Below, one piece after another: positions 1 through 64,000 of a stretch of DNA of 64,000 bases. Each line of letters opens with the position of its first letter. Position 1 is the first letter of the stretch. Source of the stretch: Perna viridis (taxonomy: Eukaryota); the NCBI GenBank assembly GCA_037379345.1, contig CM074512.1, positions 39,308,001 through 39,372,000 of the forward strand, in the 5' to 3' direction. Made by a program: the position numbers and the translations under genes. The notes beneath the pieces were generated by a model that saw only the letters and a list, made by a program, of their open reading frames with translations, did no database searches and was not told the origin of the DNA.

Positions 1-1015
1 AACCGTTGTTAATGACTAGAATACAGTAACTGAGATCTATTTTGTGATATATAGTAAAATGAACACGTAAAACAGATAACAGTGACACTCATAAAATAAC
101 ACACGTGCTATAGAATTTAGCATTTGCGGCATATTAACAGAAAACAATTATAAAAGAGGTCACATTAACTCTACCTTGTCATAATGTAACTAAATGAGTA
201 TATGGATGTTTAGAACGTGGATGGGATAATAAACATACATGTACCATGATTGAGGAAAAATTGTAACTTTCTATTGGCACAAATCATGGACACCCGCCAT
301 TATACAACCCAAGTTATATCTATGACGCAAATATCTGAACACGTTATATTTACATTATATATATATATCACAGATAAGTGTTATTATACTGGCACTTGTT
401 AAGTAAATGCTATGCATTCGTATATAGAATGTACAAAAAACAACTTTAAATTAAGAACAAGGCCACCAGTGTTGGCTTAACCTTTGTGCATTGTCTGTCG
501 TAACTTGGCTTTTTAAGCCAAAGTCAATACCGTTGTAACAACGATCGAATTCTTGAGCAACTAGGATGCATGTCTTCCTTACATGATTCACATGTCGCGT
601 TGTCTACTCTGCTTGGTTATTCAGGTAGTGTTAGAGATACAGTCTTCTAACAAGAAAGGCGTCGAAGTTTTCGTTTAAAATTCTAACCCCAATGCGGCTC
701 AACGTAATGGATACCCGTACATAAAAGTAACGCAAGCAATTGTTCTAGCCAATCTTGAAAAAGTGAAGGCTTTCACGAATGTTTGCCAATACAAAGTTCT
801 CTTTTGGAACTTTGCAAGACTCTTCACCGAAAAATTCTGGTCGCTTGAAATGATCCCTGATAATTAAATCACCGGTTTTGGCACTTTGTCATTTAGTGTA
901 AACATATTTCATACCGGTATCACATGTCCCATACCACACCGGAATCAAATCATATACTATATGTTATTGCTAGAGGATTGGACAACGTCGGAGGCAAACC
1001 TCGTAAATGTTAATA

Positions 1016-3162
1016 TCACAATTCGAACATTCCAAAAGAGCTACTGCTCCTAACAGGTCCAATGTCTCTCCGAAGGGGTGTTTTTAAAGCAACCTGGAGT
1101 TCGTCGCCTTTTTCCAAGAACTGCACTTTTTCGATGTAACTGACATGATTGAATTGATTGTTTGTTACTACACAAGTGATTTTGCTAGATTCAATCGCCC
1201 TGAATCCGTGTCCAGAGTTGCTGTGCATTAATGAATGGTGTACATTTCCGATGTCGGTAACTCCTTTTACATTCATATTGATTGACACACGATTATAGAT
1301 GAAATATACACCAGTTCTAAGTATAATAATCTTCTCTCCATTCACTTTTACCTCTGTGGTGTTCATTTTGACCTCATAGTTTTTCAGGCATTTTAATGTT
1401 TCTGAAAATACAAGATATTGAATTCTTCAAAAGCTCCTAATTACAGTGGCGGAACCAGAAAAGAGGAGGGGCAGCTCCAGACACATCCAACCATTTGGTA
1501 GTACTTCCCCCTTGTGTCCGCCTATCATGCTTCTAATTTTTTCTTCTTCTTTCTAGATTTTTTAATGTGACAAGGAATCGAAGTGAAGTCTTTCTTTTGT
1601 GAACAAAAACTGTCAGGGAAAGACTAATATACATCACAATACAAAATATTTCGTAGAGATTGTCTATCTTACTTATAATAATATCCCTGTCGGAAAGAAT
1701 ATGTACCCAGTAAAAACTGCTCAGACATGAACTTCATAAAGAAAAAAAATGGTTTTTTTTGCTGTTGATGTCGAAGGAATAGAAGAAAAAAGCCAAAATT
1801 TAGGTCGAAACATTCAACAGGTTACAAAATGAGACAGCAAAAATGCAAGGGGAAATGTTCAGATAACCATAATTGAAATACTTACGTTTTGAGCTGCATA
1901 CTGGTAGTTCAGCAGTTGGGGTCGTAAAATGAAATGCAACTAAAAGATGAGAAGAAACACAATGTTATCTACTACAACTAAAGCGTTTTCATAGATTTTC
2001 CTCATCTTCATTAGTATTTCTAGTTTGTTCGAATAAATTGAGGTTTGAAATCGAAACTGAATTATGCAAATATATACATAGTACATAAGGATTTGTTTCA
2101 ATTATCGATTGGTGTGAAAATTAAGTTAAGATTTATTCCTGTGTATATTAACTTTTATTATGAGAAAATTATGATCAAAATGACTGCATTTGGTTACTCT
2201 TTAAGTTGGAGAGTTATATATCTACCTTTTTTCTTTTCGTTGTGGCTTTTCGTCTGCATTTTCTGTTAAAAGAAAAAAATCATGTCGTTTAAAAAAACAA
2301 CATTGTAGTTATACATAAACGTTAACCAATTAAAAAAAACACTAAAACTGTGGACCGTCTGGTTTTACAAATATCTGAATAAAGAAGATAATCTTTTACT
2401 TACATACAAGTCATACATTCTATAGATTTAAGTGCTGACAGATTAAACCTTTTTGGCTACAGACCCATTTAAAATTTGGAATTTCCAAAAACAGTTCTTC
2501 TTACTTAATGAATATTACATTTAACGAGAGTACATATCTTTAGTTAATATAATTTAAGAGATACATTCCCATTGTAACATTATCTTTAGATAAATTACCT
2601 TAACGACTGACTCAATCATGTCCCCCATTGAACACATTTGCCCGACAACTTTATTGATTTTCTGTCCGTTCTTGTACACTGCTCCAAGTGTATCGTTGAT
2701 TATCTTACATTTTACCAGGTCAGCACCATCTTCCCGCAGTGCACCTTCCCCTGACGTCCTCCGATTGGGTTTTGGATGTTCCTGGAGTGGTTCATTTTTG
2801 GGAGTAGGAACCATAACCGAGATGCTCTCTTTTGGATGTGATTCAATGTCTTTGTCAGTTGAGATGTGGGGAATAATGAATACCATACAGGTTATCACTA
2901 CAACCAGTAGTATTGCATTGAGAATCAACATGACGGTGAAACTGATTTTAAGCTTATGATACGATAGAACGATGTCTTGATATTGTTTATTCATGTCTTG
3001 GTAAGGAGAGCTGATCAGACTTTCACACGTACTCTGACTTCTCATTCGTTGTCTACCAAAAGCACTTTCGACGTCTGGGGACTGGTTGTCCGCACAACTT
3101 TGACACATAGAAACTTGTGAAGTTTCTCCTAGTGTAAAGCCAATTTTACGATTCTGTTCCAT
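1016..3162 (-). CDS. TNF-superfamily ligand, divergent copy 1 (type II membrane protein, long cytoplasmic tail), ~346 aa
   Basis: Exons 3162-2599, 2262-2226 (37 nt), 1939-1886 and 1401-1016 all have GT-AG ends and join in frame (1041 nt). TM segment ISFTVMLILNAILLVVVITCMVFII, strand-A motif VAFHF, THD motifs GVYFIYNRV, LEKGDELQV and C-terminal FGMFEL. Confidence 0.9.
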
Positions 3163-5567
3163 TTTTACAATTTACATTTATAATTAGACAAAATACTTAT
3201 AGCCAGTTCAATCACACTTGGTTTATTTATGGGCTGTCCTTGTATGAACTGAATCAAACTAATAAATTCGTCTACTTAAAAAGTCAATTTTATCGCACCA
3301 ACTATTCTATTTTCATCTACAATTGAGGATCTTTCCGGTGGATAATCCTGAACCGAACAGTTCATTTATTAGATAATAGATTACGAAGTAAGAATAGATC
3401 CCCTTCCGTGTTGGACTGAAAACAGATAACAATAAGACACATTACACCAACATTTAAATTTCACATTAAAAATGACTGGCAGTCAGATGAAACCATAACC
3501 GAGTGCTCTAAAAAAAAAACCCCGAAACATCGACAACCAATTAAAAATGCGGGAACGTATCTGGAAACTTTTAATAGATATAAGTAGAATTACCACTGAT
3601 ATATTAGGTTAAGTCTATTTTCTGTCTGTCTGCTTGTTTATTTTTATTTAAAGAAACAATTTTTTTAAAGGTTATATTTTATGTTAAAACAATAAAAACA
3701 CTCAGAAAGTTCAATAATAAAGCAAATTCATTATTAAGCATTGCATTATGAACACACGAAAACAAAATTAAGATTTTTTCACATTTTTCTAGAGGAAAAA
3801 AATGGGGCCACATGTTAGCTCATTCATTAGAAATCTTTGGATCCGCCACTTGGATACCTTTGGAAATATGATTTGTAAAAAAACAAGATTTCATAGCAGA
3901 AAACGTCTCATCTTTTTACCATATCGGTCTACTTCCTTCAGGATCTAACATACACCTTTCAAATGTGCGCACTAGGCAAAGATGTGTATTAAATAAGCAA
4001 AGAATCTGTGCAGTCAATGCAGATGAACATATTGCTAGAAATCATTATGTATATAAAAATAGGAGATAGATATGAACTAATTTAAAACTTCATCAATTAG
4101 CTCATGCAAACGTTACATACATAATTTTGCTATTTGCAGATATTTAATTTCCGGTTTCTGGTACAGGGGTAACTTGAAAGCCTTTTTAACCATGCCGAAC
4201 TGTTTAATATTTTAATTTATTATACAAATAAATGCAAAGAACACAGCTCGATCAAGTCACTGATAAAACCGCAAATTCACCTGATAAAAATGTAAATATT
4301 ATGATTCAACAAGATGTAAACAAACATTTCAATTTCGAACATTTGCTATAAAGACTTACTTGCTAAAGGATAAAAAACATCTTTCAATCAATCACTACTG
4401 AAGAGTTATATTCGGAAATCGTCTCCAGGCGCGTCCGAACACTTTTGGATTCATCCGATGTTTGAATTTCCGGAAATTGGGATGACCTAACTGTTCAGTG
4501 CGTGCTCATTGTAAATGTACCTGACGCCAAGGACGTATCAGTATTTATCTACAGAGTAAAGGTTTAAATTTCATTTCAATTGAATTTGATCTGCTTTTAG
4601 GTTATATTAATTTTGTTATGCTTGAATTACTTAGGTGCAACGGAGTTACCTCTCTTTAAATATATACGCGGCATACGTATATATATACCATTTTTTCAAC
4701 CGATTGGTTAGCTTAAATAATAATAAAGGCATCTCCGTTTCATTTTTGCTAGAAATTAATCATGAATATTAGTTAGGGCTGACACATTCAGCACATTTAT
4801 TTACCTACATGAACGATTTAACTCCTTGTATCAACAAGCGCGAAATATTTGCCATCCCGGTTTCCTTCTAAATTTGCAGGCATTATTTTTTTATATTCTG
4901 TATTATTCTAAATTTAGTCTCTTTTACAGAAAATTAGTGTTTTACCTTTTCATATATGTCAAACTTTCCAAGGCCACCTAAATAATGCACCTAATTACAT
5001 TAATTTTAATGGTTGAAGTATTCTACTTTTAACTGCATGAATTTAATCAAACGTCAATAATTAGTTTCAGAATAAGTTTAGGAGTGAGAAAACTTTCTGA
5101 AATGATCAAAGATTTGTCTAGTGAAAAATAATTGATTCTCAAATATTTGACTTCTGTATTTTTTTTAATTTTTTTTTCTTAAGTATTCATTTTCTTATAA
5201 ACATTTATGTAAGTGAAGATTACACGATGTAAAGTGAAGAAAAATGTAGAAGTGATAGGATAATCAACAAAAACAAAATATACTTACTACAATGTCTATG
5301 CTTGGAGCGAGATGTGCATAAAAGGGGCTCTCTATTTCAACTTTTGAAATATTTCATCGGTTTTTCCTACAGCGTAATAATTTAATGTCAGTAATGACAG
5401 ATTTAATATGTAAAACGGAGTCTACGTGATGACACAATTGTAAATTCAAGTATATACAATGGTAAAGGTGAAATACAAAGTTGACAACAAAATATGTAAA
5501 TATTATCATCTAAATTCATATACGGGACACATGATACATTGTGATGATAATTTACCTAATCTCTGTT

Positions 5568-6017
5568 TTACCTAGAAACGATTGTCAAATTTCCCGTTTA
5601 TTGCTTTTACATTCAAGACATTTGAAAAGTGAGTTGTTCTTCTTATTTTCGTTGTAATTCAAACCAGTACCATGTGAGTGATACAAGATGGCCATGTAGG
5701 ATTTTATCACAAATGTTTAAAACAAAACACCGAATAAAAGCTGTCTTTAGACCTAGGTCTCCTCGTCTCTCGATCGTTATAACCAAGTAGTATTACCTAG
5801 AAACGATTGTCAAATTTCCCGTTTATTGCTTTTACATTCAAGACATTTGAAAAGTGAGTTGTTCTTCTTATTTTCGTTGTAATTCAAACCAGTACCATGT
5901 GAGTGATACAAGATGGCCATGTAGGATTTTATCACAAATGTTTAAAACAAAACACCGAATAAAAGCTGTCTTTAGACCTAGGTCTCCTCGTCTCTCGATC
6001 GTTATAACCAAGTAGTA
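5568..6017. repeat. Exact tandem duplication, 2 x 225 bp
   Basis: 5568-5792 and 5793-6017 both read ttacctagaaacgattgtc...aaccaagtagta; no mismatch seen by eye. Confidence 0.9.
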
Positions 6018-9000
6018 TGCGTGAAATCGATATTATTACGATTATAGACAGATTTTGGGGTTTCCGAAAGGCACCATTTATTTAAAGGTTGAAAGTCTAA
6101 AAATTACGATGTTTTCATCACAATATCCGCACATGGCTAGTGTATCCCACTCACCTTCTTTATGATAGTAAAACACTTCTGAACCCTCTATAAAATTAGA
6201 AATATGACCATAGAAAAGGAGAAAAAGATTAAAAAAAACTTACTGTATATACAAGTGTAATTATAATATCCAACTGTTTCTTATACACAAGAGTATGTTT
6301 TCAATTTAAAATGTATGCGCTTCCAACACAAACAAATTACATAACAACTAATATCGATTAAAGCATATCAAAATAACATGCATGCATCTCTATAGCATTA
6401 CATACAAAAAAGGTGATATTCTGGTTCATATGTAAGTACACTAAAAGCTTGTGTGACTGTTTACATCTAGTACAGTACTTGTAATATAACACAGACAAAG
6501 AAAACCACATATACAACAGAACGACCGAGAAATCATAAAAGATGATAAAAACAGTCATTGCACCAAGAAAACATTACAATCGTACAGTGAGTATCCTATT
6601 CTTGGCAGAGAAATTGACACACTGACATTGTCGTTATAATCTCTTTTATCAATACAACATCGTTCTTATGTTACTTGTGTTATCATAATGAGTGAAATGA
6701 TTTTAATTGAATAGATTTATAACTGGAATAGATTTCTATCCCATATTTATAAAATATTCAACTTATATCATTATTTTCAACACCTCATTGATAAGTGTCA
6801 GCTGTTTGTTATCTAAATAAGAGGTTAATTGACTGAAATCATTTATTTGTTAGTTTAAAATAGTTTTAAATTTAACACCTGAAGTGTTAGTCAGGAGGAG
6901 AAGGGTTGCTAACCTCGCGATAAGTACAATTTATATCATGTTGTATTATTGTATTCTTTTTCACGTATTTGTTAGAAGTACAGCCGCGATCCCCACTCAA
7001 GTTCAACACATTATACGTTGTTTTCCCTAGTTCAGTCAATGTGTTCCTTGCTTTAGTTACGGATCAAATGTTCCAACAAATACTAAGGACTATGCGTAAT
7101 AAAGAAAATACCTGATTCAAGGAGTGGAACATATGATAGCTTCGGCATGCTTTCACTTTAAGGTTTATTTTTGGTTCTAGTACATGTCATCCTTAAAGTT
7201 TGAAAATTTGTTATCCCAGTTATATTTGCTGTAACCTTTTTGCATTATGAACACCAGATCTGGCTCAAAACACGATAAAGATGTGATTCAAAATCGCCCA
7301 GAAATGTTACAAGCTCACGTAACCGTCTATGACTAGTTAGGCAGCCAATAGATCAGTTGGAGAATGAGGCGTTAGTCTACTATCTAAATAAACATAGACG
7401 GTCACATGGGAGCTTATAACATATATTTCACCGTTTAATAAGGATGTGACTTCAAGTGTTCTGATCATAACACCCTGATATGTGAACTGCAAAATTAGAC
7501 AAAAAGCATAACAAATACACAATTGTCAACTCGTGATGAAACATAGTAACTTTTTGAACACGCGAGCTTTTGCATGCATGGCAAAAATCGTATTTAACTA
7601 TATCAAGATTCGAGAATTACTTAAAAACTGAATAAAAGGAGAAACGTCGGGAAATCGCGGGACGCCTCTTATTAAAATGTTATAACTGTCATTTGTTAAT
7701 AAAATACATCAGAGGGCGAAGCTTAATACGACCGCTCAGGTCAAACCCTGAAAGGTTGGGAACAGTATGGACTAAGTGTAGAAATGAATGAAGGTGGTCT
7801 AAGAACGTCAAAGTTTTAAAAAGAAATATGAAAAAAGCAATTTATACAAAGTTGAAGAAATCGTTTATCTCTGATTCCTTTTGACCCCTAATTCCTATAA
7901 GTTAAGGACCATAACTCTTATATCTATCAAAACATTCTTTTTACTTGCACTTCAACCCACACAAATTAAAGCACAAACTACAAAAACAATTCACAAAACA
8001 AAATCCGCACACGAAAATTATAATGATAAAACAAACTAGCGAAAAGTTTAAAACAGTACGTAATTAATCACTTACTCACTTAATGAGCATGGGAGTATGG
8101 ATACATGTACGTTCAAGCTTCAATTTGTATGCAAGGACCAAGTGTAAATGAATTACGCTTCATGCTTATATAGACTCATGCCGTGCATTATCTATGTATT
8201 ATTTTAATATTAAGTCTAATTAATATCACTGACAGTAGTACTTTCTAAAATTGCAAAACTAATACATAACAGTCTACCTTTATTTACTTTGTGTAATGAA
8301 TAGCGATAGGTCGATGCTGAGAAAAAAATCGCTATAAAGAAAGAACCGTCAGAAACAATGCAGAGAAAATACATTCTACTCATTATTCTAGAGCAGTGTT
8401 TTTTAATAATGATATAGAATATAATGTTTTCTGATATGGTATAAATACGTGTAAATGGGTCAAGAAAGTTTCAAAAGTCGTTGCCATCGTCATATCAAGT
8501 GATTGAACAGAAATTAAGTTTTTTTGGGGGCAAAAGGGTGGAATTCTGGCGTAGACTGTCCATGTGAAAGTCCACCGTGTTTCGAGAAAGAAAAACAAAT
8601 AGGTATTAGGTATAGCTTTTAAGGATAAACTGATGTAGAAACAGAAATTGTAGTAAAATTGTAAAATTTCAATTTTTGGCACGCCTTGAATTGGCACTAC
8701 ATTTTTTTTTAAATGCTTCACGTAACTTAAAGATGATATTTACTGGGTCTATATACTGTACCTCTTGCTTGTAGTTATAGCTGATTTAATTAATTCGATT
8801 CCTACCCTTCAGTTAGCTTTGCACCAAATGACACAATAATTACACACAGGAACTACCCCCAGGCTACGCTAACCAGTAAGTACAGTAACTTCTCGTTTAC
8901 CTGTTTTAGTACTTTAGAAGTTAGTCTAAATACACGTAATTCATACTTACAGGAAACGGATGACACATACTGCGGTTGAACTAGCGGTTTTGATGTGGAT

Positions 9001-10523
9001 TTTAAAACCACTAGAAAGACAATTTAACTTAGATTTGTATGAATGTGGTTTATTCATATCAATATAAAAATGGTAATCTTTTCTCTAGTTCCACGTCAGT
9101 TAAAAATCAGGTCTTTTTTGTGTAAGCACTAATTTAAATACAAAGACAAACACCAAACTAATATTCTAAGTATCGTCATATATAACCGATTTTTATTTGT
9201 AGACTAAAAAGATAAATTAAATAATTTAAGACAGCAGTAAAGACGTACTGCATTGTGTCCAGCTGGTCATTTTCAAAGCTGTCATATGGAGGTTATTGAT
9301 TCGTTATGTTATCTTTCTCTTCAGTGGCTGCTCATGGTCAGATGTCTTAAACAATATTTTAACATTAGTCATGATAACAAGTCGCAATCTGATAAAGGAT
9401 AAGCTATGCCTTTGTTTGGTTTGTAGACTTGTACGTTAGTAAAAAAATTCACGTGTAAATTATCATGCCATGTACAATGTGGGATCACTCAAATAGACAT
9501 TTTGATTCGCAAATTGGTTATCTAGCCACTACTCCTTTACTTATTTTATTTTTTATTTCATATTCAATTTTGCTTCTTTGGGAATGTTTCTCCCCTTTGC
9601 TAATCTGTCATTTATTCAATTGATGTGTTTTATTTTTGTTGTAATTTGATATTACCTAATTAATATTTTGATACACAGAAACTCTGCATCATATGATTTT
9701 CGAATAAATGAACTTTTCCATCAATTTGATATCTTATTAACAGCAATGCAAGCTCGGACACTGGCCTTAGTGTATCTAAGTGTGTAATAATGATGACTGT
9801 CGATCTGTCTGTCTGTCTGTCTGTCTTTTTTGCGTTTATAAATAAACATGTTGGAGATTTTGTATAAAATATCGCTCCCTTGTAGAATTCCGAAGCGACC
9901 TTCGCATAATAAAACACAACAGTTGCAGAAGTAACATGTGTTTGTATATTTTTTTTGCTGTCGCCTTTTATGTAGTACCAACATATAGAAAGTTTTGTTT
10001 TGGTGTATTTTTTGTCAAAATTTTGACAACCAAAACGACCTAGTCTGGGTTTATTGATAATGACTATACCGGTAGAGGTGATTAAAGCGATGACAGATAC
10101 TTAATAGGTCATTTAAATCGTGAACGTCTTAAATATAGTACACCCAAACTTCTTTTTGTTGCTCAGCGAGCGGAAAATGTATTATTGAAAAAAAACCAGG
10201 GTAGTTTACGGATTGTGGTTTTCCTATGACTAATCATATATAAATATATACACAGTATCAAATATCTAAGTAACTGTAGAATTGGCTCATTGCAGAGCCG
10301 TATGTGCTTAAATCTTTAAATTATAATTGTTTAAATCTTGAGTATTAATAGAATCAAAAGTAGGAAACCTCAGATTCTTGGAAGAAACAGAATTCATCCA
10401 AAAACTGATTAATGTGTATACAAGGAACTCTTCCTTATACACCGTCTATAAAATATACAATCAAGCATAACAAGACTATACTACCGAAAATGGCATGCAA
10501 ACAATTGCAAATTATTTATTTAC

Positions 10524-10703
10524 CAGAAGTCCTTACATGCAGCAGAATAAACTTGGAGGAGTGAAGCTCGATGTACGCTCGAAGAGGTTGAATCCTGAGC
10601 AGTTGGGGCAAATATGAACAATGGTGCTTGAATGTTTGACACAGGATAAGTTGTTGTCCACACTGAAAGCAATACCCAAAGTTGCATTACCCTTATAAAT
10701 GCT
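10524..10703 (-). pseudogene. Possible relic exon 1 (TM end plus Cys-rich stalk) of an additional TNF-family gene
   Basis: A frame not in the ORF track reads SIYKGNATLGIAFSVDNNLSCVKHSSTIVHICPNCSGFNLFERTSSFTPPSLFCCM*GLL, followed by a phase-0 donor (gtaaat). The CxxC...CC pattern resembles the stalk of the TRAIL-like gene at 52396-52992. In-frame TAA at 10533-10535. Confidence 0.3.
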
Positions 10704-11201
10704 TCATGGACAGACAAACAGGCAGACGGACGATGTATTTTTATCAAACCTGAACTTTTCATTTGGTTATGATAAATAAAACGATGCTGAAATCAAAGGA
10801 ATAAACAATCAACAATTTCATGATAAATGGTTGAAGCGTTTTTTCGTAACGGCCTGAAAAACAGAAATGCATAACAATAGAAAGGCAGTTTACCTCAATA
10901 TAAATAAACAATCTCACAAAGTTTCATGAAAAAGGTCGAAACGCTAAAAAAAATAATTAAAAAACGGCACAATCTTCTTTTTCTTTTGTTGTTTAATTTA
11001 AAATTTACAAAAATCGAAAGAGAGCGTATATCAATATATACAAACAATTCATCAAGTTTAATGAACATTGTAGCAAGTGTTTTTTAAAATTTAACATCAT
11101 CAGTTAACAGTTGAATATTCTGAATTTTGTATTTTGTGCAAAAAAAAAAAAATACCTGAACATATGAAAGACCTGTAGTGTTTTGATAATAACAATTTGA
11201 T

Positions 11202-12938
11202 CTATAGCTTGAACATTCCAAAAGTTCCTTCGCTTACAGAGTCTTGCATTTTCACACCTTGTGGGTAGTTCAGTGCAACCTTAATTTGACTATCTTTTTC
11301 CAAGAACTGTATCTTCTCGATGTAACTGATGTGGCTCATCGTATTCTGAATTACTCCACATTTGATCATGTTTCTTTCAAGATCATTGAATCGTTGGCCA
11401 GTGTTACTATATCGTATCGAATGCGTAATTACTCCCATTTCAGGTAGTTTTGTGTTGAGTTCTGCATTAATTACTACGCGGCTGTATAAAAAGTAGGCAC
11501 CACTAGATGAAACCATTATTGATTCATCTTTGACACCGATGCTAGTTGTGTTCAGAGACACCTTCCAGTTCTTCAAACAATGTAAGGTTCCTAAAAAGCA
11601 TTAATAATAATCTGCATTAATTGATATTTACCTATTTATGGACCATTTTGCTGTTAATGTTGCTACCTGCTGTCAAAGTGCAGTGTGTATTAATCGTTTT
11701 ACATTCTTTGCATGAAAGAGTAATCAAGGGAACCAAGATTCTATTAGATATCAAACGAATGTAATCCAGGGATAAAAATCTTACACGGAAAACAGACACA
11801 CACAACAAAGAACATAAAATAACCAAAATAATCAAGTTATTTGACTAATTGTGATATAGTCCTACATCGATTATAGTCATTACAATGTATTTATGGTGTT
11901 AAAGGGTGTACATAAAATAACTCACTGCTGTCTTTACATCTTTCTGTATGTGTGTTGTTTGACACCAAATGGAAAGCTGAAGATTCTGAAATGAAATGAC
12001 AATTGGATAATGCTGGCGTACAAAGATCGTGGACTTAAATTTTTAACTTTAGATCTTTATATTTTTTATTAGTATTACATCTAATTTATTTGCATAAAAC
12101 AATTATGTTCAAAGAAATGAAAAGGTAAACTTAAATACGCGCAGGCTGGTCAGTCTTTTTTTACAAATGTTTTATAAGCGCGAGTTGGTATAGGAAGAGT
12201 TAAAACTTACGATTTGATTTTTCTTTTTTCATTGACTCCTCTATGTGCTACAAATACAACAATACATTTAGAAGATATTTCAATGAGTAAAAATTTCTTT
12301 TGTAAAGGCAAGTGAATACACAATTTATCTAACAAAATATTATTGCAAGAATGTAATTCTTAGTGTATTTAGATATATGGGCGGAGTAACAGCGACGTCC
12401 TATACATAGCCTAAAATCATATTAGTAAAACTGCAGAAACTTTTAAGTCATCTCTTAAAATAAAAACGTTTATCTATATTCTATTTGTATCATTACTTAC
12501 CTGCGTGAAAGAGTCGAGTAGATCTTCCATAGAGCATTCATCATTATCACCGACTTTATCGACCATCTGACCATTCTTGTAAAGTCTGTGTAATTTCTTT
12601 TGAATCATGAGGCATTTCACACGAGATGAACGTTCAGATGTCTGCTTGTCTGTCTGTGGTGAGTTTCTCCTTTCTTCTGTTATATTAGGCACAATGATGA
12701 TCAAACATATTGACACAACCACCAAAAGCAATGCGTTTAATACCAGCATACAAATGAACGTGAACCTCAGTTTCTTGTATTTCATAACTGCCTTTCCATA
12801 ACTTAGGTCAACTATTAGTGCTGCTGACGATTGTTTACGTTCCATTTCTGCAACTGAATAACCGTTACTATAACTACCTTTATGTTTCCCCATTTTGTAT
12901 CGATAATCAAAATTTTCCTTCAGCCGTGTTAACTTCAT
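11202..12938 (-). CDS. TNF-superfamily ligand, divergent copy 2, ~292-307 aa (ATG at 12893 or 12938)
   Basis: Exons 12938/12893-12501, 12247-12211 (37 nt), 11985-11926 and 11590-11202 join in frame with GT-AG ends. TM FTFICMLVLNALLLVVVSICLIIIV, SAFHLV, GAYFLYSRV, FGMFKL. Confidence 0.9.
11713..11830 (-). mobile_element. Fragment of the 3' non-coding part of the Penelope-like element, in intron 3 of TNF copy 2
   Basis: Diverged reverse complement of ~30535-30650 (aatcaagggaaccaag...gaatgtaatccaggga...caaagaacataaa). Confidence 0.6.
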
Positions 12939-14710
12939 CAACTGTGATACTAAGATGCCTGACCTGTTTTCAAAGTTTTAAATGAATAGAAAAACATTTC
13001 ATTTACATATTGTAATGGGGTTATATAATAGCTCTCCGTAGGTGTTCTTTTCCCAGACAAAAAACAGAAAAAGAAGGATAGTACTTTAAATCTTAAAATA
13101 GATCCAAGAAACATAACATACCTTCTCAAAGAGTCAAAAATACAAGTCTTTTATATATTTATCTCTTTTTACAGTACTATCCTATAGTACAACCATGCGT
13201 GATTATTGTCGAGGACAGTAAATAATTTTTTTTTAAATTTATCTCTCAAATTCTTTTACCCAAATTTACATCGAAATCTTCATAGCAGACCGTTTGATAA
13301 AAGTGAAAATTATTCCATACTTCTTTCCGATTCATCATCAATTAAATGTGATAGTATAGTTGTTGTTTCTGTCTATTTTGCCAGAATGACCGGCTAGTAC
13401 CACTAACTACACATCTTAAAATCGCTGCGCGTATAGTAATGAGTTATGGAAGACATTTTATGTTTATTTTTTTAAACCTGATTTGAGTTAAACTGTGTCA
13501 AGATATATCGATATTAGATAGTTAATAAAAAATGATAATAATGAAATTAATTTCTAAATGGTCAAATAGTTAAAAACTAACAAAAGGAAACTACTAAAAC
13601 TTTACCTTTACATATGACTAACAAAAAAACCAACATTACAATTATTACTAAAGTCTGGTGTATATTTGAAACAAGAAGTATTCAACGATAATTTTGCTCG
13701 TAAATTCCTCATTGTTCGAAAACGAATGATTTGCTGAATCGAAAATTTTTCATATAAAGTTCTACGTATATATATACTTACAAATCTCTACATTTCCCTT
13801 AATATTTATGTACAGCCTGTTGAGTCTATTTTTAGATCCCAGTAATACCTGTAAATATACAAACGTAACTTCCACAATGATTGGGAATTTTCAATTAATA
13901 TGAAAGACTTGGGGAGAGCTAGGAGAAAAGAAGTAACAAGAATTCCAAGATCCTGAACTATTATTAATATTTTGTTTTTAGGTTATTCAAAGTATTATGA
14001 GACTTTTTAATTGACAACAGTTATAAATGCCATTCTATCATCATAAGAATTTGAAAGATCTTGAGTTATTGTATTTTATTTTAGGCTAATTGAAATCATT
14101 AATGCATTCCAAAAATAGTTATTATGATTCAGGTAATTTCCAACCCATGACATGAGCGTAAAATAAAAAATGTCACAAGGTTTAATCGACATCCAATAAT
14201 CTGAACTAAGTTAGTATAAGAAAACAAGTACTATCTTTAAAATTTGATCTTTTAACTTATAATTTTCTACAATTCATTTAGGAAAATAGCACGTGGCACG
14301 TAATTTTAATTTTCCGTAGAGTTTTTCGAACGCAGCTAAGTTATCAGTATTTGACCAATCAGGAAACAGAACTGTGATCAAGTGACTTGCGTTTCCATGG
14401 AAGAGCGTCTTGAAGGCCAAAGGGTAAAAAGCGAAACTATACCGACTGCGTCGGAAAAAAGCTGAAAACGAATACAGAAGTAACAAATAACCAATAACTA
14501 GTGTCAGTGTACTCTCTTCTCTTTCTACACTTTGAATTATTATAAGGTGGTGAATAAGTGTTGAGTACCCAAACCATCTATTGGAGTCTAAGGCTATTAA
14601 ATTAAATGTAAACAGTGAATTCATTGAGAATAAAAAAAAATGTATTATTACCCAATAACAATGCTCTGAAAGTTTCCATATTATATTTAAACAAATGAAG
14701 TTTTGAGTTC

Positions 14711-15604
14711 AAAATCAGAATTCTAATTTCTACTAAGACAAATTGAGATTGATTTCCCGATTTGCCCTAGGAGGATTCCGGATCGTCCTGACTTAAATGA
14801 GTGTACATAAATTAAAAGTTATAATACATGTAAATAAAGAAAAAAAACTGGACGTGTGTTGGGGTTATATAATGATAAAATAATTGTCTAATCATCTTTT
14901 ATTAAAAAAGTAGTAAAGATATTTTATTGATCCCAAATTGCTTAATCCCCGTGACCTGACTTTAATCCTTTGAATTCAGTTTAAAATTGTGGTAATTTGT
15001 TATAATTAAATAGAAAGTAATAACATGGAAGACCATAAAAGATCCGTTATAAGATATCATTTTACAGTTGGGGATACAGTATTTTTTTCCGGATTAACTG
15101 CTGTTAATCCAACCGATCTTGCCGAAATATCTCCCATTCAAGTATGTCAAAGAAATCGCTCAGTTAACAACAATGCCTGTCAACTTTCATTCACTTGGAA
15201 CTGTGACCGAAAATGTAACACTCTGAGATGTTAGTTTCGGAAAGCAAAGCTAATATTTTCAACTAAATGCCACTAACAGAATCTTACCAAGTGTTGCAAT
15301 AAGTAAAGTGCTCCTTAAGAAAACCTGAAAATTGTTCATAATATTGAAAAAAGTTGTGTTTTTATTGTTTTAACTTGATCACATATTGTAGCTCGATTGA
15401 ATAAAATATTAGTAAATGTAGTTTGAATTCAGTGTTCAAACAAATTTTATAGTTTAAAATGTCAGGACAATCCAGGATTCTACCAACTTAAATTTCTAGT
15501 ACGATTCTAGATCCTACAAAAAATTCAGTAGGATCAGGACCCCCTCCCCCATTACAAATCGGGATGTCTCAATTTGTCCCAGTAGAAGATTGGAATTTTG
15601 ATTT
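14711..15604. mobile_element. Non-autonomous foldback/MITE-like element with long imperfect terminal inverted repeats
   Basis: Left end aaaatcagaattctaatttctactaagacaaattgaga..ttcccgatttg..gatcgtcctgac mirrors the right end gtcaggacaatcc...caaatcggga..tctcaatttgtcccagtagaagattggaattttgattt. No coding capacity. Confidence 0.6.
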
Positions 15605-16382
15605 GTACTGGATTTAAACCAGACCCTTCTATATATATATATATATATAGATAGGTAGATAGATCCTGATTATACAAGTAAATAAAGTTATATCTGGGTG
15701 TGGAATACAATAAGGCTAATTTTGTGGAACGATAGTGTAATACCTAATATTTTTTTTAATTAAAACACTACTCATATTTTGAACGACACATTCATAATGT
15801 CAACATTGTAGTATCAAGGTCCATAGAAAAAAATTCTTAAGCTTTTGCAATCGAATTCAATTTATAAATTTCAAATGCAAATCAGTAGTTTGAAATGCCA
15901 TTCTAGTACTTTGTTTCCATGGAGTCGTATCGATTACAACATGTAGAACATACATTTATATTTATAATTATATTACCTATGTGACCCTTCTAGATAAACA
16001 ACAAAGTCGAGTAGTACAACTTAAAGGGGGCACAATGCTATGTAACGAAAGAATTAGCACAAGTATATATATATTCACTGTAAAAGATATTTGAAATAAA
16101 AGCTTACGTAATAGCTCTTTTGGATAGAAACTCTATATAAAGTATTAATGTCAATCATTGCTGATTGACACAGACTTTTCTTTCAACAATCTTCATCCAG
16201 AACATTAATTTTTCGTAAACTTTAACCCTTTTTGTAGAGACGCAGATAACATTCGACGAAATTTGAGTACGAGTTGTTTTTTACGTGAATAACTGTCAAT
16301 TTCAGAACCGATGACAAATGTTTTATTTTATTCATTCAAATTGTAAGTATCTATAAGTGATCCGTAAGTAAATTACCGTAGC

Positions 16383-16605
16383 TATGCAGACTGTTTTTAC
16401 CGCGCTAGACTTCTTACAGTTAGGCCCCTGAAACAGGGATATGTAGCTACAGGATTAAAGACATCATTACAGAAGTTTAATGGTCGTCATCATGAACTCG
16501 TGGATCATTACGGTGCATCCATCTGCACCATGAAAACCGTTTTGTTTAATGTGTCATAGTATTTCTTTTCTCTTTCTTCTACCATATACTTGACTTTTTT
16601 TGAGT
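16383..16605 (+). mobile_element. Penelope-like retroelement fragment (RT C-terminal region)
   Basis: Homologous to 30228-30410 (tatgcagac..ttttaccgc...gaaacagggatatgtagctaca...tgaactcgtggatc...catccatctgcaccatga). Confidence 0.7.
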
Positions 16606-17185
16606 CACATATGCTTTTTGATTAGATATATTAAATAAATTAAAGTTTAAAAAGACCAAGTTGAGAATATTGATGTATCACCCATGGCCTGATTCTTACA
16701 CAGAATGGTACTGAAGCATTTGTCCGGCGAAGTCAAGGTCGTAGTTGTTTCACTTTCGGTCCAAGCGATTGTAGAAATATGGAGTTTAAATGTTCAAATA
16801 ATGGTGTTGATTTAAAAAAAAACATATTTGATGGTGATACATGCGTTTGTTCATTAGATTCATCATTTGTCAAGTAGTTGCTGAGCAGTAAATATTGATG
16901 ACTGTATACTCGATTCTATTTGAGAAAAAAAGTTGAAGCGAAGCACTCCCAAATCTGAGATTACCCTATAGTGGTAGCAAGCCCCAATTGTCTATATAAC
17001 TATCAATTCTAAGAACTGTCTTTATGTGTGTGCCTTTAATCTTAAAGGTCGAATTGTATTTGTTTGGTTATCATATGACACGTTTATCATTTACTGTATA
17101 AACGGCTTTTTATTTTATTTATTATACTATTGACTTATTTTTAAAATTGGTTGGTGTTATATGGTATAATTCTTTAAACCAGTTT

Positions 17186-17224
17186 TGTTGTTGTTGTTGT
17201 TGTTGTTGTTGTGTGTGTGTGTGT
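17186..17224. repeat. Compound (GTT)n(GT)n microsatellite
   Basis: Read directly from the sequence. Confidence 0.9.
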
Positions 17225-18918
17225 TCAAGAAGAATTTTCTTCCTGAATTTTCTAAAGTTCGTAACTCAGGATAAAATCTCTTAAAATGTAGTAAATAGTG
17301 TAACTTCACCATTGTAAAACTTTTTTTTATAACAATTACCTCTATTATGTATACAGAAGTTTTCGCAAGGAAAATACACTTATTTTGTGCATCTACTAGT
17401 AAAGTTCATAACTTTTCTACCTTTTACACCTTTTTGTGGGTCAGTTTTCTGCAACGCTAAATGTTTGCATTTTTACTGTCGATGAAGGAACATAGTGCAT
17501 TATTTATTTTAAGTTTTTTTTAAGGATTTTATATTGAATGACTGACTACACGGAATTTATTGCTAGTTGTTTAGTAAACAAACTCGCTCTGATAAGTCAT
17601 GCATGGGAAGTTGAACCGCAACATGCATAAGGCATAACGAACTAGTGTAATATAGTTTTATTTGCAGAACTGTTGATTTCATCTTTTCATAAATTTAAAT
17701 ATATCGACACAGCTTCAAAATTTGAAGTATGATTTTCTCGACAGTCAACTGCTTGCAAAAAGAATTTCTGTATTTCGAGTTACATTCTGTGTGCTTGCTA
17801 AGATAATCAAAATTAGTGTATATTTTAATTATGTAGAACTATCAGAGTTACGGTTTTCCCTATACATGTATTTGTTTACAAAAGTTATCTAACCTTGACT
17901 TAAAAACAGAAGTGATAACAGTGGGTCAATAAAAGAATTATCCATCCAAATATAGAATTTTCGTTCAATCTGATATAACAAACACTCAGAGAAGTAATGA
18001 TACTTTAACTAAACCTCAACGAAAAACATTTGTTTGTCTTGAGAAACAACCATGAACAAAAATAAGAGAACTAAAATATTAGATTTTTGGCAATGTACCA
18101 TTTAACTGAACGACCCTCATAATTGTCACTAAGATTTAATGATGTGCCTTGATATTTCTTCTGTAAGTGATATGTTATAGACTTTCACTTTTATCTTTTT
18201 TTTGAAAATTTATTAAGGTAAAACAATCATTTAAGTAACTAAATTATTGTATATTTATGGACTAATGCATGTTGGAAGAAAAATGTACTAAGTGCATGAA
18301 GTATGAATTCCTTTTGTTTTTCTTTCACCGCACATAAAAGACTAATATGGGCAAAATATACCGAGGCGTCACAAGTGGGTTATTCCACATACAACAAAAT
18401 AAAACAAAACATGAACTGAACGTGGAAATAGAAATTAAACAAAGGCGATCTACATACACAATGTAACCAACCGAACAAAATGAATAATATACAAAACTGA
18501 AGAAAGAAAAATTAAGACCACACGAAAAAACTGAAGCACTAGAAATATAAACTCCCACAATAAATCGGGGATGACATCAGGTGATTCGGCAGGGAAAGTA
18601 TGTCCAAATCCGACATCGATACCTGTAATATTGCAAGTTAATATAATCCGGTGATAGTCTTGCAGCAATAATGGCGCTCCCCGACACGAGACACATAAAG
18701 GTCCCGTCAAAAAACTATGCACACTTCGACGATGAAGTGCTTCTTAAGTTCTTTACGATAAATATTTGTACAAGTTTAACAATAAGGTTTATGATGCTAA
18801 ATAATGCATGCCACCACAATAGTGCGTATTACGAAATGATATGTTAAAGATGCCAATCATAAAATTTTCTCATGATATTGTTCAAGACTGTCTGGAGATA
18901 GCATGTCGCAAAGTTTTT

Positions 18919-20826
18919 TTATAACTCAAACATTCCGAATGAGCTGCTACTTTCCACTGATACAATTTGTGGGCTATGAGGAGTTTTTATAGCTATTTTA
19001 AGCTCACTTTTCTTTTGTAAATGAACAACTTTCTCAATATAACTTACATGGGTAAATTTGTTTTTGTTCATATTGCAGGCTATTCTACTTGACTCCAGAT
19101 CTTTAAAATTATTTCTTGTATCACTAAACCGCAATGAATGGTCTATGTCTCCGAGAGAAGCCTCTTCAGTCGCCTTTACATGTATTGTAACTCGATTGAA
19201 AATGAAATAAACACCTTCTTTCGGTACTATAATACCCTCGTCACTAACATCGATATCAGTTGTGTTCATATTTACCTGCCAGTTTTTTAGACATTTCAGT
19301 CGTCCTGTGGAAAGAAACGTTAAGATTTAGATACATAGAACTGAAAGCAGTCAAAGGATATTTTGTCATACTAGTATATGTGTAAAAATTATACAAAAAG
19401 ACGTAATGTGTGCTTTAAGACAGTGATGTGTGTCATTTGTTTGAGTTCTCCTGAAAATGTTTGTATTCTTGTTATAATAAATGTAAAAGAACTTCCAAGT
19501 GTGTGATGATATCCCTCTTTTCAAGCAACAAGTTAATTGGCGTTTCAATGTTAAAAATAATGAACGTTTGGACAATTGTCAAATATCTGTAGGTTTATTT
19601 TTAAATAGTATTGCATAAGTTCATATGTTCCATATTTTGTAAAACTTACTCGAATCTTTATTGCATGTCGTTAGGACAGCGTTTGGTATGGTAAAATGAA
19701 AAACAGCTGAAAATTGAGGAAAAAAATCTGCAATAAAACTAGGTATACCCTTTACCAAAGCACTCTGATTTTAGTTTAAATTGTATATTCCAGTATAATT
19801 CTATAGATTGATTGGTATTTTACAAGAAATATTGATAGTTTAGGAACAGATATTGTATACATTTACGATCATACTAAGTGTCTTTACTAGGAATAGATTG
19901 ATTGATTGATTGTTGGGGTTTAACGTCCGAGTAGATAAAACTAGATACAATATTCTTGAATGCATCGATTTTTAAAGGGACTTACCTTTCTTGGTTGTGT
20001 TCATATGCGACATCTTGTTATGCTGAAATATTTTTTAAAAAGTGTTGAATACGTTTTTTTTTTTTCGGAAATAAAAAAAGTCAAACGTTCATGTCGCAAA
20101 ATTATACTTATGATGATTAGTATATATTTGAAATATACATATGTTAAATATAAGAATTTTAAAACTGTTTTTGTAGGTATTGCTTATACTTATGAATTTG
20201 TATTCTGATGTATCTGAATTTTACCTTTTTGACGCTTCGGTATTTTGCTGATATTTTATAATGCAATATTTTCTTTAAATGATTACCTGTACAATTGATT
20301 CCAGCAAATCAACGGCACTACACCCTCTTCCTTGTGCTACTGTGTCGGCTTTTTGACCATTGATGTACACTGCCCCTAGCTTACGCTGCAGTATTTCGCA
20401 CTGTATCAAGTGATCTCTAGAGGAAGTTACTACTCCCAAGCCCCGTGGTGTTTTTTGGTTAGAAGATGAGGCAGGTTTAGTTGTCGACCGCAGAAAATCG
20501 TTGCCGTCTTGTGAATTATCACTTGAAAAAAGGTGTGGAATAATAAAAGCTAGACATGTTGTCATTGAAACCAATAAAATACCGTTCAGTATGACAACAA
20601 CAATAAAGCTTATTTTCATTTTATGATAGGATAAAACTATATCTGAGTACTTCATCTGCAAATCCTGAAGTTGTATTGGACCAAGTAAACTTTCTGATAC
20701 ACTTTGTTTTGTCATTCTCCTCCCACCCAGACATAACTGGAAGTCATCGACTTCTTCGCCACAACTTGTGCACACAGAAGCTTGTGATGATTCTGATATT
20801 GTTCTAAATTTTGGTTTTGATCCCAT
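18919..20826 (-). CDS. TNF-superfamily ligand, divergent copy 3 (long cytoplasmic tail, closest to copy 1), ~339 aa
   Basis: Exons 20826-20287, 20022-19986 (37 nt), 19706-19650 and 19304-18919 join in frame (1020 nt). TM ISFIVVVILNGILLVSMTTCLAFII, AVFHF, GVYFIFNRV, FGMFEL. Confidence 0.9.
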
Positions 20827-21127
20827 TTTCTGGATTTTATAGTTACTTCAATAGCTACAAAAAATATAAAAGACTGTTCTGTTAAATGTATTTTTTCAAA
20901 TCTTTTATGTCTTTTAAACTGTAAAACGAAAGTAAAGGTAAGTTCACGCAGTAAGTGCAGTTATTAAAATCTTACGTTGAAAGAAAAGTCAAGGTACAGG
21001 AAAGAGGAACTTGAAGAGTTTTAATTAAAAAAAAATTTCTAGTGTTTTTTTTTAAATCTTTTTTCGTTGCTTCCTTTAATTCTGCTTTTTCCTAACTTAT
21101 TTGAGATAATAGAAAAAAGAAAATATA

Positions 21128-21371
21128 TGGTGAAATTCAACAAATGCACCATCCTACACGAATTTCACATGAATTTCACATGATTTTCACCTGAATTGAG
21201 CAAATAAACTAAGTGACAGAGTTCACGTGAAATTCGGGTGAATGGAGCCTTCACGTGAAATTCACACGAAATGTTCACATGAAATTCGTGTTTAGTGAAT
21301 TTCACATAAAAATCATGTTAATTTCATGTGAATTTCACATGAATTTCACGTGAAAAATATTTGCCTGTGTA
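21128..21371. repeat. Cluster of ~11-12-bp palindromic units (ttcacgtgaa/ttcacatgaa), probably MITE subterminal repeats
   Basis: More than ten degenerate copies of aatttcac(a/g)tg in about 240 bp, ending ...atatttgcctgtgta. Confidence 0.75.
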
Positions 21372-24300
21372 TTACCTTTATAAAAATATTAAATAGATTG
21401 TCAAAAATCTTTGATAAGTGTAAACACACATTTCAGTAAGCTCTACTAGAAGACGATGTACAAAGCCATAAATAATTTCAAAATGGCAGTAAAGTGTAAG
21501 TGAAATTATTTGTCATGTCGGTTTCTGTAAAAATATATACTTACGTTTGCAGAAACAACCTCCACAAGAAACATATAACATTAAAAAATCCTTATTGTGT
21601 TTTACAATCCGTGAATCGTATTTTGTATCTTGTATACTAAATTATCTGTATTGCATACTTCGGACGTAGATATATATATAGATATAGATATAGATATATT
21701 TATCACTCAAGTGGATATAGGTAAAATGATATAGTCTCATTTACAAATTGATCTAGCATTGAGTTTTTACTATTTGTTTTATGATCTTACGAAAACAATC
21801 GTGTTCATTTGAAAAAAAAAGAAAATACGTTCATGTGTTATTCAATACAAAAACAAATTATGCTTAATGCGTCGAATTTATTTTCTCAAGTACAGTTTTA
21901 ATGAAAACATGGTGTAGGTTAAATAAAACTCTTCCAAATAATTCAATTCACTATCGGACTTCAATGCACAAATGCCGAAACGTGTCAGGACTTAAAATTG
22001 TATTTATGTATTATTCATGTAGTATTTAAGTTTATGAACAAACGGGTATTCTGGTTTCTCTTTTATAGCAGGTGTGACGCTACGCATTATTATTCTGTTA
22101 CTCGATTACTTTTTAAGAGTAATTAAGTGTTATAAGCATCATTTTAATTATCGTTGTTGTGGCACATTAGTGTAGACGGAAACTTATATAATTCATTGTG
22201 TACGCTGAGCTATGAAACATCGAGTTGCTCAAGAAATCTCACGTCCAGGGTAGGTAAAAAGGTGAAGATATGGCATGGAGAACAAAACTGTTCTGATGGT
22301 GCATATGGTTAACGACCGTAAATCTTGTTAGATATTGTTTGCATGGTGGCTTCCTACGGAGAGTGGGGTAAATATTTATATGATACATGCAGCATGTACT
22401 AGAGCTAGACTATCAAAAACACATTTATCTGAGTTTCATGTCATTTGCTTTAAGTATGCACTCAGTTTTACATCAATAAATTAATTACTTTTGTTATATC
22501 TATGTGGAAATTAACACAATGAAATATTCAAAGATTGGATTAATTAAGACGTTTACAAATGTCACTATCTGGGATTAAATAAAGTTCGTTTTGTTTTTGC
22601 CTTCACCATTTATGTTCTATTTTAAACAGTAAAATCCGCTTTGTCTCTCCTTTAAAGAAAAACTTAAAAGAAAAGTTTACAAAAAAATTTTCTTTATTAT
22701 TCCATGCATTGAAAAATGGCAAAGCCACACGAAACATAACATAGGTCAGCCATCACTGCTTAACCACGTTTGCCCCTTCTACATGAAGCCACTCTTAAAA
22801 CGTAAAATCAGTCCTTCCAATGGTAGGCGAGATGGTTGCGACAAAATTTGGTGGATGGACGGAAATTAGGAAAAGCGACAGGGTGATTCAAATTTCCACA
22901 CCAATTGTCGAGTTTGGGTATAGTTAAACAAAAAGCACACTTGAAAAACCAGAAAATCATGTCAAACCAAATAAATGTTTTGATACAAATAGTTCAAAGA
23001 TCATTGCATAATTACTGTATTTTGTGATCTCATTTTAGCATACAAATGACGAAACACCTTATAAATTAAACGTCCTAAGGAAGTAATCAGCATTTAATTT
23101 TAAAATATGCAAAACAAAAGAATATTGGTTCTCCTGTGCAGGAAATGATGCAGCTAATTTTACTTTTGAGACTTATTACTGTTGGATGAAAAACATGTAT
23201 CTTTTTTTAAAGGGTTTTCTCCAAATAGTACAATTTATAGGGAGACACGGTAACTTTCTTTTTACTATCAATAAAAATAATTTGTTTACTTAGTCTTGGA
23301 AAACAACTGTATGTAGTTCGGTTTACTTAAGATTATAAATACAAATCTTTTTTAAAGACATAACTATTCGACTATCATTCTATTACAACTCATTCATTCC
23401 AAAAGTTTATGTCGTCACTGTAGATTTCATATTAATATAGCGACGAGATACAATGTTTTCTTAAGCCAAGTACCTCCTTCCAAGTATAGTATCTTTTCAA
23501 GATAGCTTACATATAAAAATGGTAAATGTGATACGACTACCAATAAAATATCCACCAAAAATTAAGCAACGAACATTTGAACTTCTACAAGTCACAACTC
23601 GGTATTCAATGATAAGGCAAAACTCATACTATACGGCAAGCTGTAAAAGGCCCCAAATAAATCAAGTGAAACTTTTCATAAAAGACGAAATTTGACCATA
23701 ACTATAAAAAACGTAAATAAATGGTTAAATAAATAAAAAACAGCCACTGTATGCTCCTGGCTTGGGACAGTCATATAAAATGTGTGGTGGGGTTAAACAT
23801 GTTTATGATCGCTTATCTCTCCCATTGGACAGTGTTTGGGAAACAAAGCAATAAAATTAACAATAAATACCTGTTGAATTCGGATTTAACTCTTGAGATC
23901 AATACAGAATTCAAACACTTTAACAAATAGGAAAAAAGACAATAATCTGCATCTACTTCGCAAAATCCAAAAGCAACTAATAACCACGCCTTACTTACTC
24001 AAACAAAACCATCAATGTAAACCCGTCCAATCGGATTTAGTGAAAATAAAACAAAACACAAGATAAAAGGCAATGACATTCACATGCATATAAACATTAT
24101 AATGTTGATGGGATTCGTTAATCTTGAACTTTGTAAAAGAGCTATTAAACGCCATCGGCATACTAGTACATGGAATAAAGTACCTTATTGAAGAACCGAA
24201 CCTATTATTTCAATTAATTCAATGACTTGTCAACTGTATATTATATTCAAGCCTGACTTTGAATAAATTACTTCCTCTGTAATGGTAATAAGTAGTGATG

Positions 24301-27300
24301 TGGCTTACCGCTTATGAAATAACGTCGACTCACGATACGGTTGTGTTTACATGGGCACTAAATTCCACGTTTCTGTGCAAGAAGTAAGGCCCACTGGATG
24401 GGACAAATATCGTCCTATCTTGTAAATGTGTGTTGTTTTTAGGGATAAAAATCGATTTCGTAGATCTTTCAACATTTCTGTCAATAAAAGGATTTGATTA
24501 TTTTTTTTAATTTAATTAACAATATAAAAGCCACATCATTGTATCATTATTGTATGATTTTCATAACGATTTTAGGAACATCCATTTCGGATAAAGTAAT
24601 TTTCTTCAGTAAATTATTTTTGTATTACTAACCATTTAAACAAATCACGTTTCATAATTTAGTTAAAACCGACTGGTAACCTTCAATTATGAGTATTTTT
24701 ACGGTTGACTGTCTTTTCCGAATTCGCAGGACCGCCCGTCTAGGAGATTCTGTTAGTAAATCTATTAGTTGTTGGTAGTGGATCCAAGTTTTTGAGACAC
24801 TGGATCAAAGAACTCGGTCAGAATATGTCTTACTAGATGTTGGGCTGCTCTTTTGATGCTCTACCCTCTATTCTAAAACCCATCCTTGGTATGGGACTGT
24901 TTCCCCACTCTAGCCGTCTTGGGGTACTTTAACGGTTGTAATTTTCATTTTGACAATCACATATGTTTCCACCTTTTTATTAAGATCTTTGATGACACCC
25001 AAACCACCCTTTAGTTAAATAATATTTAATATGGTGAACGAATCACAAATTTAAGGTTAATTTATTTGATACATTGTACATTGGATGAAATCAATATCTA
25101 ATTTCCTGCGTATACCTACTGTTCTAAAACACATTTTTAGAATTCCCTTCATAGTAAATTCTCGAAGAGCACTAATACTAGGTTTGTAGAACGTGATTAA
25201 GATTAAAGCCGACCCGTGTTAATATCTCGTGTTTTTTATTAAATATTTGCCAAATAAGATGTAGTTATATATATATTTGTTTTAAATTTCAGGAAATTAA
25301 TCTAATCATTATGAACTTATTGATGTCGACGGCAAATACAAAGAGACATATATGACATACTTTATACAAAATGGAACATTGTTTTTACGCTTGCTTTCCG
25401 TGTAGGGATAACAACTGGAACTTTCGCTTATTTCATGTTAGAATCAGAAAAACCCTAAGGTATTAATGTTAGATGTGCCATCTTAAATTAAAACAAAAAA
25501 CAACTTTATATTGCACAGTGTAACAAATTACTCCTTGTAAAACTTGCTTGTGTACTTCATATCTTTGAAGTTTAAGTTAGACAGTATTTTTTCACATCTC
25601 TTCCGTCCTCATTCCAATTATTGTCATCATTCACAATAAATAATACTGGTAAATAATAGTCCTCTTCCTTTTTTTCAATGGTGTTATATTGTTATAACAG
25701 GAGAAAGTAATTCGCATTGGCATTTAAGATAAGCTTTCAATGAAACAAAAACAACTTAAGAATTAATCACTTTAAATTTTCATGATCTGCAAACTTTCAA
25801 CTACTGCATGTAAAAACACGAAATCATAACTAAGTGTACGTTTTTGAGAATGTTTCAAAACAAACCTTTTTTTACCCTAAACTCGTTTCTTATTTCTTAT
25901 ACAAATTTAACATGATATCTGAGAGCGACGGTGATATTTCTGCTTTTTCTGCAAACAGGAAGTAAATGTCATGCGAGTACGAAATGCATTCTACGATTTT
26001 GCATACCTATATAAAGCTTTGTATGAAATATCAACATCCTGTGATTTACAGAAGCCGAGAAATCTTCTACCAACATTTCCAATATGCACCATCAAAATAT
26101 TACCAAATCTATAGGTAAACAGGAAGTAGATATAAGAAATAATCTGAAAGAGGAGACACTATGCAAGTCATCATATGAAGTAATTTACCTAATATCAAAG
26201 CATTCCTTCTAATAGAAGCAGAGAAATTTCCTACGGAGCGGAGATAAAATAACATTACATTCAATGTAAACTAAAAAATGTATTTATGGAATAAAGAACT
26301 TTTATAATAATGAAGCAACACCGAGAGACTAAACGAAGGATAATCCGTGAACAAATCATACAGAAAATTAAAAAAAGACAGTACACAATAACGAACAGCC
26401 CATACCCAACTTAAAAGCGGAAGTGGTTTGAGATGCTTCAAAAGCAGTTTCTACTTTTTTGCACGAAACATGTTTTCTGTTCGATGAAAACCTTGTGCGA
26501 TGAGAGAAAGTTTTTTGTATGGATGCCTATTAAGATAAGAGTTTAGTACAAAATATGAATATCAATATAAAATCTTTGTCTTTCCGGGAAACATTAAAGA
26601 AAGATTCGATCGTTTTTTTGTTATTATCTTTGATTTAGTTCTAAGAAAAATTGAATGTGTTACCGTTCCCGCCCAATAAATTAACCACTCATCCAAACTA
26701 ATGTGCATGATATGATGGACTTGCGTGATTTGTTTTCCCATCTGTTGCTTAATTTGTATTAGATAATTACGTCATAGTTACATATGTAAATAGAGAAAAC
26801 AAGTGTTTATTTTTTTAAAAACAAACTGTTTTTATATTCTGTGTCAAACAAACGTTTACTCGTATCTCCTTTTAAACACTTTTGAAATGAAATGTTACTG
26901 CGTGCTTATGATAAAAGATAGGTGCTCTAAAATAGATCATTTGAACTATTTCGAACTGTTTTGAAATATTTAAAATATACTTATTTACTAACTCTGTAAA
27001 TGAAAAATAGTTTTATTCAAAACGTTTTAATCTAGCCGCGACACAAGTTAATTTTATATATTCTGCCCATACCCCTTAGTATATTTACATAGCAGGAGAG
27101 GTGTACATTCAATTTAACACGTTGTATTCAAATAATAGTCTTTTTCTTAAGTAATTTGCGAAATCTGGCGCATAATGGAACTTGTTTTAAATACGTTTAG
27201 TCTAGGAAACACTATTTCAATGATAGCCCAGTCAATGATAGCCTTATGTTTTTTTTTCAGTTCAAGCAAGCAAATATCATTCGGTTATTTTTTATTTATA

Positions 27301-27689
27301 ATTATTTTTTTGGGGGGTGGGGTTAAGCTGGTACAAGCATCAGTATATGTTTAATTGCCGAACCAATATCAAACGTTTCTTTAAAACTTCCCATAGAGTC
27401 TGAATGAGGCTTTCATTACCAGAGAATCAATTTCATAAGAGTTTTAAAAAAAACTCATTATCAGTTATCTTAAAATTTGATGTTCAAGATTTTTGATAAG
27501 AAAAAGTACAGACAACTTTCTAATATGGATTTTATTTCTTCTGCCATTTTGGGGCAACATTTTCAGCAATAGAAATAAATGATAAAAATAAAGGAAATAA
27601 ATACCAGATCTGCTCTATATTTGATGTAATTAATTTGAGCTCATTCAGTTGGATATCAAAGAAATAGAAATGGTATAACTACGACGAAT

Positions 27690-29920
27690 CTATAATCTAA
27701 ACATTCCAAAAGTTCCCATAGTCATTACAGGCTTCATATCAACATATTGAGGAAGATCTAAAGCTACCTTGATCTGACTACCTTCTTCGAGATACTCAAT
27801 CTTCTCAAGGGAGCTTACGATACTAATATAGTTATTATGTGATTCAAACTTGATCTTATTGGCTTCAATGCTTCTGTAACTATGGCCAGTATTGCTGTAT
27901 CTGAAGGCATGGTCTAAAACGTCGACTATAGGTACTGTCGAATTTACATAAGCATTAAATTCAACACGGCTATACAAGAAATATGGTCCACTCGATGGGA
28001 CAAATATCGATCCATCTTTTACCATAATTGCAGTAGTGTTTAAATTAACTTTCCAGTTCTTTAGACATTTCAATGTACCTAGTAAACATGAAAGATATAA
28101 ATAATTTAGTCGATATTTAAGCTTATTTTTCTTCGTTGTCTTCATCCGAAGTGCTGTTTTGTAATCATATTGCAAGTTAGATTTCTTAATTGCCAAAATG
28201 ATATTACTAAGTATCTCTCAGTTAGACTAAAATAATCGTTACTTTCAATTTTAAAGGAAAACTGTTTTCTGATTGAACAATATAACCTTCTCATTAACAT
28301 TATTTTACCTTGTGGTATGATGTATTATTTTATTAATTTATGGATTAAATTAATTGGACTTACAATATGATTAGTTTAAATTAATAAATATGTACAATAA
28401 TTTGAATGACTTGAAATTTAATTTAGTTATATTGCACTTAAAGCCCAAGTTTACTTACTAATATCTGTATCTGTGCATCTTTCAATAACAGTATTGTTAG
28501 AGGTGAGTTGGAAAGCTGATGATCCTAAGTCAGAAAAAAAGCATAACTTTATTTTGTTTATATACGATATTTTTTTTTATTAAATTAAAGAACTGACGCA
28601 AATAATTTATTTAGTGTGCACGTGCCACGTGATTAAGTATGTTTCTTCCTAAAAAGATAAATCTTACAGCTATTTCATGATGAAGTACGTATTTAAATAG
28701 AACAAGATTAAATAATAAATTGATATAAGACAAATCTGAGTGATAGAAAATGTGATAACAAAAATTTGAATATCTTCAAAGGAAACGATATAAGAGACGC
28801 TCAACATAAAATTTATACACGAATAAGAAAGTTGATCCTATGTTACTTTTGAGCTTAACTTACAAATTTAAAAATGCTTTCCTCAACAGTTAAATATCAT
28901 CTAACTGACTTACGTTTTGATTTTAGTCTTTGCTGAGAGGTTTCCAAGTACTAAAATGGATAAGATTTGTTTGATTGTAGAACCGAAATACTTTGTTCCA
29001 TGTCGACAGATATCTGTTCAGAAGTCCAGTGGTTTCATTTTTGGGTTAGGAACAGTTAAGATTTAACGAGCATAATGAATTTTTGAATGAAAACTTTGAC
29101 ATTCCGAAAATGAATGCATTACATATAATTGTTTGTCACGACGTTAATTCTATTTCATAGTATCATTCATTATTATTCTGATTACTTGATATCATAAGAC
29201 ATAAACAAATACAAAGTTAAACTTCACAATCGGAATATATTTTTGATACAAAAAGTAGCCTGTTGCCGTTTTTATTGAATCTATGATACTTTCAGCTTTG
29301 TCCAGTTGATTAAGGTCAGAAATAAACTAATAAGTTAATGTCCTTAACTTACATTCATTAGCTATTCTAATGACTGAAGTACAGATGAAACACGATTACC
29401 TCTAAGGAGTGAAAAGTGTCAAAGTGTCAAAAAAAAAGAAGGCCTGTCAACACAGTAGTGATTTTAATCAAATTCAATATAACAAGTATAGTAATGAAAA
29501 AAAAAAACAAAAAACAAAAAACAAATAAACAAACAAACAAACAAACAAAATGAAAAATGGATAACAAATATTTTGTTTTCCATTTGGAATATATACCTGA
29601 ATAAAAGAATCCGTTAGATCATCCAATGAGCATTTTTCATTGTGTGTAACATTGTAAACCATCTGTCCATTTCTGTAGAGTCTGTTCAATTTGTCCTTTA
29701 TAGAATAACACTGGACACTTGGAGAATATAAGCTTGCTTGTGTTAATTCAGTCTCTAAAGGTCTTGTTTCTGACAAACTTGGTACAGCCTTACACATACA
29801 AATAATCACTGCCAGTAATAGTATCGCATTCAGTACAAGCATACACAGAAAAATCTTTTTAAGTCCATCAAATTGTGTGTTAAAACTCGTCTCAGAATAT
29901 TTTGATTCAGGTGCATTCAT
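27690..29920 (-). CDS. TNF-superfamily ligand, divergent copy 4 (short cytoplasmic tail), ~271 aa
   Basis: Exons 29920-29597, 28950-28914 (37 nt), 28524-28459 (66 nt) and 28078-27690 join in frame (816 nt). TM IFLCMLVLNAILLLAVIICMC, SAFQL, GPYFLYSRV, FGMFRL. Confidence 0.9.
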
Positions 29921-30095
29921 CTTTGTTCTGGATTTCTAGTTCAAACTTCTTTATAGACTGCTGTGCCTAACATTTTCCCGCCTGCATTTAAAAAATTGTA
30001 ATATAAAAATACCGGTAAAAATCAAATACTTTTATTGAACAGTCGCCTTTTCCTTTTTTGACCTACATTTAGAAATATATGGTAAAAGAAAACTA

Positions 30096-30650
30096 TTGAC
30101 CAAACTTTACGACAAACGTGATGATTTTTCATTCAGCATTGTCAACTTTCCTTTCACCTGTAGCAACAACCCTTCAGCACCTGCGTATGGAGTGTTCATA
30201 TCACAACTCATACAATCTTACCGAAACTACGCAGACTTTTTGTATCGCACTATACTTCTAACAAATAGGCTTCTTGAACAGGGTTATGTTGCTACATGAT
30301 TGAACTCGTGGATCGCTATGGTGTATCCATCTGCGCCATGACAACTGATTTGTTCAACGTGTCATAGTGTTTCTTTCCTCTTTCGTCTACCCCGGACATG
30401 ACTTTTTATGAACAACTCGGCGGGTGTTTCTAGAAAAGCAGAGGACGCTTACCCTACCGGTGCACCTCGTCCATGCTCCCAGTTTTTAGTGGAGCCGAGT
30501 TTCTCATTTGCTTTTGTTACTTTGTATGCACGATTTTAGTTTCTTTATGTTCTTCGTTGTGTATGCCTGTTTTCCATGTCTGGTCTCTGTCCCTGGATTA
30601 CATTCTTTTGATTACCGCTATAACCTTGGTTTCCTTGATTACACTTTCCT
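30096..30650 (+). mobile_element. Penelope-like retroelement remnant (RT C-terminus plus 3' non-coding repeat)
   Basis: The translation LYDKRDDFSFSIVNFPF...PSAPAYGVFISQLI matches, from recall, the C-terminal RT/thumb region of abundant invertebrate Penelope-like elements. It is truncated and has deletions. Related pieces at 11.7, 16.4 and 47.8-48.8 kb. Confidence 0.75.
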
Positions 30651-32134
30651 ATGATATCTACTGGCTTTTTGGGAAAACACATTTTTGTTTGTTTTTAAAG
30701 TAATCCTTTACATTGAAAAACGTTAATTACACACAATATTTATCAGAATTTTTAAAAGGAACAAAAAATGAATCCGCTTACGTGTTTATTAGCTGTCAAG
30801 TTAAGGACGGTAGCTTCATATCTTATTCCTTTTAATAAATGCAGTTTAAATAGAAAAAGGAACATATATTGTGAAACGCAAAAACTTCACCATCGTATAA
30901 CCTCCATAAAATACTTACAGAGATCACCAAAAGTTCTTCAAGTAAGCCCTAGAAGGCCCCGACAATAAAAGTGATAAAAAACGATAACAGCAGGATGGCA
31001 TTTAATGCGTCAAATGACTATACGAGGAAACATTAATGACCAACATAGATAAAGCAAACCACTTACCCTCAGTTTTCATTCTAAAGTGAAGGAAGAAAAA
31101 TGTAGTTACATGTTCTCTAAAATTAGAATTGAATCAATAAAATTTATCAATAATTACATTTATCAATTGAATTCTTTAAATGCTTTGTTTATTGTACATG
31201 TAATCAGATAAGGTTTTACGAATTGAATGTTTTTTTAAGCATTCGTACAAGTTATGTATGGAATGTTAATCGTTGAAATGATTTGAGGAGTTGACAGCAT
31301 TTTCAATTACCTTTGAGTATTATCGGAATTACCTATATCACTGTCCGAGTATTTATGTTTGTGGTTTGAAAATTTAGTAGTTATTCAAAAATTCGTTCAG
31401 GAACAATAATTAATAAAATGCAGTATTTGTTACTTCAGTTTGGTAGCATTATAAATAGGCCAAATGTCTTGAATGTTTGATTATTTATTGCAGTATGCTA
31501 TATCTAAACCATACAGATTAAAATGTACTATAAGATTATTGTGTTCAAATTGGTCAGACAGTTATATTTTCTTGCCAAGATATATATTTTTTTTAGTTAA
31601 CATTTGATCATGTTCTGTAAATTAATAATTAATACCATATGAAATCTTATTAGATATTGTTAAAAAATTAAACCATTTTACTAATGAATAAAATATTTTA
31701 TGAGAAACATAAAGGCGTTTCCGAACAAGTTTTTTCAGCAGCGTCGTGTTTAATTGACGAAAACATCGATAAAACATTGAATAAGTTTTAATTCACATTG
31801 ATTTCATGCTAGCTTCTTTTATTCACTACATAGGCAATCGAACCAACTAATAAATTTGTTGTAAATTATAAAAATAAACACAAATGAAGAATAAAAAACA
31901 AGGAAAACATATAAACTAAATGGAAACTTAAAAACATAAAAATGCATTTGACTCAACTGGTAACTTTGGGTACAATTTATTTGCAATTCATCCTTCCTTC
32001 AAAACAGTATCCGCTGAATTATTTCAAATATTCATAACCTTTAAGAATAAAAACTAGGAAATTCAAGTTTTATGTGGTGACTGTATTCTCTATAAAAAAA
32101 CCGCTTAGTCGGTTTCGTTGTATCGTGTTACTCA

Positions 32135-32275
32135 GCTGAAGGCCGTTGGTCCGCTCATTGGCCGAGTCATAATGTGTTCGAGTGTGGTGGTATGCGACCG
32201 TCGGACTGTTGCTTTTGTGAGCTATTGCATTAATGATCCAGCTCACAGCGTATGACTAGTATGAGGCAGGTCTCT
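32135..32275 (+). mobile_element. Degenerate SINE body fragment (mollusc core-domain type); an inverse fragment lies at ~35945-36115
   Basis: ataatgtgttcgagtg...cggactgttgcttttgtgagcta...atccagctca...gactagta resembles, from recall, the abundant bivalve tRNA-derived SINE body. Family not verified. Confidence 0.45.
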
Positions 32276-33149
32276 TCGATTGATCGGTCCGCCTCACTCT
32301 TGAATGAATAAATAAAAAAGTTAAACAAGGCTACTAAATTCGAAATTACACGACCGCATTTTTTATGATATTTTACAAAGGACACATTCCCGTACCTGAT
32401 TTATCTTTGTCAGTAATATCTAAAGCATATATAGGCAAACAAATGTCATCAACTTTACTTTCGAATATTTAAACCTTAAATTTAACGGATTGATACTCGA
32501 CCATCTGTAGTACAATATATTAATAGAAAATGCAATGGCGATTTGGTAATTCTACGTAAACATGTACCACTGAAAGAAACCTCTAGTTCATAATGATATG
32601 GGGATAGCGTCGATGTCATGTACGTTTTCACTTTTCATTGGCGAATCAATTTGTTGAAAGAACATTTTCAATTTTTTTAGTATAAGACTATATTTGTACC
32701 GTTATGAGTCAAAACACTATTTGTTGGGACTTAATTAAGATTAAGTCATTCTAGGCTAGGATATCACAATGAACGAAACAAAAACATAATTGATTTCATC
32801 ATTTAACTAAATGACTTTGCCTCGTGATGGTGTGAAGTATAATGTAGTCACACTTAGAGCTAATAATTTAAATGCAAAGTATGAATCCCAAATCACCCGG
32901 AAAAATGGTAAAAATTTACATTTTATTTCAATGTGAAAACTAAAAGTAATTATGATTCAGCAGAAAATATCTGATCAATACTTCTGCTTAGAAGTACCGT
33001 AAAAAGTATCATGACTTTTTTCATACTAACAATGTATCCAAAACTGCTGAAACATGGTCTTCTAGTTTTGTATATCAGTGTGCCCTAATAATTCTAATCA
33101 TGAGATTCTTCATGCTTATAGCCGTTTTTGATTGCCCAAGAACGTCGTT

Positions 33150-33725
33150 GCCATATAGTTCATACATGCATGAACTTCGCCAGATCATTCATACATGCAT
33201 GAACGCCAGTCAACTTGAAACCAATATGGCGGCCGTGTAGTTCGGAAGAGTGTAGCAACGAAGTGAACGGCATGATATAGCCGTAAAAATAGTTTATTAC
33301 GTGCACATTGATTTTACCGGTCAAGTTTGTTTACAGAGAGTAATTTTCAGCTCGGGAAAGAAACTTATAACTGAGTCTGACTGAACCCTTGAAAACACCT
33401 TGTTATAATTTTCCTTCTTCCTTGTATTTCCTTAATTATATTCTTGTTGAATTGTTTACATCTCGTATTTTTCAATGCCAACTATCACTTCGTCCATGCC
33501 GCCTTCACTGTCGTTGTGCAGCCGATCATGTGTAAATACTCGTCCGCACTCCCATACGTGTGCAAAGGAATGTAAGTGTATTGAAGCGTTAAAACACAGT
33601 GTATCAATATAACCGACTGAGGCTCTCAGAGGGTAACTTTGACTGTCGGATAGAATTATAAGGATCGAACAGCTATTTTCGGTCGCTCATGCATGTATGA
33701 CCTAAAATAGCTGTTCAATCCTATA
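33150..33725. mobile_element. Non-autonomous element with terminal hairpin/palindromes
   Basis: Two ttcatacatgcatgaac copies at 33159-33204, and a ~65-bp hairpin ataaggatcgaacagctattttcggtc...gacctaaaatagctgttcaatcctata at 33658-33725 whose centre (catgcatgtatga) is their reverse complement. Locally raised GC. Confidence 0.55.
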
Positions 33726-34187
33726 ACTACTCAACATATTAATGCACGGCAAAAATGTATCACTATTTGGAGTCATTGGTTAGATAGTTATATTTTCACA
33801 ATTATTACACAAAGAACATGTATTTTCAACTCTACTCCTGTAAAATAGACCTTAATATGAAACAAAATGCGACTTTACAATATCACAACAATTATATCAA
33901 AATATCGCACACTTAGATGTAATATATATTCGCGGGACTCGAAGTCGTACCGATGTGACATCTATGGCAACACATTGATTATAATGAAATAAAAATATAT
34001 ACAAAATACTTAGTTAATGCTCTTGAACTTCAAATATAACGAGAAAACAAATACATAATATGCTAATTTGTAACGACAAAAAAAATTGCCGGTTTGTTAA
34101 CAGTAGTTATTTTGTCTTTTTAATATTGAGAACAGCCTTGCATCTTTTCAAACAAAACCACAAAAAAAATGTTTGATCACCACAACA

Positions 34188-37100
34188 TCATATCTGAAAC
34201 ATTCCAAAACTTCCCATAATCATTACTGGTTTCATGTCTACGTTTTGAGGAAGATCTAATGTAATCTTGATTTGGCCACCTTTTTCGAGGTATACAATCT
34301 TCTCGAGATAGCTTACAAGACTTATCAAGTTTACAATTGATTTGAACTTGATTGTGTTGGCTTTCAATGTTAATGTAATGAAGGGCCAGTGTTGCTCTAT
34401 CTCACATCATGTGATATAACGTCGACTTTTACTTCAGTCGAGTTTACATGCGCGTTAAATTCCATACGACTATACAAGTAGTAATGCCCAGTCGATGGGA
34501 CAATGATAGTTCCATCTTGGACCACAATTGCTGTTGTGTTAAAGTTTAATTCCCAGTGGCTAAGACACTCTAACGATCCTGGTAATAATAGAACATTTAT
34601 AATTTGATGAAAGCGCAGCTGTTCATCATATACAACTATCATTATTAAAACTTCCATCATAAAAGATTAATTCTATTGGATGAAATATAGTCACGTGACA
34701 TAGATTAATTAGAATATTTTTTTTTTGTTTTAATCGCAAGAAAGGTTGAATAACCCCCAAAATCCATGCCATCATTGAATAACCCCGCTTCAGAAATTAA
34801 AATTATAGAAAAATATGCCATCCATCGATCGGCGGTCTCATCTCTATGAACATCTAGTTTTGTAATGCTTGTAGGTTATCTCCCATAATAATAATTACGT
34901 CATTGTCGCCTGCACATAGTTATGGCGTCCAGCAAGTACCACGGTCGAATATTTAGATTCTCGTCCGGCAGAAAAGGACGCACTGAACACGAAAAGGGCT
35001 ACAAAAGCAGCACTACAATGTTTTTCCCAGTTTCTCTTCTCTATTGACCGGGAATTGAGATTTGAAACATCAGAATCGTTATATAAGGTGTTGGAAATAT
35101 AATATGGCGCTGTCAGGAAAAAGGAAGGTTCATTCTACAAACGGTCAGCTTTGAAAGAGTATACGATTTGGGCTGTCCAGGCGTTATCGGAAGGAAATGG
35201 ACTTTGACATTATTAAGGATGCCCTAGCACATTTGAAACCACGCTTTTTTTGTCCTTTGTTTGTTTGGTATGATAAAACAATTACGCCACTCTAATTCGG
35301 TAAATATCTAAAACTGTCAACCTCACTAAGGTTATTCCCCGCTGGCTAAAGCCCTCAGGGAAATAACCCAAGTTCGGGTTGACACTTTTGGATAGTCACC
35401 TCCTCAGATGGCCATAATTGTATACTGTAACTTGAACAATTCCATGGTGGCAAAATGGAATATAATTATGCATGTTATATTTTATGTGTAGTTTCTAAGC
35501 TATCAAACTGTTCATTTTAGTAATAAAATGCGATTCAAATATACATTTACAAAATTTTGACTGACGTACAAGGTAAATATGTTAAGGTATTAGAAACACA
35601 TTGTGCATGTTTTAAATCTGATGGCCCTGTACCGTTAGCAGTCTCACTTTGAAATGTTTGTCTAATCTTTTCCCAAATTTAGATCAGAACGCATAAAATT
35701 GAAGAATTAGTAAATCATATTATACCCAGGCCTGTATAATTACGGCCTTCTCTGCATCCTTCAGTGAATACACTGTCAGATGTTAGGTGAAAAGCTGAGG
35801 ATCCTGTGCGAAAGAAAGTTTTTTTTGTTACAAATTTGATTGATTTATTGATTGATTGATATCTATATACCCATCCATTCATCCATTTAAGTTCGAAAAT
35901 ATGTTTTAAATCAAACATTTCCTATTATGCACTAGTCGTACATGCTGAATCGGCGCTAGCTCTCAGAATGAACAGCCCACAGGGAGGTTAGACACCTGAC
36001 TCCGATACATTTCTGTACATACGTCAATCTGTCTTACATATGCGACGTGCTTGACAGAAAATCAGTGAATACTAATTATGAAGTTTTGGCTGGGGATCGA
36101 ATTTACGACGTCTCCCAACCACAGAAATCATGCCAACACGTACCAGATCACTAAAGTAATCCATTTGCTATAAAGATTTCTTTAGATTAAAATAAATTTT
36201 AAATAAGAATAGATATGGAAGTTATAAAATATACACACTTCCTAGGAAATACGAACAAATAAATCTGAATTTAACTTAAAGCTGCATTACCTGCCAAATT
36301 TGTTTAGTTTTGATTTTGCTGAATTGTACTGATTAAATGAAATAAGCTTGTAGTAATGCAATTGAAATACCAGCAGAATATTGTGAAACCACTTTTTTTA
36401 ATCAGAGAAGATCGATAGCCCTGATCTAATTAGTTTTCGCCATTATTTGCAAAGATTGCCGACAGGACATACACCTGGTTTAAAAATACCTTTCTCTTGG
36501 TAAAAAAAATAACAATAACGGATACACAGGTAAGCACATGTGTTGTTTTCATTTCACTTCATCTATTTCTTGATTAGTTTTCAAACAAATAATGACAATA
36601 TTTGAGCCATATCATATCACAACACATAAAGTTTTAAAGGATCCTAGCGTTATATTCGAACTTTTTTCTTTTACGGCTTGAGTCTATCGATCTTCCTTGC
36701 CGCTGAATAACCACTTTCGCTTTGCAATCAGATTTGTTATTAAAGAAGCGACCTTTACAACACATGCACGGATTAAGGTCACCAGAAGTCACATACATAC
36801 GCATTTATATAGGTCAATGTTTTGTCTTGCAAGAAACATATTTAATGTATTTAAGACATTTTATTTGTGGATATCAAATGAATTTATACAGGAAAAGTAC
36901 AATTTAGTAGAAATAATTCAAAATTAAGGTATATTTCAACAGACGCAAAAATTTACGAAAATGACAGCTAATGCAGCTTTAAATAGTAATAATAGTAATA
37001 AGCGAATCATCATAACAAACATTTTTATTTGCTTAACAGTTGATTTGATGTCCAACACACTTGTATACTGAGGTAAACTTGTTACCAGTCTGATCTTAAA

Positions 37101-38015
37101 AGACACAATATTCCTATAATATTTGTGACTTACGTTTCAATTTCTGTCTTTTCTAAATACTGATGTAATAAAAATGAATGACGATAGAATCTACATTGCA
37201 GGATTCTCCAATTATTTGTTTTATGGTTAGAAAGACACAACCAGCGTACGAGTACTAAGATAAACACAACTTTCATTATATTTCCGAAATCTATCTACAC
37301 AAAGTGTTTGCTTCTAAAGCAGAGAATTATAAAATCAACAATTCTAGTATAAATCTGCAGGTTTTCAGTGTTGGTAGTTTTCTGTTCAATTGTGCATTTT
37401 TGTTTATTACAGGTGTAGGTTATTGCCAAAATGCTTAACAAACGATACAAATACTAATAGCTATAGTGAGTTAATGAATTCTGAAATTTACTAAATAGGG
37501 CTTGTGCTTATTTATTGTGTGCAACATTGTTTATCATTTTATATGTATTTTGTCCTATACTGTTTCATATGAAGCTGCTAAATGAAAAAAATTCAAGAAT
37601 TTTAAATAATGGTATAACAAAACACCAAACTCGTTCGGGCCTCTAAAAAGTATATGGGAGTAAATGGGAAACCGGATATGAAAATACTTGAAGTTCAAAT
37701 GTACAAAAGTATTTTTATCTAAATACAGTACATAAAGTGTACTTTAATCTTTATATTATTGACCACTTGTCCATTTCTGTAAAGTTGGTGTAGCTTTTCT
37801 TTTATAGAATAGCACTGAATATCTGGATAATTAAAGCCATCTTGTGTTGATTTGATCTCCGAAGGATTTACTTCTGACATATTTGGTAGAATCATACCCA
37901 TGGAAATAATCACTACTAGTAAGAGTATTGCATTCAAAACCAGCATACACAGACAACTGAATTTTAGATTATCATGTTTCATGAGCAAATTCCTCTTCAG
38001 TGATTTTGATTCCAT
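34188..38015 (-). pseudogene. TNF-superfamily ligand pseudogene (copy 5, paralogue of copies 4 and 6)
   Basis: Exon 1 runs from 38015 but loses homology after NGQVVNNIK (no second stalk Cys, no homologous donor). Exon 2 (37167-37134) has its acceptor changed AG>AT and an in-frame TAG. Exon 3 (35803-35744) is intact. Exon 4 (34578-34188) has TAG at 34397-34399 and two +1 insertions (391 vs 389 nt), then ends FGMFQI*. Confidence 0.9.
36280..36978. mobile_element. Non-autonomous DNA transposon with TTAA target-site duplication (Kolobok-type MITE) in intron 2 of the pseudogene
   Basis: TTAA (36276-36279) + agctgcattacctgcca ... tgacagctaatgcagct + TTAA (36979-36982): 17-bp TIR with 2 mismatches. 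AG...CT ends with a TTAA TSD fit Kolobok rather than piggyBac (CC ends). Confidence 0.8.
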
Positions 38016-39920
38016 CTCCCTCCTATGGTATCTGGAAATTCTGTTTGATCTTGTGTATAAATTGCTGTTATTGACTTAGTATCAAATTCATGTACATTAT
38101 GTAAGCATTTCGTAAATTAATATGGTTTATGTGTTCAATCTTGTTCCTATGCATGATAGAAGAAATTTCGTATATATTTTTTTTTTTTTTTGATAAATTA
38201 CTACAAGCAGTTTTATTATTTGACCTATTATATTTCCTGTTAATAATTAAGAAAACAATATTTAAGAATATTAACAATATAAAGCATTATTTTCATCTAT
38301 AATTATGAACAATGTTTCTCGACTGTTTTGTCCCATTTGTACTATTTTATTGTATAAAATTTTGATTTGGTAACAAATCTGAATCTGAATTAGAATATAT
38401 TGACCAACTGAAACTTACTAAAACTCCATTACCATAATTATGATTGATTGTGAAGTATTAAAACTATTTTACTTCAAAGCAGGTAACAGCAGCAAAGGTC
38501 TAATTTGTAGGTCTACTAGTATTCAATTGAAAATATTAAATATATAGATCGTGATGAACGGTCTACATATTTTTTAAAATTTTGAATTTTTTCCTTTGTT
38601 CAGTCTGTCAGAGACACATTCGACAAATGATCTAGACAATATGGTTTACCAGGCCGATGCGTTTCTACAGACATTCTGAATACTTTAGTTATTCCCGCCG
38701 TTTTGCATTCTGCTAAATTGCGTTATGATATGCCAATATATATTCGTTTTGGTAAAATAAAACATACAGAATTTTTCTGTCATTTAAAACGTATAACAAG
38801 TTCAATTGAGTCCTTATTAAAGGAGCATCAAAAGAATGTAACTATATATTTTGTTAATACATATGTATGCTGTCATGCATTTTTCTCAGACAAAATAGGG
38901 ACATCCTCGTAGAAACAATTGGGTTAATGAATTTTTGCTTGAAAACTAAAACTCGCAATGCAATTTTGTTCACCAACAGTCCCTCTTGCATGGAAATCAT
39001 TCAAGGTAATACTCATGTCAAAATTGATTTCTAGTAAATTGATTTACAGATAAAACTTTATCATAATTTCAAACTCTGAATGTTTGTTGACAAAATATGT
39101 ATTTCTGTATCAATTTGACCGGTGTCCATGAAAGAAGATTCCTGTTAAAGGTTTGATCTACTTTAATTTATGTAGATTAAATCGGTTATTAGTAATGATT
39201 TAACATGTATTAAAACAGTGGTAATACAGACTTATTTATCGATAAGAAACGACTTTCACTTTCACACTTTTAAAAGAATTCTGATCAATTCGTCTGAGAG
39301 AGGTATATTAATGCCATGAGACACCGACAATATACATAATTGTAATTTGTAGGCATTGTCATTTTACCAATCGAGCTTAAAATATACCGGTATATACAGT
39401 AAGACAGAGGTTAATATCACGATCTTTTTCATTGCCATTGATATTATATTAATGCACAAATCAATCTGATAATAAAAGATCGTCGTATGTTTGAAAATAA
39501 TAAGATGTCCTTTCCAGCATGAAATGAACATACGATTATCTTTAATTAAAACAAGTGTTGTTGTTCTATTCAAGATTATTGGAAGAAAAAGCAAGACCAA
39601 ACTTCTAATAACATTATTTTATTTGTTATTTTTTCTACAATTTAGTAGTATGTCATTCCGATACTTTTTTTAATCGTTGGTCAATACGATCCTCCGTCTT
39701 TTTTTTATCTTTTGATCATTTTAAGTTTGAAATGAGACTGAGCGTCATGGCAAAACTATACAAATATGTATTAACTAAACAATCAAATATACTAATTGGA
39801 AACTAACTACTGTTGAAAAAAAAAAACAATAATCGACTGTTTTGAGACTGGTCTATGAAATATCAGTATGGCCAAATGTCAATATCCAATAATAGTCGGA
39901 AGATACTAAATGTTAAGAAA

Positions 39921-49746: not shown

Positions 49747-52700
49747 CTACAATTTTGCAAGGCCAAAGAAAGTTGTTCGGCGGTCCCTTGAAACGAGATC
49801 GATATTTGACACCTGGACATATAAATTATCACCAGCATTGAGTTTAAAAACACCGGAAGTATGGCTCGTGTAGTCGCCATACAGCTTATTTTCTGCCCAA
49901 CACTGGGTGCGTACACTTTTTAAGAGCATTTCCGTTCCGTCATTTGGATATTTTATATTCCATCGATAAACATAGTGATAGAGAGTTTGTGAAATGTTCG
50001 TATTCGCATGTCCTTTGTACAGATTGGTAAACAAAATTTGGCTGTAAATATGGTAGCTACCCGAACTAGTTATTATCATACGACTATTTTTTACCTCTAC
50101 TCCAGTAGCATGTGCAAGATCACCATCTCTTATCCAGTTCTTCAACGTATAGGGGGTTTCACCTGAAAGAAGAATAGTGATGTTACATAAAACGTCGGTT
50201 ACAATTTAAATTTATTTAAATCAGACCTTAAAACAGAATTAAAAACATAACTAATGCTGAATTTGTATCTCATGCCAGTTATTCGAAAGTCAAGATGAGA
50301 CCGACAAAAAACTCAAAATAGGTATCTCTTGCTATCTATTGTATTCAAAATCTTCATCCGTGTTGAAGCTGCTAATTAATTAATAATCAAACTAATAAGT
50401 GCAAAATGACATTATATATGTTTTTAAATACACAAAATGTGGTAAAGTTGGAGTTGCGAATACAAAATATAAACTTTGTAATTGCACATGTAAACAGAAG
50501 AATGTAAAAGGTCGGGTTCTCATATATCATTAGAATTTGTGTAAACTACATATATTATGTATAAGTGCTTCTTATTTTTCTATTGTAGTGTCAATATCAT
50601 TGTTCTTTTTTTTTTTCCAAAGTTGAAAACACTGTATAATGTAACATTACATGAAATTTCAAAACCGCTTCGAAAAGTTAAGAACATACAAAAGTGTGAC
50701 TGTTTGGAGGACATGTTGATATTAATTTACCAACACGTTTTAAAGCGGGTTATATTCTTTCTCTTCAAAAAAAAAATTCACAGTTTCAGATAGTTCTGTA
50801 AGAAGTATAAAACCGAGAGCGCAAACGTAATGAAGTCTGTAAACAAAACATTACGGGGAACAACAAAAGAACAACAGTTGAAGAACAAAGCGCACGTAGA
50901 CACAGAAAAAGAACAGCACGAACCCAATTTATGATTTTGGGTTTGTGCAGGGGAAAATGAGCAGTTTCGCTTCCTAGTCTCCCGCAAACATGTTATTCGT
51001 GAAAATATCATATTCGTGTATAAATATATGATAAAAAATGCTTGAATTAAATCAGGTGGTAATATTAGGTATTCTAGCAACCATCAATGATGATGGATTG
51101 TTATTTGAAATGTATCAAAATTTGAAAGTCCATGTAAAGCACGTAAATCGTGTTTAAATGAACTCACCGTTTGATCTATTCTGTAATCCAGCGACCAAAT
51201 GAGCAGCAACACGGGGACCAGTGTTCTGTGTGTCGCCAGAGTTACCATTTGTCGAATTGCACGTACATCCTAGAAATGAATTGATAGAAAATGCATCGTT
51301 ATATTTATGTAATCAATTCCCTTTATGTGTGTACGAGGATGCTCCTCACAGCTGAATAACTGAAATAAAATGTAATACTGATGATACCTAAGCAATAAGA
51401 TTTATCATGAAATGAAAGCTAACCTTAGACATAATTGAAATAGTTCATAATAAGACAAAGGTGGTTCAGGTAATTTAAATACTGATAATTCTCTTCATTT
51501 AATTGGCCGATCAATTTTTTGCGAATCCGAATATTTAAATGAAGGCCTGTTTAGAAATTTGATTTACCTTCTGCTTGGTAAAGTTTCTCTCTTCGTTTAA
51601 ACAACTACAAAATAATATATCAAATTAAGAAATTATATACGTATAGCTAGTTAAACGAACCAGGCACGATTTGATTCACTAAAGGAAATTCAGAAATCTT
51701 ACTGCCGTATCTTAAGCTTTGTACGATGGCAAAAAAAGATGACAAAGAATGCATTAATTTATAATTAAAACGGAAAATACATTTTTTCAGCAAATCATTG
51801 TTGTAATGGACTTATTCTTTCTTATTTTGAATAGAGTTCTGAAACTCTTAAACAACCGTCAGATCACGTGGTATCATCCTTGCAACAGATCAGAGTTTTA
51901 AGTTAAAATAAAAAAAAACAAATATTCTTGTTTTAAGCAAGTTAATACAAATGTGAAGACTCGCAAAACATGTATGTGTATGCCCTGGTAGTGTAAACTT
52001 AGATTACAACAATTTAAAAGCTAGACACAATATTTATATTTGGACCATCGTTTTATTCCAAATTGCGTCAATGATTATTGTTAGAACATACAACGTATAT
52101 TCAGATCTGTATTAATATCCAGTTATCAAAACAAGAATTGCCAAGCGTACAAAATGAGTTGTTAATGACTCAATATATAACAAATACAAGTCTGCAAGTT
52201 GTCAATTTGTCTTAAAGCCACGATCTGAACGCTTTCAAATTGAGAATAAACTGGAATGATCAAGCATTTTTATAATTGTATAAAGTCGTTCATTTATCTA
52301 CACTTTTTACAAACATGACTATCGTCCTTTGTAGGACTCCGACGGTATCATATTAATAAACATATCTTATTAATTCTTTTTGTGAAATAACTTACCAGAT
52401 TCATTAAAATTGAATTCTGGGTCTCCCCTTTTGCACAACATATTGTCTCCCCTTTCTCTGTTGTATGAATAAGTAACTTTAGGTCCAAGTTATCTTCCTC
52501 CAAAGGCCCTAGACGAAGGTCATTGCAGGGTAAGCAGAATGTATTAGAAGTATGCCGTTGATGTTCTTTTTCCTTATCAAGCTCTTTCTTCAAAGAATTC
52601 ACTCGAATAAATGATGCTATCGACAGAGCTATCGGAATACAGTAAATAAGGAATGATACAATAATAATTATCATTTTGAATATGTTAGGTTTCTTCTCTT

Positions 52701-52992
52701 TGGTGGATGGAAGGAAACCGACGTTACTTCCTGAAGATCCAGATGGATTACTACAGTTACTTTCATTTGTTTTTATACTACCTGTACCACTGGCAGAGCT
52801 GTCTTCAGATTTCGTCCTTAAACTTATTTGATGATATTCACTTGCTAAACTTGTTAGATTGCTTCCCATTTTATCAGTTTCTTCTCCTGGATAAACAAAC
52901 ACATTAGAAAATTGGTTTGCATAAAATTTTCCAGAGGTGTTATGTTCGACACTTCCGTTCACTGCTAAGTTATATGATATAGGTCTTTCCAT
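49747..52992 (-). CDS. TNFSF10: TRAIL/TNFSF10-like TNF-superfamily ligand (copy 7), ~383 aa
   Basis: Exons 52992-52396, 51604-51568 (37 nt), 51269-51168 and 50162-49747 join in frame (1152 nt). TM IIIIVSFLIYCIPIALSIASFI. GPRVAAHL, GSYHIYSQI, YHYVYR, LLKSVRTQCWAENKLYGDYT, GVFKLNAGDNLYVQVSN and TFFGLAKL parallel TRAIL motifs (RVAAHI, LLMKSARNSCWSKDAEYGLYS). The symbol means '-like'; orthology is not shown. Confidence 0.92.
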
Positions 52993-55061
52993 ACCGCATG
53001 AGCTTTCGTTCAGCCTCTACAATGACAAAAAAGTAAGATAATCAAATTATTGTTAATTCACTAGTATTCTTAAAAGTATTCAATATTGAACTTAAACAAA
53101 AAGTTACCCAATGTCCTAATATTTTTGTTGATTGACAGTAAAATTATAATCATTGCAATTGATTGTTTGCAATACGACTGCAGATAGTCTACTATACCAT
53201 ATGCATTCTCTATCAACCATTATATAATATAAAATTTCATACACAGAGTGGTATACCTTTACTTTAATCTAAATATATAAAACTTCCTAGTTACGATAAC
53301 CATACCGAGAAAACCTATCATTTTCTTAAAAGAATATTTTATCTATTAATTTAATATACTATAAAGATACTGCGGTATTTAAACTCATGCAGGAAGTTTG
53401 TAAGCAACAGAAAATACCCATTAGCAGTGAGTCCCATTTAATGCTAAGTATAGATCATCTAAAAAAACATTTTGACTGTTTGAGTAAAAATATATAACAT
53501 TCGTTTTAGTGTACCATGAACGACGAAATAAAATGTGTAGGTTGTATTTCAAACTTATTCGCTTTTATTTTTATCAGTACAAATTTGTTCTTAAACTTAC
53601 TCATGTTGACAGTGACTTTCAGTGAATATTTCCATTACTTTCATTACTTTCATTACCTTGACAAGCAAAGTAGGGACTTCGATGGCTTCGTTTTTTCTTC
53701 TTTTTTCTTTTTTTTTGCCGTCCTATATCCTGAAAGTCAACTTAATTAAAACAAAATCTGACCTATTTCATTTTATTTCTTTTCTGAAGTGAATTGAATC
53801 ATTGCACTCAAGTATTTTATTACCAAATATAAATGTACATATATACATAGTAAACAACACAAATTAAAAAAAAGCCCGAATAGTACATAAATGAAGGTCC
53901 CGGTTAATTCATTTTGATAGCTTTGAAGGTTCAAAACATAAGTGCAAATACCCCATACAGAGAATTGACAAGGTCCTTGATACAGATATCCAACTGACAG
54001 AGAAGTGTTCAATACCACTTATGAAAAACCTTCACAAGTAGACCAGGGAATTTAAAGGGCTGACAAAAAGAAAACAAAGTGGAAAATGCAATGCAATGAT
54101 CAGATAAACCTTTAGTTCAATTAGCTGATATAATATATATATATAAACAAACTGAGAAGGTAAGAAGGTAAGGGACAAGGCCGCTGCAAACAAAGGTATC
54201 ACACACTGCCTGGAACAAAATATCAACAGCAACACTAAGAGTGACAAAGAATAACATCTTCAATGCAAAAAAGTCTGAAAGCACTAATACTATAAATCTC
54301 GGTATTATGATTGTTGTCCCGTTATCAACAATAATAAATTAGTATCTGTACATGACTAAATCTGCGATGGAGACAGTCTATAGTAGAACTGTTAGACCGG
54401 GAGACATAAAGCTACGATCCGATATGGACTAAAAGATAACATGGCATATGATATGCCTATTATTAAATCAACTAGGAAGTAGAACAAGATACAATGTTTG
54501 TAAATGGAGCATGGACCTTTGATATTTGTTGTTATTTTTGGAAACATTCACATGATTCATATGATTTAAATGTTTCCCCTTTTTGTCTAAACTTAAACTT
54601 AAATAAACACAAAATGCATTGAGTCGATATATAGCTAATGTATTTACGTTTTACTTAAGAACATAGGGAACTTTTATCCTGTTTTTATATTCAATTGTAC
54701 GAGACCAAACATGTTCGGTCCTTCTTATTTTTTAGAGATAAGCAAATATTCGTTCCTGGATGAATTCGGTTGAACTTTGAAGGGTTTCAATGTCTTGTAT
54801 AATGTGGGTGAAATAGGCTTTGTAATCGTTTTTGTCAATATTCCTTTGGTCTTTTGATAGCACCTTACACGGAAGATTGGCAATCTGATCATTTAGCAAT
54901 CCCGTAACCATTAAATCACCAAGATTTGAAAGGCTACTCTTGCAAGAGCTATCTCCTATTTGAGAGAGGTCATCTACGATAAGTTAAACGACGCAGATTT
55001 GAGGCACTCATTTGTTTGCAAGTATTTAAAATTTCAGCATTTCAAACTGTGTCAAAAATTT

Positions 55062-55065
<4 letters not shown>

Positions 55066-55113
<48 letters not shown>
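55066..55113. repeat. (TA)n microsatellite
   Basis: Read directly from the sequence. Confidence 0.95.
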
Positions 55114-55115
<2 letters not shown>

Positions 55116-57480
55116 CTTTCGTGCTTACTATAGGATAGTTGTCAATATACACTACCACGAGAAAAATCAAACCCTGACTCGCGAAAGTGTGCAGTGACCA
55201 TAAACTTCCAACGAAAGGGTCTTAAACAATTATAAATGGATATTGTTAGTAAACCCTCATATGAAATTGTATAAAGAGAGTGCATCTCTGAATACGATTT
55301 CCATTTTGTTAATATAAAAAGCAAAATATTAAAATGAGATTCTTACTTCATACTTTAAACGGAAGTCACATATCAATATGTATATTATTAAGATGTCTGT
55401 TTTCAGAATCTCTGAAATCTCACGTTCAATTTATTATTTTTCCCTTCTCAAAATTCCATGAGTAACTTACTTTAAAAAGGTTGTACTTTTATTATGCCAG
55501 AAAAAAAAATAAAACCTGTCTGTACATTTTATTACTTGTACAACTTTTAAACTCTTTTTAGTCGTCTAATATTGGGAGAGGAAGGGGGAAAATCAACTGT
55601 GCAAGACTAATTTTTACAGCTGTCGTTATGTCTGTGAAAAGTTAAAAAAGGATTTAAACGTTACAGCTTCACTTCTTATGCTATTTACATACATAGTTGT
55701 AACGAAATACGAAATAATTTGTCTTATGTTTGATAAGTGTGACTATACTGTAATGACCTAATCTAAATTAATTAATTAATTAATTAATTAATAAAGTGTC
55801 ATTAAAAGAGGAAAAGTCCGCTGACATAAACATAATCAAAGACAAGATTAACACATACGACTCGAGGGTATCTAGAAATATGAAAAGAAAAAACAGCACT
55901 AAGCACGACCCATTAAACTGAAAACTTGTGGTAAACTCAGGTATTCCAGAGGCTACAGAGAGAGAGTCCCTGATTTTCGGAAGCAACAGCCGTAATACTT
56001 ACAGAAAGTCATGTCTAGTGTGAAATTGACAGATACAAGTTGTCTCTTATGTTGGAAACGCATATGTTCTACGGTTATTTTTTTATATGAGATCAATGTG
56101 TGTCAGTATAGTAGGATAATATTTTGGCAACTAAACAAGGGCAATTTTTTGACAGGTTTAAGTTAAATCTGATATAAAATTCTAAATATTACAAAATGAC
56201 TGGATACATTTTGATGTGCATCTTTTATAGAGATTTTTTTGTGTGCCAGGTATTTTACTTAATCAATTAAGGTGACTTTCAAAGACCTACAATATTTTGT
56301 TTGTAGATCTACCTAATTTTAGGCACAGGATTCCGCCTTCCGCTTTAGGTAAGATTTATAACTAAACAATTTCTAATTATGTTCAATCGATCGTCATACA
56401 GCTATTGAAAAAGAAGTAGGAAAACGACACTACCAAATTGCAGAAATCATTCTCATAATTTGACTTCTATCACAAAAAAAGGATGCTATATTTTTGTTTT
56501 TTGTAACTTTAACACTTTCCTTTCAAATGACTGAATATTTGTGTTCTCTTTTATTCAATTGACCATTTGTGTTAAATAATATTTCAGAAGCACAAGCATA
56601 TTTTGATTTTTATCAAAGCTTCTACTCTTTGCTAACTATTGCGGCTACCATAACAGCAAGTTTTTATATATCCCTCGTACCTTACACAAGATGAAATGGG
56701 ACAAGTTTTGGTTGCCCATTTCCTAGCGTAATTGCTCCAAATATCTCCGGTCCTGGCTAAAAAACATATTGAAAACAACCTCCAACTGTCAACGATATTC
56801 TTCAATATCTTCAGTAATCTACGTAGTGAAACGTTCGTGCTGCTACTGTGTTCGGATTTTTGCTATGTTTGTCTTGACGTTTGTTGCCATCGGCTTTGAT
56901 TTATCTGTTGATTTTCGCCGTACGATAGTCATACTTTATCCACCAGCTATTCCATCGGGTACATTTCTTCCATATCTATATTTCACATCGAAACTCTCAA
57001 TTAAGAAACCACACTTACTAAAGTTTGTATTACATGTTACGAAATCAATTTATTGTATCATTTGCAATTAGTGTCTTGATGAATAAAGTAACACTTCAAT
57101 AATCATTTGTGCTGAATTATTTCCGATTCCTAATTTTCCTTGAACCATGCTCCAATCCCACATAACCAACTACTTCTTACACCAGTGTAAACAAAGTTTA
57201 CCCAGTTCAGTAACCGTAAATGTAGAACAGAATTCTAAGCTGAAACTTGTCGCATATGTGAACCAAAATTTTATAATAATTTTGACAGTAATTTAAGAAA
57301 CACTCGTTTTGTATAGTTGTATCTGATAAATAACGAAGTCGTTTTCACTCGATACGATTTTATTCACACAGTAAAAAAAACAACAACAGTTCAGTAATAG
57401 CACCAAAATATTTGCAAAACAAAGAATACCTTTATATTCATCTTTATTGACCCATATATATGTTCTGGGTATTCAAAACC

Positions 57481-57482
<2 letters not shown>

Positions 57483-57542
<60 letters not shown>
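57483..57542. repeat. (TA)n microsatellite
   Basis: Read directly; it produces the spurious YIYIYI ORFs. Confidence 0.95.
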
Positions 57543-57545
<3 letters not shown>

Positions 57546-57850
57546 GGGTATGTTGGTCGTTCCTTACGCGGGACTCGAACTCGTACCGCTGTGACATATA
57601 TGGCAACACCGCCTGCAGTAAGTCCAGCGCCCTAGACCACTTGCCAGCTAGGCTATATAAAAATAGATGTCACAGCGCTACGAGTTCGAGTGCCGCGGAA
57701 GGGACGACCAAAAATATGCTTCGCAAAATTGACAGTTCTAACATCGTTGGGAATTTTTCAGACCCTTCCTTAAGTTTACGTTATCTTCCCTTTATCAATT
57801 TGATCCGATGGAGCAGTTTAGCGAATAGAGTCGTCATATTCTGAGACGTT
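57543..57850. mobile_element. Second copy of the tRNA-core foldback element, embedded in TA runs just 3' of the filamin stop
   Basis: Core 57555-57665 matches 41407-41518. 57665-57765 is an inverted partial copy, and 57783-57850 is the reverse complement of 41268-41336. Confidence 0.75.
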
Positions 57851-57994
57851 GTATATATATATATCTGTATATATTTAGTTTTTTTTACTTAAAGATCACA
57901 AAACTGTTACACTTAAACAAACAACGAAAATGTTCTACATTAATTATTGCAAAAGTACAATCAACACATTTCTCTTACATACTCATTCATTTAA

Positions 57995-60900
57995 TCAAAT
58001 TTCTTCTCTCCAGGGTGCTTCCATTGTAGCTCTTGGATTGATATTTATTCCTTTTTCTGCTTTAATGTATTTGATCAAGTCTTCCTTTGATTCGAATATG
58101 TGCACATTGAAGGGACTACCTCGAACATTATGGCCAGACCATTTTACTGTGATTACATATACCCCTGGTTCCTGAGGGTCGTACTGACAAAGTATTGTCC
58201 TATCGTTATGCTGTTCACGCTCCATGTCCACTTTAAAGGCTCCTGTAAAAGATTATTTCTGGATTTGTATAAAATGTTCATTGCTTATAATATCTATTAT
58301 AGCCTTATTAATGTTTTATTTAATAATTTATTAATATGTAATTATTCGCTTTTTTACCCATTATTTATTGGAATGTTTACTCAGAACACAGAACAAGTTT
58401 ATAAAAGAACAAAAATTCTGCTTAATATGTCATTACCTGATAATCTCATTGTTGTAAATGAAATCCATGTATGTTTTTGTATGTCAATGTTGTCATTTTT
58501 AAACATGTTCCACAGTTTTTGTAACTACTAATGTTTTCATCTACACTATCTATTCATTGCAAAAATCATTTATATTACATCATCAATGAATAACTATTTT
58601 TTTTACATAACTGAACAATATCGATATCGTATATACCTGGTAATATTTAATTCAAAAATAATAACATGAACTGAACACAAATCCAAAGATCATATTTGAT
58701 TACAAAAGACATTTTCTTTCACTTTTTCCTTTACCCTATCTCAAATGTAAGCCAATACTTTCCAACGCCGTTCTCCGAACCAATTTCTACTTATTTTTTT
58801 AGATATATTTATGATATCCTGGGTGGAAGAATAAAAAAAAAGGTTTCGTCCAGATTAGTTTACTTTTAAACGTCTAACATAATGCTTAATCATTACAAGA
58901 TTAGCATACCTCGGGGTCCTCGTATTCTGACAGCTAGTTGACCTGCACCGGCCCCTGATGTTTCCACGAGAAATCTACTTTGATATGAATGAATTAAACC
59001 ATCTTCTATTCCAGGGCCATATACACGAACTTTTCTTGGATCTGGTGGTTCTCCAACAGGGACTTTGAAGGGACTGCCTAGAAAGGTTTTATGATAAAAT
59101 AATTGTTATATCAAACAAGAGGTAGTGAAAAATGAAGCAAAATAATTGTTGTGTGTTGACTATATCCAATACACTAGAATCAAAGAGCAAGTGATCATAC
59201 CTAATGAATAAAAAGTTAGGTAAGCAGCAATATACAATCATATAGATCACCAAATAGCAAAATTAATTAGCTATGACCAGTACCTGGCACATGTTCATGG
59301 TCATATGTTATTGTTAACGTGTGATATGCAGCCTCAGTAGGGAATAATCTGATGAGGTAACTTCCGTTCTTCTGATCTATGACATCACAACGTGTTGTAT
59401 GAACTTGACCCTGACAAGATGTTGTTAGTTCACCTGAAATTCAAATTGAAGTTTTGTTAGATAGAAACATTTTTTTATAAGGCAACACTATTTGAAATAT
59501 CAGTAAATAACTTATTTTTTTGTTCTAACTACTAGGTAGAGAATAAAATTAAGAGAAACGAATTAAGAATAATCAGATGCAGTGTTTATTTGAAGTCTTC
59601 AGTAAAAGGGGAATAACTCTAAATTTCTTTACCAAACTATCTGGAAGACCTTTGAACAAGAGAACATACCTTGACCAGCCTCTTTAGTGTCAACTGTAAT
59701 ACGTAACTCTTGACCAACATATCCTCCTTTCAGACCCGGTCCAGACACTTTGACCTTATCCCCAGCACCTTTTGTATTAGCAGTTACTTTATATGGGGTA
59801 CCACCAATGAGTTTGTCGGACCAATATACGTAAATTAAGTAACCACCTAAAAAAAGCACAAACAATAACATTTGAACAAAATATTAATTATAGGTAGTCT
59901 AAATCAAACAAAGGAAGTGTTTTAATGTTGAGCTGACAAATACTTAAGTTTCGATCGAAATGGACACAATAATTAGGATAAAAGACGGCAGACAAAGATC
60001 AAGAGAAACAAACAAAATTTACACTCAGAAATACACCACAGGGGTTAACTTCAGTAGCCTGAGCATGCACCGTTTCTTTAAAGGTAGTGGAGAACATCAA
60101 TGAGGTTTAGTCACACTGAAAACAAACGCTCCATGTCTGTCAATCAGAGTTATAGTTAACAATTCATTAAGCTTACCTGGAAAGGGAGTGGTATATGAAC
60201 AACGATAACGGTCATACTTCAATGGGGTCAACATCTGAGTAGGGTCTTGTTTGACGCCTTTCACTATAACTTTTGGAACACCTGTTTGAGAAGAAAAAAC
60301 ATTAATTTCAAAACAAAAAGTAAAAGACAAGATAGTGGAAGTAGTTCTTCCAGGAATTTGAATGTTCCTGGGTTTATACAATATTGTCAAGTAGTAAAAT
60401 AGTCGAACTAAGAAAATATGTGGTCTTGATTAATTGTTAGTTATAATCTAAAGTATCGCATACGAGTGTCAAGTACATATAAATAACAAAAATGTAATAA
60501 AATGAAACTTACCATCATGTCAGATATTGAAACTCATTTTTTAGAATAAACTTATTACACATTATACGCAATAATTCTTTTTAAAAGACGAAATAAAGAT
60601 CAGTCCTTTGTGCAACAAACTCAGGCACGTTTTACCGATACTTGTATTAATAATATAGATTACTTCCATACTCAAAACCAGTCAAATACTAGCACCTGCG
60701 TATTGAATATAGTCTCAAAGCGATAAACTTTTCATTAGTTTTGTAGCACTCAGTCCCATTCTTAGTTTACCTGGACCAGCTTTCTTCCCATTGATAAGAA
60801 ACTCGGCAGGAACTGTCGCCCTTGCCTCCCTTAGTCCACTACCTGATAGCACAACCTTTGTGTGGTCTACTGGCAGTATTGGACCTGGACAATATGCTAG

Positions 60901-63876
60901 GATAGGGGAGGTATCCAGTGGAACATCAGACCAGTAGAGGTGGATATAATGGTCTCCTACATACACAGTAAAGTATTGAATGTCATTTTAATGTTCAAAG
61001 ATAGAGATAGAAAATCTGCATTAGTAGAACCATTTGTACATCCAATTATGAAACCTTCTAGCTATCATTAGCTTCATATTTATAGTACATGCATACGAAT
61101 TGTTTCTGTCGTTAAAACAGAGAGAAGGATTATAAAATAAATATGAATAATTAATAGCTATTTTTTACTTAGTAATCGTTCTTATGAGACACCTTTTTCT
61201 TTTTAATACTTTTAAAAGATATATTATCAGCATAGATATTTGACTGAGAAAGTTTCCCATATAAAAAATGTCTGTCCAATTAACTATACCTTCCTCTTTT
61301 GCAATAAATGCAACTTCAATCTGGTCTTTTTCCGGTTTCCTCAATTCAATCTTTAGTTTTCCACTTGGTGATAATACCTCAGCATTAAATGAACCTACAA
61401 AAAGAACATTATAACAAGCATTAAGTATTTAAATTTATCTAAAAGGGCGTTTCGTCGAAAAATATTTTCATTTTAAATATCACACATATTGTCATGATTA
61501 ATTTGTAATTTCATTATTTTTATAGATATTGTATATGTTATTGCGTCACTGTATTAAATTGTGCCTGGGTATCGTTTCACAAAGCGTACTTAAGACTTAC
61601 GAACACATACGTCCCATGCTTTGTGAAATTATCTCTTGCACGTAAGTCTTCCGTATGCTTTGTGAAATCATGCCCTTGCATGGTTTCATAAAGCACTCGT
61701 AAGACTTACGTACACGTAACCCTTAAAAACCAATGGAACTTATGTGCAAGTCCTTCGTAAGCTTTGTTAAAAGAAGCGCGGATTTATTTAAGTTAAGTAA
61801 AGTGAAGTACAAGAGTATGAATTTTTTTTATAGATATTTTATATGTTATTGCGTCAGTGTATTAAAATGTGCCTGGGTATCGTTTCACAAAGCGTACTTA
61901 AGACTTACGAGCACATAAGTCCCATTGGTTTGTTAAGGATTTACGTCTACGTAAGTATTACGAGTGCTTTGTGAAATCGTCTCTTGCACGTAAGTCTTCC
62001 ATATGCTTTGTGAAATCATGCCCTTGCATGGTTTCAAAAAGCACTCGTAAGACTTACGTACACGTAACCCTTAAAAAAAACAATGGAACTTATGTGCAAG
62101 TCCTTCGTAAGCTTTGTTAAACGAAGTGCGGATTTATTTAAGTTAAGTAAAGTGAAGTACAAGAGTATGAAATTTTTATGGCAAGTTCAACTTAAGTTCC
62201 ATATCTAAAAATCAAAATTAACATCAAGGTCATTAAAAATTGTATACCTGGTCCAGCCTCACTGATGTCATAATGAAGTTGTGTTTCCTGGTTACAAACT
62301 AACGCTAAATGTCCATGTTCATCCATCAAATCGGTTAAATCATCTAACAGGGCAACTCTAGACCGATCTGTTACTTTAGCCATAAAAGGACTACCTAAAA
62401 GCAACAAACTGAGATCATAAATTTTACAACTCCCCAAGGTCGTACAAAGACTTTCTTCATTCCAGAAATTTAGATTTTAAAATTGTTTTAGATCTCTCTG
62501 GTCAGATTGTAACGTCCAGGGGTGTGTATTAAGAAATAAATGAAATTAACTAAGAACATTTTAAGTTCTAGATCTGGGTGTCAAAATATAAAGGACATTG
62601 TGTGCAAGTTCTCTTTTTTGTTTCTGTGCATTGGATCTACCTCAAATAACCTCTGGGTAAAATCATGTTTACCCTTTCTTAGCGGCCATGAATAAAACCG
62701 ACACAAATCTTAAGTTCTTAGTTTTAAAATATCATAACGTGTATTTTATTTTTCGTTATCTACCTGAAATTTCACGATCATTCCACATTACTTTAATTTT
62801 ATAAAACCCAGCTCTTTCTGGAAGATATGAAAATTCCAACGTCGTATAACTGATTTCACGCCATCTAGTCTCAATATTTTGTCCATTTTCTGCAAATAAT
62901 GATATCTTCTTGTAGATTTGTGCTTACATAATTCGTCATTTTGCATATTTTGTTTTGTCAGACACAACAAAAACATTCCTTTATTTGAATCAACTATCAA
63001 AACGAAACTAAATGAATTGATGCTTTAGTACAACACCCTTAGATTTACTTTGGACTTTTATGCCCATGCAAGTGCAATAATCAAGTAATTGTTATCTTCC
63101 TTCATGCACATAGATACTCACTTAGTTCGAATATCTTTACATGATGTGAACATGCAAAACTACAAATTAAATTTTTTGCATACAAAGTCATCTTCCAGTG
63201 GACAATAGTTATTTTTGTTATGACAAATTCATTTTTGTATCACAGACTTTACTTTTTTCAATACAAAACTGATACATATTATGACAAAATTAAATTTTGT
63301 CACAAAATTCAAATTTGTGTTTTCAAAGTTGAATTCTGTCATAACAAAAACACTTTTGCATGCAATTTAACACAAAATTGACTTTTGTTATTTAAGGTAC
63401 CAAAGGTCAACTTTCTATGCAAATAAGTTAATATTTGCATACCTATTTGACAAAATTGAATTTTGTCATTACAACATTGAAATGATCATAAAACAAGTCT
63501 GTATAACATAGTTTTGTACGATAAAAATGATTTTGTTATGACAGAAACCAATTTTGTGTGAACAAAATTGATTTTAATCATAAAAAGATCAAGTCACATT
63601 CGGCGCCCCGTAATAGCAAATTTCTTTTTTTTTTTCATTCTTAGGTACTCATTCTCAACTTTATTTTGTCTTGTTATTAATTTTCAGTCTTTTGAAAGAA
63701 TAACAATAAAGTAGTTGCTTAAGATTACTTACTGACAATATCAACAGTAATATTCCCACCAATATCGCCAGAGTTGACCTGAAATCTACATTCTTTTCCT
63801 TTAATTCCTCTTGTGATACCTTCGCCAAGAACAGTTATTTGTCCTGGGTCAACAATGTCTATTGCTTTTGGTGATC
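57995..63876 (-). CDS. jbug: Filamin (jitterbug-type), last ten coding exons; gene continues beyond the window end
   Basis: Phase-1 GT-AG exons 63876-63733, 62889-62764, 62394-62248, 61394-61290, 60956-60771, 60281-60177, 59846-59670, 59433-59284, 59077-58910 and 58242-57995 join in frame. Filamin Ig-repeat motifs KVxVxGPG, AGxG, YxPxExGxYxIxVxW and GSPF. The final repeat (DPRKVRVYGPGIEDG..YQSRFLVET.GAGAGQLAVRIRGPRGAFKVDMER...DRTILCQYDP) matches my recall of the jitterbug C-terminus. Confidence 0.9.
61517..62178. repeat. Tandem duplication (~310 and ~355 bp) of a palindromic MITE-containing unit in a filamin intron
   Basis: Unit tttttatagatatt..atatgttattgcgtca...agtgaagtacaagagtatgaa occurs twice; the second copy has ~45 extra bases. 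Internal inverted motifs tttcacaaagc/gctttgtgaaa and taagacttacg/cgtaagtctt. Confidence 0.85.
63170..63612. repeat. Array of degenerate ttttgtcat/atgacaaaa inverted short repeats (MITE-like) in a filamin intron
   Basis: Many ttttgt..tgacaaaatt units ending in a GC-rich terminus (cggcgccccgta). Confidence 0.55.
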
Positions 63877-64000
63877 CTGTGATAAAATGTAACAAGAGGC
63901 TACTAGGACCTGAATCGCTCACCTTGTTAAAGTTTATCTTTCAAGGGCAATAAATTTAACAAGGAGTTGTCCAACAATTTTGACTAAAGAAGACTTTGGT

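Follow-up and report, generated by a model that had tools for sequence, protein, structure and literature searches.

The question raised by this locus is whether six divergent TNF-family ligand genes of Perna viridis are offspring of the TRAIL-like gene beside which they lie, and whether they still encode ligands of this family. The window, by which we mean the whole stretch of 64,000 nucleotides that was analysed, contains a genuine array of TNF-family cytokine genes, arranged in tandem in the genome of a mytilid mussel. In all probability these are genes for type II transmembrane TNFSF ligands, in which a conserved TRAIL/RANKL/FasL-like gene (g7) is joined by a mussel-family subfamily (g1-g4, g6, g5 and a relic). 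The latter would be a fast-diverged mytilid branch of a TNF lineage which is also found in oysters, pearl oysters and ark shells, would comprise three old types and would since have undergone birth-and-death evolution.

Gene content of the array

All members of the array lie on the minus strand. The most upstream of them is the TRAIL-like g7; the five genes g1-g4 and g6 are divergent but intact, g5 is a pseudogene, and an eighth THD has decayed to a relic. The models of the intact genes have four exons with canonical GT/AG splice sites, open frames and intron phases 0-1-1, and exon 2 measures 37 nt in six out of six. As single last exons, six terminal ORFs pass the gathering cut-off of 23 bits for the Pfam TNF family PF00229 (g7, 90.8; g6, 41.7; g4, 41.4; g3, 33.2; g1, 29.9; g2, 27.1 bits); the seven first exons gave sub-threshold noise and nothing else. 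The four-exon models and the outcome of this Pfam check, which had been proposed along with the original prediction, confirm its seven same-strand genes with phases 0-1-1 over the predicted span, the seventh THD exon being broken. Type II topology is seen in every model, with a single 21-aa segment of mean hydropathy 2.5-3.2 within residues 23-128, and the hydropathy scan revealed no signal-like N-terminal segment in any of them. Spliced models were used for the alignment, the trees and dN/dS, and single exons or database orthologues for the database searches.

The upstream gene g7 (49747..52992, minus strand; exons 52992-52396, 51604-51568, 51269-51168 and 50162-49747) encodes a protein of 383 aa with a tail of 107 aa and the TM at residues 108-128. 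Its THD has TRAIL as the best match in the PDB (E 7.6e-18), followed by RANKL (1e-14) and FasL (4e-14), both of which score within 10 bits of TRAIL, so that g7 is at most a candidate for a one-to-one orthologue of TRAIL. In the alignment its QCW motif places a Cys opposite that of SCW in TRAIL, the axial zinc-binding Cys, and this column is also filled in g1-g3 and in their oyster kin. With TRAIL as the top match and this Cys aligned, the upstream copy retains the TRAIL-like character originally ascribed to it, and "TRAIL-like" is, as judged from sequence, a fair descriptive label. Like g7, vertebrate TRAIL (TNFSF10), RANKL and FasL are type II proteins with a C-terminal THD; in comparison with their PDB constructs, however, the four-Cys stalk motif is found in g7 only. 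The divergent six match TRAIL with an E value of only about 0.8, and LT-alpha and FasL are weak PDB matches as well.

The divergent copies carry a signature of their own, composed of LNA[IL]LL or LNGILL, [LV]Y[KRI]NGQ, [AV]F[HQ], CLK[NE][WY], S[ND][TS][GR] and FGMF. The signature described earlier is hence real but looser than claimed, most of its motifs having variable positions. A profile of the subfamily found matches in the 723-Mb genome exclusively within the array window, and seven matches below 1e-30 among 1.84 billion representative proteins. Outside the exons no DNA similarity remains between the duplicates, and therefore the duplication breakpoints could not be mapped.

We suggest that the subfamily split long ago into a long-tail type (g1 and g3), a g2 type and a short-tail type (g4, g5 and g6), the last of which is so far known from this species alone. 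The long-tail genes g1 (1016..3162, minus strand; exons 3162-2599, 2262-2226, 1939-1886 and 1401-1016) and g3 (18919..20826, minus strand; exons 20826-20287, 20022-19986, 19706-19650 and 19304-18919) encode divergent ligands of 346 and 339 aa, whose cytoplasmic tail of about 75 aa carries a CxxC motif, and in the THD comparison g3 clusters with g1 and with Mytilus proteins of 340 aa. The product of g2 (11202..12941, minus strand; exons 12938-12501, 12247-12211, 11985-11926 and 11590-11202), read from the first ATG at 12938, has about 307 aa. The short-tail genes g4 (27690..29920, minus strand; exons 29920-29597, 28950-28914, 28524-28459 and 28078-27690) and g6 (39921..43414, minus strand; exons 43414-43088, 41897-41861, 40930-40871 and 40309-39921) encode 271 and 270 aa, respectively, with cytoplasmic tails of 22-25 aa. 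The g6 mRNA extends 5' to at least 43500 and 3' to about 39292.

Two members of the short-tail type are dead. The pseudogene g5 (34191..38015, minus strand) shows four kinds of lesion: exon 1 (38015 to about 37743) has lost its 3' end and donor, the exon 2 remnant (37159-37134) has 26 nt as opposed to the normal 37, and the THD exon 4 (34585-34191) contains a TAG stop as well as a frameshift; exon 3 lies at 35803-35744. No transcript contigs covered g5 exon 1 in four runs. The one clear pseudogene that had been predicted is thus substantiated by lesions in exons 1, 2 and 4. The eighth THD exon, also of the g4/g6 type, is a relic (23451..24431, minus strand) that is broken into 24425-24290 and 23537-23451, with some 0.75 kb in between. 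In tblastn it shows 48% identity to g4 with internal stops, its profile match holds two stops, and no exon 1 remnant belonging to it was found. As regards the intact copies, the array paralogues are old and synonymous-saturated, except for the younger pair g4/g6 (THD identity 79%, dS 0.51). Taken together with the pseudogene and the relic, this agrees with the predicted birth-and-death evolution, which would have shaped the array after the split into three types.

Origin of the divergent genes

The original prediction derived the six divergent genes from their TRAIL-like neighbour, by local duplication of g7 in the mussel lineage and strong remodelling thereafter. Such a descent would be in keeping with the adjacency of g7 and the six on the same strand, which persists in M. 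edulis, with their common layout of four exons, phases 0-1-1 and a 37-nt exon 2, and with the Cys aligned to the axial Cys of TRAIL that g7 shares with g1-g3. Moreover, no TRAIL-like neighbour was found within 10 kb of the relatives in Saccostrea, Pinctada and Tegillarca, so that the pairing of g7 with the subfamily could be specific to mussels, although flanks of this length would miss a synteny on a wider scale. The THD tree, however, speaks against this derivation. The six form a clade with their mussel orthologues (support 100/99) which nests with TNFs of oyster (Saccostrea), pearl oyster (Pinctada) and ark shell (Tegillarca) (support 93/96, node unstarred), and apart from them g7 pairs with own_L007, a TNF gene 10.5 Mb away (support 99/93*). 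The tree is based on about 146 columns and includes several long branches, that of the stem leading to the divergent subfamily having a length of 1.27. Constraining the six, g7 and L007 to a single clade was worse by 20 lnL units, with a p-AU of 0.0385 that is marginal and concerns a group named after inspection of the tree.

The common gene architecture does not single out the neighbours either, as phases 0-1-1 and the 37-nt exon 2 occur also in the distant L007 gene. A properly spliced candidate for its exon 2 lies at 4715-4751 of the joined L023+L025; a tblastn match to g7 exon 2 in the same region (6443-6478) had no splice sites and was dropped. Finally, the proteins of mussel, oyster, pearl oyster and ark shell have in common a juxtamembrane SY.KLK, two stalk Cys and a CS.EDL..S that closes exon 1. 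In their stalk motifs the six agree with the oyster genes and not with g7, to which their THDs are only 24-30% identical. By its place in the tree and by these motifs the divergent subfamily appears to belong to a pteriomorphian TNF lineage that includes Saccostrea XP_061171352 and XP_062598012, Pinctada KAK3096293 and Tegillarca KAJ8310342. We also asked whether the pearl-oyster protein PmTNF, 249 aa long (PMC12367993), is a characterised representative of this sister lineage, but no link was made, the Pinctada relative having 352 aa. We therefore regard descent of the six from g7 as improbable. The THD tree, the AU test, the architecture of the distant gene and the existence of Mytilus orthologues rather point to an old branch of the mussel family than to recent derivatives of g7. 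The latter orthologues also qualify the prediction of a lineage-specific cluster: the subfamily is restricted to mussels but is not private to this genome.

Fold, selection and function of the divergent copies

Could the divergent copies have ceased to be ligands of TNFRs, their jelly-roll being co-opted, for instance, for C1q-like pattern binding or for subunits that do not signal themselves but poison or modulate the heterotrimers which the other copies would form? The long stem branch, the weak Pfam scores of 27-42 bits and the loss of the axial Cys in g4 and g6 would be compatible with such a fate, and several paralogues located side by side might in principle assemble with one another. 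Yet the divergent copies have kept the trimer-core motifs G.YF.Y..V and, at the C-terminus, FGMF.L, and they share a conserved type II anchor and stalk with their oyster kin. Their fold can be approached through the orthologue P0044, which shares 76% of its THD residues with g2 and whose AF2 model (pLDDT 80) shows a long helix spanning the TM. In Foldseek the top matches of this model are TNF ligands without exception (TNF-alpha, TL1A, RANKL, TRAIL and FasL, with E values of about 1e-9 to 2e-9 and a TM to target of 0.6-0.7). The divergent subfamily is accordingly modelled with the jelly-roll TNF fold, by way of this orthologue rather than a protein of the window.

Purifying selection over the THD likewise argues against co-option. 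In the younger pair g4/g6 omega is 0.32, and in orthologue pairs pN is far below pS, namely 0.15 versus 0.78 for g2 and P0044, and 0.16 versus 0.72 for g1 and P0051, a full-length transcript orthologue with 71% identity across every exon join. All things considered, we find loss of the ligand function very improbable.

The exon models, for which verification by transcripts had been advised, are borne out for three genes. In the animal's own species, where the check covered g6 and g5 exon 1, all three splice joints of g6 are matched exactly by a single contig in every one of the runs X1, X3, X4 and X12 (four runs from four studies). The exon joins of g1 and g2 are backed by transcript contigs of orthologues from related mussels, the spliced contig L006 aligning over all four exons of g2. 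Contigs L019 and L020, which cover the THD ORFs of g3 and g4, are genome-colinear and unspliced; they were therefore rejected as evidence for expression of these genes. That most of the apparently intact divergent copies are silent and decaying, with g7 and perhaps g6 as the functional genes, is extremely improbable: g5 and the relic do prove that copies die at this locus, own-species expression is verified for g6 alone and the protein collection holds no full-length g1-g4 products of this species, but open frames of 270-346 codons with all splice sites intact, a pN of 0.15-0.16 against orthologues at saturated synonymous sites, and the transcription of these orthologues in related mussels speak against it.

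We thus return to type II TNF ligands as the most plausible products of the array. Each would be anchored by one TM helix, from which a small, structured and Cys-bridged stalk leads to the jelly-roll THD; the latter would form trimers and bind receptors of the TNFR type on mussel cells, with a possible signalling outcome in immunity, stress or apoptosis. The genome contains at least eight loci with TNFR_c6 repeats, none of them close to the array. The copies appear to differ in their mode of release and in their intracellular tails, as originally proposed, since tail lengths and putative release sites vary. A basic site before the THD, lacking in g1-g3, is present in g4 (KSKR) and g6 (RRKQKR) directly before strand A and is formed across the exon 2/3 junction; in both genes, moreover, the position corresponding to the axial zinc-binding Cys of TRAIL is occupied by Phe in place of Cys. 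Among the copies, these two features make g4 and g6 the likeliest to be shed in soluble form, presumably with altered trimer chemistry. EDA, APRIL, BAFF and TWEAK are TNF ligands released by furin, and like them g4 and g6 have K/R-x-K-R immediately before strand A. However, P4 of their putative site is Lys instead of Arg, and the site is therefore not a classical furin site.

Together, the short tail, the convertase-type dibasic site and the Phe in place of the axial Cys might be taken further. The g4/g5/g6 branch would then represent a recently evolved class of cytokines which mussels secrete, and which form soluble zinc-independent trimers and differ in receptor specificity from the membrane-bound g1-g3, and the Cys-bridged helix-hairpin-helix stalk, kept across Pteriomorphia, would add to the TNF ligands of invertebrates a structured module not described before. 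We offer this as a speculation that is rather unlikely to hold in full.

Relatives and known TNF clusters of bivalves

In Mytilus, orthologues of the g2 and the g1/g3 types lie next to a g7-like gene with their order preserved; in M. edulis the g7-like, g2-like and g1/g3-like genes follow each other on one strand. The Mytilus proteins are 60-67% identical to the g2 type and 47-50% to the g1/g3 type, and the split between g1 and g3 is not seen there. In M. edulis the interval that separates the g7-like from the g2-like gene showed no gene of the g4/g5/g6 type, and the databases searched contained no g4/g6-type orthologue from another species. The Mytilus orthologues are annotated as "THD domain-containing protein", as "TNFSF6" (M. 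coruscus) or as uncharacterized (M. edulis, M. galloprovincialis and M. trossulus), some of them as hypothetical. The array can thus not be called an undescribed system on the grounds of annotation, although the literature searched yielded no characterised protein among these orthologues, and a protein search with P0013 returned uncharacterised oyster proteins only.

What the locus provides is a clean and fully resolved case of cytokine diversification in bivalves, in which two deep lineages adjoin and the paralogues are under purifying selection. It corrects the idea of descent from the TRAIL-like neighbour, offers models at the exon level for five hitherto unstudied TNF ligands of mussels, flags g4 and g6 as the copies likeliest to be shed, and gives mussel immunology candidates for ligand-receptor pairing.

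The array is an expansion of the ordinary kind among bivalve immune genes and no new kind of system. Tandem TNF clusters are already known from bivalves, in Crassostrea gigas as groups of two or three genes (Zhang et al. 2015, PMC4346834), and we observed a tandem pair from the sister lineage in Saccostrea. With the expansion in C. gigas the array shares the clustering of ligand genes, their lineage-specific growth and the divergence of the paralogues. It differs from the clusters of C. gigas in being larger, with six intact genes, one pseudogene and one relic, and in bringing together two deep TNF lineages, the divergent one of which is mussel-specific and set apart by a long stem.

Composition of the array

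In the ORF listing of the window, the minus strand carries seven open frames that resemble first exons and six that resemble last exons, and all six of the latter match Pfam TNF (PF00229) above its cut-off of 23 bits (90.8 bits for g7, the most upstream and TRAIL-like gene, and 27-42 bits for the other five). Searching the window with these last exons by tblastn added a seventh, broken TNF homology domain (THD) exon at 34585-34191, as well as a THD relic at about 24425-24246 and 23537-23451 that was missing from the original prediction. Gene models were obtained by enumerating AG/GT-bounded exons of the right phase and comparing them with transcript-derived orthologues; database and fold searches ran on single exons or database orthologues, the joined models being confined to scripts. 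In the resulting four-exon models for g1, g2, g3, g4, g6 and g7, the open frames run to 270-383 codons, every splice site is canonical, the introns have phases 0-1-1 and exon 2 is always exactly 37 nt long.

Across the whole 723-Mb assembly, a profile made from the five divergent THD exons of the window matched five intact exons, a sixth interrupted by a stop and a frameshift, a relic containing two stops, and nothing outside the window. Genome-wide, Pfam TNF matches 16 exons. One lies on the opposite strand, 75 kb past the end of the window (G000:C2:39447502-39447819, plus strand), and in the tree it has a very long branch (3.3) outside the subfamily. The array is flanked upstream of g7 by minus-strand exons of a filamin-repeat gene (57995-63922, Pfam PF00630 on four ORFs), which contains a direct repeat (61513-61827 / 61821-62177, 84% identical). 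Long (TA)n-type microsatellites, read as YIYIYI in ORF translations, lie at about 55090-55130 and 57450-57560.

The pseudogene g5 carries four kinds of lesion: the last ~50 nt of exon 1 are gone, together with the second stalk cysteine and the donor site, exon 2 measures 26 nt instead of 37, and exon 4 has a TAG where the paralogues have tyrosine, followed downstream by a frameshift. The database fragment P0008 is its truncated ORF. Of the relic, about 45 + 29 codons of a g4/g6-type THD remain, with stops inside and an insertion of about 0.75 kb between the two pieces. The tandem array of TNF ligands, its one clear pseudogene and its birth-and-death evolution, all proposed from the sequence alone, are borne out, and the relic slightly extends the picture of a TNF-ligand cluster evolving by birth and death.

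Transcripts and predicted proteins

About 20 sequencing runs match the region 37700-43500, many sharing 0.21-0.29 of the query words, as would be expected from the g6 exons and UTRs. Four runs, from four studies with two organism labels, each contain one contig of 689-731 nt joining 43088|41897, 41861|40930 and 40871|40309, exactly the three introns predicted for g6, which on the minus strand have GT..AG ends; coverage extends upstream to 43500 and downstream to about 39292. None of the contigs in these four runs lies on exon 1 of g5. All four exons of g2 are aligned by a related-mussel transcript contig (L006, encoding the orthologue P0044) at 73-85% nucleotide identity, and the 342-aa transcript product P0051 is 71% identical to g1 end to end, spanning all joins. 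Two further contigs, L019 and L020, were rejected as expression evidence as they are unspliced genomic DNA from the same species.

Within g6 intron 3, unspliced contigs of depth 2-4 from two runs cover 40407-40817, and an alternative exon 3 at this position is used by no joint among those listed. Intron 2 harbours a very high-copy repeat (41192-41773), probably a transcribed element of the SINE/MITE kind. RNA-type contigs from each of the four runs accumulate on it, with a summed depth that reaches the thousands, and they show many variants, loose ends and joints in inverted orientation ('opposite strands'). The repeat encloses a 104-aa ORF (41485-41799) that has no Pfam match.

Every model has a single strongly hydrophobic 21-residue segment behind the N-terminal tail, and so has type II topology. 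The tail is shortest in g4 and g6 (22-25 aa), longer in g2 (61 aa) and in g1 and g3 (74-76 aa), and longest in g7 (107 aa). In the tails of g1 (3162-2955) and g3 (20826-20620) a Ser-rich stretch precedes a CxxC motif. Since both elements are kept in g1, g3, P0051 and the transcript-derived P0006 and P0037, this long tail is under constraint, and it may serve in signalling or metal binding.

P0044 is the full-length orthologue closest to g2, and its AF2 model (mean pLDDT 80) shows a long helix at the TM segment, a stalk unit predicted with confidence (helix, hairpin, helix) across the two conserved stalk cysteines, and a jelly roll. Its top Foldseek matches are exclusively TNF ligands (TNF-alpha, TL1A, RANKL, TRAIL and FasL, about 1e-9), with no single vertebrate member favoured. 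The g7 THD aligns best with TRAIL (7.6e-18), RANKL and FasL coming next, and its QCW cysteine shares an alignment column with the SCW cysteine of TRAIL, which structural work has established as the axial zinc ligand. Joint alignment places cysteine in this column in g1-g3, the Mytilus orthologues and the oyster, pearl-oyster and ark-shell relatives, and phenylalanine in g4 and g6. Directly ahead of strand A, g4 has KSKR and g6 RRKQKR, dibasic sites completed across the minus-strand exon 2/3 junction (28950-28914/28524 and 41897-41861/40930, respectively), where the last Arg codon is split by the phase-1 intron 2; the g1-g3 models have no such site. As to trimer formation, shedding, receptor choice and the biological role of the array's ligands, these are matters that we infer.

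Origin and age of the divergent genes

In the original prediction g7 was the TRAIL-like founder of the other six genes. An IQ-TREE tree of 44 THDs, in which the window models are joined by database matches and by ten further TNF exons from this genome, speaks against this. The five intact divergent copies and their mussel orthologues form one clade (support 100/99) on a long stem of 1.27, within which the g4/g6 pair has the g2 type as its sister (99/92) and g1, g3, P0006 and P0037 (334-340 aa) fall outside that group. This clade is nested in a 24-row clade with Saccostrea, Pinctada and Tegillarca proteins (93/96), which contains none of this genome's other TNFs among the ten exons in the tree. 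Elsewhere, g7 pairs (99/93) with a TNF gene 10.5 Mb from the window (C2:28.8 Mb). Constraining the six, g7 and this partner to one group is 20.1 log-likelihood units worse, a marginal rejection (p-AU 0.0385) of a group chosen after the tree was seen. Nor do the identical intron phases point to g7 as founder, because the partner gene shares the 0-1-1 phases and 37-nt exon 2 and this architecture is thus ancestral.

The signature attributed to the divergent copies proves to be their own only in part. Full-length alignment shows that the LY[KR]NGQ insert, an extra cysteine pair around the exon 3/4 junction and an NTT sequon are mussel-specific, but the juxtamembrane SY.KLK, the two stalk cysteines and the CS.EDL..S ending exon 1 are common to mussel, oyster, pearl-oyster and ark-shell genes. 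The divergent genes belong to an older pteriomorphian TNF lineage, of which they are the mussel-family branch, and are not recent remodelled copies of g7.

Between g4 and g6, dS is 0.51 and omega 0.32 overall and 0.25 in the THD; in all other paralogue pairs synonymous sites are saturated (pS at least 0.78). DNA similarity survives only in the exons of g4, g5 and g6 and is absent from introns and spacers. Comparison with the respective orthologues gives pN 0.15 and pS 0.78 for g2, and pN 0.16 and pS 0.72 for g1. The copies are old and constrained, and do not represent a burst of recent, rapidly diversifying duplicates.

Relatives and known TNF clusters

Against 1.84 billion representative proteins the subfamily profile gave only seven matches below 1e-30, all mussel-like and from transcript-sized contigs or fragments of this species; weaker matches include Tegillarca KAJ8310342, Saccostrea XP_062598012, Pinctada KAK3096293 and Saccostrea XP_061171352, the last named 'TNFSF6-like'. 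Word-based searches with full-length orthologues found g2-type proteins in M. edulis and M. galloprovincialis (60-67% identical, 'THD domain-containing' or hypothetical) and g1/g3-type proteins in M. coruscus ('TNFSF6'), M. edulis, M. galloprovincialis and M. trossulus (47-50%). One annotated M. galloprovincialis protein (P0040, 376 aa) has a doubled exon 1 end, with CSMEDL..DSF.Q occurring twice about 60 residues apart, suggesting that in that genome the exon is partly duplicated or the annotation reads through.

On one strand of an M. edulis contig a g7-like THD exon (60% identical) is followed by a g2-like and then a g1/g3-like gene, so that the two lineages already lay side by side before the split from Mytilus; on this contig, the interval from the g7-like to the g2-like gene contains no gene of the g4/g6 type. 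The Saccostrea relatives form a same-strand tandem pair of their own, about 5 kb apart (a P0012-like gene and P0013; S. echinata JAVQLB010000008, stretch L018, 1379-4633 and 10001-11299). The 10-kb flanks of the Saccostrea, Pinctada and Tegillarca relatives contain no TRAIL-like gene.

Our literature search found no paper on the mussel divergent TNF subfamily, and the characterised pearl-oyster PmTNF (249 aa) was dropped as a sister-lineage member as no tie could be made. The array had been put forward as the best candidate for an undescribed system; orthologues of its divergent genes are annotated in Mytilus, yet they are unstudied. TNF genes in tandem pairs and triplets, along with a TNF/TNFR expansion, have been described in the Pacific oyster (PMC4346834), and a 2026 preprint counts as many as 27 TNFSF paralogues in a single mollusc (10.1101/2024.07.27.603686). 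The array adds to this known kind of TNF-ligand cluster.
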